Source: an uncultured virus (IMG/VR IMGVR_UViG_3300001682_000595)
Taxonomy: Duplodnaviria > Heunggongvirae > Uroviricota > Caudoviricetes
IMG/VR virus record: IMGVR_UViG_3300001682_000595
Length of the DNA stretch: 64,000 nucleotides
Strand: one strand, 5' to 3'
The position numbers and the translations under genes are program-made. A model generated the notes under the pieces. It had not been told where the DNA came from. It made no database searches and worked only from the letters and a program-made list of their open reading frames with translations. Of this stretch, positions 1 to 64,000 are shown one piece after another; the first letter of the stretch is position 1; the number at the start of each line of letters is the position of its first letter.

Positions 1-853
1 TCTGCAGGAGCTTGCCCGACAGCGCGGCGGCGTTGGCGGCGTCAATCTCCTTGCCCTTAAGGGAAAGCGCCATATCGTCCTTCATGGTTTGGTAGTGTCT
101 TTCTTCGGCGGGCGACATCCGCACGGACACTTCGTTCATCACCAGTTCCGGCAGTTTCAGGTGATCCGTGTTCTTCATGCTGATGGTGATGTCGGAAATT
201 TGGCGGTAGATTTTCTTCTCCGCGCCGGGCAGGGGCTTGTATGAGAACACAATCTGGCCGTTGCGCTTGTCCGGGGCGAAGTAGTCCGCGCGGTATTTTC
301 CGATGAACCTTCCCAGCCGCTGCCCCATATCCAGAAGCCGGAACTCCGCCCACAGGTCCATGAGGCCGTTTGCCGACGGCGTTCCGGTAAGCCCCACGAT
401 CCTCCTGACGGACGGCCTCACTTTCAGCAGGCTTTTGAACCGTTTTGCCTGATGCGACTTGAAAGACGACAGCTCGTCGATGACCACCATGTCGTAGTCG
501 AAGGGAAGCCCGCTTCTGCAAACGAGCCACTCGACGTTCTCCCGGTTGATGATGTAGACCTGCGCCTTTTGCAGCAGGGCGGATTTCCGCTGCCTTTCCG
601 AGCCCACGGCGACGGCGTATTTCAGCCCACGCAGGTGATCCCATTTCTCGATCTCCCATGTGTCGGCTGCGACTCTTAGGGGAGCGATGACGAGAACCTT
701 GCGGATAAGGAAGCTGTCCAGTGTGAGGTCGAAGATGGCGGTCAGCGCGATAACGCTTTTGCCAAGCCCGCATTCGAGAAATATCGCCGATACGGGATGC
801 TCAAGGATGTAATCCGTGGCGAATGTCTGGTATTCATGAGGGCTGTATTTCAC
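1..853 (-). CDS. SNF2-family phage helicase (runs off window edge)
   Basis: Manual translation from GTG at 853: KYSPHEYQ...ECGLGKSV (Walker A-like), VVIDELSSFK (Walker B), GLTGTPSANG; open to position 1. Confidence 0.9.
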   Translation of the reverse strand, partial: MKYSPHEYQTFATDYILEHPVSAIFLECGLGKSVIALTAIFDLTLDSFLIRKVLVIAPLRVAADTWEIEKWDHLRGLKYAVAVGSERQRKSALLQKAQVYIINRENVEWLVCRSGLPFDYDMVVIDELSSFKSHQAKRFKSLLKVRPSVRRIVGLTGTPSANGLMDLWAEFRLLDMGQRLGRFIGKYRADYFAPDKRNGQIVFSYKPLPGAEKKIYRQISDITISMKNTDHLKLPELVMNEVSVRMSPAEERHYQTMKDDMALSLKGKEIDAANAAALSGKLLQ

Positions 854-1089
854 TGAGCATTCCTCCGATCTGTCCGGCGTCGTCCAGGCAATACACCCGA
901 AACCCTAACGCTTCCAGTTGCCCTTTCCGCTTTATCTGCAAGGGGCGCATAACCTTTCCGGGCGCTTTCACCTCGGCAAAAGCGATTCTGCCGCCGGGCA
1001 GCAGCAACAGGCGGTCGGGCATCCCGTCGCATCCGGGCGACATGACTGACCGCCTGTACCAGTTTTTGTTCTATGTGTTTTTCTCGCAT
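834..1089 (-). pseudogene. VRR-NUC domain nuclease, frameshifted by a small deletion near 1045
   Basis: N-terminus MREKHIEQKLVQAV is in one frame and MSPGCDGMPDRLLLLPGG..AEVKAPG..LQ in another; the usual linker is missing. Confidence 0.8.
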
Positions 1090-1107
1090 GCAGATCTCCT
1101 TTTTCGA

Positions 1108-1315
1108 TTGCCCAACTTGCCGATTTTTCCTATAAATCTTACGCGCGCGTATATACGCGTGCCCATTGCCCTTATTACTATTAAAATAAGATTTAATAGG
1201 ATGAACATCGGCAATATGGGCAATGGCATTGTCAAAACGCCGGTTTGTCGGGGGCTTGCGGCCTTGCCGATGGTCCTTGCCGATGCCGCCGTGGGCAATG
1301 TCGGGCAATGTCCTT
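1108..1315. other. putative phage replication origin (iteron-like TTGCC/GGCAA repeats around an AT-rich core)
   Basis: Many TTGCC/GGCAA(T) copies in both orientations flank ttattactattaaaataagatttaata, directly downstream of the primase gene. Confidence 0.5.
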
Positions 1316-1319
1316 GTGT

Positions 1320-3653
1320 TCATTCCGGCCTTACGAACACGCGCTGAACGCCGTACATGGGCACAGCTTTTTTGCCGGTCTTATTGCCGTCGTATTTCTC
1401 CCAGCCGCCGATCCGGCTTAAGATGCCCTCGATCTCGTAGGAATCCGACTTTTTGATGGACTCGCGGGGTTTCCCAAAACACTCGCACCAAATCTCCATT
1501 ACGCAGACTTGAGAACGCCGAACCGTGCCTTTTGCCCGCGTAGGGTCGTCCGGCCAACGGAAGTATTCGAGTCTGCGGCAGATGTCCATCGTGTCCCAGT
1601 TGTCAGGCAGAAGTGTGTCGAGGTACTCCGCCACAAGGCCCTCACGGTCGTCGTTCTCCATAGCGTCGCGCTGCTCGGCGTCTCCATAGCGTCGCGCTGC
1701 TCGGCGAACGCCGCTTCAGCGACGTCTCCTTTGAGAAACAATTCCTCACCCTCGGCGTACATGGCCAGGGCTTCCGCCCAAATCTGGTCAATGTCCGTGA
1801 GTTCCCAGGCACGGTACTTGCCCTCGCCCGAAACCCGTACGGGCCAGAAGCGGCGGTTGCCGGTGATGTCGCGCAGGAAGCCGCCGTCGCTGTTGGTCGT
1901 GCCGACGATGACGCACTGGCGCGGGTGGCTTTCGACCGCCCGGCCGTAAGAGGGCCGGTATTTGTCGTCGGTGCGGGTGATGAAGGACTTTACCGTTTCC
2001 ACGTCCATCTTTTTGATGCCCGCAAGCTCGCCGAGTTCGAGTATCCAGTAACCCTGCAGCTTTTCCGGCGCGGTCTTGTCCTTCATGTCCGATATGGAGA
2101 GGCTGTCGGAGTACCACTGCTGTCCGAGCTTCGAGACCCTGTCTGCCGTTCAGTACGAGGATGGAGTCGTGCTTCGTACCCGGATTCAAGATTCGGGCTA
2201 CGGCGGCAACAAGTGTCTTTCGTGTGACGGCTCTGGTATAGGGCGAGTCCTCCGCGCCGAGATAGTCGACGAGCAGCGTATCGACACGGGGAACCTTGTC
2301 CCACGGAGGCAGGCCGCTTAGGTATTCCCGTATCGGATGGTAGGCGCGGTCGTCCGCCACCTTGGTCAAAGCAAGCTCGTAGTTGCGTGCTGAAAAGGCG
2401 CCGTAGCGTTTGTCGATATAGGCGACAAGCTGCGCGGTGTCCGCGTCGCGCCAAGGAGAATGGGGCCGATCCCATGGGAGGTTATCGCCGTAAATCTGGT
2501 TTGCCAGCCTATTGTAGCGGATGCCCTTAAGGTTTTCATCATGGTTGAGGATCAGGAGCAGGTTGCCGAGCGTGTTTTTGAGGGCGCCCGACTTTTCCCG
2601 TTCCAGTGCGGCTGCCCAATTGATATCTGCCGAAAAATCATCTTCCGCGGCGGAGATGCGCTCCTTGGCCATAAGAAGTTTTACCTTTTCGTCTTGGGCG
2701 GCAAACGCGCACATCGCCTTGAAGCCTGCCTTTTCGTCCAGATCACCATATTTGTGGATCCGCACAAGGTCAAACGCGTTCAGCAGCTTGCCGCAGGCGG
2801 GGTCGGTGGCGTGGTGGCTGTAGGCAAATTTTCCGTCATAGATGACCAAGCCCGCCGAGGAGTCTGCGGGGATGTAATCGTAGCGCCCGGGTGTCGCCGA
2901 TGGCTCGTACACATCCTTAAGAAAAGTGTCAATGGCTTCTTCTATGGCGTACGCCCTGCAAAACGCGCCGACCGTGCCATCCTTGGCGAGCGGGTCCTGC
3001 TGCTGCCGGATGCCGCGCCGTATCACCTCGGACTGGCGGCTCGATGTCGGCCAGAGCGAGCAATCCCGCCAGTTGGGCAGCCTGGCGAGGTACTCATCGG
3101 GGTCGAGGACATCGTCGTCCATAATTTTGAAAACATACTCCCCGTCTGACGGGGTGGACGGCCAGTACATCAGGCGTTCCGGTTCGTAGGTGCTGTCGTC
3201 GAAGCAGTCCATGCCGATTTCTTCCGCGACCAGGCGGGAGAGCGCGCCGTATTCATCGGGTGTGACGTCGCGAGAAAGTGGGATCACCATGCGGAACCTT
3301 GGGGCCTCCGGCGTATGGCTATGGGTGGAGTAAATTGCGCACCGATGAGGGAATAGCATCTCCACGGTGTCCAAAAAGTCCGCGCCGGCGTGGTCGGCGT
3401 CCAGCGTGAGCCCGGAACGGCTCTCGACGGCGTCTTTCTTGCGCCTTCCGCCTTTCAGGTGTCCGAGGACAAAGCCGCCTACGTCCTTGATTTCGTCCCG
3501 GCGGGCTTTGGGCAGCTTTTTGTATTCTGCCGCCGTTTCCGTGGTGCGTAGGGTAACCTTGAACCGCTCGCATAACTCCTCAAAGGTGATTTTCTTGTTG
3601 ACCCAGCGCTTGGAGAGGCGGCTGTCTCCATGGGCAATTTTTAAGTCCCGCAT
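1320..3653 (-). pseudogene. VirE/virulence-associated E family primase-helicase split into three frames
   Basis: ORFs 1788-3653, 1499-2086 and 1320-1661 form one VirE protein (ELGELAG, DITGNRRFWPV). Deletion at 2135/2136 and a 26-bp tandem duplication at 1655-1706. Confidence 0.85.
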
Positions 3654-3868
3654 TCCGTATATTCCCCCTTGTATTCATCCCTCGCCCAGATAAGGAAGTT
3701 GCCGCGGCAGGTCGTATCGTATTTGCCGCACGTCTTTCCAAACGCGGGGCAAGCGCCGCAACTTAGCACGATAAATCTCCCGTCCGCGATGAATTCCGGC
3801 GTGAGCGTTTGCTTCCAGACATCGAAATTGGTTGGCTTGCGTTCGTCTGCCGTTCGTCTAAACGCCAT
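3641..3868 (-). CDS. small Cys-rich hypothetical protein
   Basis: ATG at 3868 with GAGGAGG RBS; fills the gap between neighbouring operon genes. Confidence 0.55.
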   Translation of the reverse strand: MAFRRTADERKPTNFDVWKQTLTPEFIADGRFIVLSCGACPAFGKTCGKYDTTCRGNFLIWARDEYKGEYTECGT

Positions 3869-4292
3869 TCCCGAATACCTCCTCGCATTGGTCGTTGAAA
3901 TACCTGATCGGCATACCGCGCTTCTTCGCCTTTTCGATTTCCGCAGCCATGGCTTCGCTAAGCCGCTCGCCGAAAACCCACAGTTCGTCGCATTTGCTGA
4001 GCAGGAGGAGGGCAAACTTAAGCCCCAGTGCACGCTGTTCAGGTTGGCTATCGTCCAGAAACTGTGGGTAATACAGGTGCGGCGCAAGGGGGATACAGCC
4101 ACGGCTCACGGCAAACCGGCAGTACGCTCGTGCGCGCGCGGCGTTCCGTTCGGGGTTTCCGGTAAACGGTGACGCAATGTAAACAAGCGGGGGACAGGCC
4201 TTAGCGGCTTTTTCCTCCCGTTCTATATTTAAGAGCGCTTCGTAGGCGGTGGGGTCGTAGTAGCCCTCTGCATTGTATCTGCTGATGTTCAT
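3858..4292 (-). CDS. DUF4406/nucleoside 2-deoxyribosyltransferase-like phage protein
   Basis: VYIASPF..., PLAPHLYYPQFL, CDELWVFG..S..M..EIE.A motifs. Confidence 0.75.
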   Translation of the reverse strand: MNISRYNAEGYYDPTAYEALLNIEREEKAAKACPPLVYIASPFTGNPERNAARARAYCRFAVSRGCIPLAPHLYYPQFLDDSQPEQRALGLKFALLLLSKCDELWVFGERLSEAMAAEIEKAKKRGMPIRYFNDQCEEVFGNGV

Positions 4293-4308
4293 ACGCCAGC
4301 CCCCACTT

Positions 4309-4977
4309 TCATGCCGATATTTCGAGCAGCTTCATCTTGTACCATTCCAGATGACGCTTGCGCTGTTCATAATCCGGTACGGCAACCAGCAAGCCGATAT
4401 CAACCTTCTGCAGCGTTTCCATCATCCTGACATGTTCGTCCGTCAGATAAGGGCGGATGCTGGTGCCTTTTTCAAGGCCGTGTGCCTGTCTGAACTGTTT
4501 TGCCGACATTCCGGTGACAATGCGGTTTATCATGTCGCACTCGTTGCTGAAATGATATGGCTTGGGGTTTTCATGCAGCAGCTTGATATTTTCGGTCAGC
4601 AGCGGGAATTCCTTACGGGCGGTGACGAGCGTTTTGATGAACTGTTCCATTTCGTTAAAGCGCCTAATATACAGCTCCTTGAACCTCATTGCTTTCTGCC
4701 CCGTGTATCCCATGACCAGCATGGTGAAACCGTCGCGGGTCATTGCGTAAGCCGTCTGCTTTCTGTTCCATACGTCCGTATAGGAGGTCGGCAGAAAATT
4801 GAGCCGACCAAAGTCTTCGCTCAGACCGGAATTGGGGGAAAGGATTTTACGAATGTCGGCCAAGACATTCTTGTGCTCCTTTTCAAAAAACTGAGCAACA
4901 AACAGGCTGTCGACCCGTGCAGTGTCGTTGGTATCGGCGAAGACACCGTATTTGTCTTTTGGAATTAATTCCTTCAT
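4309..4977 (-). CDS. Rha family phage regulatory protein
   Basis: DSLFVAQFFEKEHKNVLADI, MTRDGFTMLVMGYTGQKA..FK..YI..FN.ME. Confidence 0.9.
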   Translation of the reverse strand: MKELIPKDKYGVFADTNDTARVDSLFVAQFFEKEHKNVLADIRKILSPNSGLSEDFGRLNFLPTSYTDVWNRKQTAYAMTRDGFTMLVMGYTGQKAMRFKELYIRRFNEMEQFIKTLVTARKEFPLLTENIKLLHENPKPYHFSNECDMINRIVTGMSAKQFRQAHGLEKGTSIRPYLTDEHVRMMETLQKVDIGLLVAVPDYEQRKRHLEWYKMKLLEISA

Positions 4978-5180
4978 CTGTTTCCCTCCAATCTTGACCT
5001 GCTGCATTCCTTGCAGTAAACCGCCGCACCATAAAGATCTCCCTCGCCATCGCTGAACAGTTCCGCAAGGTCAACCCCGACCTTACACCCACAGCCGGGG
5101 CAGGTACAGAACACATTGTCATCGTGGATTTCCACGGTGATCTCAACTGTGTTGTTGATCTTCTCTCTTACATAGAACAT
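4974..5180 (-). CDS. small zinc-finger-like hypothetical protein
   Basis: ATG at 5180 with GGAGG RBS; CPGCG...CKEC. Confidence 0.65.
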   Translation of the reverse strand: MFYVREKINNTVEITVEIHDDNVFCTCPGCGCKVGVDLAELFSDGEGDLYGAAVYCKECSRSRLEGNR

Positions 5181-5259
5181 ATTTGAACCTCCAATCTTGA
5201 AGGCATCATTGCCTTCTAACATCCACAGGACAGGAAAGAGGTTTTTGAGTACTTTTTTG

Positions 5260-7254
5260 TCAGTCCTTTTTATAGAAATATGTTTCGTATCCGTCCGCCC
5301 GAAGTAAAAGACCTTTTGCCCAGGGCGGGGTATGGCCCATTTGTTTGCATACAGCCTCGGTGGACATCCGATGGTCGGCTTCGATAACAATCTCATCGTG
5401 GACGTGCATCACGATGGAGCAATGCCTGAGATTCAGCATGGCATAGCAGAGGATGTCCCGGCTCGTGGCCTGCACGATATTTTCCGTGATTTTCGGGCCA
5501 TAGCTTTCAATCCGTTCCCATTTCTTTGTGCTGCCGACGCCTTTGTAGGTAATGCAGTCTGATCCGAAGCGGTTCTCGCCAATACGCGGCTTCACGTAGG
5601 CAAGGCGCCTGCCGGAAGGGAGAGTTATAAAGAGCATTCCGCTCTGATAGGAAAAGCGGATGCCGTGTGTTTCTGTGGCGGTGCGATCCTTGACCGCTTT
5701 CATAGCGGCACGGTCGATGTCCCACCAAAGCCTCACGATATTGGGGTTTGACGACCTCCAAGCGGAAACAAGTGGTTGAAGTTCTTCCTCTTCAAGCCCC
5801 ATCTCCAACGCTCCCATAGCTTTAAGAGCGCCAACCGATCCGCCGTATCCGAGGGCGAGTTCCGCGATTTTGCCTTTTTGCCGCAGATGGCCGTTGACGC
5901 CGTTCTTTTCCACAGGAACATGGAACATCTGGGAAGCGGAAGCACAGTAGATATCGCCGCCGGATTCAAAGACCTCCTGCCGCCATTTTTCGCCCGCAAG
6001 CCAAGCGATGACCCTCGCTTCTATTGCCGAGAAGTCCGCCACGATGAATTTACAGTTATCTTTAGGTACAAAGGCGGTACGGATGAGTTCCGACAACACC
6101 TCCGGCATGGAGTCGTAGAGCATTTCCAAAGCTGCGAAATTACCGGAACGCACAAGGCTTCGGGCCTGTTCCAGGTCGGGCATGTGGTTCTGGGGCAGGT
6201 TCTGCAATTGTATTAATCTGCCTGCCCATCTGCCAGTCCGGTTGGCTCCGTAAAATTGGAACATCCCGCGGGCGCGCCCGTCGGCGCAGACGGCGTTTTC
6301 CATAGCCGTATATTTCATGACTGATGACTTTGCCAGTGACTGCCTGAGTTCCAGCACCTTACCGAGCGGTTCCGATGCAGTTTTCAAAAGTTCCGCCACA
6401 GCCTTCTTGCCAAGCGTGTCGGTTTCAAGGCCGTGGCCGGAAAGCCACTGCTTCATCTGAACCACGGAGTTGGGATTCTCCAGCTCAGTCAATTCCCGTA
6501 TCATGCCGGTCAGTTTGGAACGGGACCGGTTGTCCATTTCGATGGCTTGACGCACGAAGTCCATATCTAGAGCAACGCCACGGTCGTTTATCTCCTGGTC
6601 GAGGTGATATTCCGCCCAAATGCCATCCGGTACCGGAAACTTTGCCAGCTTTGCTTGGATGGCCATTTCGGCTTCAACATCGCGGCGGTTATATGCCTTG
6701 AATGCCGCCCACTTGTCCGGAGCATGCTCCGGCAGATTGCGAGTGCGGCCACCGTTTGCAGCGGTGGGTTTGCATGGCTGGCAAAAGAAGCGGATAAGGT
6801 CCTTGCCTTCCGTCAGTTTCTGCTTTTCTAATCCCAGAACTGTACCGGCTCCTTCCAAGGAGAGGGGCAGGCCCATGTATGCAGACCAGACCATCGTGCA
6901 GCGCCATGATCGTGGATCAAGATACTGGCCCGCGGGCAGCCCCAGCCATTTTGACAAGCAGATGCGTTCAAACTGGCTATTAAATGCCCATTTAACAACT
7001 GTATCGTCTGTCAGGGCGGCAAGAACCTTGGGCGGGAGATGTTCTCCAGCCGTAAAATCCACAACTTGAACAGCGGAACCGTCCACACTATATCCAAACA
7101 AGAGGATTTCAAAATCCGGTGATTCGCAGTAACGGTAGACACCTGATTTTGTCAAATCTACGGATGAGAATGTTTCCAAATCCACAGACAATTGTTGTAT
7201 TGCCGCAGAGGAAGCAGTGTTTGCTCCCTCTGCGGAATTTAGCCTTGCCCTCAC
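5260..7254 (-). CDS. phage family A DNA polymerase
   Basis: DLETFS exonuclease motif, RTGRWAG, DFSAIEAR, K..EL.LGYG, HVHDE. Confidence 0.95.
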   Translation of the reverse strand: MRARLNSAEGANTASSAAIQQLSVDLETFSSVDLTKSGVYRYCESPDFEILLFGYSVDGSAVQVVDFTAGEHLPPKVLAALTDDTVVKWAFNSQFERICLSKWLGLPAGQYLDPRSWRCTMVWSAYMGLPLSLEGAGTVLGLEKQKLTEGKDLIRFFCQPCKPTAANGGRTRNLPEHAPDKWAAFKAYNRRDVEAEMAIQAKLAKFPVPDGIWAEYHLDQEINDRGVALDMDFVRQAIEMDNRSRSKLTGMIRELTELENPNSVVQMKQWLSGHGLETDTLGKKAVAELLKTASEPLGKVLELRQSLAKSSVMKYTAMENAVCADGRARGMFQFYGANRTGRWAGRLIQLQNLPQNHMPDLEQARSLVRSGNFAALEMLYDSMPEVLSELIRTAFVPKDNCKFIVADFSAIEARVIAWLAGEKWRQEVFESGGDIYCASASQMFHVPVEKNGVNGHLRQKGKIAELALGYGGSVGALKAMGALEMGLEEEELQPLVSAWRSSNPNIVRLWWDIDRAAMKAVKDRTATETHGIRFSYQSGMLFITLPSGRRLAYVKPRIGENRFGSDCITYKGVGSTKKWERIESYGPKITENIVQATSRDILCYAMLNLRHCSIVMHVHDEIVIEADHRMSTEAVCKQMGHTPPWAKGLLLRADGYETYFYKKD

Positions 7255-7838
7255 GAGAGGAAATCCTCATCTGGGTCTGTAGCGAAATCGTCCTCCGCTC
7301 TGGACTTACCGCCGAGAGGTTCGCCATCACGGATTTTTTGCAGATTGTTCAATCCGCAGGCGATGCCCCGATTGCCGTTGCTGTTGAAGGCATAAAAGTT
7401 GATGCTGGCTCTGCCGTAAACGCCGCTGTAGACCTCGGAACGATTAAGGATGGGCTGGCAGTTGGCGTCCACGATGCCGGGGGCTGTTGCGGAGTTGGCG
7501 TTGATGAAGTAGGCGTTTGCATACGCGGGATCGTCCGGCCGTTCGGTGTCTCCGTCACGCAGGGGCGTCTTGATGACGGAAAGGGGCGGTACAGCTTTTC
7601 CGTTTCCTTTCAGCTTTGCTTCGCCTTCATGGTACGCGGCTTCAATGGCGGCTTTGATTTTTGCCACAGTGCGAGTGTCAGACTTGGGGATGATGAGGCT
7701 GACGCTGTACTTAGGCGTGCCGCCGTTGATGGATTTGGGTTCCCAGACGTTGGCGAAAGACCAACGGGTATCCGGGCCGGTGATCACTTTCATCGGGTTT
7801 TGATTGATGCGGTTTGCTTTGGTTGCCTGATTAGCCAT
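7251..7838 (-). CDS. DUF2815 phage ssDNA-binding protein
   Basis: KYSVSLIIPK, LRDGD, VYSGVY, GLNNLQK.RDGEPLGG and acidic tail DEDFLS. Confidence 0.9.
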   Translation of the reverse strand: MANQATKANRINQNPMKVITGPDTRWSFANVWEPKSINGGTPKYSVSLIIPKSDTRTVAKIKAAIEAAYHEGEAKLKGNGKAVPPLSVIKTPLRDGDTERPDDPAYANAYFINANSATAPGIVDANCQPILNRSEVYSGVYGRASINFYAFNSNGNRGIACGLNNLQKIRDGEPLGGKSRAEDDFATDPDEDFLS

Positions 7839-8881
7839 TGTTTGATTCCTCCATAAAATCAAGATTTGCGGTATTCATTGCCNNNNNNNNNNNNNNNNNN
7901 NNNNNNNNNNNNNNNNNNNNNNNNNNNNNNNNNNNNNNNNNNNNNNNNNNNNNNNNNNNNNNNNNNNNNNNNNNNNNNNNNNNNNNNNNNNNNNNNNNNN
8001 NNNNCTTCGACCAACTTCCACCCATTCCATTGCTTGCCTCTTAGCGCAGCCTGCAGAGCGTAGTCCTTGATGTCGTTGGCCCATGAGGTCAGACCGTCGA
8101 TTTTGCCGAGGATGGTTTCGATTTCGTCGTCCGTAAGCAGGGGAGGGAGCTTGAAGTCATACCGGGCGAGCTCCATGTTTCTCTCGGCTCTGGCGCGGCA
8201 GTCGTACTTCGCCTTACAGAACTGGCACCATTCGCCGCAATTGAATTCTCCGGCCCCGGCGTAAGCGAGTTCGGCAGTTGGTTTCAGAACATCCTCAGCC
8301 CATTGGTACAGGGATTCCTTGAACACAGTATGGGTGGACACGTTATCGCGCCTGGGTTGGTAGACGGTCATGGAAACCGTATCGATGTCATAAATGCCGT
8401 CGAATATTTCCAGGGCGCCCAGTGCATACAGCTTCATTTGCGGGTTATCCTCCGCTTTTACCAGAACGCCCTGGCCGTGCTTGTAATCCACAATGTGGAG
8501 CGTCCCATCCGCGATAATCACGCAGTCGTCGGTGCCGAAGCCACCCTCGACGTATTTGGAGAAGTCGAGCCGCTGTTCGATAAGGACGACAGGGTCGGCA
8601 CAGCTTTGTTTTGCCGTTTCCACCAGTTCGAGGATATAGGCGGCATAGCCGTTGGCGCAGTCCTCCATCTCTTCGTTGTAGTAGGTAAGGTCGGCGGTCG
8701 GATCTTTGGCACGAATGCCGAGCGCGGTTTTCAGCTTGTACTCACAGAGCGAGTGAGCGTCCGTGCCTTCGGCGGCATAATCGCTGCTCCTGTCTTCGTA
8801 ATCCTCGCAGAGCCTGGCGGAAGGCGGGCAGTTTAGCCATCTGTGGGATGAGGAAGCCGAAAGGAGAGCGTGTTTACCCAT
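7831..8881 (-). CDS. DUF2800 Cas4-like PD-(D/E)XK nuclease (spans an N gap)
   Basis: HALLSASSSHRWLNCPPS, EGTDAH, IVDYKHG, CQFCKAK..CRAR. Confidence 0.85.
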
Positions 8882-9206
8882 TTCCCAGCACCTCGGCTTC
8901 CGCAAGAAGCGCCGGATATTCTGCAGGGTCGATTTCCGACAGCTTTGCAGCGCGGTGCTTTTCAAGCAGAGCACGCACTTCAGCGGTATGTCCGGCGCGC
9001 GACTTCTCCGCAAGCACGGCCCTGACCGCCTCAAGGGTAATGGGCTTCTCAACCTGTGCAGAGACTTCCGATTTCGGCTGATCCGCGGTCTGAACATCCT
9101 CTTTACCGCTGAACAAATCCGTCAGCGATTCCGATATGCCGATAAGGGCTTCGCCGCAGCGCTTCAGTTCCATGACCGCAAGGGACAGTTCACTCATATT
9201 GCCCAT
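8874..9206 (-). CDS. hypothetical phage protein (conserved in this replication module)
   Basis: ITLEAVRAVLAEKSRAG..KLSEIDP..Y; overlaps its neighbours as in an operon. Confidence 0.75.
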   Translation of the reverse strand: MGNMSELSLAVMELKRCGEALIGISESLTDLFSGKEDVQTADQPKSEVSAQVEKPITLEAVRAVLAEKSRAGHTAEVRALLEKHRAAKLSEIDPAEYPALLAEAEVLGNG

Positions 9207-9372
9207 CCGATTTTCCTCCTTCCGTTTTTTCGCTGTTTTGCCGCGAAAGCGTAGTCAGCTTCCGGGCGAGGCGTTTTGACACCACGCTGATTGCCGTGAG
9301 GACATCCGCCAATTCCTCGTCCATCTCACGGTCACGGCATTCGGTGTCGGTTTGCTTTGCTTGTGTCTCCAT
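9190..9372 (-). CDS. hypothetical phage protein
   Basis: 60 aa ORF with GGAGG RBS, in operon. Confidence 0.6.
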   Translation of the reverse strand: METQAKQTDTECRDREMDEELADVLTAISVVSKRLARKLTTLSRQNSEKTEGGKSDGQYE

Positions 9373-9513
9373 TTTTGAACCTCCGTTCCGAGGGCTGTTT
9401 TCTTTCCCTCACTGTCCACAGGACAGAAGTTGCAAGATTGAGTACCTGTTTTGAAAATTTCTTGTTGCCCTCTGATATCCGCAGGACACCAGAGGGCTAT
9501 TTGAGTACCAAGT

Positions 9514-9990
9514 TTAAATAAAATCTTTCAGGCGTTTTTGGAGCAGTGCGAAGAGCTTTTTTTTCCTGTTGTTGATCGACTTTTGCGACAGGCCGATGGT
9601 GTCTGCGATTTCCCGCTCGGACTTACCCACGGCGTAGAGCTTCATAATTCTGCGGTTTTCTGGGTCCAGTTCCTCCAAGGCTTTGTAAAGCTCTTTGAAA
9701 AGAAGCTTGTCCGCTACAAGTTCGGAGATGTCAATGGTGTCTGCTACATCGAATCCGTCCTCGGCAAACTTGTCCAGCGAGAGGACGCTGCCTGTCCGCT
9801 GTTTGTCGCACTTGCTGCAGTCGCTGGTACATCGTTTTGTGCCACCCTTGCCGTTGCTGATAACACAGCGTTTTTCACGTTCTTTGCGCTTGTGTTCCGC
9901 CCATGCCGGACGCTTGTAAGCGCGGTAACTTTCTTCGGTAACAGTGATTTGCTTTCCATTGATGTGAATGTAACGTTTTTGGTTTTCCAT
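9514..9990 (-). CDS. sigma-70 region 4 (ECF-like) phage transcription factor
   Basis: C-terminal LYKALEELDPENRRI..GKSEREIADTIGLSQKSINNRKKK helix-turn-helix. Confidence 0.85.
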   Translation of the reverse strand: MENQKRYIHINGKQITVTEESYRAYKRPAWAEHKRKEREKRCVISNGKGGTKRCTSDCSKCDKQRTGSVLSLDKFAEDGFDVADTIDISELVADKLLFKELYKALEELDPENRRIMKLYAVGKSEREIADTIGLSQKSINNRKKKLFALLQKRLKDFI

Positions 9991-10142
9991 AAATTGACTC
10001 CTTTGGTTTTCAAATTTTTGAAATCCGCAGGAGCCGAATAAATCCGTAGAACAAAAAACGACGGCCGGGATAGTCCTCTTATATGAGAACTAATCCAGAC
10101 CGTCGTGCAGCTCTGCGGATTCTCTATTCAATTGAATAATGC

Positions 10143-10352
10143 TTACGCTACGCAGAAATGGCTTTCTACATGGAAAGCAGCATCATTTATTCGTGTGACT
10201 ATTGTTACAACGCCTTCACGTTCAATCCTGAACGTTCCTCCGACAGGTATTTGTGTACTGGTTTTGCATCGTTTATATACAACCTCCACAAGTCCTGTGA
10301 CTGCGTTTCCCTTACAGGCAATGCGTCCCTTACAATCTCGAATCTCTTCCAT
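10143..10352 (-). CDS. small hypothetical protein
   Basis: ATG at 10352 preceded by AAAGGAGG. Confidence 0.55.
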   Translation of the reverse strand: MEEIRDCKGRIACKGNAVTGLVEVVYKRCKTSTQIPVGGTFRIEREGVVTIVTRINDAAFHVESHFCVA

Positions 10353-10562
10353 GGGTTGTCCTCCTTTTTGCAAAAAGTACGGCTTGTCTGACCGTCTGTG
10401 TTAATTTTATTGATTCAAACATAATAAGTCCTCAGCCATAACTCCGCTGTCCCTCCGCCGAGGCTCAGCATATTTTGAATTGCCTTATATTTTGAATTGC
10501 CTTTTATCGCCAAAAGAAACTAAGTGTTTGCAAAGGCGGAATTAGCATAATCAAATTAATTA

Positions 10563-10591
10563 TTGAAATTTGCTTAGTAGTTTGCTAAAAT
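10563..10591 (+). promoter_or_regulatory. sigma-A-type promoter for the HTH/defence operon
   Basis: TTGAAA-17 nt-TAAAAT with extended -10 TG. Confidence 0.55.
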
Positions 10592-10638
10592 AATAGAAAC
10601 GCGTCTTTGAATACCGTGTAGTGCTTGGAGGCGATAGA

Positions 10639-10857
10639 ATGGCATTTAGTTATAACAAACTATGGAAACTTTTAATTGATAAAAAGATGATGAAAAAAGA
10701 TTTGATGGCGAAGACGAATTTGACATCGACAACGATGGCGAAGATGAGCAAGGACTTGCCGGTAAGCATGGATGTGTTAGCCAGAATATGTAAGGCACTT
10801 GATGTCAACATTGGCGATATTGTTGACTATGTCGATGATGAGACTCCGACTATCTAA
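10639..10857 (+). CDS. XRE/Cro-C1 type HTH regulator
   Basis: SYNKLWKLLIDK..KKDL....VSMDVLARICKALDVNIGDI. Confidence 0.9.
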   Translation: MAFSYNKLWKLLIDKKMMKKDLMAKTNLTSTTMAKMSKDLPVSMDVLARICKALDVNIGDIVDYVDDETPTI

Positions 10858-10881
10858 ATTTATTGAAAGGGGGCGCAATGT

Positions 10882-12120
10882 TTGAAAAGGCTGTGTTTTG
10901 GTACATTTGCAACTGTTCTGAAAATATGCATGGCAAAAAGAGTTACGCAGAAGCGGCTATGCGGTACCATACTGCTCTCTATTGCGCCCGATTATGATAT
11001 TCGTAGCGATGATGGTACTGTTTCAGATTTGATACTTGGTAAAAAAAATCTATCGCCCTATGTGACTGATGTTGCTCCGACAGCGGATGCTCGTGCTGCT
11101 TCAAATTACTTTAAGCAAAACATCCTTCCCTTGTTGGATAGCAACAAAAAGAGCCTCATCGTTCTTGCGTTGAAGGACATCATTGCTTCTGATGACACAA
11201 TTGAGCCAGACACAGTTGTTGAAAAAGTGAATGACATGACAAAGAAAAATATCGCAGGACGCGATGCTTTTGTTCTGGAGGATTTTCTCGCCGGAATTTT
11301 TCTATATACAGCAGTCAATGTTGAAAACAGAAATTGTGAAGAAAATGTAAAAAAGATAACTGACGAGTACATACAATCTTTTGAAGCTCAAAAAACGAAT
11401 ATAAGCTTCCTTACGGCATATAGCAGATTCTCTACGGAGACAGCCGATGAAATTGCGATTGACACTCACTCATTAGTGCTTTTAGCAGAAACTGGGGGTA
11501 AGTGTCAAAAATGCGGTAGGTTTTTGGGTATAAAAAAAGAAGGCAACGACGTTAACTACGTTAAGGTCGTCCACCTTTCCGAAATCGATGACGTTGTTCT
11601 ATGCGTTGATTGTGAACGCGAAATGCGGAATGCTTCCAAAGAAGAAAAACTGGCTTTGCTTTCGGACAAGCATAACTTGGAAAATCTTATTGCAGCAAGG
11701 GATGCAACGTCACGATATGTGTTAGAAAAGCAAATTGAATATGTGCTTCGTGAAGTCCAGTTGATGGATGTTACTGACGATACACGACTCAAAATTGAAC
11801 CTATAAAGGTTGAGAGAAAAATCACTGAAAAGCGGTTGAAAGAGCGGGTGCTTTTTGATGTCAGGCAGTTGTACGAAGGCGTCAATAGTGCATTAGATCG
11901 ATTATCCGGGGAAAACAAACTGAATGTAGACAGATTTGCCAGGAGCGTTAAGAGGATGTATGAGGATGCAAGCGAAAAGCTGACATCCCAAAGCGATATT
12001 TACAACCTGCTTGCTGATACATTGTTCGAAAAAACAAGCCGCAAATATAGAGAAGCCTGCAAGATAATAATCTCCTATTTCGTGCAAAGGTGTGAGGTGT
12101 TCGATGAGATTGCCGAATAA
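10882..12120 (+). CDS. lmuA: Lamassu/ABC-three-component effector (unknown N-terminus, HNH-like Zn finger, ABC-3C C-terminal domain)
   Basis: C-terminal IISYFVQRCEVF typical of ABC-3C CTDs; CQKC...CVDC; coupled to a middle component and a DUF2326 ATPase. Confidence 0.75.
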   Translation: MKRLCFGTFATVLKICMAKRVTQKRLCGTILLSIAPDYDIRSDDGTVSDLILGKKNLSPYVTDVAPTADARAASNYFKQNILPLLDSNKKSLIVLALKDIIASDDTIEPDTVVEKVNDMTKKNIAGRDAFVLEDFLAGIFLYTAVNVENRNCEENVKKITDEYIQSFEAQKTNISFLTAYSRFSTETADEIAIDTHSLVLLAETGGKCQKCGRFLGIKKEGNDVNYVKVVHLSEIDDVVLCVDCEREMRNASKEEKLALLSDKHNLENLIAARDATSRYVLEKQIEYVLREVQLMDVTDDTRLKIEPIKVERKITEKRLKERVLFDVRQLYEGVNSALDRLSGENKLNVDRFARSVKRMYEDASEKLTSQSDIYNLLADTLFEKTSRKYREACKIIISYFVQRCEVFDEIAE

Positions 12121-12343
12121 AGTAACATCCTATTCAAACAGCGTCATTGCTCGTTTCCCTGACATCTTAGAGGCATTGACGCAGAGAAATATGTCCCCTA
12201 AAGAGCTGTTTGAGCTTACCACGTCAGGCAAAAAGGATATGGGCGATTTTCTGAGTGCCTTAGACTGCCTGTTTGCTTTGGGAAAAATTGAAATAATCGA
12301 GGAAGGGAGGGTACTACGCTATGTTGACAGAAATTCAAAGTGA
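12104..12343 (+). CDS. lmuC: ABC-3C middle component (LmuC-like)
   Basis: MRLPNKVTSYSNSVI...FLSALDCLFALGKIE; small ORF overlapping both neighbours. Confidence 0.75.
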   Translation: MRLPNKVTSYSNSVIARFPDILEALTQRNMSPKELFELTTSGKKDMGDFLSALDCLFALGKIEIIEEGRVLRYVDRNSK

Positions 12344-13958
12344 TAAGTTTGCGCCGGAGCATCAAACCATCCGCTTTAAACCTGGCCTTAATACGGTTTT
12401 AGGCAGTGCGGGCGGCAGCAATGCCATCGGCAAATCAACATTTCTGTGGATTATTGACTATGCATTCGGTGGCGAAAGCTACTACTCCCTGTCGGATGAT
12501 ATTAAAAAGGAAATAGGCCCCCATACCATCTATTTCACTCACCAATTTGAAGAACAGCCCCATTACTTTTACCGGAGTACCGATAATCCTAAAAATGTTT
12601 ATCGGTGTGATAAGGATCACCATTTCATTGCGAAATTGACGCTGGACGAATTCCGGAGCTTTCTCTTTCAGGAATACAAGGTTGGGCTGCCAGCTCTCAC
12701 ATTTCCGGAAATCGCAGAGCGTTACTTTCGTATTTATGGGCGTGAAAATACACTGGAAAAGTATCCTCTGTTGGTAAAGCCCCGGGAACAGGATGAAAAA
12801 GCCGTTGATTTTCTAATGAAGCTGTTTGGTCACCACAATATTCTAGCTGCCATCAAGAGCATGGAGGAAGAACTTGGTGTTAAATCCTCGCAGCTCAAAT
12901 CGCGCCAGCGTCAGCAGGTGGACATCGAGAAAATCGAAATGAATCGGAAGACTATAGAGTCACTGAAGAAAAGACTTCAAAAGCTGATGAAAAACAGTGA
13001 AGAAGCCCAATTAGCGATGTTCGGTTTTGATACTCAGACATTTGAACGGATAACAGTGGCTCAAAAAGAGTTGAACAGTTTTATCCGCAAGCGTAACCGT
13101 CTGCAGTCGCAGCTTAATGCTATTGAGAGTAATATTGCTGACAGTAATCCCGAAACCGCCAGTGAATTTGATTCCTTGGTGCATTTCTTCCCAAATACTG
13201 ATATAAAAGCGTTCGAGGAGATTGAGCATTTCCATAAGAAAATCAGGGAAATTTTGAGTGAAGAGATGGCTCAAGAAATAGAGCGTTTGCAACCGCTTAT
13301 AGGCCACTGTGATATGGAAATCAAACGCCTACAACAAAAAATCGAGGAGTCCGGTTTGGCAAAGGAGATGTCGGAACGAGTGCTCTCTCAATGTGTCAAC
13401 GTGTCAAAAAGCATTGACAGGCTTGAAGAAGAAACTGCTGAGCTGATTCGCCAGAAAGAATTGCAGGAAGCTCGCGCCGAAGCAGAGCACAGGCTGGCAG
13501 AACTGTTACAACAGCAAACCGAAAAGCTGGAAGAGATACAAGACGATATCAATATGCGAATGGAATTAATAAACGGTGTCGTGACCGAGCAACAGGAAAC
13601 AGCGCCTCTTTTGCAAATCACACCGCAAAAGGAAATCTTTTTTGGAACACCCGGTAATACCAGTGAAGGTACTGCGTTCAAGAGCCTTGTGATATATGAT
13701 TTGAGTGTACTTGAATTACGTCCGATTCCAGCACTCATTCATGATTCCAACATTCTCAAGCGTATTGAGGATATACATCTGCAACACATACTGGAACGTT
13801 ATATGGACAGTGGACGACAGATTTTCATTGCATTTGATAAGGCTGATTCTACGACCGCAAAGGCACATGAGATTTTAGAAACTACGGCAGTTTTGCGATT
13901 GTCGGACGGAAATGAGCTTTTCGGCCGTTCGTGGAGCAAGTATGAATCGAATGATTAA
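12321..13958 (+). CDS. lmuB: DUF2326 SMC-like ABC ATPase (LmuB-like)
   Basis: Walker A SNAIGKST, long coiled coil, GTAFKSLV signature region, LIHDS Walker B. Confidence 0.85.
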   Translation: MLTEIQSDKFAPEHQTIRFKPGLNTVLGSAGGSNAIGKSTFLWIIDYAFGGESYYSLSDDIKKEIGPHTIYFTHQFEEQPHYFYRSTDNPKNVYRCDKDHHFIAKLTLDEFRSFLFQEYKVGLPALTFPEIAERYFRIYGRENTLEKYPLLVKPREQDEKAVDFLMKLFGHHNILAAIKSMEEELGVKSSQLKSRQRQQVDIEKIEMNRKTIESLKKRLQKLMKNSEEAQLAMFGFDTQTFERITVAQKELNSFIRKRNRLQSQLNAIESNIADSNPETASEFDSLVHFFPNTDIKAFEEIEHFHKKIREILSEEMAQEIERLQPLIGHCDMEIKRLQQKIEESGLAKEMSERVLSQCVNVSKSIDRLEEETAELIRQKELQEARAEAEHRLAELLQQQTEKLEEIQDDINMRMELINGVVTEQQETAPLLQITPQKEIFFGTPGNTSEGTAFKSLVIYDLSVLELRPIPALIHDSNILKRIEDIHLQHILERYMDSGRQIFIAFDKADSTTAKAHEILETTAVLRLSDGNELFGRSWSKYESND

Positions 13959-13977
13959 GCATAGGAGGATCTAAAGT

Positions 13978-16287
13978 ATGGCTGCAATCAATGATTTACT
14001 GCGGCAAATCCCTGACGCATCTTTACGTAGCCGATTGGAACAGGAATTTGCCCGCCTATCTAAAAATAAAAAATTCGGACTTGTATTCGAGGAGCATATC
14101 CCTGAATGTACGCCGCTTTACGATGTTGCTGTTAAACGTGGTTCAACCGTTGCACGAAAAACTGGCCATATCAATGATATTTATACAGTGGTGAAACTGA
14201 ATGGTGATACCGCCCTTTGCCGTAACAAGGCAACAGGCGATACAATGACCATCCCGCTTACGGAGCTTGTTTCGGTTGCTCAGTTCGGCGAACCGATATT
14301 TCCCATGCTCCAGCCGATTGCTTCTGTAGAGAAGGCCCCTGATAGTAGCTTATGGCATACTCTCATTGAAGCAGACAACTACCATGCTCTTCAGTTGCTG
14401 GAATACCTATACCCAAAGCAGGTAGATTGCATTTATATCGATCCACCATATAATACCGGTGCGCGGGATTGGAAATACAACAACGACTATGTGGATTCCT
14501 CTGATAGCTGGCGCCATAGCAAGTGGCTGTCCATGATGCAAAAACGGCTGAGGATTGCAAAGAGAATTCTTGCCGATGATGGTGTTTTGATTACAACAAT
14601 TGATGATAACGAATATGCACATTTATGGGTTCTTCTCCATGATATCTTCCCCAATCTAACTCATACTTGCGTAACTATTCAGCATAATCCCGGTGGAACA
14701 CAGGGTAAGAAATTCTCTGTCACACACGAATATGCAATCTTTTCATACTCGGCTGACAGTATAATTTATCGCAAACAACATACCGGAGGCGATGTGTATA
14801 ACCTTAGACGTTGGGGAAGCACATCAGGGCGTTATGAAGGTGCGACGTGCTTTTACCCAGTAATATTGGATTCAAACTATAATATTATCGGTTTTGGTAA
14901 TTTGCTTGATAAAGAATTACATCCAACAGCACAAGTGGAACATAATGAGGACGGGACAATCTCTGTTTGGCCTATTGATAAAAACGGCATTGAGAAGAAG
15001 TGGCGATACGGACGTGACACCGTAGAATCCGTAAAAGAGCGGATGTTCATTGAAAAACGAGGAAATCGCATAGAAGTGATTCTTCGTAGAGAAAGCGAGC
15101 CGCCAAAAACTGTTTGGACGGATGCGTTGTGTAATGCTGAAGCACATGGTACAGATATGATTAAATCCATACTTGGCGGTGGGTTCTCATATCCTAAATC
15201 ACTCTATGCAGTTCATGAAGCATTGACATTTGCTGTATCTGGCAAAAAAAACGCCCTCATCGTTGACTTTTTCGCCGGTAGTGGCACTACGCTCCATGCT
15301 GTAAACCTGCTGAATGCTGAAGACAATGGCAACCGTCGTTGTATTTTAGTAACGAATAATGAGGTATCGGATGCTGAATCAAAAGCCTTACAGAAAAATG
15401 GTTATCAACCCGGTGACCCCGAATGGGAAAAGCACGGTATTTGCCGTGCGGTAACTTGGCCGAGGACAAAGTATAGCATCCTTGGCAAGCGTGATGACGG
15501 TACAGTCTTGACAGGCGATTACTTCACAACCCTGACTGAGACAAAAGAAATTGAACGCTCATTCTATCAGCTTGGTTTTGTGGAGAACCCCGCAGAACTA
15601 ACAACCAGTGCTAAAAAGCAGCTTGTTTCTTTGCTTCGCGGTAAGGATGGAAAGGCAGAGCTGCCACAAACATTGGTAAAAGCAGATAGTAAATTCATTG
15701 TTTCGGATAAACATTCAACGTCGATTTTATTTGATGTAAATGCGGTTGACGAGTGGTTGGATGCGCTGGAGAATCAAGATCACATCACAGAGTTTTACAT
15801 AGTGGTAAAAGAAGCGGCGGTATTTAAAGAAATCAAAGCGAGGGTTTCCGATTTGCTTGGCCCTATCAATGTAACATCGCAAGTTAAGCGTCCTATGAGC
15901 GAAGGCTTTTCTGCCAACGTCGAATATTTCAAGCTGGGTTTCTTGGATAAAAACAGCGTGTCGTTGGGCAGACAGTTCCGCGAAATATTGCCGCTGCTTT
16001 GGCTAAAGTCGGGTGCAATCGGCAGGAGGCCGGAAATAAGCAGCGATGAGGAACCGGAGATGTTAATTCTCCCCCAGAACGGCTTTGCGGTTTTAGTTGA
16101 TGAAACAAAATATGCGGAGTTTGCCGAAAAGCTTTCGGAAGAGGATAATATCAGAGTGGTCTATTTTGTGACTAACTCCGAGGAGGCCTTTCGCGAAATG
16201 ACTGCTGGGATAAAAGCAAATAACACATACCAACTATACCGCGATTACATTGATAACTTTGTATTGGGAAGCAGGAGGGATTCATAA
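13978..16287 (+). CDS. mod: type III-like N6-adenine DNA methyltransferase (Mod)
   Basis: IYIDPPYNTG (motif IV) precedes DFFAGSGTT (motif I), the beta-class order; adjacent to Res. Confidence 0.9.
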   Translation: MAAINDLLRQIPDASLRSRLEQEFARLSKNKKFGLVFEEHIPECTPLYDVAVKRGSTVARKTGHINDIYTVVKLNGDTALCRNKATGDTMTIPLTELVSVAQFGEPIFPMLQPIASVEKAPDSSLWHTLIEADNYHALQLLEYLYPKQVDCIYIDPPYNTGARDWKYNNDYVDSSDSWRHSKWLSMMQKRLRIAKRILADDGVLITTIDDNEYAHLWVLLHDIFPNLTHTCVTIQHNPGGTQGKKFSVTHEYAIFSYSADSIIYRKQHTGGDVYNLRRWGSTSGRYEGATCFYPVILDSNYNIIGFGNLLDKELHPTAQVEHNEDGTISVWPIDKNGIEKKWRYGRDTVESVKERMFIEKRGNRIEVILRRESEPPKTVWTDALCNAEAHGTDMIKSILGGGFSYPKSLYAVHEALTFAVSGKKNALIVDFFAGSGTTLHAVNLLNAEDNGNRRCILVTNNEVSDAESKALQKNGYQPGDPEWEKHGICRAVTWPRTKYSILGKRDDGTVLTGDYFTTLTETKEIERSFYQLGFVENPAELTTSAKKQLVSLLRGKDGKAELPQTLVKADSKFIVSDKHSTSILFDVNAVDEWLDALENQDHITEFYIVVKEAAVFKEIKARVSDLLGPINVTSQVKRPMSEGFSANVEYFKLGFLDKNSVSLGRQFREILPLLWLKSGAIGRRPEISSDEEPEMLILPQNGFAVLVDETKYAEFAEKLSEEDNIRVVYFVTNSEEAFREMTAGIKANNTYQLYRDYIDNFVLGSRRDS

Positions 16288-18795
16288 ATGAGAGATACAC
16301 TATTTCCATTTCAGGAAACGGCTCTTTCCGAATTGCACGAAAAAATTAATAAGGCGCACTTGATGTGGAGCGAACGTGACCCGCAAGTGATTTCATTTTC
16401 CGCGCCTACCGGTTCAGGCAAAACCATGATCATGACCACACTTTTTGAAGAAATTCTGTATGGAAGTGCAGATAAAATCGGTGAGCCGGATTCGGTGTTC
16501 ATTTGGCTTTCTGATTCACCTGAACTCAATGAACAAACACGGCTGAAAATTGAAAGCAAGTCTGATAAAATCCGTGTGCGGGATTTAGTGACTATCGATT
16601 CAACCTTTAGCGCCGAGTATTTTGAGGGCGGCCGCATTTATTTTCTGAACACACAAAAACTCGGTTCTGACAAGCTGTTGACAGGAACATCTGATACACG
16701 GCAGTATTCCATCTGGGAAACACTCACTAACACTGCCAGACGTAACCCAAAGCAGTTTTATGTGGTGATTGATGAGGCGCATAGAGGCACATTCACATCC
16801 GTTCAAGCGGAGAACAAGGCACAGTCCATCATGCAGAAATTCATTAAAGGCAGCAAGGACGACGGGCTCTGCATTATGCCTCTTGTTATCGGTGTGACAG
16901 CAACACCCCAGAGATTTGATAACTTAATCGCCGGAACGACATCGACAGTACAAAAAGTCATCGTTCCGCCTGAGCAGGTTCGTGAGTCCGGGCTTTTAAA
17001 GGACAGAATCATTATTCACTACCCAGATATTCAACTGAGCGCCGATATGACCATGTTTAAAGGAGCAGTGGATAATTGGCTCAAAAAATGTGCTCACTGG
17101 AAATCCTACTGTGAACACGAAAACGAAAAAATGGTAAATCCCATTCTTGTTGTTCAAGTCGAGGACGGAAACGAACGCGAAGCAACACATACTGATTTAG
17201 GGGCTTGCATTGATTTGCTTGAGGAAGCTCTGGGACGCAAATTACTGCCCGGGGAAGCGGTACATACATTTAATGACCGCGGCACTCTTAAAGTGCGTGA
17301 CGTTGAGATTCAGCAAATTGAAGCCTCCCGAATTGAGGAAGAGGAAAATGTGAAGGTCGTGTTCTTCAAAATGAACCTTTCCACAGGTTGGGACTGCCCG
17401 CGCGCTGAAACGATGATGTCCTTCCGCAGTGCGCAGGACTATACTTATATTGCGCAGCTTTTGGGACGCATGATTCGTACTCCCTTGGCAAGAAGAATTT
17501 CCTCCGATGCTGAGCTTAATAGTGTAAGTCTGTTTCTTCCGTACTTTGATGAAGATACAGTGAAAAATGTGGTCAATGCTCTACGCGACAGCGAAGCAAT
17601 TATTCCTACAGAAACAGGTACTAATAAAGAGCTTGTTACACTTGGTCGCAATCTTGCCTATGCTGATGTGTTTGATGCAATGGATAAACTTATCACATAT
17701 CGGGTGGATTCGTCCCGCAAGCAGGCGCCGCTCAAATTGTTAATACAGCTTTCCCGCGCGCTGACAATGGACGGTATTGACTTGGGGGCACAGAAAGCTG
17801 TAAAAAATGCGGTTTTATCAAAAATGGATGAGGAAATCGCACGAATAAAAGAAAGCGGAGACTTTGACGGTCGAGCGGCTGCAATCACCGGATTTCCTCT
17901 TGGGACGCTGATATTTGAATATGGAGACAATGCCATTTCCTTCGATGAGACGACACAGACTATGACGGTATCCGAATTTGATATTTCCCGGCATTTTGAA
18001 CAGGCCGGAAAGCTCTTGGGAGAGGGCTTGCATAAGGAGTATTGGATTCGGCACAGTACCCGCGACCATATCGATATAAAAAAAGAAATTATTGTTCTCA
18101 CAAGTGATACGGACGCTATGGAGCGGATAGATGCCTATGCGGAGAAAGAATTTATTAATCTTTATGAAAACAACAAGCGCGCCATCGCAAAGCTGAACGA
18201 AGCACGAAAGATTGTCTATGAAAGATTAATCAATGCTTCAGCCCAACCGATAGCTGTACCGTGGGTATTGCCGGATTCAATCGATTTCTCTGTATCGGAT
18301 GATAGCATTAAGCTTGAACAGCACCTCTTTTGCTCTGAGGACGGGATATTCCAAGCAACGCTGAATCCCTGGGAAAGCGGAGTTGTTGCAGAAGAGCTGA
18401 ACAATGGTGCTGTTTGCTGGCTGCGCAATCTCGACCGTAAAAAATGGTCACTTGAAATCCCGTATGAAGTCGGCGGTATAACCACTTCCATGTTCCCGGA
18501 TTTAGTGATTGTCCGTGCCGACGCACAAGGGTACATTTTTGATATATTGGAACCGCATGACCCAAGCCGCAAGGATAATTACCCCAAGGCAGTGGGCTTA
18601 GCGAAGTTTTCAGAGAAGCATTGGGATGTTTTTGGACGGATTCAGTTGATTCGACAAAAACGAGGAGTAGATGGCCGCGACCATTTTTATCGCCTCGATA
18701 TGTCGAAAACGCCTGTTAGAAATAGAGTGCGCGGCATTACTTCAAATGAAGAACTTGATAGAATTTTTGATGAAAATGCTGAGCGAGAGGATTAG
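16288..18795 (+). CDS. res: type III-like restriction helicase/endonuclease (Res)
   Basis: APTGSGKT, IDEAH, TATP, GWDCPRA, QLLGR; C-terminal FPD...ILEPH nuclease. Confidence 0.88.
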   Translation: MRDTLFPFQETALSELHEKINKAHLMWSERDPQVISFSAPTGSGKTMIMTTLFEEILYGSADKIGEPDSVFIWLSDSPELNEQTRLKIESKSDKIRVRDLVTIDSTFSAEYFEGGRIYFLNTQKLGSDKLLTGTSDTRQYSIWETLTNTARRNPKQFYVVIDEAHRGTFTSVQAENKAQSIMQKFIKGSKDDGLCIMPLVIGVTATPQRFDNLIAGTTSTVQKVIVPPEQVRESGLLKDRIIIHYPDIQLSADMTMFKGAVDNWLKKCAHWKSYCEHENEKMVNPILVVQVEDGNEREATHTDLGACIDLLEEALGRKLLPGEAVHTFNDRGTLKVRDVEIQQIEASRIEEEENVKVVFFKMNLSTGWDCPRAETMMSFRSAQDYTYIAQLLGRMIRTPLARRISSDAELNSVSLFLPYFDEDTVKNVVNALRDSEAIIPTETGTNKELVTLGRNLAYADVFDAMDKLITYRVDSSRKQAPLKLLIQLSRALTMDGIDLGAQKAVKNAVLSKMDEEIARIKESGDFDGRAAAITGFPLGTLIFEYGDNAISFDETTQTMTVSEFDISRHFEQAGKLLGEGLHKEYWIRHSTRDHIDIKKEIIVLTSDTDAMERIDAYAEKEFINLYENNKRAIAKLNEARKIVYERLINASAQPIAVPWVLPDSIDFSVSDDSIKLEQHLFCSEDGIFQATLNPWESGVVAEELNNGAVCWLRNLDRKKWSLEIPYEVGGITTSMFPDLVIVRADAQGYIFDILEPHDPSRKDNYPKAVGLAKFSEKHWDVFGRIQLIRQKRGVDGRDHFYRLDMSKTPVRNRVRGITSNEELDRIFDENAERED

Positions 18796-18853
18796 CTTCT
18801 GATGGGGACAGCCTTTCTGCAGTAAATAATAATTGATAATGGAGGATTTCGTT

Positions 18854-20596
18854 ATGTCGTTTCAAACGCCGCTAACTATCTATGAGGTTATAACAGATAT
18901 TCATACGAAAAAGTATCTATTGCCGTCCATACAAAGGGAATTTGTATGGAGTCAAGAGCAAATCAAAAAGTTGTTTGACAGCCTTATGCGTGATTATCCT
19001 ATCAACGCATTTTTATTTTGGAAGGTTCCGAAAGAGAAGGCGTCTGACTTCAAATTCTATGAATTTTTGCGAGATTATCACAAAAAGGACAATCGTCACA
19101 ACCCAAAAGCAAATATTAGCGGCAGCGACGATGTTATGGCAGTGCTGGATGGTCAACAACGGCTGACATCACTTTATATCTCCTTGAAAGGTACATATGC
19201 TGATAAGCTGCCCTATAAACGCTGGGACAATCCCCAGGCATACCCAAAGAAAAAATTATATTTGAATCTGCTTTCAAGGCCGGAAGATGAGGACTTTGAA
19301 TATGATTTTGAGTTTCTAACCGATACGGAAGCGAAAGCGAATGATGATAACCATCACTGGTTTCCTGTCGGCAAAATACTGGATTTAAAAGAACAGGACG
19401 AGGTGAATGATTACCTGCTTGAGTCGGGCTTATTATCAACTCCCGATAAAGAAAAAGGGAAATTTGCGAATCGAGCCTTATTCAAGCTACATAAGGTAAT
19501 CCATGTAAATCCTATAATCAGTTACTACTTGGAGCAAAGTGCGGAACTCGACAAGGTGCTGAATATTTTTATTCGCGTAAACAGCGGAGGAACTACTCTC
19601 AGTTATTCCGACCTCTTGCTATCTTTTGCAACGGCACAGTGGGAGAATCGGGATGCCCGTGAGGAAATAAATGATTTTGTCGATGAGATAAACGAAATCG
19701 GGCATGGCTTTAACATTAACAAGGATGCTGTCCTGAAAGCATGTCTCGTTTTGTGTGACATGGAGGATATCACATTTAAGGTGGATAATTTCAACCGCAC
19801 CAATATGCTTAAAATAGAAAGCGAATGGGATAACATTACAAAGGCAATCCGTGATGCACTGACTCTGATTAGCAGCTTTGGATTCAGTCGGGAGAACATC
19901 ACATCAAATAACCTGATAATCCCGGTTGCCTATTACTTGAAAACTATTGGCTTACCAAACAACTTTGAAATATCCACTTCAAGGATTGAGGATAGGCGCA
20001 ATATTAAACAGTGGTTTGTATCTTCACTGCTTAAACGAGTATTCAGTTTTTCACCCGACGGTGTATTAAAGCCGGTTCGAGATATAATCAAACAATACGG
20101 ATCAAACGGATTCCCATTGGAAAAAATCATTGAACGCTTCAAAGGCACAAACAGAACTCTGCAATTTACCGAGGACGATATAAACAATCTGCTGTATTCG
20201 AAGTACGGGCAGGGTGATACTTTGGTAATTCTTTCAATATTATACCCCTGGGCTGATTTGCGGCACAATTTTCATGTCGACCATATATTCCCCAAAAGTG
20301 AATTTACTCCCAAGCGGCTGGCTGCCAAAGGCGTCCGCCAAAGCAAAATAAACGATTTTATCGAAAGCTGCAACTATATTGGCAATCTGCAGTTATTGGA
20401 GAATATCCCCAATATTGAAAAGAAGGCTATGGATTTTGATAAATGGCTTAGCAAAAAGGTTCCTGCTGGTGAACTTGCAGATTATAAAAAGAAACACTAT
20501 ATACCGGATGTTGATTTGTCATTTGGTAATTTCGATGTCTTTCTTGAGGAAAGAGAAAAACTGTTACTTGAAAAACTTAAAAAGGAGTTACAGTAA
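18854..20596 (+). CDS. GmrSD-like restriction protein (DUF262 + DUF1524/HNH)
   Basis: LPSIQREFVW, LDGQQRLT, F.RVNSGG, HVDHIFP, IGNLQLL. Confidence 0.88.
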   Translation: MSFQTPLTIYEVITDIHTKKYLLPSIQREFVWSQEQIKKLFDSLMRDYPINAFLFWKVPKEKASDFKFYEFLRDYHKKDNRHNPKANISGSDDVMAVLDGQQRLTSLYISLKGTYADKLPYKRWDNPQAYPKKKLYLNLLSRPEDEDFEYDFEFLTDTEAKANDDNHHWFPVGKILDLKEQDEVNDYLLESGLLSTPDKEKGKFANRALFKLHKVIHVNPIISYYLEQSAELDKVLNIFIRVNSGGTTLSYSDLLLSFATAQWENRDAREEINDFVDEINEIGHGFNINKDAVLKACLVLCDMEDITFKVDNFNRTNMLKIESEWDNITKAIRDALTLISSFGFSRENITSNNLIIPVAYYLKTIGLPNNFEISTSRIEDRRNIKQWFVSSLLKRVFSFSPDGVLKPVRDIIKQYGSNGFPLEKIIERFKGTNRTLQFTEDDINNLLYSKYGQGDTLVILSILYPWADLRHNFHVDHIFPKSEFTPKRLAAKGVRQSKINDFIESCNYIGNLQLLENIPNIEKKAMDFDKWLSKKVPAGELADYKKKHYIPDVDLSFGNFDVFLEEREKLLLEKLKKELQ

Positions 20597-20680
20597 ATTA
20601 GAAACAGAGTATGAATGGCTGGCGTATATGGAGCGAATCGCAGATAAATATGCAAACTATTGAAGAGTGGGGTGAAAACT

Positions 20681-22558
20681 ATGCTCGGAGCAATTATTGG
20701 CGACATTGTAGGGTCGCGATTTGAATTCAATAACCACAGGAATAAGGACTTTGACCTGTTCGCGAAAGGCTGTTTTGCTACCGACGACAGCATAATGACC
20801 CTCGCCGTCGCAATGGCAATAATGGAAACTGAAAAAAGCATTGAGCCACCGATAAGTGGTTACGGTGCAAATGGTGACTATTTACAGTTACTTGCCAAAC
20901 TAACGGTAAAATATATGCAAGAAATTGGACGTAAGTATCCGGACTGCGGTTACGGCGGAATGTTTGCGCGTTGGATGTTTAGTGATAATCCGGAGCCATA
21001 TAATAGCTTCGGGAACGGAGCGGCTATGCGCATTAGCCCTGCCGGGTTTGCCGCCCGTACCGAATCGGAGGCCATCAGCCTTGCCGAAGCAATAACCTCG
21101 GTCACGCACAATCATGAGGAAGGTATAAAAGGTGCGGAAGCGACTGCGGTTGCCATCTATATGGCCCGCCATGGCTTTTTGAAAAGCGAAATTAGAGATA
21201 GAATCTCAAAAGACTACTACTCACTTGATTTGTCAATTGATGAAATCCGCACAACATATAAGTTCAATGAAACCTGTCAGGAAACCGTACCGCAGGCAAT
21301 TCAATGTTTTCTCGAATCAGCTTCCTTCGAAGATGCGATTCGAACAGCAATTTCGCTTGGAGGTGATAGTGACACCATTGCCGCAATAACTGGCGCGATT
21401 GCTGAAGCGTACTATGGTATAACGGAGGACCTAAAAGAAAAAGCTCTTGCCTACCTGGACGAGGAGCTCCGGGCAATTTACGATGAGTGGACTGCTTTCG
21501 CCCCAACGAGCGATGAGCGATTTAAAGTATTGACGAAGTACATCGGCAAGATTGCCGCAGCGGAATCATGCGGCGATTGGATGATAGACCGCGAGAACGA
21601 CGGAACGCCAGAACACCCAATTCAAATGCCCTTTGTAGGGTACAGCAGACTGGTGATTTCGTTTGAGAAAGAGTTTTACAGCTATTCAGAAGCCCACCCA
21701 GAATTTGAACTGACGCGCTACGGTAAAATCCTCGAAAGGTATGGTTTGAAGTGGGGCGCAGAGGAAATGAGATCGGCGGACGTTCAGAAGCTCGATGAAC
21801 AATGCGTTCTTGCTCTTATTATGGGCTCTATCCGCGCTGAGCGCTTTTGCGATGGCGCATTACTTGGATTTTTCAAGGACGGTTGTATTCTGAAATGGCT
21901 GAAACGTCTGAAAGATATTGACTCGCAGGTAACGCAGAAAAAACTCTCGGAGGTTTACTTTGAGATTGGAGGATTCGGCGGTTATGATACTTACCATCTT
22001 CTGTTTGCCGATAGCAGAGCATTCCTATTCTCAGGAAGATTTATGCCAAAAGCGCGATTCCAGAAGCGATATTCCGTTAGAGAGACACAACAGCTTATTG
22101 CCAAATGGGATAGTATCCATATAGAGTATTGGAAATCTGAGTATACTCAAGATAGGGATATGATAATTTGTGACGGTACTCAGTGGTCACTGTTTGTGCG
22201 ACATGAGGGTACACGCGGACTGATGTATAATGGGGATAATACTTACCCAGGCAACTGGGATGCGCTTCTTACTTTTTTTGGTATTAATTTAGATGATGAG
22301 GATAATTATGAAAAGCCTGGCCGTAAGCCGGGTGAACTCATCTATTGTCGTGTATCATTCAGCGGGGACGGCAGTACATACTATTATCAAACTGAAGATG
22401 AAAGCATTAAGGTTGGCGATCGAGTGATTGTGCCGGTTGGCCCGAACAACGATAAGCGGGTCGCTGTTGTCGAGGGAATTGAATACTTCGAACCGACTAA
22501 AGTTCCGTTTCCTTTAGATAAGGTAAAATACATCATAGAAAAACGACATGATAAATAA
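20681..22558 (+). CDS. ADP-ribosylglycohydrolase multidomain fusion
   Basis: GAIIGDIVGS, TDDS, GNGAAMR, GGDSDT; followed by a DUF6508-like region (RAERFCDG) and two further domains. Confidence 0.85.
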   Translation: MLGAIIGDIVGSRFEFNNHRNKDFDLFAKGCFATDDSIMTLAVAMAIMETEKSIEPPISGYGANGDYLQLLAKLTVKYMQEIGRKYPDCGYGGMFARWMFSDNPEPYNSFGNGAAMRISPAGFAARTESEAISLAEAITSVTHNHEEGIKGAEATAVAIYMARHGFLKSEIRDRISKDYYSLDLSIDEIRTTYKFNETCQETVPQAIQCFLESASFEDAIRTAISLGGDSDTIAAITGAIAEAYYGITEDLKEKALAYLDEELRAIYDEWTAFAPTSDERFKVLTKYIGKIAAAESCGDWMIDRENDGTPEHPIQMPFVGYSRLVISFEKEFYSYSEAHPEFELTRYGKILERYGLKWGAEEMRSADVQKLDEQCVLALIMGSIRAERFCDGALLGFFKDGCILKWLKRLKDIDSQVTQKKLSEVYFEIGGFGGYDTYHLLFADSRAFLFSGRFMPKARFQKRYSVRETQQLIAKWDSIHIEYWKSEYTQDRDMIICDGTQWSLFVRHEGTRGLMYNGDNTYPGNWDALLTFFGINLDDEDNYEKPGRKPGELIYCRVSFSGDGSTYYYQTEDESIKVGDRVIVPVGPNNDKRVAVVEGIEYFEPTKVPFPLDKVKYIIEKRHDK

Positions 22559-22592
22559 GACCATGTTCTATAGAAGCTCTTTGTTTGCGTAT

Positions 22593-22698
22593 ATCGACTT
22601 GTTTCCCAGAACGGATAAAAGCAGAGTAATACTGTGGACATGTTTCCACGAACGGAAAATACCTAAAAAAACACCATCGACCTATTCCCGAGAACGGA
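22593..22698 (+). repeat. three 23-bp degenerate direct repeats reading (I/V)D(L/M)FPRT
   Basis: ATCGACTTGTTTCCCAGAACGGA at 22593, GTGGACATGTTTCCACGAACGGA at 22634, ATCGACCTATTCCCGAGAACGGA at 22676. Confidence 0.9.
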
Positions 22699-22721
22699 CA
22701 AAACGAAAAACACAGTCCAGA

Positions 22722-22785
22722 CATCAAGGTGAGCCTATCGTGCCACGTTGAGACGGTAGTATTGATGACAAGGGTAAAAGATTGA
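22722..22785 (+). other. serine-integrase att junction with an rlmD/rumA 3'-end fragment
   Basis: 22744-22785 reads HVETVVLMTRVKD*, like an RlmD C-terminus; inverted CATCAA/TTGATG at 22722 and 22762 is centred on CA at 22744-45. Confidence 0.75.
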
Positions 22786-22892
22786 GAGAGCTGAAAACCC
22801 TTATATATCAATGCTTTTAGCACACATGGGTGTAAAAGCCATTGAACGAAAAACATGAAAATATCGCTTCGAAGGCAGTATTTGATAGTCAA

Positions 22893-23009
22893 GTGGTCAG
22901 GTTAGATGTCATAGCCCGGCGAGTGGCCGGGTTAGATGTCAGGAGTCGCGAGTGGTCGGGTTAGATGTTTTTTCGGAGTTTTTTGAGGTTGTGTGGTCGG
23001 GTTGGATGT
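22893..23009 (+). repeat. four copies of GTGGYCRGGTTRGATGT (fifth degenerate copy at 23715)
   Basis: Copies at 22893, 22923, 22952 and 22993. Confidence 0.9.
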
Positions 23010-23070
23010 TAGTATAACTATGTGTAGTGATTAAAGAAATCGATAAATCGGAATTTACAGGAGTTTGAGC

Positions 23071-23568
23071 ATGAAAAACATTTATTTAATTGGCGGAACA
23101 ATGGGAGTAGGAAAAACAACTACTTGCCAGATTATAAAAAACAAATTAAACAACAGCGTTTTCCTCGACGGAGATTGGTGTTGGGATATGCACCCTTTTC
23201 AAGTGACAGAGGAAACAAAGCAAATGGTATTAGAGAATATCTGCTTCCTTTTAAATAACTTTATTAAGTGCTCTGCTTATGAAAACATCGTGTTTTGCTG
23301 GGTTATGCACGAACAGACTATTATTGACCATATTGTTTCACGACTTAACACAGAAAACTGTAAGGTTCATTCCATATCTTTGGTATGCAGTGAACAAACA
23401 TTGCAAGCGCGCTTGAGAAAGGATGTTGATGCTGGTATTCGTACAGAAGATGTGATTGGTAGAAGTATAGAGCGAATACCTCTTTACGAAAAATTGAATA
23501 CGTATAAAGTTGATGTATCGAAAATCAGTCCAGAGCAAGTTGCTGATTTTATTATTAGGAACTGTTAA
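23071..23568 (+). CDS. AAA-family P-loop kinase (small-molecule/nucleotide kinase-like)
   Basis: GGTMGVGKTT, FLDGDWCW. Confidence 0.8.
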   Translation: MKNIYLIGGTMGVGKTTTCQIIKNKLNNSVFLDGDWCWDMHPFQVTEETKQMVLENICFLLNNFIKCSAYENIVFCWVMHEQTIIDHIVSRLNTENCKVHSISLVCSEQTLQARLRKDVDAGIRTEDVIGRSIERIPLYEKLNTYKVDVSKISPEQVADFIIRNC

Positions 23569-23780
23569 ATTTCAATTTGTCTGTATACTAATTAAAGCAA
23601 ACGAGACCATCTACTAAAATCGAACAAACATTACTACATGGGAACAAGCGTGAAGGCATGATTTAGATCATGCCAGAGCGATTTAGATGTTTTTTCGGAT
23701 TTTTTTAAGGTTGTGTGAACAGGTTGGATGTAGGAATTAACAAGCTTTTTATAAAGATCGATTTAATGAGGTGAGTATGC

Positions 23781-24577
23781 ATGAATGATATTAAAATAAT
23801 ATTAGACAAAGTTGTATCTGTATTGGCGGATGTTTCAGGTATTCAGGCTGTCGTGCTTGGAGGATCCCGTGCAAGGGGTACTCATTCCTCTGAATCGGAT
23901 ATTGATATTGGTATCTATTACGATAAAGAAACTCTTGATCTTGTGTCCTTGAACAAAGCGGCGAAAATTGTGGATGATGAACACAGAGACAATTTGATAG
24001 TTCCTCCCGGGGAATGGGGTCAATGGGTTAATGGCGGTGGCTGGCTTATTATTGATGGATACCATGTTGATTTTATTCTAAGGGATATAGAACGTGTGGA
24101 AAATGTAATTTCAGAATGTCAGGAAGGGATTATTTCCGCACATTATCAAACTGGACATCCCCATGCCTANNNNNNNNNNNGTGGGATAAACAGGGTAATA
24201 TTTCAGCTTTGAAGCAAGTCGCGAAAAAATACCCGCCGAAATTGAAAAGAGCTATTATTGGTTTCTTTACGTTTGAAGCAGAGTTTTCTTTAATGTTCGC
24301 GGAAAACAATGCCAGGAAAAACGATGTTTATTATGTTACTGCTCATATTGTACGGGCGATTTCAGCGCTGAACCAGGTGTTATTTGCAGTAAATGAAGAG
24401 TACTGCCTGAACGAAAAAAAGGCAGTCGGCATGATAGAGCATTTTAACATTCACCCGCTTGGATACAAAGATAAAATAAATTCAATTTTTGCGGCAGCCG
24501 GAACAGATGGAGCAAATGCCTGTGTGCAGCTAAAGCAATTGATTAACGAAGCGAAAGGTATTTTTCTGAATGACTGA
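23781..24577 (+). CDS. nucleotidyltransferase domain protein (spans an N gap)
   Basis: LGGSRARG..SDIDIGIY, VDFILRD; C-terminal NEKKA helical region after the gap. Confidence 0.75.
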
Positions 24578-24624
24578 TGAACATATCCGGTGAAAGATTC
24601 TAACTACACAAAGAAGGTGAGAAT

Positions 24625-25309
24625 ATGAACAACATTTATGATAATAGACAATTTTTTGACCAGTATTCGAAGATGTCACGCAGTCAACAAGGCTTATCCG
24701 GAGCAGGTGAATGGCATCAGTTCAAGGCCTTGTTTCCTGAATTAAGCTACAAAAGCGTACTCGATCTTGGATGCGGTTATGGCTGGCATTGCAAATATGC
24801 GGTTGAGTGCGGTGCAAAGCAGGTATTGGGTATTGACTACCTATCGGGTTTGCGGGCTGGAGGAATATGATTATCCCGCCAATTCATATGATTGCGTGGT
24901 TTCAAATTTGGTGCTTCACTACATTGCAGACATTGATGAAATTTTCAAAAAGATATACCGGACACTGAAGACAGAGGGGGTTTTCCTTCTTAATATAGAA
25001 CATCCCGTTTTTACAGCGGGAGTGAACCAAGACTGGATTTATGATTCAAACGGCAAGCCGCAATATTGGCCTGTGGATAATTACTTTTATTCTGGAGAGA
25101 GGGTTACTCATTTCCTTGGACAGAATGTTACAAAACAGCATCATACACTGACTCAGATACTGATGGGACTTATAAATGCTGGGTTCCGGCTGGAAGCCGT
25201 TGAAGAAGCGATGCCGAGCAATGACATGATGGAGATTCCAGGCATGTCAGATGAAATGCGCCGCCCGATGATGTTACTAATTAAGGCATTGAAGCAAGAT
25301 GAACGATAA
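24625..25309 (+). pseudogene. class I SAM methyltransferase, frameshifted by a deletion near 24838
   Basis: VLDLGCGYG...VLGID in one frame; YDCVVSNLVLHY...RRPMML in another. Confidence 0.8.
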
Positions 25310-25333
25310 ATATCAGTATAATATAACAACGCG

Positions 25334-25378
25334 AGGCACCCTACGTTCTAATTTCGTAGAGTGCCTTCCTTGTTTTTA
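25334..25378. terminator. hairpin terminator between convergent genes
   Basis: AGGCACCCTACG...CGTAGAGTGCCT followed by a T-rich tract. Confidence 0.55.
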
Positions 25379-25381
25379 ATC

Positions 25382-26950
25382 TTATTCTGCCACATCCACC
25401 GTCACGCCGGACTTAAATTCCAAGGTGAATTTGTCCTCGTAGACGGTGACTTTTTCAATTAGCCGCCGGATAAGCGACTCATCGTATTCGGTCAGGGCGG
25501 TGGGCTGCTCCCGAAGGAAGGTGCCCATGTCGGAGATACGTTTTTTCTGTTCATCCCGCCCGGCGCTTTCCAGCTGAAGCTTTTGCTTTTCCTCGCGCAG
25601 GTGGTAAATTTCGTTGCCTACTTTTTCGTAATCCGCATTGGAAGTAGCCAGTTTCAAAAGCTCCGCCTGCAACTCTTTCAATCGCTTGTCGATGTCGGCA
25701 AGGACCTGGTCGTTCCCGTGGCTCAGGACGGTTTCAATGTTGTTCTGAAGCGTCGTAAGAAAGGTGTCCCTGTCGCAAAGCGTTTGGTTAATGGCCTTGA
25801 CCAGCACCTGCTCGATTTGGCTTTCCGGCACGGTGCGGGCGTCGCAGAACAATCCGGTGTTTTCCAGGCGACTGATGCAGCGCCAGACAATGGACTTTTT
25901 GCCCCGGTTGTACCAGTGAATCCGGCGGTAAAACTCCCCGCAAACGCCACAATACACGATGTTCGCCAGACAGTGGCTGCTGCTGAACACCCGGTTCTTT
26001 CCGTTCGGGCTTTTATGGATTAAACGCCGACGCACCAGTTCCTCCTGCACCTGCATGAAAATTTCACGCGGGATGATGGCTTCATGGCTGTTTTCCACAT
26101 AGTATTGCGGGACAAGGCCGTTATTCTTGACCCGCTTTTTTGTGAGAAAATCAACTGTGTAGGTTTTCTGTAATAGGGCGTCTCCGATGTACTTTTCATT
26201 CCGCAGAATCTGGTTGATATTGCTGGTATGCCAGCGTTCTTTGCCCGCGCCGTTTAGGATGCCGTCGGCTTCCAGCCCGCGGGCAATTTTTAGCATGCTG
26301 GCCCCTTCAAGATATTCCCGGTAGATGCGCTTGACGACTTCGGCTTCCTCCGGCACGACCACCAGATGTTTGTTTTCGTCCTTGGTGTAGCCGAGGAAGC
26401 GGGCACAGTTGACCTGAATCTCGCCCTGCTGGTAGCGGTACTGCAGGCCCAGCTTCACGTTCTGGCTCAGGGACTGGCTCTCCTGCTGAGCGAGGGATGC
26501 CATAATCGTCAGCAGGACCTCACCCTTGGAATCCATGGTGTTAATGTTTTCCTTTTCAAAGTACACGGGAATATTCTTTTCCTTCAGCTGGCGGATGTAT
26601 TTCAGGCAGTCCAGGGTATTGCGCGCAAACCTGCTGATGGACTTGGTGATGACCATATCGATATTGCCCGCCATACACTCGTCAATCATGCGGTTGAATT
26701 CGTCGCGCTTTTTGGTGTTGGTGCCGGAAATGCCGTCGTCCGCAAAGATGCCGGCCAGCACCCAGTCCGGGTGACCGTTGATGTAGGCCGTGTAATGCTC
26801 AATCTGCGTTTCATAGCTTGTGGCCTGTTCGTCGCTGTCGGTGGAGACGCGGCAGTAGGCGGCGACACGCAGTTTTGGCTTTTCTTCGCTTTCGTCAGCA
26901 CGTATATGTTTCCTTGCCGGAATCACGGTAATATTTTTACTGACATCCAT
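25382..26950 (-). CDS. large serine recombinase (third of trio, element B)
   Basis: [26 protein letters not shown], zinc ribbon CGVCG. Confidence 0.95.
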
Positions 26951-27368
26951 CTTCCTCCACCTCCTTTTCTATCAGGCTGTAGGCGTATTCCGCCTGCTCA
27001 AAGGGGTCGTCAAATTCCTCCGTTCCTTCGCGCAGGCGAAACGCGGTGGGATAAATGGCCTTTTTCGTTTCTCTCGGCTCCCGGACGCGTCCGAGCTTCT
27101 TCGCCCGTTTGGCGCGTTCTGCTTCGGCGGCCGCGAATATCTCCGGGTCGATGATGGCCGGATAATACCCGTCGCCGAGGTAGCGGGCGTTCCGGAGCAT
27201 TATGCCGATTTCCGCGTGAAAGGCGGTGAGTCCCGCCTTCCGGGCGGCGTTGACCAGCGAATCGCCGGAAAGGTAGGATTGAAACAGCACCCTTACCCGC
27301 TCGGCGGCTTCCCCGTCAATCACGGCCAGCCCGTTTTCAATCCGGTAGCCGTAGGGTATATGGTTCAT
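26937..27368 (-). CDS. small recombinase-domain protein (middle of trio)
   Basis: HIPYGY, ML.NARYLG..YPAII. Confidence 0.85.
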
Positions 27369-28940
27369 TCAAATCACCAGCCTTTCCTTGAGCGTAATGC
27401 CGCACTTCAATTCAAACCCAATTTCCGTGCGGTCATACACATGAACCCACTCCACAAAACGCGCGAACAGTTCTCCGTCAAAGCCCTTCAGCATTGACGC
27501 TTTGGTGGTATACTGCAAAAGTTCGCTGACTTCCATCAGATTTCGGTTGTCGCAGCTGATGAGACGGGAGATGGATTCTTTTTGGCGCTGTATCCGCTCG
27601 GCTTCCCGCAGAAGTTCGTTGTTGCTCTTATTGTAAACGGCAGGCTCAAGGTAGCCTTTGGTCATCAGGCCGACCAGCACCTTTTGCTGCTGTGCGTTTT
27701 CCTCGAGTTTTTTCTCAAGCTGCCCGATACGCTCCAAACTGTCGTCTGCGTTTATCCCGCGCAGGCTGCGGAGGAGGGGCTTGAGTATGGTTTGGTTCCC
27801 GAATATGAGTTTGTTCATCATCGTGACGAAGGCGTATTCGAGGGAGGACTCCGGGATGTATTTCATGGGGCATTCTCCGATGTCCTGAATATGGGTGGCA
27901 CAGCACCATGCGATTTTGTGTCTTCCGCTTGCGTGGATGCGGCGTTTGAACGTGTCTCCGCAGTGGCCGCAGATGATTTTCCCCGAGAACGGGTAGCGGT
28001 TCTGATACTTGGATTGCTGTTTTTGAATGCCTTTTTCTTTGCCGCGCTGTTCTATGACGGCCTGCACGGCCGCAAAGTCCTCGCGGCTGATAATCGGCTC
28101 GTGGTAATCCCGAAGCAGATACTGTTCCTTTTCGCCGTCGTTGCGGTGGCGGTTAAAATTTGAATCGGTGTAGGTTTTCTGAAACAAAACGTCCCCGGTG
28201 TATTTTTCGTTTCCGGCTATTCCGCGAACGGTTGTCGCGGTCCAACGTCCGCCCCTTTTGGTTGGAATACGGCGCTGGTTCAACTCGTCGGCTATTTTCT
28301 GGGTTCCCTTGCCGGACAGGATTTCCGAGAAGATGAATCGGACGGTCTTCGCCTGCGATTTGTTTACGACCAGCATTCCGTCGACGGAATCATAGCCGTA
28401 GGGCGGACAGGTAATTTTATAAGTGCCGTTTTGAAATCGCCGCTGAATCGACCATTTGTTATTCTGCGCGATGGAAGCCGACTCGTTTTCGGCCAGTCCA
28501 CTTAGGATTGACAGCATGAGTTCGTTTACCATTGTCCCAGTGTCCAGGTTCTCCTTCTCAAAATAGATGTAAACACCGAGCTTTTGCATCCTCCGCACAA
28601 GTTCCAGACAATCGGTCGTGTTACGGGCAAAACGGCTGATGGATTTGGTGACGATGAAATCGATATGCCCGTTTTCACAATCGGCAATCATCCGGAGCAG
28701 TTCCGGACGCTTCTCCTTTTTCGTGCCCGTGATGCCCTCGTCATAATAAACCCCGGCAAACGCCCAGGTGGGATTTGCCTTAATGTACGATTCATAGTGC
28801 TCTATCTGCGTTTCAAGGCTTTCCTTTTGTTCGTCGCTGTCGGTGGAGACGCGGCAGTAAGCCGCGACCCGCAGCTTGGGCTGTTCGGTAAGAACGACTG
28901 TATCAACCGCGGTTGGGGCTATTTTCGTTACCTTCTTCAC
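27369..28940 (-). CDS. large serine recombinase (first of trio, element B)
   Basis: [26 protein letters not shown]. Confidence 0.95.
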   Translation of the reverse strand: MKKVTKIAPTAVDTVVLTEQPKLRVAAYCRVSTDSDEQKESLETQIEHYESYIKANPTWAFAGVYYDEGITGTKKEKRPELLRMIADCENGHIDFIVTKSISRFARNTTDCLELVRRMQKLGVYIYFEKENLDTGTMVNELMLSILSGLAENESASIAQNNKWSIQRRFQNGTYKITCPPYGYDSVDGMLVVNKSQAKTVRFIFSEILSGKGTQKIADELNQRRIPTKRGGRWTATTVRGIAGNEKYTGDVLFQKTYTDSNFNRHRNDGEKEQYLLRDYHEPIISREDFAAVQAVIEQRGKEKGIQKQQSKYQNRYPFSGKIICGHCGDTFKRRIHASGRHKIAWCCATHIQDIGECPMKYIPESSLEYAFVTMMNKLIFGNQTILKPLLRSLRGINADDSLERIGQLEKKLEENAQQQKVLVGLMTKGYLEPAVYNKSNNELLREAERIQRQKESISRLISCDNRNLMEVSELLQYTTKASMLKGFDGELFARFVEWVHVYDRTEIGFELKCGITLKERLVI

Positions 28941-29000
28941 ATTCTCACCTCCTTGGTCAGTGTGACATGTTACCTCTGAAAAACTGAGATAGCAACGCTT

Positions 29001-29234
29001 TTAGGGCATAATCTCCGCCAGCGCGGGAGAGAAAGATTCGCGGTTTAAGGCGGTGATCTTGTCGAATTCCGACAAGGAAATAAGCCCTTGGTTCAACATG
29101 GATTCGAGTATCTTTTGTGCCCTTGCGTAATCCGCTTCCCGCTGCAACTGTTCGTGCGTGAAGCGGGGCTTGGTTTGAGACGGTTCGTTTGACGGAATAC
29201 CGGTTGTACTCTGCGGTTTCTGTATGGCGGCCAT
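29001..29234 (-). CDS. SHOCT-like small protein
   Basis: ML..GLISLSEFDKI; GGAGG RBS; directly upstream of the recombinases. Confidence 0.75.
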   Translation of the reverse strand: MAAIQKPQSTTGIPSNEPSQTKPRFTHEQLQREADYARAQKILESMLNQGLISLSEFDKITALNRESFSPALAEIMP

Positions 29235-29358
29235 CAGTATCACCTCCTGCCAATAACCGAAAAAAACGTGGGGATTCGAACCCCCTGAAAACAGAAAAAG
29301 CCCCTCACCGTCCACAGGACAGCGAGGGGCCGTTTGGCAACCGGTATGAATTTATATG

Positions 29359-30279
29359 TTACTTCGCCGGAAGCTTCAACTTCTGCCCGGCATAGATGGT
29401 ATCCGAGGAAAGGCCGTTCAGCGCCTTGATTTCCTTGTACCGCGGGCCGCTTCCCAGCTTCTTTTTGGCGATGCTCCAGAGGGTGTCGCCATTGGCCACG
29501 GTGTAGGTTTCATAAGCAGGTTCGGTGTTTTCCGCTTTTTCTCCGGCCAGAATGGTGTTCACTCTCGCCTGCACGGCGGCATAGTCGTACCCGGCGGCGG
29601 TCAAACGGCTTTTGCGATCCTCACCGTTGCCCCAGTTTCCGCGGATAACCTCAAGCGCCAGTTTATCTATGACTTTGGATGCGGCGCCGGGAGTACTCGA
29701 ACCGCCAATTTCCAACAGACGCCTGACCTCCGCGCGGAAGGTGTCCATGCTCTTGCCGAACCTCGGAAACCAGTGCATCACGTCTGCGTGGTTGCTTGCT
29801 ATTCCGAGTTTATAGCCCTCCGAGTGGCAGATGATATCTTTCTCGGTCAGCCCGTACTGCCTGCAAAGATAGGCGCACAGTTCGGCGGCTTCCTTATAGA
29901 CGGCGCTGAAGTATGCCGCGTCGGCCGGCCCGTCCTCGCAGATTTCAAAGGATATGTGCGTGTCGTTGCCGGAGCCTTTGGAACCACTCCCGCAGTGCCA
30001 GCCGCGCATGTTCCACGGAAGCGTCTGGTATGTCGCGATGCTTCCGTCGGCGAGCCTGCCGATGAACGCGTGGACGCAGACCTGACGGCCGTCCGGCCTG
30101 TCCTGATTCCAGTGGTTGTTGTACTGGTTTTTGCCGAGAAGCCCGTCGTCCGGACCTACATATCGTTTCAGGTTCGGGTTGTTCGCGCCGGTGGAGTGCA
30201 CCATAATGCCCTTTGGCGTGATGGTGCGGCCCGCCTTGTAGCAGGCGTTGTTCGTCAGAATCAATTTGTGCAGGTTCAT
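29359..30279 (-). CDS. endolysin: Amidase_2 + CW_7 + LysM
   Basis: IMVHSTG, FEICED, H..NH.D; VIRGNWGNGEDRK..L; YTVANGDTLWSIA. Confidence 0.92.
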   Translation of the reverse strand: MNLHKLILTNNACYKAGRTITPKGIMVHSTGANNPNLKRYVGPDDGLLGKNQYNNHWNQDRPDGRQVCVHAFIGRLADGSIATYQTLPWNMRGWHCGSGSKGSGNDTHISFEICEDGPADAAYFSAVYKEAAELCAYLCRQYGLTEKDIICHSEGYKLGIASNHADVMHWFPRFGKSMDTFRAEVRRLLEIGGSSTPGAASKVIDKLALEVIRGNWGNGEDRKSRLTAAGYDYAAVQARVNTILAGEKAENTEPAYETYTVANGDTLWSIAKKKLGSGPRYKEIKALNGLSSDTIYAGQKLKLPAK

Positions 30280-30280
30280 G

Positions 30281-30694
30281 CTATTTATCCTCCTCGCCGT
30301 CGCGGCTGTGGAGCTGTTCCAGAACCGCCTTCAGTTTTTCGGGGATGGGAAGTCCCAGATGCCCTGCGTTCTCCAGAATCGACACGCCCTCGTTGCTCAG
30401 GTAGAAAAAGACGACCGCCGTGCGGACTGCGCCGCCGTCTCCGAGCACCTGGCTGTCGATGATGTTGCCCACGCCTACCAGCGCAAAGATGAGCACCTTG
30501 CGGAAGATGCCCTTGAAGCCAACCTCGCTGGAGAGTTTCCTATCGGCAACTGCGCACAGCACGCCGGTCAGGTAGTCCAGGACGACAAACGCCACGAGCG
30601 CGTAGAGAAAGCCGTCCGGCCCGCCCAGAAACCAGCCGAGGAAGCCGCCGGCGGCGGCAAGCGCGGCCTGCACCCAGTTCCAAACTGTTTTCAT
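30281..30694 (-). CDS. phage holin (toxin secretion/phage lysis family)
   Basis: DYLTG, NEGVSILEN..LG.PIP. Confidence 0.92.
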   Translation of the reverse strand: MKTVWNWVQAALAAAGGFLGWFLGGPDGFLYALVAFVVLDYLTGVLCAVADRKLSSEVGFKGIFRKVLIFALVGVGNIIDSQVLGDGGAVRTAVVFFYLSNEGVSILENAGHLGLPIPEKLKAVLEQLHSRDGEEDK

Positions 30695-30773
30695 AGTTTA
30701 AAGCCTCCGTTTCAATTAAATTTGACATATTAAAAGCGCCTTGCGGTAAAGCAAAGCGCCAAAATGGGAGAGA

Positions 30774-33245
30774 TTAAATTTGTTTGGGCAGGTACTCCCA
30801 CAGCCGCAGATCCTCCTGCCCCAGCGACCAGAGTGCAAAGCCCCTTAACCCCCAACGGTATGCCGCTTCGTTCGTCCAATAGACAATGGAATCCACGTCT
30901 TGGTAGTAAACGATGCCAAAGCCGTCCGCGTCGCCGAGAAAGAGCCGCGAGCACCAGACGTTGATGTCGCGCGGGGTAAACACCGCCGAGTAGTCCGCGT
31001 TGCACGGGATGGGAAGCAACGATGAATGCACGAAGTCGTAGTCCATCGAAATATCCTCGGTTCGAGTAGAAGACTCCTCCACGTCAGATTGAAGCTTGAA
31101 GACCTGAAACTCGTTGTCCCAAGAGACCCCCGTGCGGCTAATCCTTCCGTAGCTTGCAACCGTTCCGTCGGGCATCGTCACGTCGAAGGCCTCATACGGC
31201 TCGTATGTCCAGGCATCGCCCAAACGGAGCAGTTCGCATACGATTTGCCCGTCGGAGCGGATGCCGCAGTAGCCGTCCCCACCCGATACCGTAGCCGTGA
31301 AACGGAGCGTGTTGCTGTTACCGGAGTAGACCCTGACGTTATTTCCGCGCTTCCGCATTTCGACGAGGTACATATTCGGGTTCGTGCGGATGTCGGCGTT
31401 GGGCGTTTTGGAGTACGAGCCTTGATAGCTTCCAAGCAGTGTATTGCCTTGGTAGAGCTCCACGCGCTGGTTGTTGATGTTGATGCAGCAGAAGATATCT
31501 CCAATAAACACGCCCGCGCGCCCGCCGCCGTTTTGAGGGAAAGCCAGCCTTGCCCGAATGTGGACGTCCGAAAAGCCGTCGCAGTTCCACGCCAACTGTC
31601 CGCTGCCCTCAAGCTGGGAGTAGACCCTGTCCGTCGAGGATTCGTCGCTGCGCCAGACAGACCACGAGCCGGAAAGCGCCGTCCAGTAGCTTGGCTGCAG
31701 GGTGATATAGTCGCGGAAGTCCTCATACCATATCAGGGCTGAGTCGGGCTTACGGCGTAATACCTCCGTGGTCAGCCTGAAGCCCTGACTGGGCACCGCC
31801 ATATTGCCTTCGTTGTCTTTGAAACTGCGGGGCGAGAGGGCGAATGTCGCCGAACCCGCCGAAGGCTGCTCCGAGAACGCCGAGCATATGCGGAATCCGT
31901 AGAACTGCGCCCCCGGCGCGCCGCCCTCGATGGAAAGCGTGTGGTTCCCCGCCGGCAGGCTTATGCCCGAAGCAAGCGACAGCCACGTCGTTTTCCTCCA
32001 ATACGGCCACCACAGACGGTTCTCGCAAAAACTTACCGCCGAGCCGTCAAGGGCGATATTGATCGCGTTCTTATCCCAGAACGGGAAACAGATCTTCACT
32101 GCCACGTCATATGTGCCTGATGCGGAAATATTGAAAGCGTACTCCGCCGTACCGTCCTCCGCCGAGAGCGTGACCGTGCCGTTGCCCACTACAATGCCAT
32201 CCGTGTAGCTGTCCGGCTCTCCGTCTCGGTCAACGTAGATTGTGCCGAACGATGCCTTTTGAACTTTGCCGTAGCAGGTCAGGTAGTTGCGCCGGTTATA
32301 GGTATCGCCAACCATAGGCTCCTCACGGGATACCGCATCGCCGCCTTCGCAATAGTCGTAGACGTGCGGGAACATATACGGCACTTTATCATAATCGTCC
32401 CAGTAGGCGAGCCACGGAATGAACGGCTCCGGCGGCGCGTTGCCCGTGAAGTTGTAGCCGCCCTCAGCCCAGATTTTAGCGGCGTAGTAGGTCACCGACA
32501 CACCGCGATATGTCTTACCGAGGTCGGATGGGTTAGCATAAATCTGCCATTCCCAGCCGTAGGCCGGAAGCCCCATGAATACTTTATGAGGCGACATCGT
32601 TTGTACGGCGTAGTCGTAAACACCCTCCAGCCAGTCGCGGGGTGATACGGGACCCGGCGCGCTGCCCGCCCATGACATTCCGTAGGACATGATGGCGGCA
32701 GTGTCGCAGTAAGCGTCCAGGTCGGCGTAGACGCACCAGTTTTCGCCGCCTACCGAGCCTTGGACGCCCGTCATCCCGGGCAGGCAGATGTTGACCATCT
32801 TTGTGGGGTCGTAGTTCTTGACGGTCGAGTAGATGAGAGAGAACAGGTTGTTTGCCGCGACCCTGTTTTCATAACTGCCGCCGCGCTCCAGGTCAATGTC
32901 GACACCCGCGCACCATGGGTATTTCCGCATGATCCGCACCAGCTCGCTGAGGAATTTGTCCCTCGCGCCGCCCGTGTTCTCACGGAGTGCCGTAAAGATG
33001 CTCGCCGTGCCGTTGTTCATGCAGGTCAGCAGCCACTTGATGTGCGGCCACTTCGTGCGATAAGGCGAGAGCGAGGAGACGCTCACGCCCGTTTCCGAGA
33101 TTGTGCCGTCAACGGCGATGCTGAACGTGAAGATGCCCACGGTGTCGAGCCTGTCGCCGTATTGGTCGAGTGCTTGGTACATCCGGGCATTGCCCATAAA
33201 CGTCCAGACCATATTGCGCTTGCCTTTCAGGTAGTCTCGGCTCAT
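30774..33245 (-). CDS. tail-associated GH18 glycoside hydrolase with inserted beta-sandwich domains
   Basis: GVDIDLE (DxDxE), MSY, MGLPAYG, C-terminal GFALWSLGQED. Confidence 0.85.
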   Translation of the reverse strand: MSRDYLKGKRNMVWTFMGNARMYQALDQYGDRLDTVGIFTFSIAVDGTISETGVSVSSLSPYRTKWPHIKWLLTCMNNGTASIFTALRENTGGARDKFLSELVRIMRKYPWCAGVDIDLERGGSYENRVAANNLFSLIYSTVKNYDPTKMVNICLPGMTGVQGSVGGENWCVYADLDAYCDTAAIMSYGMSWAGSAPGPVSPRDWLEGVYDYAVQTMSPHKVFMGLPAYGWEWQIYANPSDLGKTYRGVSVTYYAAKIWAEGGYNFTGNAPPEPFIPWLAYWDDYDKVPYMFPHVYDYCEGGDAVSREEPMVGDTYNRRNYLTCYGKVQKASFGTIYVDRDGEPDSYTDGIVVGNGTVTLSAEDGTAEYAFNISASGTYDVAVKICFPFWDKNAINIALDGSAVSFCENRLWWPYWRKTTWLSLASGISLPAGNHTLSIEGGAPGAQFYGFRICSAFSEQPSAGSATFALSPRSFKDNEGNMAVPSQGFRLTTEVLRRKPDSALIWYEDFRDYITLQPSYWTALSGSWSVWRSDESSTDRVYSQLEGSGQLAWNCDGFSDVHIRARLAFPQNGGGRAGVFIGDIFCCININNQRVELYQGNTLLGSYQGSYSKTPNADIRTNPNMYLVEMRKRGNNVRVYSGNSNTLRFTATVSGGDGYCGIRSDGQIVCELLRLGDAWTYEPYEAFDVTMPDGTVASYGRISRTGVSWDNEFQVFKLQSDVEESSTRTEDISMDYDFVHSSLLPIPCNADYSAVFTPRDINVWCSRLFLGDADGFGIVYYQDVDSIVYWTNEAAYRWGLRGFALWSLGQEDLRLWEYLPKQI

Positions 33246-33811
33246 TGCGACACCTCGCTTTCGCTCATCTCCGTGTACTCCAGATACACCCGCGCCGACT
33301 TTTTGCTTTCCACTTTTATCCGATGCTTGCTGTCATAGGCGGCGGTGTACTGAAAGAAGCCGCGCTTGGGCGTTGCGGAGCCGTTTTTCAGGCATTCTCT
33401 TGTAGAGGCTTTCAGGGCGAACTCGTCGCCCGCCGAAGCCGCCGCTGTGAATTTGCATTTGTGCGAGCCCATACCTTGCGATACCTCGATACTGCCCGCC
33501 GCCATAGGCTGTTTCGGGTAGATGTAGAGGTCAAGCCCCGCCGATGTGCTACCCGTGTTGAACAGTACGACTGTTTCGCCGCCCCTGACCACGCCGTTTT
33601 GGTAGCGTGGGGTGTTGCCGGAATGAACGAGCATCGTTTTGGTGTTCTGGACGTAGCCCGTCAGCTTTTCGCCCTCCTGAAACTGAATGTCGGTGAAGTA
33701 AATCGTACCGGTGCAGTCGGTAATGGTCGGCGTGACCGTCACGGACACCACACGCTTGTCGGCCTTTAGCTTAATCGTCTCCGCAAAGCGAATGAAATTG
33801 TTCATAACCAT
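33242..33811 (-). CDS. tail-associated hypothetical protein
   Basis: Homologous to 49172-49756. Confidence 0.8.
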   Translation of the reverse strand: MVMNNFIRFAETIKLKADKRVVSVTVTPTITDCTGTIYFTDIQFQEGEKLTGYVQNTKTMLVHSGNTPRYQNGVVRGGETVVLFNTGSTSAGLDLYIYPKQPMAAGSIEVSQGMGSHKCKFTAAASAGDEFALKASTRECLKNGSATPKRGFFQYTAAYDSKHRIKVESKKSARVYLEYTEMSESEVSQ

Positions 33812-33814
33812 AGG

Positions 33815-34009
33815 TTATCCGTCCTCCGTCCACCGGATCTCTGCGACGTTGCCAACCCAGCCCGTGGCGGTAGAACCGGCCTGAAGCATGATGTCCGTGA
33901 AGTACACCTCGCCCGTACAGTCCTGAACCACAAGCCTGACGGTGATGGACTCCAATCTGCCGTAGCCTTTGGGCGAAGCGTCACGCGCCACAATCTGAAA
34001 AGAAGCCAT
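33815..34009 (-). CDS. small tail-associated protein (half of a CBM-like fold)
   Basis: Homologous to 48977-49171; VYFTDIMLQAG.TATGW. Confidence 0.75.
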   Translation of the reverse strand: MASFQIVARDASPKGYGRLESITVRLVVQDCTGEVYFTDIMLQAGSTATGWVGNVAEIRWTEDG

Positions 34010-34021
34010 AACGCTGCCCTC

Positions 34022-36550
34022 CTAAAACAAGTCAATGAACCGCGTTTCCTTGGTTCCGTCCTCGTATTCGAATACCAGTTCAATGCCGACCTGCCCGTTT
34101 GCGCCCTTGACGAGGTTTTCCGAGCCGATCTGCGCCGAGATGGTATAACTGCGGCGCGAGGACGGGTAAACGGTTTGCGCCATGCTCTTTGTGGCTCCGG
34201 GTACGCCCACCGCTTTGAACGAAGCCGTACCCGTCACGCCGTTTTCCGTGTCTATTTCAAAGCCGCTGTTTTGCCAGTAGGCAAAGCCGTCGTCAGCCCT
34301 GCTGTTCCTCAGGTGGTTGAATGGCACCATATCCTTGAGTTCCTGACCGATGAGATTTGACTGCCCCAACTGATCGGCGAGGGCATCGTTTGAGGAATCG
34401 CCCAACTCGCGCAGCTTCGTGGAGAGTTCCAGAACGGTTTTCCATGGCTCCTGCAGGTTATACTCGCGCCTGATTACCCTCGTCTTGATAGTCAAATCCA
34501 ATTCCCTGTCGTCCACGGTCACGATGTCGCCCAAGTCCCACTGTTCATGTTCGTAGCCCGTCAGCACAGACAAGTCCATCGCCGAAAGGACGTAGGACAC
34601 CCGCGGCCTGGCGTATTCGCCGAGTCGCATATTCGTGTACTCCAGCATTTGATAGGGGTTTGTAAAGTTGGATAAATCCAAGGCGGATACCCTGACTTCT
34701 TTGGAATAGGTGAAATCCTCCACATACTCCTTGCCGCTGTTGATCGACGCAAAGGTCATGCCGTCCTTGCCGTATGCGTAAAGTCTGGTAACAAGGCTCC
34801 TGGTATCAACCACGCGCTTAATGCCCGTGAGGTTTTTTCGGTAGGTGAAGAGAGCGCCGCTGTCCCGGCCGCTGAATACGAGCAGGCTCACCAGCTTGCC
34901 CCGGCTGTCGAAGACAAGGTCGCCGCCGTGAATCTTCTGCGTCATGCGGAGGATGGCGAGGGCATTTTTCTCCTGGCATGTCCATGTCCGCAGGGTTGTG
35001 ACATCCACCGTTCCGATGCTCCAGCCCGTACCGGCGAGGGCATATGCCATCGGCTCGGCGGCGGGCGCGGAGTTGAACTCTGTCGGCTGTTTTTCCGCCG
35101 AAAAGGTCAGGTCATAGAAGGCGGCTTCCGCATAGACCGTAGTCAGGATGCCGCTGCCGTCGGAACCCTTCTCGTCCGTCAGTGTCCGTATTCGGTAGAT
35201 ATCGCCCGCAATCTGCACCTGCTTCTCATTGTCAAGTGACGGCCGCTTCGGATCGGAGTACGGCAACTTGAATTCCAAGGTGTCCGCGCCGTTGACCTCT
35301 CCCGTGACGATGATGTCGTAGGCGTTCTCCAAAACTGCCTCCCACGCGCCGTTCGCGTCGAGTATGACGGGGCTGGCAAAGCCCAGCTTCTCATACGGGG
35401 CTTTCGGGATGTCGTGGAGCGTAATGTCGAGCAGTTTCGGCGTGGCCGCGCTGTCCAAAGTATGGAGCGTGACCCGATAACGAATATACCTCCTGTTTGG
35501 GGAAGCCAGTTCGCCGTTTGAGCCGACCGACTGCCACGCAGACCAGTCCTGTAAATCGTCCGAAGTGGATGTTTCAATCAGGCCGATGGACGTAACGCCC
35601 GCCGTATATTCCGAAGTCACCGACACCCGGCCGCTTCCCGAAAGGGAGCACCCAGCCGCTATGGTGATAAGCTGGCCGCTTTCGGGGTAGGCGTTGTTGC
35701 TTGCTTTTTTAAGCGTGACCACTCCGGGTTCCGTGAGCGCGTCCACACTGGCATTCACATCGCCGCCGTTGGCCATGATCGCCTGCAGGAAGTGGTTTCG
35801 CAAATCCTCGATGGTCTGTTCCGACTTCGTTTCGATGAACCAGTCGTCGAAACCGCCTGCATAGTAATACTGGTTTGCATGCATACCGATGATGATGTCC
35901 GCGGAGCAGTTCGGGTTCAGGTCGCCCGTGAACGTCCGCACAGGCGCAATCCAAACTGCGCCACTGTTGCGGTCGCAGAGGATGTACTGGCTCGTCTTGG
36001 CGGTCACCCCGATAACCGCGGCGATGAAGTACCAGCCGCCGTTGACCATCGGGAACGACGGCGTTTCCGTTTGGTCGAGGATAAGGCTTCCCGACGAGTT
36101 GTAAAGCATCATCCTCGGTCTGCCCTGGTAAAGCGAGAGGTACAGGAGCGGCTGTCCGGGTCCCTGCCTTGTGTTGAAGAGCGGGATATAGGTTGAACCG
36201 ACGGAGTAGGTGGTCGGGTTTATCCAGCCTCCCACGGCTATCTTGTCGCCGAGTGTGGTGAAAAAACTGCCGTCGTTTACCACTTGGAGGTATGTTTTCT
36301 CCGAGGTGGGGTTGCTGATGTTCTGCCGGAAGTACCGCCCGTAGCGTCCGTTCGGAAGCGAAGCGGTCGTCCCGCTCCAACCGGAAATAAACGCATGCCG
36401 CCCGTGTCCGCTCGCGTCGGCAAGTTTGGTGTCGCTGTCCGGCGCGGATTCGTTGAACCGCCAGAGGGCGAGCGTGTTCCCGGTCACGGGAAATTCGCCC
36501 GTGAAGTCGGTTTGTGATGTTAATACTGATTTTATCGCCACTAAAGCCAC
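34022..36550 (-). CDS. phage tail spike/Tal-like protein with N-terminal LamG
   Basis: ALWRFNE LamG start; NGADTLEF, VTRLYAYG, LGDIVTV minor-structural motifs. Confidence 0.85.
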   Translation of the reverse strand: MALVAIKSVLTSQTDFTGEFPVTGNTLALWRFNESAPDSDTKLADASGHGRHAFISGWSGTTASLPNGRYGRYFRQNISNPTSEKTYLQVVNDGSFFTTLGDKIAVGGWINPTTYSVGSTYIPLFNTRQGPGQPLLYLSLYQGRPRMMLYNSSGSLILDQTETPSFPMVNGGWYFIAAVIGVTAKTSQYILCDRNSGAVWIAPVRTFTGDLNPNCSADIIIGMHANQYYYAGGFDDWFIETKSEQTIEDLRNHFLQAIMANGGDVNASVDALTEPGVVTLKKASNNAYPESGQLITIAAGCSLSGSGRVSVTSEYTAGVTSIGLIETSTSDDLQDWSAWQSVGSNGELASPNRRYIRYRVTLHTLDSAATPKLLDITLHDIPKAPYEKLGFASPVILDANGAWEAVLENAYDIIVTGEVNGADTLEFKLPYSDPKRPSLDNEKQVQIAGDIYRIRTLTDEKGSDGSGILTTVYAEAAFYDLTFSAEKQPTEFNSAPAAEPMAYALAGTGWSIGTVDVTTLRTWTCQEKNALAILRMTQKIHGGDLVFDSRGKLVSLLVFSGRDSGALFTYRKNLTGIKRVVDTRSLVTRLYAYGKDGMTFASINSGKEYVEDFTYSKEVRVSALDLSNFTNPYQMLEYTNMRLGEYARPRVSYVLSAMDLSVLTGYEHEQWDLGDIVTVDDRELDLTIKTRVIRREYNLQEPWKTVLELSTKLRELGDSSNDALADQLGQSNLIGQELKDMVPFNHLRNSRADDGFAYWQNSGFEIDTENGVTGTASFKAVGVPGATKSMAQTVYPSSRRSYTISAQIGSENLVKGANGQVGIELVFEYEDGTKETRFIDLF

Positions 36551-36631
36551 CTCCGTTAAACGTACACTTCCGAAGCGGGCGCGAAGCTCGAAATATTTTC
36601 TTTACGTGAAAAGCCGCCGGCGGCTCGCCGG

Positions 36632-37411
36632 TCACCTCCAGCGGCTTTTCGCCTGTATTTCAAGTTCCGTAAATGCGGCGCCCTCGACGGTGATTTTTAT
36701 TGTGTTAGCACCTTTGTGCAGAATGGGAAAGTTCAACTCCGAAAGCAGCGGGAGACCGTTGCGGAGCGTCTCGCCTGTGTCGTCAACTACCTTGGCGGTT
36801 ACCAGACCGCTGTCGATGACGAGGGTTTCACCGTCATTGAGCGTCCCGACTACCTTGAGCTCATCATCGTTGGTCCGGATGCTGACGTATGTTGCCCTCC
36901 CCTGCGGGATCATGCCTTTGAGCAGATACACGGGAAGCGAATCGGTGTTTCCCTTGGTTCTGGTGATTGTGTTTTCGCCCTCGGCGGTAATGGCGAAGAT
37001 CTCGTCCGTCTGCGCGTAGCCGAAGGGGTCGGGGCAGACGAACTTCAAATCAAACGAGCCGGCCGTCAGAATCAGCCGCTCGCAGTCCACGGCGTCGGAG
37101 AGCCGCGCCGTGAAATATCTGTCGGGGATGTCGTCCAGCACAAGCTGTTTCAGTCCCTTTTCGGGGTCGAGCCACTCCGCCATTCGGTCCAGAACCTCGA
37201 CGAGCGAAGACAGAGTGTGTTTCGGGTAGATGTTGCACTTGACCGTTATGACGCGCTCCGCGCTGTCGCTGCCAAAGTCCGCCACACCGGGCTTGCCGGG
37301 TATGGTGACAAAGGAGTTCCGCAAGGGCGGCGAAGCCTGCCAAGAGGTGAGCCGCGCCTTTATCCCCATGCTCCGCGATGTTATTCCATTGAAAGTAAAG
37401 CCCACGGCCAC
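36632..37411 (-). CDS. distal tail (Dit) protein
   Basis: FTFNG, IPGKPG, F.CPDPFGY; lies between tape measure and spike. Confidence 0.85.
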   Translation of the reverse strand: MAVGFTFNGITSRSMGIKARLTSWQASPPLRNSFVTIPGKPGVADFGSDSAERVITVKCNIYPKHTLSSLVEVLDRMAEWLDPEKGLKQLVLDDIPDRYFTARLSDAVDCERLILTAGSFDLKFVCPDPFGYAQTDEIFAITAEGENTITRTKGNTDSLPVYLLKGMIPQGRATYVSIRTNDDELKVVGTLNDGETLVIDSGLVTAKVVDDTGETLRNGLPLLSELNFPILHKGANTIKITVEGAAFTELEIQAKSRWR

Positions 37412-37417
37412 ACCTCC

Positions 37418-39874
37418 TTACGCCGGGCTGAACCGGCCCTGCGCCCTTGAGCCAGTCTGCATCAGGTTGTACAGTTCCTGTGAAATCCTGCGGATGTCGT
37501 CCTCGCTTCGGACAATCATCTGCTGTATCGTAATCAGCGCAAACCTGTTCGAATCCGCCGCAGTCCCGTTTGCCGCCGTATTGATATTAATACCGGGTGC
37601 TTCGAAGTTTGCCGGGATTGCGTTCTGCATATCCTCGCCGACCTGTGCCATAGCCTTTTCGAAGCCGACGCCCAAACCCTCGGCCATGTTGTCGCCAAGC
37701 CCCGCGAAGAGTGTGGACGGCGAGTGGATGCCGAAGAAGTTCTTGATTTTGTCCACCACTCCGCCGAAAAAGCCGGATATTTTGTCCCAGAGCCACGCGC
37801 CCGCGTCGGAGATGCCCTGCCACAGCCCCTTGATAAGGCTGCCGCCGACCTGCGCCATCTGCCCGATGTAGCTATTAAACGCCTTGACCAGCCCCATGAT
37901 AATCTGTGGCACTGCCTTGACCACCTCGACAATGATGGTCGGCAGGTTTTGAATCAGGGCGACAAGCAACTGAACGCCCGCAACAATAATCTTATCGACG
38001 TTCCCGACGATGGCGTTCACCAGCGAGGCCACAATTTCCGGAATGGCGGATACGACGGCCGTGATGATTTGTGGCAGGTTTTGGACTAAGGCAACAAGCA
38101 GTTTTACGCCCGCGTCGATGAGTTGCGGGATTGACCCGAGTATCGCCGTAATCAAACCCTCGATGATTTGCGGGATAGCAGCCACAATTGCCGTGATGAT
38201 TTCAGGAAGGGCTTCCACAAGCGACACCAAAAGCTGAATCCCGGCATCGATAATCTGCGGTATCGCGCCGATGATAAAGTCGACGATGCCCGTGATGATG
38301 GCGGGCAAGGCGGCTACCAGTTGAGGAAGAGCGTCCAGTAACCCTTGCGCCAAGCCGAGGATTAACTGCAGCGCCGCGTCCAAAAGCATAGGCAGGTTAT
38401 CCGTCAAGCCCTGAACGATGGTCGTTATGGCGGTGACCGCCGCCGGTATGAGTTCTGGCAGAGCCGAGCCGATGCCCATGGCAAGCGCGGAAACCAGCTG
38501 CACCGCGACGTCGAGCAGGAGCGGGAGGTTGTCAATCAAGGCCTCGACAATCGTCATAACGGCATCGACCGCCGCCGGTATTAATTCGGGCAGGAGTGTC
38601 AGAATCGTATTCAGCACCTGCGTAAACAGTTCCGTGACTGTCTCCAATAGTATAGGCAGGAGGTCTGCTACCGCCTGCAATATCGCCCCGGTTGCCGTGG
38701 GCAGAGCCGCAACGATGTTCTCCAAGACAGGCACTATGTTTTTCACGACTGCCTGAAATGCATCCACAAGGTTCTGCGTTAGGTTGGTCATGTCGGCGTT
38801 GGCGTTGCCGAGTCCCGCCGTGAAGGACGACAGGGCGGCCTGCAGCAGCCCGATTGAGCCACTGATGGTTTGCGTACTTTCCCGCGCGAAGTTGCCCGCG
38901 TACTGTTCGGTGTTCTCGAAAAACATTTGCATGGCGACCTCGGCTTTTTCCGCTTGCGTCGCCGTGTTCCAAGTGAAGTCCAGCCCCTTGGCGAGGGCGT
39001 AGGCTTCGATGTTGGTGGCGTTCATGGCGACGCCGAGATTATCCATCATCGTGAAGTTGCCCTTTGCGGCGCCGGTCACGGCATCGAGCGCCTCCTGCAT
39101 GTCGATGCCCATGACGGAAGCCATATCCGCCGCCCGCTGCATCGCCTTTTCGGTCAGTTCCAGCGACTTTTGCTGCTCGATGCCAGAACCTTGGAACAGC
39201 GCACCCATTTTATTGGCTGTCGCTAAATACTGCGACTGCGATACACCGAGGTTCTTGTAAGCTTCCTCGCCGGTCTTCTGGATGCTCGCAGCATACTCTC
39301 CGAACACAGCTTCTGAGCCGCCGAGGTTCTGCTCCAGTTCTCCGAACTGCTGCACAACCTCTTTGCCAAGTTTGATAGCCGCCGCGCCTGCCGCCACGGC
39401 GACCGCGCCCATCGCCGCGCCTATTCCTTTCAGGACACCGCCCAGCTTCTCAAACTTCGGGCCGGACTTTTCGGCTTCATCGCCCGTATCCTTTAATTCG
39501 TCGCCAAGGGCGTCGGTGGCTTCCGCGGAATTCTCCAACTCACGCTCCATGCCGTTGAGTTCGGCTTTGGCGTTATTCAGCTGGATAGCCCAGTTCTGTG
39601 TCCTGCGGTCGTTCTCGCCGAAGCTCTCGGAGGCGTTTTTGAGTGCGGCTTCGAGGGTGGAGATTTTCTCATTTTGCGCGTCGATAGCCTTGTTTAGGAC
39701 TTCCGTCCGGGCGGCGACCGCCTGAACGCTCTTATCGTTCTTGTCAAACTCGGAGGAGACCAGCTTCATCTCCGAGCCAAGTACCTTAAAGGACTGGTTA
39801 ATTTCGCGGAGGGCGTTTTTAAATTCCTTTTCGCCCTCGACGCCAATTTTCAGCCCGAAGTTGTCATATCCCAT
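37418..39874 (-). CDS. tape measure protein (element B)
   Basis: DNFGLKIGVEGEKEFK N-terminus, amphipathic repeats, FFGIHSPS. Confidence 0.9.
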   Translation of the reverse strand: MGYDNFGLKIGVEGEKEFKNALREINQSFKVLGSEMKLVSSEFDKNDKSVQAVAARTEVLNKAIDAQNEKISTLEAALKNASESFGENDRRTQNWAIQLNNAKAELNGMERELENSAEATDALGDELKDTGDEAEKSGPKFEKLGGVLKGIGAAMGAVAVAAGAAAIKLGKEVVQQFGELEQNLGGSEAVFGEYAASIQKTGEEAYKNLGVSQSQYLATANKMGALFQGSGIEQQKSLELTEKAMQRAADMASVMGIDMQEALDAVTGAAKGNFTMMDNLGVAMNATNIEAYALAKGLDFTWNTATQAEKAEVAMQMFFENTEQYAGNFARESTQTISGSIGLLQAALSSFTAGLGNANADMTNLTQNLVDAFQAVVKNIVPVLENIVAALPTATGAILQAVADLLPILLETVTELFTQVLNTILTLLPELIPAAVDAVMTIVEALIDNLPLLLDVAVQLVSALAMGIGSALPELIPAAVTAITTIVQGLTDNLPMLLDAALQLILGLAQGLLDALPQLVAALPAIITGIVDFIIGAIPQIIDAGIQLLVSLVEALPEIITAIVAAIPQIIEGLITAILGSIPQLIDAGVKLLVALVQNLPQIITAVVSAIPEIVASLVNAIVGNVDKIIVAGVQLLVALIQNLPTIIVEVVKAVPQIIMGLVKAFNSYIGQMAQVGGSLIKGLWQGISDAGAWLWDKISGFFGGVVDKIKNFFGIHSPSTLFAGLGDNMAEGLGVGFEKAMAQVGEDMQNAIPANFEAPGININTAANGTAADSNRFALITIQQMIVRSEDDIRRISQELYNLMQTGSRAQGRFSPA

Positions 39875-39875
39875 A

Positions 39876-39952
39876 AATAAAGTTATCCTCCTTTCTCCCC
39901 AGAATCATAGAAAAATCCGGGGAATTCGTAGTGAACTCCTCGGATAATTCTT
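39876..39952 (-). repeat. RIT left terminal inverted repeat (77 bp)
   Basis: Exact reverse complement of 43261-43337. Confidence 0.95.
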
Positions 39953-39982
39953 ACAGTCAAATTCCAAAAAATTACGATAGGA

Positions 39983-41242
39983 GTGAGCATTATGAACGAT
40001 AGCAACAGTAGCTATTGGAACAAACTAAAATCGGATTTCATGGAATACGTTAAGCGTGAAATCCTGAAACCACAGGGAGAATACAAACGCTATACCAGAT
40101 CTGTGGATTTACTCATAGAGTACGCTGAGGCAAATGGCTATAACGAGTATTCACCGGAAGTTGGCATGGCATTTTATGAATCAGAAAAGGCTCATGGCTA
40201 TAAAGGGTATTCAACGCTTGGGTATCGTCGAGCTGCAATCCGGCATCTTAACGAATTCCTCTATGGTAATAGTTTCTGGCAACGTAAACCTCGTAACGTC
40301 TTTCGTTACCAAACGAGCAAGGTTCCGTTGCAATGCCCCAAACAGTTTTCTGAGGTTCTCGAGCGGTTCCTGCAGACAATACACAAAGAAGGACTGAAGG
40401 ACATTACCGTCAATCAATACCGTGTTGCTTGTACCAAGATGTTGCTGGATTTTGAAGAACAAGGCGTCGCCGGTTGGGAGGACATCGATGCCAAAAATCT
40501 GACGTCGGCTTATATGCGTTCCACAAACAAGTACCATTTCGTTTCGTATTCGAGACGATTGTTTCAGTATTTGCTTGATGCTGGTGTTGTAACAACAAAC
40601 TACACCGGCATCTTGCCGTCAATGTCAAAGCACAAAGCAATACCTTCGGTTTACAGCGAATCGGAAATCAACCAGCTGCTGGAAAGCGTAGAAACTTTTA
40701 CGCCGCAAGGCAAGCGTGATTACGCAATTCTTTTAATTGCGGTCCGATTGGGGTTAAGACAGTCAGACATACGGCTTTTGCGCTTTGAAAATGTTGACTT
40801 TGAAAATGCCAGCGTAAGCCTTATCCAGTTTAAAACCTTGGTTCCTTTGGAATTATCCCTGCCTGATGAAGTTGCAAAGGCTCTACACGATTATATCGAT
40901 AACGGTCGTGAAGAGTCTGATGAGCCGTATATTTTTCTCAACGGATACGGGGGAGCATTGACACAACATGCCGTTTCGCACATAACCTCAAGGCATTTCA
41001 AAAAAGCAAAAATTAATGTCGGTGACCGTCGCCACAGCACTCATGCGCTTAGAATGACTTTTGCAAGTCAGTTGATTGCGGAAAATGTGCCCTACGAAGT
41101 GGTAAGAGTCCTTCTTGGTCACGTCAACCGGGATTCTACCCGCCACTATGTAGAGTTTTCAATTGAGGGGCTGAGATCCTGTGCGCTTGAAGTTCCTGCA
41201 CCCAGTGGTTTGTTTGCACAATATATGGCGGAGGAGGCATGA
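39983..41242 (+). CDS. ritA: tyrosine recombinase RitA
   Basis: GLRQSD, HALR, LGH, HY. Confidence 0.9.
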   Translation: MSIMNDSNSSYWNKLKSDFMEYVKREILKPQGEYKRYTRSVDLLIEYAEANGYNEYSPEVGMAFYESEKAHGYKGYSTLGYRRAAIRHLNEFLYGNSFWQRKPRNVFRYQTSKVPLQCPKQFSEVLERFLQTIHKEGLKDITVNQYRVACTKMLLDFEEQGVAGWEDIDAKNLTSAYMRSTNKYHFVSYSRRLFQYLLDAGVVTTNYTGILPSMSKHKAIPSVYSESEINQLLESVETFTPQGKRDYAILLIAVRLGLRQSDIRLLRFENVDFENASVSLIQFKTLVPLELSLPDEVAKALHDYIDNGREESDEPYIFLNGYGGALTQHAVSHITSRHFKKAKINVGDRRHSTHALRMTFASQLIAENVPYEVVRVLLGHVNRDSTRHYVEFSIEGLRSCALEVPAPSGLFAQYMAEEA

Positions 41243-41245
41243 AAA

Positions 41246-42220
41246 ATGGCAGTCATTTTTAAGAGCATCCTTTCTCAGGAAATGAATGATTATCTGGAGT
41301 TGCTTTGTTCCGCCAAGAGAGACACAGAAAGCTATGTATCCACTTTTAGAAGCCTCGATGAGTATTTGGTCAAAGCAAAAATTACCAAAAAAGCACTCTC
41401 TGAAAAGCTTCTGATGGATTGGCTCAGTACTCTTTCAATAGCGGAAACAACCAGAAATTACGAAATCGGCAGAATACGAAAATTTGCTCGTTATCTGACA
41501 GCTCTGGGCATCCCAGCGTGTGAACCTGATTTTTTCCGTGCTTCATCTACATACAAAGCTTACACATTTACCGATAAGGAATTCAGCAGAATCATTGCCG
41601 TGGCAGATAATTGTAAAGTAAGCTATACAAAGGCCGAAAGTGCCTTCGTTTTTCCGGTTCTGTTGCGTGTGCTCTACGGCTGTGGTCTGAGAGTAGGTGA
41701 AGCCCTTGCGCTTCAATGGAAAGACGTTGACCTTGACAACGGAGTCATTACAATTAAGCAAGCGAAAAACAACAAGCAGCGACGTGTACCGGTTAGCGAT
41801 TCGATGAAAAATCTTCTTGCCCAGTACCGCAAACGGAGGTTTACCGATTGTGATGACGCTGTGTATTTGTTTGTCAATAGCGAGAAAACCGGGAAACCCT
41901 ATGATGTACAAACATTCGGATATTGGTTTTCTAAAGTCCTTGAAAAAGCAGGTGTTGATAACCAGCGCAAAGAGCCTTTTGAGCGTTGTATTTCAACGCA
42001 TACCCTGCGGCATTATTTCACCTTTAAATCATTCCAGAAAGCCGTATCCGAAGGACGTACTCTTGAAGAAACAGCTCCTTATCTGTCTGCCTATCTGGGG
42101 CACGAAACATTTTTCGGAACGGAGAAATATTTAACCACAGACTATACAATGTATACCGATTCGCAGGAGAAGGTATCCAATGCAATCCAGTCCGTATTTC
42201 CGGAGGTGTCTTTTGAATGA
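41246..42220 (+). CDS. ritB: tyrosine recombinase RitB
   Basis: GLRVGE, HTLRH, LSAYLGH, KY. Confidence 0.9.
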   Translation: MAVIFKSILSQEMNDYLELLCSAKRDTESYVSTFRSLDEYLVKAKITKKALSEKLLMDWLSTLSIAETTRNYEIGRIRKFARYLTALGIPACEPDFFRASSTYKAYTFTDKEFSRIIAVADNCKVSYTKAESAFVFPVLLRVLYGCGLRVGEALALQWKDVDLDNGVITIKQAKNNKQRRVPVSDSMKNLLAQYRKRRFTDCDDAVYLFVNSEKTGKPYDVQTFGYWFSKVLEKAGVDNQRKEPFERCISTHTLRHYFTFKSFQKAVSEGRTLEETAPYLSAYLGHETFFGTEKYLTTDYTMYTDSQEKVSNAIQSVFPEVSFE

Positions 42221-43251
42221 GCAGAAAAACAAACGAAGTCACCTCGTTGTTGGAAGAGTTTTTTACCGATTACCTTCCACATGTAAGGGGATTAAGCGAA
42301 AATTCCATTACTTCATACCAATATGCCTTTCGGCTTCTCTTTCATTATTTATGGAACGTGAAAGGATTGCCGCCCGAGAAGGTAACTTTTGAATCGTTAT
42401 CCGGCGATACCATTGAAGATTTTCTGCTACACCTCGAGGAAGACCGTGGATGTTCTGTAAAAACGAGGAACCTGAGACGTGCTTCGATTGTTACGTTTGC
42501 CAAGTTTGCTGCGAAAAGGTCGTTTACGGCATCCATGTCTTTTCACTCCGGCATTTCACGGGTTCCCAAAAAGAAGGAACCCAAAAAGCTTGGCTTCAAG
42601 CACTTTTCAAAGGAAGAAATCACGATTCTTCTAAATTCGCCGGATATATCCAGGTTGATTGGGCAGCGCGATTTAACCCTTATGAGCTTGCTGTATGCTT
42701 CAGGTGCGCGTGCACAGGAGCTTTGCGATATCACCCTGGCAGACATTACATTGGGGACTCCTACGAAAATCCGATTGACGGGTAAAGGAAGCAAAACCCG
42801 TGTTGTAACCATTCCTGACAGCTGCACTGCCATACTGAAAGAATACCTGAAGAGCAGAAATCTCGACCTTGCCTCAAGGGAAACAAAGGGGCGGCACTTA
42901 TTCTCCAGCCAGACCCACGAACACATGTCAATTGCGTGTGTTGAGGGAATTGTCAAGAAATATGTCACAGAGGCGAAAGCACAGCATCCGAATCTTTTCA
43001 AAGAAGACAGCTATTCTCCTCATTCGTTTAGGCATTCTATTGCAGTCCATATGCTTGAAGCCGGTGACTCTCTTGTTGCAATTAAGGCCTTCCTGGGGCA
43101 CTCTTCTCTTGCGACCACATGCATATACGCAACCGTGACCCCTGAACTGGCGAACAAATACCTGGACGAGCGTGGAAAAGCATTGCCGGATGTCTCCACA
43201 CAGACCACTCCACAGCCGTTGCCACAGGCTTTACCGTTCTTGTATCGATAA
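42217..43251 (+). CDS. ritC: tyrosine recombinase RitC
   Basis: GARAQE, GKGSK, HSFRH, LGH, IY. Confidence 0.9.
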   Translation: MSRKTNEVTSLLEEFFTDYLPHVRGLSENSITSYQYAFRLLFHYLWNVKGLPPEKVTFESLSGDTIEDFLLHLEEDRGCSVKTRNLRRASIVTFAKFAAKRSFTASMSFHSGISRVPKKKEPKKLGFKHFSKEEITILLNSPDISRLIGQRDLTLMSLLYASGARAQELCDITLADITLGTPTKIRLTGKGSKTRVVTIPDSCTAILKEYLKSRNLDLASRETKGRHLFSSQTHEHMSIACVEGIVKKYVTEAKAQHPNLFKEDSYSPHSFRHSIAVHMLEAGDSLVAIKAFLGHSSLATTCIYATVTPELANKYLDERGKALPDVSTQTTPQPLPQALPFLYR

Positions 43252-43260
43252 ACACATATG

Positions 43261-43337
43261 AAGAATTATCCGAGGAGTTCACTACGAATTCCCCGGATTT
43301 TTCTATGATTCTGGGGAGAAAGGAGGATAACTTTATT
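43261..43337 (+). repeat. RIT right terminal inverted repeat (77 bp)
   Basis: Exact reverse complement of 39876-39952; contains AAGGAGG near its outer end. Confidence 0.95.
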
Positions 43338-45594
43338 GATCGGCATTGAAGGAGAGCGCGAGTTTAAAAACGCCATCCGGGAGATCAATCAAAGCTTCAA
43401 AGTGCTGGGCAGCGAGATGAACCTTGTTGCATCCCAGTTCGATAAGCAGGATAAGTCCGTTGAAGCCGTTGCTGCACGAAACAGGGTGCTAAGCAAGGAA
43501 ATGGACGCTCAGAAAGAAAAAATCTCAACCTTGGAGAAAGCGCTTGCCAACGCCGCCTCCTCTTTCGGGGAAACCGACAGGCGCACCCAGTCATGGCAGA
43601 TACAGCTCAACAACGCCAAAGCGGAACTAATCAAGATGGAGCGCGAGCTGGAGGCAAACAACAAAGCGCTGGATGCTGCAGAAAAAGAGTTTAACGAAGC
43701 GGAAAAACAGGCGGACGAATTCGGCGGCGAGATCAAAAAAGCTGCGGATCAGGCGGACGACGCGGGAGGCCGCTTTGAAAAACTGGGCGGAGTTTTGAAA
43801 GGGATCGGCGTGGCCATGGGCGCGGCTATGGCCGCCATCGGCACGGCGGCAGTAGGCGCGGGCAAGGCTCTTGTGGATATGTCGGTAAATTCGGCGGCCT
43901 ATGCCGATGAAATTCTAACCGCTTCAACCGTAACCGGCATGTCCACCGACAGCCTGCAGGCGTACAAGTACGCGGCGGAGCTTGTGGATGTGTCCTTGGA
44001 CACTTTAACCGGCAGCATGGCAAGGAACGTCAGATCCATGTCTTCAGCAAGAAAAGGCACCGGCGAGGTCGCAGACGCTTACCGGCAGCTCGGAGTTTCG
44101 GTCACTGACGCCAACGGCAATCTGCGCAACAGCGAAACCGTCTACTGGGAAACCATAGACGCCCTCGGCAAGGTGTCCAACGAAACCGAGCGCGACGCGC
44201 TGGCCATGCAAATTTTCGGCAAATCCGCGCAGGAACTCAATCCCCTTATATCGCAAGGTTCTGCAGGCATTGCGGAACTGACCGAGGAAGCAAAGCGCAT
44301 GGGCGCGGTGATGAGCGAGGATACACTGAACGCCCTCGGAAAATTTGACGACAGCATCCAACGGCTCAAGGCGGGCGGCGAGGCGGCAAAGAACATGCTG
44401 GGCACCGTGCTGCTTCCCCAGCTTCAGATATTGGCCGACGACGGAGTTACACTTCTTGGCGATTTTACGCGGGGACTGTCCGAGGCCAACGGCGACTGGA
44501 CAAAGATAAGCGAGGTCATTGGCAATACGGTGGGAAGCCTTGTGGATATGCTGATGGAAAACCTGCCGAAGCTCATTCAGGTGGGCCTGGATATCGTCAC
44601 CTCCATCGGCGGGGCAATAGTGGATAATCTTCCCGTTATTATCGATGCGGCGGTTCAGATCGTCATGACGCTGCTGCAGGCGTTGATTGACGCTCTGCCG
44701 CAGATAACAGAAGGCGCTTTGCAGCTTGTAATTGCGCTGGTGCAGGGGATCATTGACAACCTTCCCGCTTTGGTGGAAGCCGCGGTGCAAATGATTGCGA
44801 CGCTGGCGTCTGGCATCGGCGAGGCGCTTCCGGAACTGATTCCGGCTGTTGTCGAAGCCATTCTCCTCATTGCCGAGGTGCTTATTGGTAATATGGATAA
44901 AATCCTCGACGCGGCGTTTCAGATCATACAGGGATTGGCGCAGGGTCTTTTAAACGCCCTGCCAAAGCTTATCGAGGCGCTTCCGCGAATTATCGCGTCA
45001 ATCATTGATTTCGTGACAAGCAACCTTCCGAAAATCGCAGAACTTGGAATTGTGCTCATCGTCCAGTTAGCCGTGGGCCTGATCAAAGCCATCCCTGAGC
45101 TGGTCAAGGCACTCCCGCAGATTGTTGCGGCCATCCTTGAAGGCTTAGGCAAGGCGGCCTCTTCGGTGGTCGAGATCGGCAGGAACATTGTCAGGGGCAT
45201 CTGGGAAGGCATCAAGAGCCTCGGAAGCTGGCTGTGGGACAAGGTCAGCNNNNNNNNNNNNNNNNNNNNNNNNNNNNNNNNNNNNNNNNNNNNNNNNNNN
45301 NNNNNNNNNNAAGGCATCGGCGGCAATATGGCGATAGGGTTAGGCGAGGGCTTTAACAAGGCCATGGCAAGAGTGGCGGACGACATGCAAAATGCGGTAC
45401 CGACGGACTTTAATATATCGCCTGACATTAGCGCAAGCGGACGCGGCGGATCCGCCGCTTCAGCTTCCGGCCCGCTGGTCGTGGTGCAGCAGATGATCGT
45501 GCGCAGCGAGGATGACATCCGCAGGATCTCGCAGGAACTGTACAACCTGATGCAGACCGGATCAAGGGCGCAGGGCCGCTTCAGCACGGCGTAA
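43336..45594 (+). CDS. tape measure protein (element C), first codons replaced by the RIT end
   Basis: IGIEGEREFKNAIREINQSF matches TMP-B; shared C-terminus QQMIVRSEDDIRRISQELY; N gap at 45250-45310. Confidence 0.85.
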   Translation: MIGIEGEREFKNAIREINQSFKVLGSEMNLVASQFDKQDKSVEAVAARNRVLSKEMDAQKEKISTLEKALANAASSFGETDRRTQSWQIQLNNAKAELIKMERELEANNKALDAAEKEFNEAEKQADEFGGEIKKAADQADDAGGRFEKLGGVLKGIGVAMGAAMAAIGTAAVGAGKALVDMSVNSAAYADEILTASTVTGMSTDSLQAYKYAAELVDVSLDTLTGSMARNVRSMSSARKGTGEVADAYRQLGVSVTDANGNLRNSETVYWETIDALGKVSNETERDALAMQIFGKSAQELNPLISQGSAGIAELTEEAKRMGAVMSEDTLNALGKFDDSIQRLKAGGEAAKNMLGTVLLPQLQILADDGVTLLGDFTRGLSEANGDWTKISEVIGNTVGSLVDMLMENLPKLIQVGLDIVTSIGGAIVDNLPVIIDAAVQIVMTLLQALIDALPQITEGALQLVIALVQGIIDNLPALVEAAVQMIATLASGIGEALPELIPAVVEAILLIAEVLIGNMDKILDAAFQIIQGLAQGLLNALPKLIEALPRIIASIIDFVTSNLPKIAELGIVLIVQLAVGLIKAIPELVKALPQIVAAILEGLGKAASSVVEIGRNIVRGIWEGIKSLGSWLWDKVSXXXXXXXXXXXXXXXXXXXXXGIGGNMAIGLGEGFNKAMARVADDMQNAVPTDFNISPDISASGRGGSAASASGPLVVVQQMIVRSEDDIRRISQELYNLMQTGSRAQGRFSTA

Positions 45595-45606
45595 AGGAGT
45601 GGTCAT

Positions 45607-46380
45607 ATGGGATTTATCTACAACGGAATTTCGTCGCAAAGCATGAAAATCCGGGCAAGGCTTGCTGGATGGCAGGTGTTCCCTGCCCTGCGCAACTCCT
45701 TTGAAACCGTGCCGGGAAAAGCGGGCGTGGCCGATTTCGGGTGCGGCATCTCTGAGCGAACCATCACAATAAGCTGCGGCGTGCTTCCACAGCGCAGCTT
45801 TGCCGAGCTGGTATCGGTTCTGGATAACGCGGCGGAATGGCTGAATCCGGCAAACGGGCTTAAGCAGCTTATCCTCGACGACGTGCCCGACCGCTATTTC
45901 ATGGCGCGGCTATCGGAAGCGGTGGATTGCGAGCGGCTGCTGCGGTCGGCGGGCGCATTCGACCTACACTTTATCTGCCCCGACCCGTTTGCCTATGCGA
46001 TTGAGGATGAGGTGTTTGTTCTTTCCGGAACGGGAACGCATGCGGCGGAGAGGCTTGCGGGAAACGCCGATTCCGAGCCGGTGTATCTCTTGAAGGGTGT
46101 GATCTCCGCATCCTCTTCAAGCTATATTTCGCTCATTACAAATGGAGAGGAATTGCGGATTGTCGGCCCGCTGGCGGCGAATGAAACTCTTGTCATTGAT
46201 TCCGGCATGGTGACCGCAAAGGTGACGGATGCTGCCGGAAACACCCTGCGCAACGGCCTGCCGTGTCTGCAGGAGCTGAACTTTCCGATCCTCAGGAAGG
46301 GCGTGAACAATATAGGGATCAGCGCCGTAAACGCGACATTCACGGAACTGAAAATACAGGCGAAAAGCAGATGGAGGTGA
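45607..46380 (+). CDS. distal tail (Dit) protein
   Basis: Homologous to 36632-37411. Confidence 0.85.
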   Translation: MGFIYNGISSQSMKIRARLAGWQVFPALRNSFETVPGKAGVADFGCGISERTITISCGVLPQRSFAELVSVLDNAAEWLNPANGLKQLILDDVPDRYFMARLSEAVDCERLLRSAGAFDLHFICPDPFAYAIEDEVFVLSGTGTHAAERLAGNADSEPVYLLKGVISASSSSYISLITNGEELRIVGPLAANETLVIDSGMVTAKVTDAAGNTLRNGLPCLQELNFPILRKGVNNIGISAVNATFTELKIQAKSRWR

Positions 46381-46467
46381 CCGGCGGGCCGCCGGCGGCA
46401 ATTCGCGCCCCAATTTTTATACATAATCCGACTAATGCGCCGCACCTAAAGTGCGCGCTGAACGGAG

Positions 46468-48965
46468 GTGGCTTTAGTGGCGATAAAATCAGTTTTAACA
46501 TCACAAACCGACTTTACTGGGGAATTTCCGGTGACGGAACAAACGTCCGCGCTTTGGCGCTTCAACGAAAGCGCGCCGGACGGCAATCTGCGGCTTTTGG
46601 ATTCGTCCGGGCACGGCAGGCATTTTACCGTCTCCGGCTGGTCGGGCACTTCGGCGAGCCTGATTGCCGGAAGATTCGGGCGATACTTCCGTCAAAACAT
46701 CGTCAACCCGACTTCTGAAAAGACCCACCTTATAGCTGCCAACGACGGGAGCTTTTTCAGTAATCTGGGCGAAAAGATCGTTGTGGGCGGTTGGATCAAC
46801 CCCACCACTTATTCGGTGGGGCAGACATACTGCCCTATCTTCAACACCAGGCAGGGACCCGGCCAGCCTATTTTCTATGTGTCCCTCTATCAGGGCAGGC
46901 CGCGCATGATGCTGTACAACTCGGCAGGTTCATTAATCCTTGACCAGAGCGAAACGCCAAGCTTCTCCATGGTCAACGGCGGCTGGTACTTCATCGCGGC
47001 CGTCATTGAGGTGACGGCCAAGACCTCGCAGTTTATCCTCTGCGACCGGGGAATACCGGCACGCTCAATCCGTCCTGTACGGCGAATATCGTCATGGGCA
47101 TGCATGCCGACACCTATTATTTCGCGGGCGGCTTCGACGACTGGTTTCTGGAGACCGATTCGCGCCTGACCATCGACGACCTGGCGCAGCATTTTAGGAA
47201 CGCGCTGCTGGCCAACGGTGGTGATGCAAGCGCAGATGTGGACGCCCTGACGGAGCCGGGCGCGGTTATGCTGAAAGCGGCAAACGGCGTATACCCTGCC
47301 AGCGGTGTGCTGTATACAAAAGCAGCGCCCTGCGCGTTGTCCGGCAGCGGGCGTGTGGCGGTGACCAGCGAATACACGGCGGGCATAACGTCAGTTTCAC
47401 TGATAGAAACCAGCACGAGCGACGACCTTGCGGAATGGTCGGCATGGCAGGCGGTGGGGACGAGCGGCGAGCTTCAGTCCCCAAACCGGCAATATATCCG
47501 GTTCCGGGTGACGCTGTCCACCGCCGACACGTCAAAAACGCCGAAACTGCTGGAAATCCAGCTTCACGATATCCCCAAGCCGCCCTATGAAAAGCTCGGT
47601 TTTGCCCGGCCGGTGGTGCTGGATGGAAACGGGGCATGGGAAGCCGTCCTTGAAAACGCCTTTGATGTCATCGTCACCGGCGAAGTCAACGGCGCGGACA
47701 TGCTGGAGTTCAAGCTTCCGTTCCATGACCCGAAAAGAAGCGCGCTGGAAAACGAAAAGCAGGTGCAGATCGCGAGCGACATCTACCGAATCCGCACTCT
47801 GACCGACAACAAAAGCGAGGACGGGCGCGTTATAACGCAGGTTTACGCCGAGGCGGCGTTTTACGACCTGTCTTTCAGCGCGGAAAAGGATCCTGCGGAC
47901 TTTAACGCCGACGCCGCCGACGTGCCGATGAAATACGCATTGCTTGGCACCGGATGGTCGGTGGGAAACGTTACCGTAACAGCAAAACGGACATGGCGGT
48001 GCACCGAGAAAAACGCGCTGTCCATTCTTCGTACTGTGCAGAACATCTACGGCGGCGACCTTGTTTTTGACAGCGCCAACCGGCTGGTGCATCTTTTTGC
48101 ATTCAGCGGCACCGACAGCGGGGCGCTGTTTTCGTATAGAAAGAACTTGAAAAGCATCCAGCGGGTGGTCGACACACGGGAACTGGTAACAAGGCTTTAT
48201 GCCTACGGGAAGGATGGCATGACCTTCGCCTCCATCAACGGCGGCAAGGAATATGTGGAGGATTACAGCTTCTCCAGCGAAGTGAGGGTATCTACGCTTG
48301 ACTGTTCGTCATTTGGCAATCCGTATCAGATGCTGGAATATGCCCGGATGCGGCTTGCGGAATATTCGAAGCCCCGCGTTTCCTATGTGCTGTCGGCCAT
48401 GGACTTGTCGGCGCTGACCGGCTATGAGCATGAAGCGTGGAAACTGGGCGATATCGTGACTGTGGACGATAATGAACTGGGACTTTCCATCAAGACCCGC
48501 GTCGTGCGGCGGCAGTACAACCTGCAGGAGCCTTGGAAAACGGTGATTGAGCTTTCCACGAAACTAAGGGAATTAGGCGATTCTTCGGCGCAGTGGGACA
48601 AGGCGGCGGACGCGCTGTCTTCAACCGATCTCCTCGACCGTCAGGAGATCAAGGATATGGTGCCGTTCAACCACCTGCGCAATTCCCGGGCGGACGACGG
48701 CTTTGCTTACTGGGTCAATTCCGGTTTTGAGGTGGACACAGAAAACGGCGTTTCGGGAACTGCTTCTTTTAAAGCGGAGGGCGTTTTAGGCATGACAAAG
48801 AGCCTGTCTCAGACGGTATATCCGGCAACGCGCAAAAGCTACACCTTTTCTGCGCAGATCGCTTCCGAAAAACTCCAAAAGGGCGAAAACGGCCAGGTAG
48901 GAGTCGAGATAGTAATTGAATACGAGGACGGCACAACGGAAACAAGATTTATAGACCTGATTTGA
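46468..48965 (+). pseudogene. tail spike/Tal-like protein with LamG, frameshifted near 47053
   Basis: ORFs 46468-47169 and 47094-48965 together match 34022-36550; about 34 nt missing after CDR. Confidence 0.85.
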
Positions 48966-48976
48966 GGGTGGTGGAT

Positions 48977-49171
48977 ATGGCATATTTCAATCAGATTGTA
49001 CACAGTTTTTCTCCGAAAAGTATCAGCAGAGTCAAGTCTATCACCATCAGACTGTGCGTCACTGACTGTAGCGGCACAGTGTATTTTACAGACATATTAT
49101 TGCAGGGCGGCTCGGTGGCCACCGGCTGGGTCGGTCATGTATGCGAGATACAGTGGACATTGGACGGGTAG
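48977..49171 (+). CDS. small tail-associated protein
   Basis: Homologous to 33815-34009. Confidence 0.75.
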   Translation: MAYFNQIVHSFSPKSISRVKSITIRLCVTDCSGTVYFTDILLQGGSVATGWVGHVCEIQWTLDG

Positions 49172-49756
49172 GTGTTGATGATGCAGTTTTCAAGGTTTGC
49201 GGAAACCATACAGATAAAAAGCGACAAGCATGTGGCGGGCGTGACTGTGACTTTGCTGCTTTCCGACTGCACCGGCACAATATATTTTACCGACCTGCAG
49301 CTTCAGGAAAACGACCGGCTGACGGGTTACACCGTCCACACCGGCAAAATGCTAACGAAGATGCAGGAAAACGGGCAGCCAGTTCCTCCTAGGCATTATA
49401 ACGGCGTGGTGCGGACAACGGAAACGGTTATTTTATTCAACCTGGGCAAAACATCCGCCGGCCTCGACTGTTATATCTATCCTGTGCAGGACATGGCGGC
49501 AGGCAGTATTGGGCTTTCCCAGGGCTTGGGCGCGCACAAAGTGAGGTTTCTTGACCCGGTAAACGCATGCGATGAGCTGGCGCTCAAGGTTTCCACCCGC
49601 CAATGCCTTAAAAACGGAAGTCCCACTCGTAAGGATGGGTTTTATCAATATTCTGCGGCATGGGACAGCAAACATACAGTGAAGCTGGAAGAGAGAAAAT
49701 CGGCGCGGGTGCTCTTTGAATTTCAGGAGATGCAGGAAGGCGGTGACCGGTTATGA
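49172..49756 (+). CDS. tail-associated hypothetical protein
   Basis: Homologous to 33242-33811. Confidence 0.8.
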   Translation: MLMMQFSRFAETIQIKSDKHVAGVTVTLLLSDCTGTIYFTDLQLQENDRLTGYTVHTGKMLTKMQENGQPVPPRHYNGVVRTTETVILFNLGKTSAGLDCYIYPVQDMAAGSIGLSQGLGAHKVRFLDPVNACDELALKVSTRQCLKNGSPTRKDGFYQYSAAWDSKHTVKLEERKSARVLFEFQEMQEGGDRL

Positions 49757-52221
49757 GGGATTTCTTAAGAGGTAAGCGGTGCATGGTGTGGAGTTTTATG
49801 GGTAATGCCCGAATGTATGAAGCGCTTTCCAATTATGGAGACCGGTTGGATACGGTGGGTATTTTCACATTTGAAGTGGATGCCACCGGTACTATTTCAG
49901 AAACCGGAACCAGTATCAGCAGTATGATCCCCTACATTCAAAAATGGCTGCATATCAAGTGGCTGCTGACCATTATGAACCATGGAACAGCCTCCGTTTT
50001 TACCGCGCTTCGCAATAACGAGAACGGGGCAAAGGATAAGTTTCTCACCGAGATTATCCGGATCATGAACAAGTACCCATGGTGCGCCGGGGTGGACATC
50101 GATCTGGAGCGCGGCGGCGGGTATGAAAACAAGGATGCGGCAAACGCGCTGTTTAGGGATATCTACCAGACCGTAAAAAACTTCAATCCGGCAAAGATCG
50201 TCAACATCTGCCTGCCCGGTATGACCGGAGTTCAGGGGTCGGTTGGAGGCGAAAACTGGTGCGTATACGCCGATCTTAATGCCTACTGCGATACCGCCGC
50301 CATCATGAGCTACGGCATGGCGTGGGCGGGCTCCGCTCCAGGGCCTGTATCTCCCCGGGACTGGCTGGAGGGCATATATGACTATGCGGTTACCGCGATG
50401 TCACCGGATAAAATCTTCATGGGGCTTCCCGCCTACGGCTGGAACTGGCGGATCCATGACACGCCGGAAAACCTCGGAGTCACCTATCGTGGAGTGTCCA
50501 ACACCTACTATGCGGCTAAATATTGGATGACGGGGGTTTACAATTTTACCGGCGACGCGCCGCCCCAGCCGTTCATTCCGATTGTCGCCTACTGGGACGA
50601 CTACAACAAAGTGTCGTGGGCGCTGCCCCATGTATATGACTATATGGAAGGATGGGATGCCGTATCCTGGGAATACCCGCTGCAAAAAAGTGTATACAAC
50701 AGAAGAAGGTATTTGACAGGCTACGGCAAGGAGCAGAAAACAGAGTTCGGAACTGTCTATATAGACAAAAACGGCGTTCCGGATGAGTATGAGGGGAATG
50801 TCATTGTTACCGGTGAGATGGCTTCGCTGGGAGATGACCAGGCTTCAGCAGAGTACCGGTTTGAGATAACGGAAGCGGGATATTATGATATCGCAGTCAG
50901 GCTTTGCTTTCCCTATTGGGACAAAAATGCGATTGTGGTTTCCCTGGACGGCAATGCGAAGACCTTCAGCGAAAACCGCCTGTGGTGGCCATACTGGAGA
51001 AGGATTTGCTGGATGACCCTTGAAAAGGGTGTATTTCTGACACAGGGTACGCATGCTGTCAGCATAAGCGGAGGCGTACCGGGAGTCCAGTTTTACGGAT
51101 TTCGGGTGTGCAGCAATTTTACAGAGTATCCTTTTGCGGGCGAGGCGGTATATATGCTGTCCCCGAGGCAATTTAAGGATGTAAACGGCGTGATGGCAGA
51201 GCCTGATCGAGGCTTTAAGCTGACCTTTGAAATGCTGCGGAGGAAACCCGACTCGGCCCTCATCTGGTATGAGGATTTCCGGGACAGGAACATACTGCCG
51301 GAAAGCTACTGGACGATCCTTTCCGGGGAGTGGAGCGTGTGGCAGGATCTGGAAAGCGCTGCCGACCGCCCTTATTCCCAGCTTGAAGGGCATGGCGAGC
51401 TTGCATGGAAATACGAAGGGTTTTCCGACGTCCATATCCGGGCAAGGCTGGCCTTTCCCCAAAATAGCAGCGGCCGGGCGGGAGTGTTCCTCGGCGATAT
51501 TTTCTGCTGCCTTAATTATGACACGCAGAGAGTTGAGCTTTATCAGGGCGCTTCCCTGCTTGGAAGCTATTCCACCAGTTTTTCCAAGACTCCGGACGGC
51601 GAGATCCGCACAAACCCCAATATGTACACCATCGAGATGCGAAAACGCGGCAATACGGTCAGGGTCTATTCCGGCGCAGGCTCAACCCTGCGTTTTACGG
51701 CGGCTGTCGGCAATGCAAGCGGTTATGCGGGAATCCGCTCGGACAGCCGAATAGTATGCGAATTGCTGCGGCTGGGCGACGCGTGGGTTTATGAGCCGTA
51801 TGAACGATTTGATGTAGAACTTCCGGATGGCACAACAGCAAGCTTTGGCAGGCTTGCCCGCACGGGCGTCACTTGGGACGAGGAGTTTCAGGTGTTTTCT
51901 GTAAACAGCGACGTGGAGGAACCGGCTACCCGCAGTGAGGATATATCGCTGGACTATGATTTCTTCCACTCGCAGCTTCTGGCGCTTTCCTGCGGCAATG
52001 ACTATGAAGTTAAAATTATCCCGAAGGAGGTAAACATCTGGATATCCCGCCTGTTCCTCGGCGACGCGGACGGTTTTTCCATCCTGTATTATCAGGACGT
52101 AGACAGCCTTGTTTACTGGGCAAACGAAGCGGCTTACCGCTGGAAGCTGCGCGGCATCGCCCTCTGGTCGCTCGGGCAGGAGGATATGCGGCTTTGGGAG
52201 GCGCTCCCGAAGCAGATATAG
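49753..52221 (+). CDS. tail-associated GH18 glycoside hydrolase
   Basis: GVDIDLE; colinear with 30774-33245. Confidence 0.85.
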   Translation: MRDFLRGKRCMVWSFMGNARMYEALSNYGDRLDTVGIFTFEVDATGTISETGTSISSMIPYIQKWLHIKWLLTIMNHGTASVFTALRNNENGAKDKFLTEIIRIMNKYPWCAGVDIDLERGGGYENKDAANALFRDIYQTVKNFNPAKIVNICLPGMTGVQGSVGGENWCVYADLNAYCDTAAIMSYGMAWAGSAPGPVSPRDWLEGIYDYAVTAMSPDKIFMGLPAYGWNWRIHDTPENLGVTYRGVSNTYYAAKYWMTGVYNFTGDAPPQPFIPIVAYWDDYNKVSWALPHVYDYMEGWDAVSWEYPLQKSVYNRRRYLTGYGKEQKTEFGTVYIDKNGVPDEYEGNVIVTGEMASLGDDQASAEYRFEITEAGYYDIAVRLCFPYWDKNAIVVSLDGNAKTFSENRLWWPYWRRICWMTLEKGVFLTQGTHAVSISGGVPGVQFYGFRVCSNFTEYPFAGEAVYMLSPRQFKDVNGVMAEPDRGFKLTFEMLRRKPDSALIWYEDFRDRNILPESYWTILSGEWSVWQDLESAADRPYSQLEGHGELAWKYEGFSDVHIRARLAFPQNSSGRAGVFLGDIFCCLNYDTQRVELYQGASLLGSYSTSFSKTPDGEIRTNPNMYTIEMRKRGNTVRVYSGAGSTLRFTAAVGNASGYAGIRSDSRIVCELLRLGDAWVYEPYERFDVELPDGTTASFGRLARTGVTWDEEFQVFSVNSDVEEPATRSEDISLDYDFFHSQLLALSCGNDYEVKIIPKEVNIWISRLFLGDADGFSILYYQDVDSLVYWANEAAYRWKLRGIALWSLGQEDMRLWEALPKQI

Positions 52222-52308
52222 GGCGGCGGTATTTATATATTCGGCGCTTTGCTTTCAGGCAGGGCGCTTTTTAATATGCAAAATTTGATTGAAACGGAGG
52301 TTTTATCA

Positions 52309-52725
52309 ATGAAAACGGTATGGAACTGGTTGCAGGCGGCCTTTGCCGCCGTCGGCGGTTTCCTCGGCTGGTTTCTCGGCGGGGCGGACGGGTTTCTCTA
52401 TGCTCTCATTGCCTTTGTGGCCATTGACTATCTGACCGGCGTGATGTGTGCGATTGCGGACAGGAAGCTGTCCAGCGAAGTCGGGGCCAAGGGCATCTTC
52501 AAGAAGGTGCTCATTTTTGTGCTGGTGGGCGTGGGGCACATCATTGACAGCCAGGTGCTTGGCGACGGCGGCGCGATCCGGACGGCGGTCATTTTCTTTT
52601 ATTTGAGCAATGAGGGTATTTCCATTCTGGAAAACGCTGCGCACATAGGGCTGCCAATTCCTGAGAAGTTAAAGAACGTACTGGAGCAGTTGCACAACCG
52701 CTCAGATGAGGAGGAAGAAAAATGA
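52309..52725 (+). CDS. phage holin
   Basis: Close homolog of 30281-30694. Confidence 0.92.
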   Translation: MKTVWNWLQAAFAAVGGFLGWFLGGADGFLYALIAFVAIDYLTGVMCAIADRKLSSEVGAKGIFKKVLIFVLVGVGHIIDSQVLGDGGAIRTAVIFFYLSNEGISILENAAHIGLPIPEKLKNVLEQLHNRSDEEEEK

Positions 52726-53447
52726 ACCTGCACAAACTCATTCTGACGAACAACGCCTGCTACAAGGCGGGCAAAACCATTATCCCGAAGGGCATCATGG
52801 TGCATTCCACAGGGGCAAACAATCCATGGCTCAAGCGCTATGTCAGCCCGGATGACGGCCTGCTGGGCAAAAATCCGTACAACAACCATTGGAACCAGGA
52901 CAGGCCGGACGGGCGGCAGGTCTGCGTCCACGCCTTTATCGGCAAGCTGGCGGATGGCAGCATCGCTGCCTACCAGACGCTTCCGTGGAATATGCGCGGC
53001 TGGCACTGCGGCGGCTCCGGCAATGACACGCACATAGGGTTTGAGATCTGCGAGGACGGTTTAACCGACGCCTCGTATTTTAATGCCGTCTACATGGAAG
53101 CTGCGGAGATTTGCGCCTACCTTTGCAGGGAGTATGGGCTGACCGAAAAGGACGTCATTTGCCATTCGGAGGGCTATAAGATGGGCATTGCTTCCAACCA
53201 CAGCGACGTCATGCATTGGTTCCCGAGGTTCGGGAAGTCCATGGATGCGTTCCGCGCCGAGGTAAGGAAGCTGCTTGACGCTGGGGGCAGCCCAAAGACG
53301 TACATTGTAAAGAAGGGCGACTCCCTTTGGGGCATTGCCCGAAAGGAGCTTGGCAGCGGGGCAAGATATCCGGAGATTATGTCCTTAAACGGGCTATCTT
53401 CGACGACGATTTATCCCGGACAGGTTTTGAAGATACCGCCGAAATAG
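52722..53447 (+). CDS. endolysin: Amidase_2 + LysM
   Basis: Amidase as in 29359-30279; YIVKKGDSLWGIA. Confidence 0.92.
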   Translation: MNLHKLILTNNACYKAGKTIIPKGIMVHSTGANNPWLKRYVSPDDGLLGKNPYNNHWNQDRPDGRQVCVHAFIGKLADGSIAAYQTLPWNMRGWHCGGSGNDTHIGFEICEDGLTDASYFNAVYMEAAEICAYLCREYGLTEKDVICHSEGYKMGIASNHSDVMHWFPRFGKSMDAFRAEVRKLLDAGGSPKTYIVKKGDSLWGIARKELGSGARYPEIMSLNGLSSTTIYPGQVLKIPPK

Positions 53448-53530
53448 GGTGCGGGCAATTGATACAATATCATGACAGCGGGGGCGGCGGTTTGGCCGCT
53501 CCCGCTTTAATAATCGGGGAGGTGTTTGTT

Positions 53531-53764
53531 GTGGCGCATGCGGGAACGGTTTCCAAGCATCCGGAGGGATTCGAGGATTATGTGAAAAAGGCGAAGCTTG
53601 CCATGCCGCCGGAGGAGCTGCAGGGGGAACTGGATTACTGGCGTTCCAGGAAAATCCTGCAGAAGATGCTTGACGGGGGCTTGATCACACCGGATGAATT
53701 CCACAAAATCGACGAATTAAACCGCAGATCTTTCTCGCCGAAGCTGGCGCGGCTGATGGCATAA
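53531..53764 (+). CDS. SHOCT-like small protein
   Basis: ML.GGLITPDEFHKI; GGAGG RBS. Confidence 0.7.
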   Translation: MAHAGTVSKHPEGFEDYVKKAKLAMPPEELQGELDYWRSRKILQKMLDGGLITPDEFHKIDELNRRSFSPKLARLMA

Positions 53765-53821
53765 TTGCCTTGCTATTATTAATGCTCAGAGGTATCATGT
53801 CCACCCCGGGAGGAGGTGAAA

Positions 53822-55390
53822 ATGATGCGAAAAGTTATGAAGATAGAAGCGGGCGGGGACAGGTTTGTTTCAGCCTTAAAGCTTCGGGTGGCGGCATATT
53901 GCCGCGTTTCCACCGACAATGACGACCAGCTTTTAAGCCTTGAGGCGCAAAAGCAGCACTATGAAAAAATCATCAGGGACAATCCGGAGTGGGAGTTTGC
54001 GGGGCTCTACTGCGACGAGGGCATCTCAGGCACCAAAAAGGAAAACCGCGACGGGCTTTTGAGGCTCCTGCGGGACTGCGAGAAGCATAAGATAGACTTC
54101 ATCATTACCAAGTCCATCAGCCGGTTTGCGAGAAATACCGCCGACTGCCTTGAAATCGTCCGCAGGCTTTCGGAACTTGGCGTTTTCATCTATTTTGAAA
54201 AGGAGAACATCAACACGCGCGCCATGGACAGCGAGCTCTTGCTTTCGGTGCTCAGCAGCCTTGCGGAAAACGAGTCGGTTTCCATCTCACAGAACAACAA
54301 ATGGGGCATTAAGAAGAGGTTCCAAAGCGGGACATACAGGCAGGCCATAGCCCCCTACGGATACGACAAGGTTGGCTGCACGCTGGTTCCAAACCCCGAG
54401 GAAGCGCCGGTCATAAAGCGCATTTTCCGGCAGGCGCTTTCCGGTGTGGGGGTGTATAAGATTGCGAAGGGGCTCAATGAGGACGGGATTGCCGGACGAA
54501 ACGGCAATCCATGGTCTGCCGGAACCGTCCGCGGCATATTGACAAACGAAAGGTACATAGGCGACCTGCTTTTGCAGAAAACCTACACCGACGACAGTTT
54601 CAGGCGGCGCAAAAACGGCGGCGAGCTTGACATGTACTATATGAAGGACCACCACGAGCCGCTTGTCAGCCGTGAGGATTTCGAGGCGGCAAAAAGGATG
54701 CTCGACCAGCACGCCAGGGAAAAAGGCATCGTGAGGGACGGGCGCAAATACAACGCGCGCTACCCGTTTTCGGGCCGGATCACCTGCGGGCAGTGCGGCG
54801 GGACATTCAAAAGGCGCATCCACCATGCTGGCAGGCAAAGCGAATATGTATCATGGTGCTGCGGCACGCATATTGAGGATATATCCGCGTGCTCCATGCT
54901 GTTTGTGCGGGAGGAGCACATCAGGAAAGCCTTTGTCAACATGACAAACCGGCTTTATTCCGGGCTGGACATGGTGCTGAAGCCTTTGACGGAGGCGCTG
55001 CGCAGGCAGGACGGCGACGGGTATTTTGCAAGGCTGGACGATATCGAAAGACTGATTAGTAAAAATACCGAGCGGGCGCAGGTGCTGGCGGGCCTTATGG
55101 CCAAAGGCTATCTTGAGCCCGCTCTTTTCAATTCGCAGGCAAACGCGCTCAAGCAGGAGGCGGAAAGGCTGAAAAAGGAAAAGGCGGCGCTTTTAGCCGC
55201 AATCGGCGAATTCTCGGCGGTTTCGGCGGCCGAGGAGGTCTATCGCTACCTTTCCCGGCGTGGATACATGGAGGAATTTGACGGCGATTTCTATGACCGC
55301 TTTGTGGAGGGCATGACGGTCTTCTCCCCTGTTGAAATCGGCTTTCGCTTAAAATGCGGCCTTGTCCTGCGGGAAAGGATGGAAAGGTAA
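53822..55390 (+). CDS. large serine recombinase (first of trio, element C)
   Basis: [29 protein letters not shown]. Confidence 0.95.
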   Translation: MMRKVMKIEAGGDRFVSALKLRVAAYCRVSTDNDDQLLSLEAQKQHYEKIIRDNPEWEFAGLYCDEGISGTKKENRDGLLRLLRDCEKHKIDFIITKSISRFARNTADCLEIVRRLSELGVFIYFEKENINTRAMDSELLLSVLSSLAENESVSISQNNKWGIKKRFQSGTYRQAIAPYGYDKVGCTLVPNPEEAPVIKRIFRQALSGVGVYKIAKGLNEDGIAGRNGNPWSAGTVRGILTNERYIGDLLLQKTYTDDSFRRRKNGGELDMYYMKDHHEPLVSREDFEAAKRMLDQHAREKGIVRDGRKYNARYPFSGRITCGQCGGTFKRRIHHAGRQSEYVSWCCGTHIEDISACSMLFVREEHIRKAFVNMTNRLYSGLDMVLKPLTEALRRQDGDGYFARLDDIERLISKNTERAQVLAGLMAKGYLEPALFNSQANALKQEAERLKKEKAALLAAIGEFSAVSAAEEVYRYLSRRGYMEEFDGDFYDRFVEGMTVFSPVEIGFRLKCGLVLRERMER

Positions 55391-56263
55391 TGAGGCATAT
55401 ACCTTACGGATACAGGATTAAAAACGGCCGGGCCGTTTTGGATGCAGACGAGGCGCGGCGGGTAAGGATGTTTTTTGAAGATTACCTGAATGGCGCGTCG
55501 CAGCAGGAAGCGGCAAGGCAAAACGGCATCCGCCGGGCGCAGGCGACCCTGGGCAAGATGCTGCGGGATAAAAAATATACGGGCGACGGCTTTTATCCTC
55601 CGGTCATATCTCAGGAAACCTTCGACCGGGCGCAGGAGGAGCGCAAGCGCCGTGAAAAAAGCCTTGGCCGGGACAAGAATTTCTTTGCCAAAGACAAAGA
55701 GGGCATATCCCCTTTCTGGGGTCTTGTGTTTTGCGGAAAGTGCGGCGGCGAATACCGCCGCTACGCCGACGGCGGAAGAAACCGATGGGCCTGCATCCGG
55801 CGAGCAAAGCGGCGCGATTTGCATGAAAATTGCCCGATGATCTCCGAGGCGGCGCTTGAAAAAGCGTTTATGGAGCTTTTGCGGTCTATTGATTTATCTG
55901 ACTTGCAGGACGGCCCGAAAAAGGCCGCGCCGGATATTGAAGCAAAATATGACGACCCGGTAAAGCAGGCGGAGTACGCGTATTCGCTTATCGAAATAGA
56001 CGACTTTGCTTATCTGACGAAAAAGCTTAAAAAAAAAGCTTAAAAAGCTGCTCATGGAAGCGCCGCCGGTCTTCGATGGGGAGTATATGAAAAGCGTCGT
56101 CCGGCGCATAACGGTATGCGGGGACAGGGCGGAGTTTGAGCTTTTAAACGGCAAAACCTACGGAAAGGAGCTGAGTTTGGGTGCTGCAGACGGCAAGGAA
56201 CGTGTCGGTCATACCGGCGCGAAGAAATATGCACCTGGCGGCGGAGGACAGCGCCGGGCATAA
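55390..56263 (+). pseudogene. middle recombinase-domain protein with zinc ribbon, frameshifted by a 13-nt duplication
   Basis: HIPYGY, CGKCG; AAAAAGCTTAAAAA duplicated at 56020-56046. Confidence 0.75.
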
Positions 56264-56400
56264 GCTGCGGGTGGCGGCCTACTGCCGCGTTTCCACAGAC
56301 GAAGAGGAACAGGCCTCCAGCTACGAGGTGCAAATCGAGCATTACACGTCTTTCATACAGGGCAATCCGGAGTGGGAGCTGGCGGGCATATTTGCCGATG
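56181..56400 (+). pseudogene. N-terminal fragment of the third serine recombinase, interrupted after LAGIFAD
   Basis: Matches 25382-26950 up to FAD, then similarity is lost. Confidence 0.85.
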
Positions 56401-56666
56401 TAGGCACGCCTTATGGACTAAACACCAAAGCCCATAAATGCCTGATTTTGCAGGAATCTATCGGAGCTTTTCTCCTTGAGAAGATCCCAAGTGGTCGGAA
56501 GGCAGATGTTACCTGGACATGGATGACTATTTCACATGGCGTAATAGCCAGGTAGAATCCTGCACCTTCGGCAAATATCTTAACTTGAAACTACCATTCG
56601 CCCGGTTTGTTTTTACACACAAATTAGGACTTGGCCCTCCATTTACTTACATCTCGATGTGCGCTA

Positions 56667-57305
56667 TTAATCATCCCATCCACGGTTCTCCGTGTACAGA
56701 TCGTCCATCCATCCATCGTCATAGACTGATCCTTCGCCCTTATAGGGTACAGCGCGGGGTTTGCCCATTTCATATAACCTGCAAGACTTTGGGCCATAGC
56801 AAAAACTTTCGAATCGGTACTTCATACTCACACCCCAGTCATATTCAATCTCGACCGCCGACATCGTTGCCCAAGCGCATTGAAAGCATTTGCCTTTATA
56901 GCTACTCGCGCTCAGCATTCTTGCGCCGCGCCATTTATAGGTTGCCATATCGGGCGGTTCTATCAAATACGGCGGCGGAGTGGGTTCGGTTTGTTCTGCC
57001 TTCTTTGTGATTTTCAAACCTCCGGCACGGTAGTAATCGGCATATTCGCTGACATCATACATTTTCGTTCACGCAGTGCCTTTGCCCTCGTCGCCAATGC
57101 GGAAGATAAGTTTTATTTGTTGCTTTTCAGATATGGCAACAGAAAACTGAGACTTAATCCCATTCACTTCACCGTCAAGGAAAAGATTGTAGCCGCGATG
57201 ATAGTGGGTACGGTTATCCAGCTTATATCGCCATACGGTCGTACGCGGTTGGATTGACACGATCGTTCCTCGCCATTCAATTTTTTTAAGTTCATTAGCT
57301 TTCAT
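56667..57305 (-). pseudogene. hypothetical protein interrupted by one in-frame TGA (57069-57071)
   Basis: ORFs 57069-57305 and 56667-57062 are in the same frame: GTA*TKMYDV. Confidence 0.6.
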
Positions 57306-57413
57306 TTTTGCATTCTCATTTTCGGGTTAATAATGTTGAACTTGGCAAGAATAACGCGATCTTAAGGCATATTAGAATAGATAGTTTTAATTACATCAAT
57401 TCAAACGTCCAAA

Positions 57414-58307
57414 TCAATCACTTGTCTTCTCAAGATTTTTAAGCGGAATACCTTCTTTGGTTCTCCACATCTCGTTTCCGCTTAGGCTTGACCCGCCGAC
57501 AAATGCGGCGGCGGCTGAAGGGCTTGAGAGCAGCACATCTTCTGTCAAAGTATTACTCGCGTCAATTTTATCGCTATACTTTTTTCGTGCCTTTATAGCG
57601 ACTTCTGGACAGCTCTTTGCGATTTTCTGTGAAAGAATACTGCCTTTTAAAACTACGAACCCCTCGCTTGTTCGCCGACCAGTCGCTTTTGCATTTGTAT
57701 TCTCGAAATAAAGCAGGGGTTCTTCGACCACGGGGTAATCTCCAGCGATAGAAACGGGCGATACAGCTACAAGTGGCTCAAATACCCTATGCCCCAGCGT
57801 ACCCATCACAATACGAGCGTAGTCGACAAACTCCTCCAACTCGCTTTCTTTCTCTTCGGTAATGTTACCGTGCGTTGGATCGTTTCCGTTTTTTACTTCG
57901 TAGCGCTTAGCGGCAAGCGCAAGTCGGCAGAATCGATTTTCAAGGTAACTGATTTCAGTAGGTCCAAAGGAGTTATTTGAGGTAGTAAACACAACAGCCT
58001 CCGTCCAGTAGTCTTTATCAGGGTTACGCTTATGCTCCTGCAGGCGGTAAAGCAAACCCTCGCCGTTCTTACGAGCACCTGCCTGTCCGATATATACTAT
58101 GTTGTTGCCGGTTTGATCGGACGTGCCAAAAAGGAAATAGACGCCGCTCTGCTTGAGGTCGTTGCGCTCTTTACACAAATCCAAAGAAGTACGTGGAATT
58201 TTATAGGCAATGCCGGTCCAGTTTGCAAGCGTGCATTTGATACGCCCGTTCGGCTCGCCATCCATTAAAAAAAGATTGATGCTTTTCCCTCGCGAAGCCA
58301 TAACCAT
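57414..58307 (-). CDS. GIY-YIG nuclease family protein with DUF4357
   Basis: GVYFL...YIGQA; C-terminal SSPSAAA.FV.G.S.SG..W. Confidence 0.85.
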   Translation of the reverse strand: MVMASRGKSINLFLMDGEPNGRIKCTLANWTGIAYKIPRTSLDLCKERNDLKQSGVYFLFGTSDQTGNNIVYIGQAGARKNGEGLLYRLQEHKRNPDKDYWTEAVVFTTSNNSFGPTEISYLENRFCRLALAAKRYEVKNGNDPTHGNITEEKESELEEFVDYARIVMGTLGHRVFEPLVAVSPVSIAGDYPVVEEPLLYFENTNAKATGRRTSEGFVVLKGSILSQKIAKSCPEVAIKARKKYSDKIDASNTLTEDVLLSSPSAAAAFVGGSSLSGNEMWRTKEGIPLKNLEKTSD

Positions 58308-58319
58308 TTGAATAAGAGT

Positions 58320-60617
58320 TTATTCTTCTCCACCCATCATCATGTTGTAGTGTTGCTCCTGCTCTAGGGCTGTAAAAATCAACTTAAAGACCGCTTTGTA
58401 CAGATTAATGTCGGCACAGCTATCAACATAGTTCAAGCCGTCGCAGAAACTGATCGAGTTTACGTTAATATAGGAGAGCATCGCAGAGGCAAGGTGATAT
58501 TTTGTATAGTCTGGTTGCCCATTCTCCATCGTTTCGACAAACTTTTCCTTGTTCTCTTCCAGAACTCGCTTACGTATGTTTACACCGTCGTAGCCGCAAA
58601 GTTGCATGAAGTAATACTCCAGAATTCGACGAATTACGTTCAGTACGGGGATCGCTGTATCGACCTCTCGGTATTCGCTCCAGAGGGCGGCGTAGGAGTT
58701 CACGACAGGATTATAATTCTCATTTTCGGTCGGGATTTTTTGGCTCTGTCGTACACAAAGTCTGACGGATGAGTTATTGCTCGTTTTGTTTACTATAAAT
58801 AATGATACGCATTTGAAGCGTTTTGTCTGGTTGTAGGTTATTTCCCTATGGAAATAGACATTATGGGTCAGGATAAAAATCTGCTTAATATAATCACCCT
58901 GAACCTGATTATCCAAGTAGCTGACATTGTTATAACAGACCTCGATCATCTCTCTTACTAACGTACTGACGATAAACAGAACGCTACTGTCCAGGCTCGA
59001 AACGGGATCGTCAATTACGACAATCTTATCCTTGCTGACATCCGCATTACTATGACTTCCGCGCACAAGGTGGTAAAAGTACAGAAAAGCTATGAAATTC
59101 CGCTCACCCTCACTAAGGTTTTCGGCAACTTGACCATCTTGGCGAACCACTTCATACACATTCTGTTGGCCGCGTTTTTCTCTAAGGGAAAAGCCTTGAA
59201 ACCCCGAATCACGAAGTAAACTGTTAATACTCTTGATGGTAGGAGCGGTACTAACGATTTTCTTGTTAAGGTCGGCAATTTCCATTTCGAATGTGCGTGA
59301 AGCAGATCGAGCATCGTTTATCTGCTTCGTCAGAGCCATAATTTCGCCATCCAAATTCATCATGCTCGTTTTGTAAGATGCTACAACACTCTGCAAGATA
59401 AAAGCGATAAGTTCCCAGACCTTTGTCTTGCACTCGGCCTGGCTTTTCTGCTTGGCGCTGACTACTGCATTATTGGCTTGAATCAGTTTGTTAAATTCCA
59501 CTATGAGAGCACTCAGCTCCTCACGGACTGTTTTAACGGCCTCGTTGTCGAGGGTAATAACGGAAGATGGCTCATTAATTTTCGCTGCTATTTTTTGAAG
59601 GTTGCCGTCAACCAGTTTTTCCAAAAGTGTGAGTTTATCCATGTATTCCTTTATATTGATTTTCGGAAGCACGTCCTGTAAGTTGCAGTGAAGCACGTCA
59701 ATAAAGCCCTGCATATCGCTTTGGTAGTCATCATAAAACTGTCGGAGATTGTCGATATCCTCTTGGTATTGTCCGTCAAAGCAAGCAGCGATTTGTTCCT
59801 CGAAATCATAGGGTAGCTTTTGTTGGCAATAGGGGCATTTACCATCAGGTGTGTCGGCGAAGTGCTCATAACCTTGGCGTACCCAATCCGTTGCGTTAAG
59901 AGCCTTTATGAATCTGGAAAAATCCGTTTCGCCACTGCTAGTAATGGGTTTGGAGAGCAATTCATTGCCATTGGAGCCTTGAAGCCTCGTCACCCTGCCA
60001 AGTAGCTGAAACTCACGGTATGTACGGGCGTTAGGATCAAACGCTGTTTCGTATAGAGTTTGCAATTCCTTGATGTCATGTTCCGTCGGGTTTTTAATTT
60101 GCAGAACCTTATCAGCAAATTGTGCTTTGCGCTTATACCCGTCCTGTGTGGCATCAAACAGCTCACGTATTCTTTTTGTCTTATCCCAGCAGCTTTCTTG
60201 AAAATTCCCCCGAAGTGTTCCTTTCGCCATCTCCTTGCGTTCTTTTTCGGCAGACAGCCTTGCCTCCAAAGCATCCTGCTCAGACTTCAGAGCGGTTTTT
60301 GCGGCGATATCATTTTGAATTTGAATGTTTTGTTCACCGACTGTGAACACGCCCTTCAACTTTCCGTAGTCCTGAAAGTTAGCACTAACAAAATCCTGAT
60401 TATAGACTAGAATATTGTAATCGGCAGCGGATTTACCATCCTGCCATACAAGCCCACTATCCGCGCTGATTTCTCGCGCTATCGTCGATTTACCTGTGCC
60501 ATTATTACCATAAAAGAAGTTTATGAGCGTAGGTTCAAACGAAATATCGTGAAAAGTTGCGGCGTTTAGCGTGACTTTTTCGATTGCCGACGTTATCTTT
60601 GTATTCATCGTCATCAT
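58320..60617 (-). CDS. RloC-like AAA_13/SMC ATPase with zinc hook
   Basis: GNNGTGKST, CPYCQQ, LSEGE, IDDPVSSLD, LTHN, RRILEYYF. Confidence 0.85.
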   Translation of the reverse strand: MMTMNTKITSAIEKVTLNAATFHDISFEPTLINFFYGNNGTGKSTIAREISADSGLVWQDGKSAADYNILVYNQDFVSANFQDYGKLKGVFTVGEQNIQIQNDIAAKTALKSEQDALEARLSAEKERKEMAKGTLRGNFQESCWDKTKRIRELFDATQDGYKRKAQFADKVLQIKNPTEHDIKELQTLYETAFDPNARTYREFQLLGRVTRLQGSNGNELLSKPITSSGETDFSRFIKALNATDWVRQGYEHFADTPDGKCPYCQQKLPYDFEEQIAACFDGQYQEDIDNLRQFYDDYQSDMQGFIDVLHCNLQDVLPKINIKEYMDKLTLLEKLVDGNLQKIAAKINEPSSVITLDNEAVKTVREELSALIVEFNKLIQANNAVVSAKQKSQAECKTKVWELIAFILQSVVASYKTSMMNLDGEIMALTKQINDARSASRTFEMEIADLNKKIVSTAPTIKSINSLLRDSGFQGFSLREKRGQQNVYEVVRQDGQVAENLSEGERNFIAFLYFYHLVRGSHSNADVSKDKIVVIDDPVSSLDSSVLFIVSTLVREMIEVCYNNVSYLDNQVQGDYIKQIFILTHNVYFHREITYNQTKRFKCVSLFIVNKTSNNSSVRLCVRQSQKIPTENENYNPVVNSYAALWSEYREVDTAIPVLNVIRRILEYYFMQLCGYDGVNIRKRVLEENKEKFVETMENGQPDYTKYHLASAMLSYINVNSISFCDGLNYVDSCADINLYKAVFKLIFTALEQEQHYNMMMGGEE

Positions 60618-60762
60618 CCTTTACGGCTAAACTATTAACGGAGTAATCTCAAAACGCCCAACTTACGTCTGCCTTTAAGTAGTAGGATAATTACAGCTAC
60701 TATTAGCGCGACACGTATAATGTAAAAACTCCACATTTAACCTCCATGTTATCCGTAAGTAC

Positions 60763-63700
60763 TTATCCGCACACCAGTTCCCACAGCCTGTCATAACTGT
60801 CCACAACATCATATTTGACGTTTTCACCGCTGATGGCGCGGAAATGCTCGCGGGCGCAGTGGGCTTTCGCTTTTTCTATCTCGCGCAGTTCCATCGTAGA
60901 CATATCGCCCTTTGTCTCCGCGACAAAGTAGATGTGCTTTACCTTCCCCTCGTAAAAGGCAATTGCCCAGTCGGGGTTGTACTTTCCGACCGGAGTGCTG
61001 ATATAGAACCCTCTTGGCAGCTTGACATAAACCTCAACCTCTTTGCTGTGCGCTTCCAGTTCGGCGGCGAAGTCACGCTCTTTGGTAGAATCATAAATAA
61101 CATAATCGTACAGATGCCGCTTTGCAGCCATCGCATTTATGCCTAAGGCGCCTTTTTTCAAATCAGGCTCAGTAAAAATCTCTGTGCCAAACGCTGCGGT
61201 AAGTTTGTCGTAGGTGATATGCTCGATGATCGCCGTGGCTTTCTGTTCGTTTATGAGATTCGAGGCGCGTATAATAAACTCCTCCGGGTTATAACCGAAT
61301 TGTTCGAATACCGCCTTTTCGATGCCCGTCAGAATTGACACTACCGCCTTTCTCGTAAGCCCCGTTTCAGCGACGATCTTGCCAACAAGATCATATCGGG
61401 CAAAACTGCTCGCCTTCATCGCCGTGTAGGAAGAAGCATCCTCGCGCGCAAGATCGGTTCGGACAAAGGCTTCCCCAGCCTGCAGTTGGTCTTTGGATTC
61501 TATCGTTTCGGCTTGCTCGCCTTTTTCAACTTTAAAGTATATTTTGGATACGCGCAGGCGCTTGTTCAGTACATCAATCGCCTTGGCGATCAGTTCGTTC
61601 TCGTCAAAACTCACGGTATAGTAGCTTTTGCTGTTGATATATGACCATAGTTCCTGAAATGCCTTGCTATCCAGTTTTTCCTTGTCAAGCGCGATCTCCA
61701 CCGTGTTTCTGCGGGCATCCTCCGGCTTGCCAACGTTCGGGTCATAGACGGAATCAAGAACGGCCATGACTTCGACGGCGCGGCCTGCGGTTTCCTCGGG
61801 AACGGCCAACGCTCCGTTTTTCTTATCCTCATAGTACTTATCGGTCAGTTCGCCGCGCTTTACATAGCCGTTTTCGATCAGGCTTTCGTAAATAACAAGG
61901 GCGATGTCTTCGCCGAACGTCTCCGTAAACAGCTTCGCCTCCACCTTGCGCGGACGGTCGGCAACCGCCTCGGCGATCTCGCTTTGCAACGCTTTGGCGA
62001 AGCTTTCATAGCTTTCGTTTGCGATAACCGTCAGCACGTTGACGTTGTGGATCTCGTCGCGGGAGAGGACGTTTTCGTCCATGCGCTCGCCGTTTTGGTT
62101 GACGGCAAGGCGCAGCCCGCGCCCGACTTCCTGACGTTTGCGGACGTCGCTGCCACTCTGTTTCAGCGTGCAGATCTGGAACACGTTCGGATTGTCCCAG
62201 CCCTCGCGCAGCGCCGAATGGCTGAATATGAACCGCACAGGCTCGCGGCGGTCAAGCAGGCGCTCCTTGTCCTTCATGATAAGGTCGTAGGCGTCGGCGT
62301 CGGCGGAAGTGCGTTCTTTTCTATCATCCAGTTTGCTGTCGATCATGCGCCCGCTCTTTTTATCGACGGAGAAGTAGCCCGCGTGCGTCCGTTCGGCGGG
62401 TATGCCGTCGAGGTATTTCAAATACTCCTGTGAATCCTCAAGCTGAAGCTGCATATTACCGACGATTGCTTTATATTCTTCCTCAAAAACTTTCGCGTAA
62501 ATTCCGCACACGGCGTTGCCGTTCGCGTCGTATTGCCTGTACTTAGCCACCTCATCGATAAAGAACAGGGACAGCACTTTGATGCCTTTGGAGAAGAGCC
62601 GCCGCTCCCGCTCGATGTGGGAGAGGATGGTTTCCCGTATCTGAATACGGCGAAGCTGCTCCTCGCTGACCGAGCCGATGACGTCTCCCGCGAACAGCTT
62701 TTTGCCGTTGACAAACTCCACGGAAGAATCGCGCCCGTCAATCCGCAATACCGTGTATCCATTTTTGTATTCGGCAAGTTCGCCGGAGTTGTCGTACAGG
62801 TTATAGCCCTCGCCCACGACACGCGATACTTTGCGGACTCCGGACGCGCCTTTTACGTCGAATTCGATCGTGGCGGTCGGGTTGCCCTTGGAGAGGTTGA
62901 TGCTCTGCACATAGACATAACCTTCGGTTGCGGTGCTGCCGGAAACGGATATGCCCTTGACGGCGATCTTCTTCACCAGCCGCTTGTTGTAGGCTTCGAG
63001 CGCGTCGAGACGGTAAACCATATTGTACATGCTGTCTGCGCGGTGGGTCGCCGAATAACGAAGCGTGAACAGCGGGTTGAACTCGCGCAGACGCTCTCTA
63101 GTGGCCGCGCCCTCAACGGATTGCGGCTCGTCGATGATCAGTATCGGGTTCGTCTTTGCTATGATGTCGATGGGGCGGCGGGAGCGGAACTCGTCGAGCT
63201 TCATGTAGATGCGCCGCGCTTCCTTGCCCCGTGCGTTGAACGCCTGGCTGTTGATGATCATGACATTGATCGCGCTGTCGGAGGCGAAGCGGTCTATCTC
63301 GGTAAGCTGCGCCGAATTGTAGATGAAATATCGGATCTTCTTGCCGTAATCCTCCGCGAAATGCTCCTCGGTCATCTGGAACGACTTGAACACGCCCTCG
63401 CGGATGGCCACGCTTGGCACCACGACGATGAATTTGCTCCAGCCGTAGCGCTTGTTGAGCTCGTACATCGTCTTGATGTAGGTATAGGTCTTGCCCACGC
63501 CGGTTTCCATTTCGACGGTGAGATTATACCGCCCCTCCAGCTTGTCCGAAGGCTTGATATGCCCGCTTCGCTGAACGGCGCGGATGTTCTCCAGGATCCT
63601 ATCGTCCGAAATGGCGATTGGCGCATTGTTGAAACCAGTGAACTTCAGGGCGTGCTCAAGCGACACCTGCCCCAAGCCGGGGTCTATCATATAGGTGGGC

Positions 63701-63786
63701 GTGTGGTAAGGCTGGCCCGCGAACGCGTCGCAGACTGCCTTCGCCGCGTCCTCTTGAAATCGCTGATGCCGGAATTGCAGTTTCAT
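60763..63786 (-). CDS. res: type III restriction endonuclease Res subunit
   Basis: METGVGKT, IIDEPQ, YSATH, LREGWDNPN, YNPDW...AETK. Confidence 0.93.
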   Translation of the reverse strand: MKLQFRHQRFQEDAAKAVCDAFAGQPYHTPTYMIDPGLGQVSLEHALKFTGFNNAPIAISDDRILENIRAVQRSGHIKPSDKLEGRYNLTVEMETGVGKTYTYIKTMYELNKRYGWSKFIVVVPSVAIREGVFKSFQMTEEHFAEDYGKKIRYFIYNSAQLTEIDRFASDSAINVMIINSQAFNARGKEARRIYMKLDEFRSRRPIDIIAKTNPILIIDEPQSVEGAATRERLREFNPLFTLRYSATHRADSMYNMVYRLDALEAYNKRLVKKIAVKGISVSGSTATEGYVYVQSINLSKGNPTATIEFDVKGASGVRKVSRVVGEGYNLYDNSGELAEYKNGYTVLRIDGRDSSVEFVNGKKLFAGDVIGSVSEEQLRRIQIRETILSHIERERRLFSKGIKVLSLFFIDEVAKYRQYDANGNAVCGIYAKVFEEEYKAIVGNMQLQLEDSQEYLKYLDGIPAERTHAGYFSVDKKSGRMIDSKLDDRKERTSADADAYDLIMKDKERLLDRREPVRFIFSHSALREGWDNPNVFQICTLKQSGSDVRKRQEVGRGLRLAVNQNGERMDENVLSRDEIHNVNVLTVIANESYESFAKALQSEIAEAVADRPRKVEAKLFTETFGEDIALVIYESLIENGYVKRGELTDKYYEDKKNGALAVPEETAGRAVEVMAVLDSVYDPNVGKPEDARRNTVEIALDKEKLDSKAFQELWSYINSKSYYTVSFDENELIAKAIDVLNKRLRVSKIYFKVEKGEQAETIESKDQLQAGEAFVRTDLAREDASSYTAMKASSFARYDLVGKIVAETGLTRKAVVSILTGIEKAVFEQFGYNPEEFIIRASNLINEQKATAIIEHITYDKLTAAFGTEIFTEPDLKKGALGINAMAAKRHLYDYVIYDSTKERDFAAELEAHSKEVEVYVKLPRGFYISTPVGKYNPDWAIAFYEGKVKHIYFVAETKGDMSTMELREIEKAKAHCAREHFRAISGENVKYDVVDSYDRLWELVCG

Positions 63787-63799
63787 TTTCCGCGCCCTC

Positions 63800-64000
63800 C
63801 TATATCACTTTTACGCTGGTATTCGGCGCGAGCAACTTGAATATCTCAAACACGTTGATCTTCTCNNNNNNNNNNNNNNNNNNNNNNNNNNNNNNNNNNN
63901 NNNNNNNNNNNNNNNNNNNNNNNNNNNNNNNNNNNNNNNNNNNNNNNNNNNNNNNNNNNNNNNNNNNNNNNNNNNNNNNNNNNNNNACAGCAGGTCCATA
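63800..64000 (-). CDS. mod: type III Mod methyltransferase, C-terminal fragment (mostly N gap)
   Basis: ...EKINVFEIFKLLAPNTSVKVI* directly upstream of res. Confidence 0.7.
   Translation of the reverse strand, partial: YGPAXXXXXXXXXXXXXXXXXXXXXXXXXXXXXXXXXXXXXXXXXEKINVFEIFKLLAPNTSVKVI

Follow-up and report, generated by a model that had tools for sequence, protein, structure and literature searches.

The 64,000-nucleotide stretch of DNA analyzed here (the window) consists of temperate-phage DNA, in which three short direct repeats at 22593-22698 lie beside an attachment site for the bacterial gene rlmD and resemble the left half of the bacterial target (attB-left). Comparison with related elements suggests that these three units are probably accessory half-sites of a complex phage attP, read by the DNA-binding module that reads attB-left. 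An earlier sequence-only reading of the region had offered accessory or decoy sites for the recombinase module as one option, and this option appears to fit the comparative data best, in that the units hold fixed positions, are conserved, and vary in codon phase.

The units are direct 23-bp repeats on the + strand, starting at 22593, 22634 and 22676 and thus stepping by 41 and then 42 bp. The distal unit 1 (ATCGACTTGTTTCCCAGAACGGA, 22593..22615), an attB-left-like half-site, has its GAC at -148 from the His codon of the attachment site; in the middle unit 2 (GTGGACATGTTTCCACGAACGGA, 22634..22656) and the proximal unit 3 (ATCGACCTATTCCCGAGAACGGA, 22676..22698) this triplet lies at -107 and -65. 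Taken with the start of the adjoining A-rich spacers the repeats extend to 28 bp (22593-22620, 22634-22661, and 22676-22703), as seen both in the sequence and in a repeat search. The spacers themselves (22616-22633, 22657-22675, and 22699-22717, + strand), which separate the units from one another and from the P arm of attP, have stretches of 4-7 A at intervals of 41-43 bp, and every unit is followed by GA and such a spacer. The translations are IDLFPRT (unit 1), VDMFPRT (unit 2), and IDLFPRT (unit 3), with two frames used; units 2 and 3 share a frame with a stop codon in between. Units 1 and 3 differ at four positions, all of them synonymous, and the five differences between units 2 and 1 comprise two changes within the I/V codon, an M/L change, and two that are synonymous.

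Much of this had been described in the sequence-only reading, and its account of the array holds up: the repeats, their steps and their translations are confirmed by the sequence, the repeat search and a six-frame check, and the sequence likewise agrees that the units are not all in one frame, differ mostly at synonymous positions, and have A-rich DNA in place of the His codon. The HVE half does indeed lie 46 bp downstream of the end of unit 3, with its His codon at 22744, and reads HVETVVLMTRVKD* (22744-22785). The array is non-coding by several signs – stops, the use of two frames, 1-bp and 10-bp indels among relatives, and a spanning ORF without a family – and a coding reading of it (ORF 22548-22751) was rejected, there being no Pfam family and a frame broken by indels in relatives. 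An Rfam scan of 22300-23200 gave no match up to E=1.

Resemblance to rlmD stands well clear of background. All six frames of the window have D.FP.T-coding sites at the three units and nowhere else, from which it follows that the 5′ part of rlmD is absent from it. A degenerate template, GANNTNTTNCCNNNNACNGA, has three exact matches in the window, all in the array, and one further match with a single mismatch elsewhere; about 1.09 matches with at most one mismatch are expected per shuffled window. We also built a weight matrix whose only input was the host-side left half-site of rlmD, from -24 to -1 relative to the His codon, as found in 39 relatives integrated in other genomes. Among ~128,000 positions on both strands this matrix places the units first, second and third, at 30.2 (unit 2), 20.9 (unit 1) and 17.8 bits (unit 3), followed by a site at 13.1 bits; the maxima in 20 shuffled windows averaged 12.1 and peaked at 16.9. 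Unit 2 exceeds even the median (28.0 bits) of the host sites that went into the matrix. The proposal that the units mimic the rlmD attB-left half-site is thereby sustained. The likeness is limited to V-D-M/L-F-P-x-T, about 21-23 bp, and ends at both borders; serine integrase att sites span 40-50 bp in the published descriptions drawn on here, one half being about the length of the rlmD-like stretch in the units.

The units are in register with the attP core. The P arm (22718..22743, +) contains GACATCAA at 22720-22727, and its GAC motif is the last of a series at 22596, 22637, 22679 and 22720, with steps of 41, 42 and 41 bp. A dyad formed by CATCAA (22722-22727) and TTGATG (22762-22767) is symmetric about the CA at 22744-22745 – the first two bases of the His codon – and is kept in relatives; from the dyad centre, this CA is predicted to be the central (crossover) dinucleotide (22744..22745, +). 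In the 92 related junctions described below, left flanks diverge directly 5′ of the His codon and CAYGTNGAG is common to all. The P′ arm (22744..22785, +) is predicted to supply the replacement RlmD C-terminus after integration, and the same P′ arm completes rlmD at attL in integrated relatives. Thirty-nine unique junctions in relatives run from host rlmD on the left into the conserved P′ arm, in the form ...D.FP.T.|HVE..., and at attR junctions the P arm is joined to differing host 3′ ends. By these junctions the phage target is evidently rlmD (rumA), entered at ...DMFPxTx|HVE..., with the element restoring the C-terminus.

The sequence-only reading had taken the att junction as an attL or attR bordered by host DNA, and here it fails, since phage arms and phage genes are present on both sides. 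The right flank of the core is identical over long stretches to P′ arms in relatives, including attL arms that complete rlmD in bacterial genomes, and the P arm of the window adjoins differing host 3′ ends in relatives L138, L141, L193, L197, L198, L199, and L201. A phage record in GenBank, PV036457.1, shares with the window all three units, the P arm, and the HVE arm, and there too phage genes lie to either side. Because the window has no rlmD 5′ part, has phage arms on both flanks of the core, and has phage genes either side, the site reads as P-O-P′, i.e. an intact attP or the joint of tandem copies, with no phage-host junction; no copy integrated in rlmD was found in the window.

To the left of the array on the + strand (10882-22558) is a defence/cargo block that includes ABC-3C CTD11, DUF2326/AAA, a DNA methylase, a ResIII helicase, GmrSD, and an ADP-ribosylglycohydrolase with DUF6508, and left of this block are phage replication genes on the – strand. 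To the right of the att site are small cargo genes, then the recombinase module (– strand), and then lysis and tail genes. The recombinases are encoded to the right of the att site and not to its left, at 25382-28940, and the module begins 2.6 kb from the site. It consists of large serine recombinase 1 (522 aa, 25382..26950), a 143-aa protein (26937..27368), and large serine recombinase 2 (523 aa, 27369..28940), all on the – strand. The two recombinases are 37% identical to each other, and both have the Resolvase (PF00239), Recombinase (PF07508), and zinc-ribbon (Zn_ribbon_recom, PF13408) domains at E values of 2e-11 to 2.6e-35. Recombinase 1 has 66% identity to a Streptococcus suis 'rum' prophage recombinase and 86% to that of PV036457.1. 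Three tyrosine recombinases (39983-43251) are part of a different, inserted element, which has 77-bp inverted repeats of its own, and a tyrosine-integrase arm-site system was rejected for the array because the att-linked genes are serine recombinases.

The 143-aa protein lacks a catalytic domain and a zinc ribbon, and weakly matches the recombinase (RD) DNA-binding domain alone (PF07508, E=0.0031, below the Pfam cut-off); it also aligns locally with residues 180-210 of recombinase 2. There are 517 homologues, and the 120 listed are 137-161 aa long; precomputed PF07508 is present in 8 of these 120, and several carry the NCBI name 'recombinase'. A profile of the protein matched no PDB chain up to E=1, and an AF2 model (mean pLDDT 49 from a 22-sequence alignment) was unusable. 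That this protein is a candidate reader of the units is speculation.

We surveyed relatives found through recombinase 1, taking the best 80 of 275 confirmed viral-contig loci and the best 80 of 411 bacterial-genome loci. These 160 loci together with phage records yielded 106 HVE junctions, of which 92 were left after dropping duplicates and short flanks, and these were sorted by translated left flank into 39 with host rlmD, at attL or in an intact gene, 30 with a 'DIN-type' P arm (GACATCAA at -24), and 23 others. Calling a unit as a template match with at most one mismatch more than 30 bp from the core, we find units at 28 of the 30 DIN-type sites – one unit in four, two in 19, and three in five – and in the other two the units are degenerate by eye (VEQFPRT in L127 and VDKFPWT in L192). 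No units were called at the 23 sites with other left flanks, and a single host-flanked site among the 39 has an extra unit. The sequence-only reading had called for a search of related element ends for such arrays, and the search finds them, at a copy number of 1-3.

Positions of the units are fixed within groups of relatives. In type-A sites, including that of the window, the unit GAC lies at -65, at -107/-108, and at -138/-139 or -148; types B and C have it at -54/-55 and -92 to -94, and type D at -64/-65 and -114 to -117, with the -65 position common to types A and D. With the P arm GAC (-24) counted, spacings across the types are 30-31, 39-43, and 49-52 bp, and the -138 and -148 variants are separated by one 10-bp indel in spacer 1. 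This spacing looks like helical phasing, if imperfect, the 39 bp of types B and C fitting poorly. An ortholog of unit 1 is present in all eight of the aligned type-A arrays. At attR the array adjoins unlike host 3′ ends in several genera (L138 and L141 of type A; L193, L197, L198, L199, and L201 of type B). In the complete genome from which locus L127 comes, a restored rlmD and attL are at one end and a three-unit array with its P arm is 8.7 kb off at the other; beyond the array is a remnant of a second element end, about 350 bp in size, with two units and a P arm of its own and the original host 3′ end. By these comparisons the array is evidently a conserved part of the element's P end. In L141 and L162, which have another P-arm type, the outer part of the P arm consists of GGAC.T.TTYCC at about -30, and its place there identifies it as a motif that these systems recognize. 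The motif also occurs in inverted orientation on the P′ side, at about +139. A separate search of viral contigs with the exact P-arm 16-mer was discarded: it returned 36 loci, none with an att region on inspection, which we took as chance matches. Five of the 16-mer loci have an incidental CACGT nearby, and the only true site among those scanned is L001, which was already in the sample.

Conservation across the array was evaluated in an alignment of the eight type-A arrays made with no motif template. Column entropy is 0.43-0.49 bit in the units, 0.36 in the P arm, and 0.34 in the P′ arm, compared with 0.59-0.88 in the spacers and 1.03-1.12 in the outer flanks. Within the units, in the same eight arrays, 'codon' positions 1, 2, and 3 have entropies of 0.22, 0.21, and 0.90 bit (18 columns each, with the x codon omitted). 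Units are 0.77 identical to orthologous units, 0.71-0.72 to other units, with 0.72 for paralogues within one phage, and 0.61 to host sites, with host sites 0.66 identical among themselves; positional orthology of units is modest (0.77 versus 0.71-0.72). Information content correlates between units and host attB-left at 0.52, a value biased at template positions because the logos were collected with the template. The triplet after T begins with GA in six of six units – the three of the window and three of PV036457.1 – as against five of 39 host sites.

That DNA without coding function should drift in codon phase is perhaps the most telling of these observations. The simplest account would be a 'codon shadow', in which the phase of drift in the non-coding units reflects a reader tolerant of rlmD wobble variation. 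Host rlmD alleles differ at wobble positions, and a reader of attB-left would therefore have to be blind to them; any further site bound by the same wobble-blind reader would then drift at those positions, as the units do. An unrelated DNA-binding protein would have no reason for codon phase, and we infer that the att-reading module probably binds the units.

A mechanism along the following lines would accommodate these data. The two large serine recombinases and the small recombinase-domain-like protein would act as a module on rlmD, with an attP core (about 22718-22775) that is predicted to be a dyad centred on CA and whose right arm would encode the replacement RlmD C-terminus. The P side would keep three direct copies of the module's attB-left target, which together with the P arm GACAT form the 41/42/41-bp series – a step of about four helical turns – with A-rich spacers in between. 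The attB-left-reading domain, whether of a recombinase subunit or of the small recombinase-domain-like paralogue, could also occupy the units, and the extra subunits, on one face of a bent DNA arm, might assemble or control the recombination complex, for example in synapsis or direction. Integration would leave the array at attR, together with the P arm. For S. suis relatives, PMC13651849 reports EMSA binding of att probes by both phage recombinases, and excision there requires the two of them. There are counterpoints, however. The attR of S. suis rum prophages, with a recombinase 66% identical to recombinase 1, has no such units, and excision of S. suis phage-ICE tandems from other strains is reported (Sci Adv 2026), so that the recombinase family does not need the array in general. 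Moreover, large serine integrases are described, in PMC11722253 among other accounts, as working on short 40-50-bp sites without accessory sites or host factors.

Other explanations must be weighed against accessory half-sites. Units bound by the module might instead be decoy or regulatory sites that titrate or sequester subunits, keep attP or attR from reacting with unwanted partners, or regulate genes nearby. The evidence for recognition – matrix, survey, and entropy – would serve this explanation equally, lone half-sites cannot serve as crossover sites, and the array adjoins cargo and defence genes. We regard it as unlikely nonetheless: a promoter/terminator scan of 22300-23200 found no such site, and both the 41/42/41-bp register with the P arm and the 10-bp indel suggest physical cooperation with the core. 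It is comparably doubtful that the units are the sites of another protein, such as a phage regulator, an excision factor, or a host architectural protein, with the likeness to rlmD persisting as a trace of origin. Conservation and phasing alone fit any DNA-binding protein, phased A-rich spacers are typical of bending-protein sites, and an unrelated repeat family at 22889-23009 on the other side of the core makes it probable that further factors act here. Yet this explanation does not account for the rlmD codon phase in non-coding DNA (0.90 versus 0.21-0.22 bit), for the overlap of conserved positions with host attB-left (the template-biased correlation of 0.52), or for the presence of the motif as a P arm in relatives.

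The sequence-only reading had also suggested an integration-history array, a passive scar of attB left arms captured from different former hosts through imprecise excision or accretion. The units do resemble rlmD alleles with synonymous differences, and tandem accretion at rlmD occurs in relatives L127 and L139. Exchange by a serine recombinase at a 2-bp centre, however, restores attP exactly, and the same unit positions occur in many elements in different hosts. The likeness never reaches the neighbouring rlmD codons (Q-P upstream and x-H-V-E downstream), the GA that follows T in all six units is rare in host sites, and units are more alike (0.71-0.77) than they are to host sites (0.61; host-host 0.66). 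Passive scars would not hold at 0.43-0.49 bit beside flanks at 1.0-1.1, and the genuine scar, seen in L127, comprises an entire second end of an element, complete with units and a P arm. An accretion scar would carry neighbouring sequence and be irregularly spaced, and the array has fixed spacing and sharp half-site borders. Capture from different hosts is thus unsupported, the units being fixed in position, sharp in their borders, and more like each other than like host sites, and we consider it very improbable. Chance resemblance, or a functionless tandem duplication, has next to no likelihood; phage genomes often contain short A/T-rich repeats between genes, but such an origin is refuted by the matrix ranks of first to third, by three exact template matches where about one with a mismatch is expected, and by the 28 of 30 related sites with units.

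The att region has additional components on the P′ side. An inverted unit at +136 to +141 is present in 38 of 90 related junctions, comprising 20 of 39 host-flanked sites, 12 of 23 others, and six of the 28 DIN-type sites with enough downstream sequence. In the window a remnant is retained (ATCGCTTCG, 22863..22871, – strand), with the rest, at about +139 in relatives, lost by a 15-bp deletion (aligned to L136, L140, L151, and L186). Since it is mostly deleted in the window phage and absent from PV036457.1, the inverted unit is dispensable. A second, unrelated family of direct repeats has four GTGGTCGGGTTAGATGT-like copies (22889..23009, + strand) spaced by 30, 29, and 41, is kept in relatives, and possibly represents further att-region sites. 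As a mimic of the P′ arm it was rejected, its local alignments being no better than those of shuffles (p 0.11-0.97).

Whether accessory half-sites are part of a larger scheme is a more tentative matter. The widespread Bacillota lineage of phages and elements that targets rlmD could conceivably use a multi-protein serine integrase and a higher-order attP, in which phased attB-left mimics, joined in many relatives by the inverted one on the opposite arm, recruit additional subunits, either recombinases or proteins with the recombinase domain only, and so set direction or partner choice, and bear the codon shadow; we put this forward as a possibility that falls short of probable. In canonical serine integrases, direction and partner choice are governed by coiled-coil contacts and a separate directionality factor. 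Large serine integrases are prized in genome engineering, being thought to need only two short sites, and if the units are functional then large serine integrases would be open to control by site architecture, as are resolvases or lambda. This would be a new principle of control, testable by simple plasmid assays, and would explain how elements that integrate into a gene tolerate synonymous differences between their hosts. The way in which the units drift would be a rare read-out, from sequence only, of bases ignored by the recognizing protein, and in annotation the array marks the P end and tells intact attP and attR ends from accretion scars. The natural family with two integrases, a small recombinase-domain-like protein, and putative conserved accessory half-sites is large.

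Among the nearest known systems are those of the large serine integrases (phiC31, Bxb1, A118/LI, and SPbeta SprA), which share with the window the Resolvase, Recombinase, and zinc-ribbon domains, a dyad attP core on a central dinucleotide, an intragenic target, and a phage-supplied 3′ end. Their half-sites are read modularly by two DNA-binding domains that recognize separate motifs, the second motif of attB lying 5 bp nearer the centre, according to PMC11722253; the described need, in the accounts drawn on here, is an integrase and two 40-50-bp sites only. Unlike these systems, the window encodes two paralogous recombinases and a small recombinase-domain-like protein together, and its core is flanked on one side, over about 150 bp, by conserved and phased attB-type half-sites; in relatives of the window phage, the opposite side bears an inverted unit as well. 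Streptococcal prophages and ICEs at rum/rumA/rlmD (Phi-m46.1-like, phi-Ssu..._rum, and phage-ICE tandems) have the same target gene as the window phage, phi-SsuFJNP3_rum uses the same point of rlmD (DLFPNTH|HVE), and S. suis rum prophages have the same gene order of recombinase, ~142-aa protein, and recombinase. The S. suis rum record differs in that its recombinase genes read away from rlmD; this record, MN270260.1, has no unit array at its right junction, and no repeat array is described for S. suis rum elements in main-text section 7 of PMC13651849 or in the text returned by term search. A literature search that extended to this section found no description of such an array, in agreement with the sequence-only reading, which had likewise known of none.

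In the arrangement of sites, the array is more reminiscent of small serine resolvases (Tn3 and Sin), which appear similar in having extra copies of the recognition motif on one side of the crossover. At sites II and III of Tn3/gamma-delta res, and at site II of the Sin and beta res sites, the extra copies are within ~100-150 bp on one side, and those of Sin res site II are in direct orientation and used for a regulatory synapse. Small-resolvase systems differ in having resolvases of ~180-200 aa that act on two identical res sites in cis, whereas the window has large serine recombinases of 522-523 aa and unlike attP and attB sites; moreover, unlike res accessory sites, the window units copy the partner site (attB-left) and not the adjacent P arm. 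Among tyrosine integrases, a lambda-like attP is a site of a few hundred bp with flanking arms of repeated integrase sites, and integration parts these arms, one going to attL and the other to attR, so that they can set direction. Lambda arm-type sites differ from the units in serving another enzyme superfamily, in being read by the N-terminal domain, and in having no likeness to core or attB. A further parallel is with the TnpA proteins of the IS607 family, which bind cooperatively to multiple direct subterminal repeats at one end and form a filament that captures partner DNA (PMC6188088). IS607 TnpA differs in that it is a small serine transposase whose DNA-binding domain is N-terminal and whose targets are hardly specific, and no TnpA of this type is encoded in the window. 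By analogy, the attP of the window would work most like the accessory-site systems of resolvases, IS607, and lambda, yet it is a member of none of them.

On the P' side of the attP of the window, four direct repeats resembling GTGGTCGGGTTAGATGT lie at 22889-23009, with spacings of 30, 29 and 41; they do not resemble the attP core significantly. These repeats are kept in six related loci (L050, L133, L136, L140, L180 and L186), and a diverged counterpart is present in PV036457.1, a GenBank phage that carries the same attB-left-like units. The P' side also contains the remnant of an inverted attB-left-like unit (22863-22871), most of which has been removed by a 15-bp deletion; relatives retain the complete inverted unit, at a position of about +139 relative to the His codon of the junction.

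In other rlmD-targeting elements, at the junctions of the related loci L141 and L162 (17014, 20458 and 4530), the unit motif GGAC.T.TTYCC itself forms the outer part of the P arm, located about 8 bp farther from the centre than in attB-left, and this offset may represent an attP/attB register shift of these recombinases. In the related locus L127 (4300-4960, minus strand), part of a complete Oscillospiraceae genome, the P arm of a small rlmD element adjoins non-HVE DNA rather than the HVE arm, the right half of the junction, and the end of a second element is found about 350 bp beyond, with its own VEQFP units, its own P arm, and the original rlmD 3' end of the host. This arrangement is an accretion scar.

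The 143-aa protein encoded between the two recombinases (26937-27368) is one of a large family whose members vary little in length, with 517 homologues and lengths of 137-161 aa among the 120 listed; the recombinase (RD) DNA-binding domain is the only domain matched. A separate serine-recombinase cluster (53816-57010), belonging to the second of the two phages that contribute tail modules to the window, includes a 524-aa recombinase with 51% identity to recombinase 2 and, beside it, a protein of 229 aa that has Recombinase and zinc-ribbon domains but lacks a catalytic domain. After this comes just a fragment, in which a Resolvase domain begins. The DNA near this cluster contains neither HVE nor unit motifs.

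Directly to the left of the unit array, and inside the phage, is an 11.7-kb defence or cargo block (10882-22558) coding for an ABC-3C CTD11 protein, a DUF2326/AAA protein, an N6_N4 DNA methylase, a ResIII/SNF2 helicase, a GmrSD-like nuclease, and an ADP-ribosylglycohydrolase-DUF6508 fusion. PV036457.1 has other cargo genes at the equivalent position. Additional defence-type genes are located on the minus strand at 57414-63786; their products are a DUF4357 protein, an AAA_13 ATPase, and a ResIII helicase of 1007 aa that carries an endonuclease domain at its C-terminus.

Two tail/tape-measure modules, pointing away from each other, lie either side of an element at 39876-43337, and are derived from two related but different phages, with 73-75% identity in matching pieces. 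This layout points either to a rearrangement that passed through the tape-measure genes or to an insertion into them. The element itself, in which perfect 77-bp inverted repeats (39876-39952 and 43261-43337) enclose three tyrosine-recombinase genes (39983-43251), is similar to a recombinase-in-trio.

Follow-up and report, generated by a model that had tools for sequence, protein, structure and literature searches.

A recombinase-in-trio element apparently specific for the tape measure gene start, flanked by two outward-facing tail and lysis arms in an uncultured virus

Recombinase-in-trio (RIT) elements have been known since 2009 without their movement having been reproduced in the laboratory (PMC10214605, PMC3414803; available sections); neither target specificity nor movement has been formally tested (PMC10214605, available sections). 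The archetype, from Cupriavidus metallidurans CH34, has three same-strand tyrosine recombinase genes, with RitA the longest product, and terminal inverted repeats, and known RITs occur as near-identical copies in differing contexts (PMC3414803, PMC10214605; available sections). According to the accessible parts of these and one further source, RIT open reading frames (ORFs) overlap by 4–8 bp (PMC3414803), the repeats of the archetype measure 34 bp (PMC10214605) and RitA proteins carry two sequential core-binding domains (PMC8138268). Tn554, SE and GInt likewise combine tyrosine recombinase genes in a row with site-specific insertion that leaves no classical target duplication, but they encode extra non-recombinase proteins (TnpC, Tfp/Srap and GinD), and the accessible part of that review does not list long inverted repeats among their features (PMC10214605). 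Archetype RITs reside on proteobacterial chromosomes and plasmids, and in the accessible portions of the RIT literature, a coverage that leaves Ricker et al. 2013 (Plasmid) outside, no tape measure or phage target is reported.

We analysed a 64,000-nt stretch of an uncultured virus contig (IMGVR_UViG_3300001682_000595; hereafter the window), in which a 3.47-kb RIT element (39866–43337, + strand) sits between two diverging tail and lysis arms. The element comprises:

39866–39952 and 43261–43337: RIT inverted repeats
39992–41242, + strand: ritA, 416 aa from the ATG at 39992 (the ORF list starts at a GTG at 39983)
41246–42220, + strand: ritB, 324 aa
42217–43251, + strand: ritC, 344 aa

All three products have a Phage_integrase domain (Pfam), making these three adjacent same-strand tyrosine recombinase genes. 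The catalytic motif of tyrosine recombinases consists of an Arg in a first box, H-x-x-R and a downstream Tyr, and by eye we found candidate residues for each in all three translations (first-box Arg; HALR, HTLR and HSFR; Tyr downstream of LGH). ritB and ritC overlap by 4 nt (42217–42220), and ritA, ending at 41242, does not overlap ritB, which begins at 41246. The XerD-model alignment of RitA begins at residue 128, leaving a putative extra N-terminal domain in which residues 36–94 give a weak SAM-like match (E = 7.5e-4). The termini are 83-nt inverted repeats, 98% complementary; another copy, in contig L015, has 106-nt repeats that match at 100%, and the full-length repeat of this lineage is ~106 nt, compared with 34 bp in the archetype. 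The window copy carries a private 32-nt deletion at ~39950, inside the ritA-end repeat, which is missing from all 10 of the other aligned copies, and its ritC-end repeat tip is short by 13 nt. Against the NCBIfam gamma-mobile-trio GmtY model the Rit proteins scored just 20–29 bits, where the cut-off is 340 bits. By its gene content and termini, the element at 39866–43337 appears to be a RIT.

Copies that are 99–100% identical were found in 15 other public contigs with differing flanks. A search with the exact 42-nt repeat core returned 6 viral, 3 genome and 5 metagenome contigs, and a scan for the junction spacer described below added one to these 14; the six viral copies, all from IMG/VR, are 98.9–99.9% identical to the window RIT. 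Among 25 tabulated RIT ends, 10 adjoin a tape measure protein (TMP) gene and 11 the head/tail-tube side, the remaining 4 having too little flank to be assigned; each of the 21 ends whose flank can be read lies against codons 3–5 of a Heliusvirales-type TMP gene. Genes in the head-side flanks (portal, protease, major head, connectors, major tail and a tail protein) all point toward the RIT. Junction comparison revealed both orientations relative to TMP: three contigs have a normal head–RIT–TMP layout, in which the ritA end faces TMP in L011 and the ritC end does so in L015 and L016. L002 has spacer-bearing head-type junctions at both RIT ends, and the contigs L001, L002, L003 and L006 stop 13–42 nt past the far repeat. 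Near-identical copies in different contexts, as in known RITs, together with RIT-free sites, indicate that this lineage is mobile.

The junctions themselves follow a consistent pattern, which we describe relative to one short feature:

39858–39865, − strand: crossover core GACAACTT, TMP codons 3–5, at the canonical left (ritA-end) junction

At TMP-side junctions, an outward ribosome-binding site (RBS) and the codons ATG GGA TAT GAY come from the repeat tip and restore the TMP frame with one residue added. Eight of the ten TMP-side junctions are canonical and in frame, and frames of 729–988 aa begin at the tip ATG in five canonical-junction contigs and in G269, which contains a diverged RIT remnant (RitA 52% identical) with the same repeat tip and the same junction. 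The insertion thus seems to be self-repairing, with the repeat tip predicted to restore translation of the gene it interrupts. At head-side junctions come first a 9-codon stub, next a 16-nt spacer of the form ATC-N10-GAT and last the other repeat tip, so that two inverted core copies are retained. In all three fully readable normal cases, a single insertion shows one spacer-bearing head-type junction and one TMP-type junction. Empty sites were also recovered: in run X1 a RIT-free contig departs right after 39865 into the native left-TMP start (RBS...ATG TCA GAC), and this RIT-free form of the left arm has its own upstream gene; in run X5 a native start resembling that of the right TMP (ATGGCAGACGATTTTGGCCTGAA) precedes 43338; and native TMP genes in PV036426.1 and PV036457.1 start GTG/ATG GCG GAY AAT TTY GG. 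Strand exchange therefore falls within the octamer GAYRAYTT, which corresponds to TMP codons 3–5.

Taken together, these junctions argue that the RIT lineage is site-specific and naturally targets the opening codons of TMP genes in Heliusvirales-type temperate siphophages. This apparent specificity is what is new here: unlike the archetype, the present element has one defined target and a repeat tip that rebuilds the interrupted gene, and it is hosted by phages of anaerobic Bacillota. Within the lineage, sites before and after insertion (the empty site, both junction types and both orientations) occur naturally and can be compared nucleotide by nucleotide; with the shared 8-nt core and the spacer, which would mark a circle junction, they make the RIT mechanism directly testable.

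The left arm and its flank, reading away from the RIT, contain:

37418–39874, − strand: TMP_L, 818 aa, starting at the ATG from the RIT repeat tip (MGYDNFGL...; Pfam/PHROG)
36632–37411, − strand: Dit, 259 aa (Pfam/PHROG)
34022–36550, − strand: Tal, 842 aa (Pfam/PHROG)
33802–34083, − strand: 93-aa ORF (ORF list)
33242–33811, − strand: tail protein, 189 aa (Pfam/PHROG)
30774–33245, − strand: GH18 tail protein, 823 aa (Pfam/PHROG)
30281–30694, − strand: holin (Phage_holin_4_1; Pfam)
29359–30279, − strand: amidase (Amidase_2, CW_7 and LysM; Pfam)
28957–29253, − strand: SHOCT-like 98-aa ORF, named for its likeness to the right-arm copy
27369–28940, − strand: large serine recombinase (LSR), intact (Pfam Resolvase, Recombinase and Zn_ribbon)
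26937–27368, − strand: 143-aa LSR-derived protein, intact (phrog_7701)
25382–26950, − strand: LSR, intact (Pfam Resolvase, Recombinase and Zn_ribbon)
10105–25309, + strand: cargo/defence island, GC 0.39–0.45, between the left-arm recombinases and the early genes
1–9990, − strand: phage early/replication genes, read in the left-arm direction (Pfam)

The right arm and its flank contain:

43336–45594, + strand: TMP_R, 752 aa if the start is the TTG at 43336, first 14 nt missing, N mask at 45250–45310
45607–46380, + strand: Dit (Pfam)
46468–47169 and 47094–48965, + strand: Tal, split by a frameshift
between Tal and GH18, + strand: two small ORFs (ORF list)
49753–52221, + strand: GH18 protein, 822 aa (Pfam)
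3′ of GH18, + strand: holin, amidase and SHOCT (53327–53764) (Pfam)
53816–55390, + strand: LSR, intact (Resolvase, Recombinase and zinc ribbon)
55354–56043, + strand: 229-aa LSR-derived protein (Pfam/NCBIfam)
56181–56555, + strand: last LSR, a fragment with ~80 N-terminal residues left
57414–63786, − strand: opposite-strand cargo/defence genes after the right arm (Pfam)

The order TMP, Dit, Tal, GH18, holin, amidase, SHOCT and serine recombinases therefore occurs twice, diverging from the RIT, and the mirror-image modules that the first-pass annotation had described are borne out by the ORF, Pfam and PHROG calls. Their divergence at the DNA level, also described there, amounts to 69% identity across an alignment of 7905 nt, with further, shorter aligned pieces. 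The left 98-aa ORF has no Pfam match at E ≤ 0.001, and its SHOCT-like label comes only from 35 aa that are 49% identical to the right-arm SHOCT. The same annotation counted three recombinases per arm. The third gene on the right is a fragment, and the middle gene encodes a small LSR-derived protein. Three LSRs of the ~500-aa class are intact across both arms (25382–26950, 27369–28940 and 53816–55390), and with scores far below the cut-offs of the NCBIfam Ccr and XisF models they are not equivalogs of either.

We found no head or tail-tube genes adjoining either arm within the 64-kb window (ORF list, Pfam), as had been claimed, but the left arm is not an isolated half. Its genes are intact and continue past the recombinases into the 15-kb island (ABC-3C CTD11, DUF2326, N6/N4 methylase, ResIII, GmrSD, ADP-ribosylglycohydrolase-DUF6508, AAA_18, nucleotidyltransferase and a split methyltransferase) and then into phage early genes (sigma-like protein, DUF2800 nuclease, Enc34-type SSB, family A DNA polymerase, Rha and a VapE-like protein). 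The order of these early genes matches Heliusvirales record PV036426.1, with DNA matches to PV036457.1 and PV036420.1, and Heliusvirales records have cargo at the matching place on the opposite strand. Beyond the right arm lie genes for a DUF4357 protein, an AAA_13 ATPase (765 aa) and a ResIII helicase with an RE endonuclease domain (1007 aa). For TMP, GH18, the LSR region and DUF2800 alike, the nearest phage records belong to Heliusvirales (52–77% identity), and the left GH18 protein shares 61–69% identity with minor tail proteins from seven phage records, of which five are in the PV0364xx Heliusvirales series. Both arms thus appear to be Heliusvirales-type phage DNA; the marker genes of Ca. 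Heliusvirales, which include TerL and major capsid (PMC11283538, available sections), fall outside the window.

The right arm bears several lesions. Compared with a canonical junction its RIT junction is 27 nt short (13 nt of repeat tip and 14 nt of TMP), a loss seen at no other tabulated TMP-side junction and close to the ~25-nt offset between the two junctions that had been noted in the TMP 5′ region. In addition, a 34-nt deletion near 47050, identified against three homologues and the contigs of four runs, causes the Tal frameshift, and the last recombinase is truncated. These three losses suggest that the right arm is decaying.

A TMP–RIT–TMP arrangement is also present in a different genome, on the 866-kb contig G001, which we take to be a long-read assembly only from its name and size. 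This genome holds a single RIT copy, and both of its arms terminate in SHOCT, LSR, a 143-aa protein and LSR. The G001 and window RIT bodies are ~100% identical and the flanks just 58–77%, which suggests that the layout arose independently in the two genomes.

One explanation is that the arms already stood head to head, as an older inverted duplication or convergent prophage remnants, and that the RIT inserted later into the TMP/TMP joint. The arms are 69% identical and the RIT is ~100% identical to distant copies, so the RIT is much younger than the divergence of the arms, which favours this explanation. However, a single insertion yields one head-type and one TMP-type junction, whereas the window and G001 both show spacer-less TMP-type junctions at both RIT ends, and phage DNA that nearly matches the left arm circulates in other samples, including the RIT-free form. 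We regard this origin as very improbable.

Another is a working, reversible switch in which the RIT inverts or exchanges host-range arms for one head module. Phage Mu G-segment/invertase switches similarly involve a recombinase-bounded segment adjoining tail genes, and a Heliusvirales "DNA invertase" cluster has been discussed with Mu Gin cited (PMC11283538, available sections). Mu-type switches, however, invert a short segment and exchange tail-fibre ends within a complete phage; here whole 13–14-kb arms face outward with no head module alongside. A Mu Gin-like host-range switch was rejected on the outward arms, the lack of an adjoining head module and the coreless RIT end. More generally, both repeat tips bear an outward RBS and start codon able to drive a TMP on either side, and the mirror layout recurs in G001. 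Against this, head or tail-tube genes are absent beside both window arms, and the queries used detected neither a Heliusvirales-type polymerase or portal nor a phrog_88 major tail protein in G001. The arms carry their own lysis and integrase genes, unlike switches that exchange only receptor-binding ends, and the right arm is broken in three places. The reversible tail swapping raised in the first-pass annotation also conflicts with deletion of the ritC-end tip, including the crossover core, and with the 32-nt repeat deletion, and we give such a switch hardly any credence.

A third explanation is an assembly chimera, in which two co-occurring Heliusvirales phages or prophages, each with a RIT at its TMP start but in opposite orientations, were joined from one TMP to the other through a collapsed RIT. 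The RIT is multi-copy across samples and occurs in both orientations in similar habitats, as a mis-join requires, and short-read contigs often end at repeats, where the graph is ambiguous. In four runs, Logan contigs stop at the inverted repeats without any of them crossing the RIT; for X1, X2 and X4 the RIT interior forms a separate 3378-nt contig ending at the repeats. The best-matching runs (word share just 0.72–0.74) contain the RIT and a nearly identical left arm, X2 has almost nothing over 43338–45338 and other runs offer only 90–95% relatives of the right arm, with no near-identical right TMP. Left arm and RIT therefore exist without this right arm in X1 and X2, which is compatible with a chimera. 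On the other hand, there is one private deletion beside each arm, and a single decaying copy is simpler than two independently damaged copies merged by an assembler; G001 has no second copy to collapse; and the window contig continues through both repeats, for at least 39 kb in one direction and at least 20 kb in the other. A mis-join had been called equally possible; given the private deletions and the single-copy parallel in G001, we rate it lower and think it rather unlikely.

We consider it probable that two phage genomes did recombine at the RIT of the window, and that both ends of one RIT copy thereby came to join the TMP-downstream halves of two different genomes. The earlier suggestion of a RIT-linked fusion of related phages thus gains a natural insertion point and the G001 parallel, and either of two mechanisms could account for it. 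A reciprocal exchange of two phage genomes at the RIT would give TMP–RIT–TMP. It could proceed by homologous crossing-over between oppositely oriented RIT copies, since exchange between such copies joins like ends (tail to tail and head to head), and the partner product would be head–RIT–head. Alternatively, the RIT recombinases could catalyse exchange between a still-complete head-side junction and an uninterrupted TMP start in another phage, which would leave a head–spacer–head product lacking the RIT; no such RIT-less junction was present in the viral contigs scanned. The required parental layouts exist, as head–RIT–TMP in both orientations and, in L002, head-type junctions at both ends. 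The left genome, with intact genes, a canonical junction and continuity to the early genes, would be the younger partner and the right arm an older, decaying remnant; loss of the ritC-end tip would mean that this end no longer recombines and the arrangement is frozen.

In contrast to general repeat rearrangements, the repeat here is a site-specific element at a fixed point of the phage genome. Because the RIT is fixed at the TMP start, exchange always separates the head/tube genes from the TMP/host-range/lysis module, giving a widespread temperate phage order a fixed breakpoint between the two. Phage contigs with this RIT may be truly rearranged or chimeric and need long-read confirmation. More tentatively, and in our judgement doubtful, the RIT could be a phage-borne recombination device instead of a mere passenger, with the window and G001 as two independent capture fossils. 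The inverted core pair on the head side would let the recombinases act on the TMP start of any related incoming phage, splitting it between head/tube and TMP/host-range/lysis modules into a dead-end cointegrate, which would be a form of superinfection exclusion; if the TMP-side junction were used instead, whole tail arms would be swapped at a fixed point. In the window and in G001 it is the ritA end that faces the intact arm, and the arm beyond the ritC end is split or decayed.

Two mirrored tail-lysis-recombinase arms around the central recombinase-in-trio (RIT) element, as described in the first-pass annotation, were borne out by the ORF list, Pfam/PHROG assignments and alignment of the arms, with two caveats. 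The last recombinase of the right arm is only an 80-residue stub of a large serine recombinase (LSR); and the left arm is not a stump and continues into cargo and then early genes. The window is laid out as follows.

Layout of the window (RIT genes ritA, ritB and ritC, with the ritA end on the left)
1–9990, minus: phage early/replication genes, namely sigma-like, DUF2800 nuclease, Enc34-type SSB, family A polymerase, Rha and VapE-like (Pfam)
10105–25309, plus: low-GC cargo/defence island (GC 0.39–0.45 versus 0.53–0.59 in the arms)
25382–39874, minus: left arm (ORF list, Pfam/PHROG)
39866–43337, plus: three tyrosine recombinase genes within inverted repeats, the RIT (Pfam)
43336–56555, plus: right arm (ORF list, Pfam/PHROG)
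57414–63786, minus: further defence-type genes (Pfam)

Reading outward from the tape-measure (TMP) gene, the left arm encodes TMP (818 aa), Dit, Tal (842 aa), a 93-aa ORF, a tail protein, a GH18 protein (823 aa), holin, amidase and a SHOCT-like ORF; two LSRs with a 143-aa LSR-derived protein between them form its distal end. Gene order is conserved in the right arm, which shares 69% DNA identity with the left across 7905 nt. The window contains four N runs (7883–8004, 24170–24180, 45250–45310 and 63866–63986), the third of which falls within the right TMP. The 15-kb island, sited between phage recombinases and early genes, encodes ABC-3C CTD11, DUF2326 with AAA_23, an N6/N4 methylase with ResIII, GmrSD, an ADP-ribosylglycohydrolase-DUF6508 protein, an AAA_18/zeta-like protein and a nucleotidyltransferase (23781–24577, containing the 11-nt N run); a methyltransferase is split into overlapping ORFs (24625–24870 and 24767–25309). 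Beyond the right arm, genes for a DUF4357 protein, an AAA_13 ATPase of 765 aa and a ResIII helicase (1007 aa) that ends in a restriction-endonuclease domain look like a second defence cluster.

Judged by sequence similarity and gene order, both arms belong to Heliusvirales-type phages. The GH18 protein has 61–69% identity to minor tail proteins in seven phage records, five from the PV0364xx series, in which the records retrieved are classified under Ca. Heliusvirales, and the others from an Erysipelothrix and a Streptococcus phage. Among the matches listed, the left TMP shows 48–71% identity to tape-measure proteins, nine of them from the same series, and the recombinase block and DUF2800 gene share 76% DNA identity with PV036457.1. 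In PV036426.1 (58.7 kb) the order is opposite-strand cargo, exonuclease/polymerase/helicase, packaging, head, tail, TMP, Dit, Tal and GH18; the minus strand of the window from 39874 to 1 follows this circular order from TMP on, through tail, lysis, recombinases, cargo and early genes. Sections of PMC11283538 describe Heliusvirales as mostly temperate, with a 'DNA invertase' cluster common in the order.

RIT elements are already known as a kind, and the central element fits their description in sections of PMC3414803, PMC10214605 and PMC8138268. All three proteins carry a Phage_integrase domain (Pfam), score as Xer-like only below threshold in NCBIfam, and show R, H-x-x-R and Y boxes when the translations are inspected by eye; the inverted repeats span 83 nt in the window and 106 nt, perfectly matched, in the RIT-bearing contig L015. 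Scanning three public collections for the exact 42-nt repeat core yielded 6 viral, 3 genome and 5 metagenome contigs, and a scan for the head-side spacer gained one more. All six viral copies are 98.9–99.9% identical to the window element, and contigs L001 and L016, like L002 and L027, are probably one phage each, present in two data sets. The RIT DNA had no match among INPHARED phages. In 401 genomes sampled from the order of the 2.2-Mb MAG G001, a RitA-like gene at E ≤ 1e-60 occurred only in G001 and in G269, where a truncated RitA (52% identity) adjoins an 869-aa TMP. The G269 repeat tip (GGAGGATAAC...ATGGGATATGAC) and junction are those of the 99%-identical copies; the TMP target and a tip able to repair the TMP start therefore predate that swarm. 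Positions 69–200 of L008, from MAG JAPXRI010000034.1, hold a RIT repeat tip and then a TMP start with an additional base and stop codons (MGY, then two stops), resembling a degraded prophage version of the TMP-side junction.

The RIT inserts site-specifically at the start of the TMP gene. We tabulated 25 RIT ends, with 10 at a TMP gene, 11 at the opposite side and 4 too short for a call. Opposite-side flanks in contigs L001 and L006 encode portal, protease, major head, connectors, major tail and a tail protein, all oriented toward the RIT, which identifies this side as the head/tube region of the same type of phage.

Junction types (slashes separate segments)
Head-side junction: RBS-ATG NNN GAY AATTT / ATC-N10-GAT / AAATTATCATATCCCAT (repeat tip)
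TMP-side junction: (repeat) AAGGAGGATAACTTTATTT ATG GGA TAT GAY / RAY TTY GG...
Native TMP start in PV036426.1 and PV036457.1: GTG or ATG, then GCG GAY AAT TTY GG

Empty sites were present in two sequencing runs: a run X1 contig tracks the left TMP to 39865 and then reads native RBS and ATG TCA without a RIT, and run X5 has native ATGGCAGACGATTTTGGCCTGAA directly before 43338. Within-contig comparison of head-side and TMP-side junctions (L011 and L016) mapped strand exchange within the shared GAYRAYTT; in L011 the exchange falls between TMP codons 3 and 4. The repeat tip restores the TMP reading frame: ORFs of 729–988 aa begin at the tip ATG in the window left arm and in L004, L007, L012 and L015, and insertion costs the TMP only an N-terminal A/S-to-GY change. 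In the print record covered, which leaves Ricker et al. 2013 outside its scope, we found no fixed RIT target in a phage structural gene, no repeat tip restoring an interrupted reading frame, no natural empty and occupied RIT sites defining the crossover, and no recurrent tail-to-tail RIT products. Close to this target, in the RIT-free Heliusvirales record PV036457.1 (L033 1–1135; 49645–51435 in the record), an annotated reverse transcriptase gene ends 359 nt before the TMP start, and the spot may therefore draw other insertions too.

At the head-side junctions of L001–L016, the 10-nt spacer centre reads either CTACATCTAA or the reverse complement; both RIT ends show both orientations, with no constant tie to RIT orientation; L015 carries a one-base variant, TTACATCTAA. 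Of 10 stretches listed in the spacer scan of viral contigs, seven are head-side junctions adjoining a RIT, and neither a head-spacer-head nor a circle junction was found there. The other three were rejected as RIT-related: L029, L031 and L032 are related AT-rich IMG/VR contigs without a RIT, carrying the exact 20-nt string TTATCCTACATCTAAGATAA inside unrelated coding sequence, probably by coincidence.

Occupied sites come in three layouts.

Layouts around the RIT
Head-RIT-TMP: TMP beside the ritA end in L011 and beside the ritC end in L015 and L016; both flanks readable
TMP-RIT-TMP: the window and G001; both flanks readable
Spacer-type junction at each end: L002; second flank just 42 nt

In G001 the RIT is single-copy, in the 829–838-kb stretch of C4, a contig of 865,779 bp that, from its name and size, appears to be a long-read assembly, and has a canonical TMP-side junction at either end. 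SHOCT-LSR-143aa-LSR terminates both arms. The left arm differs in tail-fibre set and holin type, has its TMP split into two ORFs and is followed by host-like genes; the right arm resembles those of the window and leads into GmrSD and ADP-ribosylglycohydrolase-DUF6508 genes, as at 18.8–22.6 kb of the window, before the contig ends 15.7 kb beyond the last serine recombinase gene of this arm. Relative to the recombinases, this gene pair is reversed in order and strand between G001 and the window. We considered shared ancestry of the two TMP-RIT-TMP structures, since one BLAST alignment crosses both flanks, and rejected it: the RIT bodies are ~100% identical and the flanking TMP sequences only 58–77%, so the structures arose separately. 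Further against shared ancestry, the 5' end of the window's right TMP is nearer (81%) to the other TMP of G001. TMP-RIT-TMP forms repeatedly.

Other G001 observations concern its gene content. In the right arm (L022 5727–6515), Tal is separated from the following tail gene by an opposite-strand 262-aa RrnaAD gene (rRNA adenine dimethylase family, KsgA/Erm-type fold), cargo inserted into the tail module. Queries for phrog_88, a Heliusvirales-type polymerase and portal returned nothing relevant in G001, a result that in a 2.2-Mb MAG does not amount to absence. Matches to phrog_10 on G001 contig C9 were set aside, since they fall in two small islands of no relation that lack a nearby TMP. These islands (L024 and L025; 130 kb apart, opposite strands) each place an HK97-type capsid gene beside a distant serine recombinase; they have no relation to the RIT locus and may represent satellite-like elements.

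The window's own copy is damaged. Its ritA-end junction to the left TMP is canonical, and the ritC-end junction is short by 27 nt (the repeat tip is missing 13 nt, its part of the core among them, and the TMP 14 nt), with a TTG nine bases past the RBS as a possible in-frame start of the right TMP. The ritA-end repeat has an internal 32-nt deletion of sequence present in 10/10 other aligned copies. Compared with three homologues and with contigs from four runs, the right Tal has lost 34 nt, which shifts its frame. The left arm keeps every gene intact, and runs X1 and X2 carry this arm with 0–17 differences across the listed pieces.

The window structure probably reflects partner exchange between two phage genomes at the RIT. 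An assembly chimera of two RIT-bearing phages with opposite RIT orientation would also give this layout: Logan contigs end at the RIT repeats and show presence, variants and the two empty sites but no linkage across the RIT, and the best-matching runs carry the left arm and RIT without the window's right arm, although X2 has no cover on 43338–45338 and uncovered parts are not proof of absence. We nevertheless consider a chimera unlikely, because it needs two RIT copies damaged separately and the same layout exists where there is a single RIT copy. Partner exchange could have taken either of two routes. Crossing-over of two RIT copies inserted in opposite orientations would predict a head-RIT-head partner carrying a spacer at each end, of which L002 may be one; RIT-catalysed exchange between a head-side junction, which keeps two inverted cores, and the intact TMP start of a second phage would predict a RIT-free head-spacer-head partner, none of which appeared in viral contigs. 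Being intact and running via the cargo island into early genes, the left genome looks like the recent partner, and the damaged right arm like the older resident. In G001, the arm with an unbroken TMP and a window-like Dit-Tal-GH18 set lies at the ritA end and the split-TMP arm at the ritC end; together with the window, these two of two cases weakly suggest that the intact arm sits at the ritA end and the broken arm at the ritC end.

Follow-up and report, generated by a model that had tools for sequence, protein, structure and literature searches.

The recombinase trio and its repeats

The DNA analysed here, a 64 000 nt stretch of an uncultured virus of the Caudoviricetes (IMG/VR record IMGVR_UViG_3300001682_000595; hereafter the window), carries at 39858–43337 a three-gene tyrosine-recombinase element placed between two divergent tape-measure (TMP) genes. 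All three genes lie on the plus strand between the repeats. ritA (39983–41242) encodes 419 aa from a GTG at 39983 (PF00589, 7.8e-30), ritB (41246–42220) starts 3 nt past the ritA stop and encodes 324 aa (7.5e-23), and ritC (42217–43251) overlaps ritB by 4 nt and encodes 344 aa (2.2e-27) with a SAM-like N-terminal domain in addition. The PF00589 (Phage_integrase) matches were all above the cut-off, and the catalytic R, HxxR, GH and Y were visible by eye in each translation (RLGLR/HALR/LLGH/RHY in the first, GLRVGE/HTLRH/YLGH/EKY in the second and GARAQE/HSFRH/FLGH/CIY in the third). An alternative ritA start, the ATG at 39992, would yield 416 aa and is where the alignment with the relative in locus L006 begins. 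Besides the three recombinases, no fourth non-overlapping plus-strand ORF of at least 60 aa was found between the repeats.

The original prediction had recognized a recombinase-in-trio (RIT) element, a class known since 2009, and this identification stands. The three same-strand genes are adjacent with a short gap or overlap, terminal inverted repeats bound a unit of about 3.5 kb (3463 nt in the window, with canonical copies aligning over 3495 nt), and DNA copies 98.9–99.9 % identical occur in different contexts, indicative of mobility as a unit. Judged by its sequence, the element is an autonomous RIT. Comparison with a reference trio was confined to ritA, which matched the first gene in the annotated integrase trio of pHG1 with 30.6 % identity over 88 %; the sizes of the two trios were 419/324/344 and 420/327/336 aa. 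pHG1 is named as a RIT-rich plasmid in the portion of PMC3414803 drawn on here. Pfam and NCBIfam held no RitA-, RitB- or RitC-specific profile, and all matches there fell below the Xer cut-offs. Cultured phage genomes and plasmids contained no megablast match to the element, and a protein search in phages gave nothing above 36 % identity, with matches lying in unannotated faecal contigs.

Inverted-repeat arms were located at 39870–39952 and 43261–43343 (83 nt, 98 % complementary) with an identical portion at 39875–39952 and 43260–43337, and both element ends read outward as AAGGAGGATAACTTTATT. The left repeat (39858–39952, minus strand) comprised a hairpin block, AGGAGG (39892–39887), a 12 nt spacer, ATG GGA TAT (39874–39866) and a core, GAC AAC TT (39865–39858). 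The right repeat (43250–43337, plus strand) contained a hairpin (43274–43292) and AGGAGG (43321–43326), but was truncated at its outer end, lacking the canonical T ATG GGA TAT and core. A consensus scan flagged terminator-like sites at 43274–43292 and 39939–39921. The latter (39921–39939, minus strand) lies upstream of the ribosome-binding site (RBS) read outward, is followed by CCGGATTTTT and has a stem of 7 pairs in the consensus scan and of more pairs when folded as RNA. A consensus scan of the element for outward promoters gave six promoter-like sites against 5.6 expected, none convincingly placed.

The features on which the original prediction was built are therefore all present. The outward-facing repeats that it described as 77 bp exist, but that length reflects the stretch shared by two 106 nt repeats that were truncated in different ways: from the left one, 13 nt on the inner side of the canonical form are missing as part of a 32 nt deletion at 39952/39953, and the right one lacks the outer 18 nt as part of a 27 nt deletion at 43337/43338. 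In all four runs (X1–X4), contigs continued past 39952 with 11 letters differing from the window, and the longer, undeleted left-repeat form was present in L088, L001, L098 and L102. The undeleted 5′ end of TMP-C (C GAT TTT GGC CTG AA before 43338) appeared in runs X1 and X3 as loose ends. The window holds a rearranged, damaged and atypical copy of the element.

TMP-B (37418–39874, minus strand; 818 aa; phrog_58 at 6e-91) opens, as originally described, at an ATG (39874–39872) 12 nt after AGGAGG. Its first three codons, ATG GGA TAT, are element DNA and phage DNA begins at the core (39865). On the right, a TTG (43336–43338, plus strand) 9 nt after AGGAGG opens in frame the 752 aa ORF of TMP-C (43336–45594, plus strand), a tape-measure gene that belongs to another phage and shares 36 % overall identity with TMP-B. 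TMP-C does lack first codons that TMP-B possesses, nine of them relative to the canonical hybrid. The proposal that the element supplies the TTG as a start codon was not borne out. Its TT derives from the repeat and its G from codon 10 of TMP-C, brought together by the 27 nt in-frame deletion, which removed the ATG of the repeat and eight codons. The right junction of the window is accordingly deviant, yet in frame through the TTG.

Occupied and empty target sites

All other copies of the element that were found joined the same nucleotides of the TMP gene, at 14 distinct upstream and 11 distinct downstream junctions. This agrees with the predicted targeting of TMP 5′ ends: site and frame were the same every time, favouring targeting over insertion at random positions or frames. 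Seven of the ten loci with both sides on one contig displayed the order major tail, chaperone, element and TMP on the same strand.

Uninserted relatives showed what the element had replaced. A start reading M-A-D-N-F-G was present in 72 of 80 chaperone-anchored viral loci, with the native pattern (A/G/T)TG GCN GAY NNY TTY GGN, and none of these 72 began with MGY. Among the 20 phage genomes listed in a tblastn search, matches began at query residue 4–6 in 19 and at residue 1 in H23, where the DNA at the TMP start reads ATG GCA GAC. At the canonical downstream junctions, repeat-borne RBS and ATG GGA TAT were followed by the core and the TMP body, giving M-G-Y-D-N-F-G in frame in 11 of 11 cases, with ORFs of 729, 764, 818, 896 and 900 aa where the contig permits. 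All 14 upstream junctions kept the native RBS, start, codon 2 and core, followed by ATC-N10-GAT, the inverted core and the inverted repeat, a palindrome ending in a stop codon that leaves a stub ORF of only 7–9 codons. The occupied flank in L005 was 98.2–98.7 % identical to the empty sites L007–L009 up to the core and divergent after it, and empty-site contigs in runs X2 and X4 matched TMP-B to 39865, then continued with a native RBS and ATG TCA.

Taken together, a segment of identity shared by element ends and target, the existence of empty sites and the in-frame target ORF are features of elements that regenerate their target. That this element targets one exact spot at the TMP start and rebuilds the reading frame is well supported by the junction comparisons. 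The outward RBS that had been attributed to the repeat is indeed provided, accompanied by an ATG and two further codons (GGA TAT) at both ends, so that the phage gene stays open. The rebuilt start also appears independent of orientation, as was proposed, because both repeats are identical.

Copies with 99 % identical DNA (L001–L005, L088, L098, L101, L102/103 and L108) had eight distinct upstream and six distinct canonical downstream flanks, placing a near-identical element in at least eight phage backgrounds. Diverged lineages occupied the same site in L006 (RitA 58 % aa identity), L099 (65 %) and L187, as did three mini-elements of 265–274 nt without recombinase genes. In L001 and L108 a shared upstream flank is attached to opposite element ends, so the orientation of the element interior is untrustworthy in short-read contigs. 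Contigs consisting of the element alone (L087, L089 and L090) had been binned into unrelated metagenome-assembled genomes (MAGs).

Conservation of the repeats and predicted silent insertion

The canonical inverted repeat measures 106 nt (89 nt preceding the ATG, ATGGGATATGA and six further core nucleotides), or 114 nt counted to the palindrome centre. Each canonical end reads outward AGGAGG, a 12 nt spacer, ATG GGA TAT and the 8 bp core GAYNNYTT, the core being common to the element repeat and codons 3–5 (D-N-F) of native TMP genes. In an alignment of 11 ends from five autonomous lineages and the three mini-elements, a GGAG(G)ATAAC block containing the Shine–Dalgarno (SD) sequence, a spacer of fixed length and ATGGGATATGA were invariant or nearly so, whilst the intervening sequence varied. 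The metagenome scan for copies had ATGGGATATGA as a required motif, so that unbiased evidence on it comes solely from L006, from L187 and from the mini-elements' second ends. A chance origin of the SD/ATG pattern was ruled out because the SD block, spacer length and ATGGGATATGA are conserved across lineages.

From the junction sequences, insertion is predicted to be silent, with translation of the TMP gene rescued by the repeat. It is also conceivable, though in our view rather unlikely, that targeting is real and insertion is not silent. The same recombinases would then bind the arms of element and target, the RBS and ATG would be a by-product of element arms mimicking target arms, insertion would be polar or inactivating, and the open frames would reflect recency. 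Several observations suit this account. In all five autonomous lineages a terminator-like hairpin (−12.5 to −21.3 kcal/mol) and then a T-run, weaker in L006 and L099, lie about 30 nt upstream of the RBS. This hairpin could stop transcripts short of the TMP gene, and in a read-through transcript the complementary 106 nt repeats could bury the RBS. The SD-to-ATG spacing is 12 nt, as against 8–9 nt in the native starts examined. The conserved block extends past the SD sequence to ATAAC, and GGATAA/TTATCC recurs at an inner block and beside the palindrome centre, so that GGAG(G)ATAAC may be a motif bound by the recombinases. Synonymous changes in ATGGGATATGA are absent from every lineage, which would agree with constraint acting on a DNA site and not on the encoded residues. 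Copies that are 99 % identical suggest that the element spread recently, in which case the TMP genes would not yet have decayed, and the only two large genomic contexts, the window and genome G001, are seemingly headless, partly broken phage remnants.

The mini-elements weigh against insertion being inactivating. Their repeats have diverged, indicating that they are old residents, yet all three keep an intact SD sequence and ATG on the TMP side, where the hairpin has decayed to −2.8 to −5.2 kcal/mol. One of them is followed by a full 764 aa TMP ORF in a 77.6 kb contig. The in-frame design is likewise kept in lineages whose RitA is only 58–65 % identical.

The two-armed arrangement

The window does not present a simple RIT insertion: the element is flanked by the TMP bodies of two different phages. 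The left phage arm (25382–39874, minus strand) reads away from the element in the order TMP, Dit, Tal, a GH18 protein, a holin-like ORF, an amidase and two large serine recombinases. The right arm (43336–56429, plus strand) has the same gene order and about 74 % DNA identity to the left, in patches. The right arm is decaying: its Tal gene is frameshifted near 47055–47082 and its second serine recombinase is reduced to 80 aa (56184–56429), so the TTG start may lack function. The copy in the window is a secondary product whose ends are joined to two phages, and the original interpretation as a whole is partly supported.

A window-like layout surrounds the single RIT copy on an 866 kb contig (C4) of G001, a MAG, where both arms read away from the element with serine recombinases, lysin, tail genes and TMP. 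Within G001, which may be incomplete, there was no match to the chaperone alignment or the major-tail protein query, and with the phage DNA polymerase as query the sole match was weak, at 26 % identity. The outer flanks of the window and G001 share one gene (ADP-ribosylglycohydrolase/DUF6508, 74 % aa identity, differing in orientation), which is compatible with common descent or independent origin of the layout and does not decide between them.

One explanation for the TMP-B/RIT/TMP-C arrangement is an assembly chimera, in which two RIT-bearing phages were joined via their shared 3.5 kb repeat. Short-read contigs do stop at, or fold back on, this repeat: L001–L005 end there, in L099, a contig of 3.97 kb, an identical TMP flank appears on either side, and the element-only contigs fell into unrelated MAGs. 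Runs X1–X4 each show the interior as a separate 3378 nt piece and the repeat as a separate 106 nt piece, and no contig bridging the whole element was among those listed for the four runs. Depth was absent over 38900–39804 in run X3 and over 43425–44300 in run X4, which is uninformative on whether the flanks occur apart. Against a chimera, G001 has the same two-armed layout on its 866 kb contig with one RIT copy in the genome, and the deleted right junction of the window is unique and must have been present in the reads. That the contig runs beyond the element by more than 20 kb on each side also suggests that only two outer edges meet at the repeat node. We consider a chimera unlikely.

A role of the trio as a domesticated switch of the phage, in which an invertase set would alternate two tail modules behind one head module, and not as a parasite, is very improbable: in the window and G001 the element does lie between two divergent, complete alternative tail modules, but genes for head, major tail or chaperone are missing next to both window arms and were not found with the queries used in the possibly incomplete G001, the seven two-sided loci described above are plain single-phage insertions, the 99 % identical element recurs across phage backgrounds, and the window copy, its right core deleted, cannot switch.

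Proposed mechanism

We think it highly probable that the element is an autonomous RIT, site-specific for the first TMP codons of siphophages, with the anatomy given above and the following history in the window. The target phages would belong to a siphophage family whose hosts are anaerobic and of Clostridia type. As the anatomy suggests, recombination would take place within the 8 bp core, and the joined element ends would form a palindrome with two cores, such that insertion via either core, in either orientation, would give the same result. The TMP start would change from MADNFG to MGYDNFG, and since the rebuilt start is predicted to keep TMP translatable, the phage could still carry the element. 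In the window, most likely, the outward site at an upstream junction underwent recombination with the TMP site in another phage, and the copy was later immobilised, probably by the 27 nt deletion of the right core, which would have created the TTG by accident, and the 32 nt deletion on the left. No joined-end piece of a circular intermediate, or of a hairpin intermediate such as the model raised in PMC5737581 would have, was found among the contigs of runs X1–X4.

More tentatively, and with more doubt than confidence on our part, these observations may be read jointly: the RIT would fuse or invert two prophages via their TMP starts and disarm both, and mini-elements would serve as permanent TMP starts. 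The intact outward half-site at an upstream junction would recombine with a second phage in the same cell, producing a tails–element–tails palindrome, as in the window and, perhaps independently, in G001, with the head modules split from the tails. A single event would thereby disarm two prophages, and lysogens bearing the palindrome would survive induction. The recombinase-less relics of 265–274 nt would provide a lasting RBS and start codon for TMP.

Second-end capture predicts a RIT-less palindromic scar in which two TMP starts stand head to head, and this was not found in G001 or in the scanned viral contigs, a non-exhaustive set. In G001, four pattern matches with two mismatches each, against two in the control, included none that was TMP-like. 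The scan of viral contigs with AATTTATC-N10-GATAAATT, a pattern of too little specificity, gave at least 118 stretches. Filtering of the 80 listed left three, all of them RIT junctions: L130 (= L002), L152 (= L003) and the new L187.

If the joint reading is true, it would offer the first nucleotide-level model of RIT movement, in which crossover takes place at an 8 bp core and the joined ends make a palindromic site with two cores. Should the two-armed products be real, the element reshapes prophages and may disable them, which bears on phage domestication by lysogens in anaerobic digesters and guts. Insertion into an essential phage late gene by an element carrying a replacement start is an unusual parasitism of one mobile element by another. 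The lineage also offers a natural system in which RIT movement becomes testable, with near-identical copies, empty sites, a core, junctions and mini-elements, and its palindromic junction predicts the form of the RIT intermediate. For annotation, tape-measure genes starting MGYDNFG mark insertion of this RIT lineage's family.

Comparison with known systems

No account of RIT insertion in tape-measure genes turned up in the literature searched. RIT mobility has never been demonstrated experimentally and its mechanism is unknown, according to the portions of PMC3414803, PMC5737581 and PMC10214605 drawn on here. The RIT elements of Van Houdt et al. (2012, PMC3414803) share with ours the adjacent, slightly overlapping ritA-ritB-ritC genes in about 3.5 kb, the terminal inverted or palindromic repeats and the identical copies at several places. 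Published ends measure 28–51 bp in the sources available, in contrast to 106 nt (114 nt to the palindrome centre) here. Insertion sites are given in the available part of PMC3414803 at gene level only (a Tn6049-like transposase gene, radC), whereas an 8 bp target was resolved here. Occupied and empty sites, a replacement gene start within the repeats, a phage late operon as host and recombinase-less mini-elements likewise set our element apart from those described in that part of the paper.

A parallel in genomic position is gp50 of Tyrovirus, a tyrosine recombinase whose gene separates the neck/tail genes from TMP, the TMP start having a small palindromic site next to it (PMC9703825, as far as the excerpt consulted goes). 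In those large Bacillus phages it is a single gene directly upstream of TMP, with 11 bp inverted repeats past its stop. Its authors read this one core gene as the phage's integrase with attP, unlike the three-gene insertion seen here, and terminal repeats or a rebuilt TMP start are not described in that excerpt.

Elements of the Tn554, SE and GInt type also use several tyrosine recombinases as a unit, insert site-specifically and have been proposed to form a circular joined-end form with a short spacer between the ends. They carry a fourth small gene (TnpC, GinD or Srap) that has no counterpart between the repeats here, and long inverted repeats or a rebuilt target start, as in our element, do not feature in those parts of their descriptions that we drew on.

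Target regeneration itself is familiar from phages and islands in the 3′ ends of tRNA genes and from SXT/R391 in the 5′ end of prfC. With these our element has in common a short segment of identity and one junction at which an element-derived gene end is joined in frame. It differs in having an essential structural gene of a phage as its target and three recombinases in place of one, and in replacing a 5′ end, consisting of RBS, start and two codons, which the element carries at either end owing to its inverted repeats.

Structure and distribution of the element

Reading of 39500-43800 and a repeat finder bore out the predicted inverted repeats with outward-facing ends, identifying a pair (I19) at 39870-39952 and 43261-43343 (83 nt, 98 % identity). 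The outward ribosome-binding sites (RBS) and start codons of the original prediction were also present. At the left end, AGGAGG (39892-39887) is followed after 12 nt by ATG (39874-39872, - strand), which opens an 818-aa ORF (TMP-B), whilst at the right end AGGAGG (43321-43326) is followed after 9 nt by TTG (43336-43338, + strand), which opens a 752-aa ORF (TMP-C). Both ORFs were identified as tape-measure genes (phrog_58 at 6e-91 and phrog_10613 at 1.5e-47). Three same-strand genes between the repeats (419, 324 and 344 aa), spaced by a 3-nt gap and then a 4-nt overlap, each matched Pfam Phage_integrase, and R, HxxR, GH and Y were visible by eye in all three translations. The first, ritA, matched the first gene of a 420/327/336-aa integrase trio of Cupriavidus necator pHG1 (30.6 % identity over 88 % of its length), a plasmid described as RIT-rich in the accessible text of Van Houdt et al. 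2012 (PMC3414803). By its three-gene architecture and the pHG1 match, the element is therefore a RIT.

A RitA scan of viral contigs returned six loci. Five (L001-L005) carried the element at 98.9-99.9 % DNA identity, every contig ending at or in it, and the sixth (L006) was a diverged relative (RitA 58 % identical by amino acid, 67 % by nucleotide). The genome scan added four loci, comprising one within an 866-kb contig (L088) and three element-only contigs (2.6-3.4 kb) assigned to unrelated MAGs. These three (L087, L089 and L090) were in MAGs labelled Chitinophagaceae, Proteiniphilum and Lachnospiraceae, and their binning is almost certainly an artefact of a repeat contig. In metagenomes, the repeat-end pattern matched 15 stretches, which lie on 10 contigs (L098-L109), and a palindrome pattern scan of viral contigs added L187. 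Each of 20 public runs from 12 studies contained at least 56 % of the words sampled from 38900-44300, 64 % of which is element; one of these runs may be the source of the window, and most are anaerobic-digester and sludge metagenomes. In four public runs whose contigs we compared with the window (X1-X4), the element interior was a single 3,378-nt piece with at most two differences. The same phage upstream flank met opposite element ends in two assemblies (L001:3700-3760 and L108:3632-3700), a discrepancy reflecting either an element that flips between its repeats or an interior that short-read assembly cannot orient.

Junctions with tape-measure genes

The outward sequence was read at every end, which showed that the repeat runs past ...CTTTATT into T ATG GGA TAT GAY AAY TT, and two junction types were distinguished. 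Downstream-type junctions, 11 of them distinct (window left, L088 left and right, L006, L098, L099, L100, L102/103, L106, L108 and L109), read ATG GGA TAT GA, target-specific codons and TTY GGN YTN AAR ATH GGN, giving MGY(D/E)(N/D/T)FG(L/F)(K/R)IG in frame with the TMP body. On contigs that were long enough, the rebuilt TMP ORFs measured 729, 764, 818, 896 and 900 aa, shorter ones occurring at contig ends or later frameshifts (L088 right, 379 aa; L100, 449-467 aa). The proposed targeting of tape-measure gene starts was upheld by these flanks, which were not random, all 11 downstream junctions being in frame with TMP bodies.

Upstream-type junctions were distinct in 14 cases (L001, the same as L108; L002-L006, L098, L100, L101, L102, L106, L107, L109 and L187). 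Read toward the element, the native RBS and start codon are followed by one or two further codons (GCN, GGC, CCT, TCA or GCT GGT) and the core GAY NNY TT. Beyond this core come A TC, a near-palindromic spacer of 10 nt, GAT and inverted copies of the core and repeat, so that only a 7-9-codon stub ORF remains. Behind these junctions, genes for the major tail protein (phrog_88) and the chaperone (phrog_2115) read into the element. Chaperone, element and TMP lay on one strand in 7/10 loci with both sides on one contig (L006/L104, L098, L102/103, L108 and the recombinase-less copies L100, L106 and L109). The other three (the window, L088 and L099) had a TMP body on both sides; L099, a 3.97-kb contig with identical flanks on either side, looks like a graph artefact.

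Compared with canonical copies, the window copy is damaged at both ends. The left repeat is short of its inner 13 nt through a 32-nt deletion at 39952/39953, the longer form being present in all four runs X1-X4 and in L088, L001, L098 and L102. The right end lacks 27 nt (T ATG GGA TAT GAY NNY TTY GGN CTG AA), such that ...CTTTATT is joined straight to G ATC GGC; the undeleted TMP-C 5' end (C GAT TTT GGC CTG AA before 43338) was found in runs X1 and X3. This deletion is in frame and converts TTT to TTG. The right-hand start codon, predicted to form from the repeat and one flank base, is therefore present and in frame but is a deletion product. Because its core is gone, the right end is probably no longer able to recombine at the normal site.

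The empty target site

Alignment of six flanking chaperones retrieved 551 viral loci, the best 80 of which were used. The TMP was uninserted in 72 of these 80, beginning (A/G/T)TG GCN (or TCT, ACG) GAY AAY/AGY/GAY/ACC TTY GGN and encoding the native N-terminus MADNFGLKIG; none of the 72 started with MGY. In the remaining eight of the best 80 the contig ended before the TMP start or other genes were there, and none contained the repeat. Three loci (L007-L009) represented the L005 phage without the element (98.2-98.7 % identity over 2.9-3.6 kb), their alignment to L005 ending within GTG SCT GAY AAY TT. Contigs from X2 and X4 matched TMP-B down to 39865 and then diverged, the reverse complement of the diverged part reading AAAGGAGGGCGTGTCCCT ATG TCA, a native RBS and start. 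Homology of TMP-B to cultured or curated phage TMPs started at residue 4-6 in 19/20 matches listed; the sole listed match from residue 1, phage genome H23, reads ATG GCA GAC AGC. These empty sites and homology start points indicate that MGY and its RBS are element DNA and that D-N-F onward is phage DNA. Since the repeat differs from the native gene 5' of GAYNNYTT and the palindrome differs from the TMP body 3' of it, the crossover is likely to lie inside this 8-bp core. Such a short core would suit a tyrosine recombinase whose overlap region spans 6-8 bp.

Judged by sequence, then, element and target share a core, with two junction types, empty sites and a rebuilt TMP frame. Joined element ends would form a long two-core palindrome (repeat, core, ATC-N10-GAT, inverted core, inverted repeat), either core of which could recombine with the TMP start to give insertion in either orientation. 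The palindrome centre would always be left at the upstream junction, and repeat plus core would always be fused to the TMP body. In the accessible text of three RIT papers (PMC3414803, PMC5737581, PMC10214605), repeats are 28-51 bp and hairpin intermediates are considered possible, whilst mobility still awaits experimental demonstration and no mechanism is given.

Cargo (moron) blocks separated the tail chaperone from the native TMP RBS in several loci, with genes for ArsR, a C_GCAxxG_C_C protein and a methyltransferase (L006:8160-10400), a GNAT acetyltransferase (L100:5330-8300), a 396-aa unknown protein (L106:3250-4700) and, in the curated phage genome PV036423.1 (L230:1400-2400), a toxin-antitoxin pair. 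This intergenic region appears to be a hot spot in its own right, irrespective of the RIT.

Possible translation of the tape-measure gene from the repeat

Several features argue against TMP translation from the repeat. Every autonomous lineage carries a strong hairpin (-12.5 to -21.3 kcal/mol) and T-run ~30 nt upstream of the RBS, flagged by a terminator scan as a predicted terminator. The Shine-Dalgarno (SD) spacing is 12 nt in the repeat versus 8-9 nt in native starts, the conserved block GGAG(G)ATAAC is wider than the SD, GGATAA recurs in the ends, and ATGGGATATGA occurs without synonymous change. In favour of translation, the design is kept in lineages with RitA only 58-65 % identical. Three recombinase-less copies, L100:5011-5290 (32-kb contig), L106:4730-5035 (11-kb contig) and L109:5011-5296 (78-kb contig), have both repeats at the same TMP site with 265-274 nt between outward ATGs, and resemble MITE-type derivatives of the RIT. 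In all three, the hairpin is gone from the TMP-side repeat (-2.8 to -5.2 kcal/mol), which has retained AGGAGG/GGAGG, spacing and ATG; the distal repeat retains the hairpin in two of three, with a degraded SD in one. Such a pattern, here from three copies, would be expected under selection for TMP translation.

Two tape-measure genes on one element

The element in the window does not simply interrupt one phage. Its flanks are the inner ends of two ~13 kb arms with ~74 % DNA identity in patches, both pointing transcription away from the element and ordered as TMP, Dit, Tal, GH18 protein, small ORF, amidase and large serine recombinases. Head, major tail and chaperone genes adjoin neither TMP in the window. 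Decay is evident in the right arm, where Tal is split by a change from frame 3 to frame 2 near 47055-47082 and the second serine recombinase (55402-56429) consists of an 80-aa N-terminal piece and a degenerate fragment. TMP-B contains an internal direct repeat (38366-38593; 96 nt at 132-nt spacing, 72 % identical) of a kind common in tape-measure genes.

Beyond the arms, a phage replication module (1788-9097, - strand; helicase-primase, family A DNA polymerase, exonuclease) shares the strand of the left arm, and the left phage genome may extend past the serine recombinases rather than end there. Between this module and the left arm is a defence-type island (10882-22558, + strand) with an ABC-3C CTD11 protein, a DUF2326/AAA protein, an N6/N4 methylase and ResIII helicase (type III R-M like), GmrSD and an ADP-ribosylglycohydrolase fused to DUF6508. 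Downstream of the right arm, the other strand carries three large genes of function-unknown PHROG families (57414-63786, - strand; phrog_12629, phrog_2801 with an SbcC-like stretch, and phrog_11902 at 1007 aa), which may be another defence-type cassette.

In G001, the 2.2-Mb MAG containing L088, the RIT is present only once and its surroundings are two-armed like those in the window, with two serine recombinases, lysin, tail genes and a TMP reading away on each side. One element-adjacent TMP there is split into 379-aa and 522-aa ORFs (L088:10357-12943), so this arm is decaying too, and a homologue of the ADP-ribosylglycohydrolase-DUF6508 protein (74 % identical) adjoins one G001 arm (L229:18420-19799). 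Relative to the window, the G001 arms are mosaic (Tal and GH18 89-90 % identical by amino acid, TMP 46-65 %, one tail module unrelated), and the outer flanks differ bar one common gene in the other orientation. Independent origin of the two layouts therefore appears more likely than inheritance of one fossil. Chimeric assembly of TMP-B, RIT and TMP-C is an unlikely source of the window arrangement; what speaks for it is that short-read assemblies mishandled the repeat elsewhere (L099, L001 versus L108, and the element-only contigs). Most likely, the intact repeat and core left at the upstream junction recombined with a second phage at its TMP site. The products would be tails-element-tails and either a deleted circle or a RIT-less head-to-head scar. 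Such a scar was found neither in G001, which is possibly incomplete, nor among the matches listed for viral contigs.

Comparison with known systems

Integrating elements are known to restore the end of the gene they enter, as in tRNA-integrating phages and SXT in prfC. What is new is the use of this principle by a RIT, with the 5' end carried by each terminal repeat and an essential gene of a phage as target. As far as the accessible literature extends, this is the first nucleotide-level target for RITs, and the literature searched held no description of RIT insertion at tape-measure genes. The accessible text of the one related paper found, on Tyroviruses (PMC9703825), places a single core recombinase upstream of the TMP, which the authors interpret as an integrase belonging to the phage itself. 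That system is one core phage gene, in contrast to the three-gene element described here.
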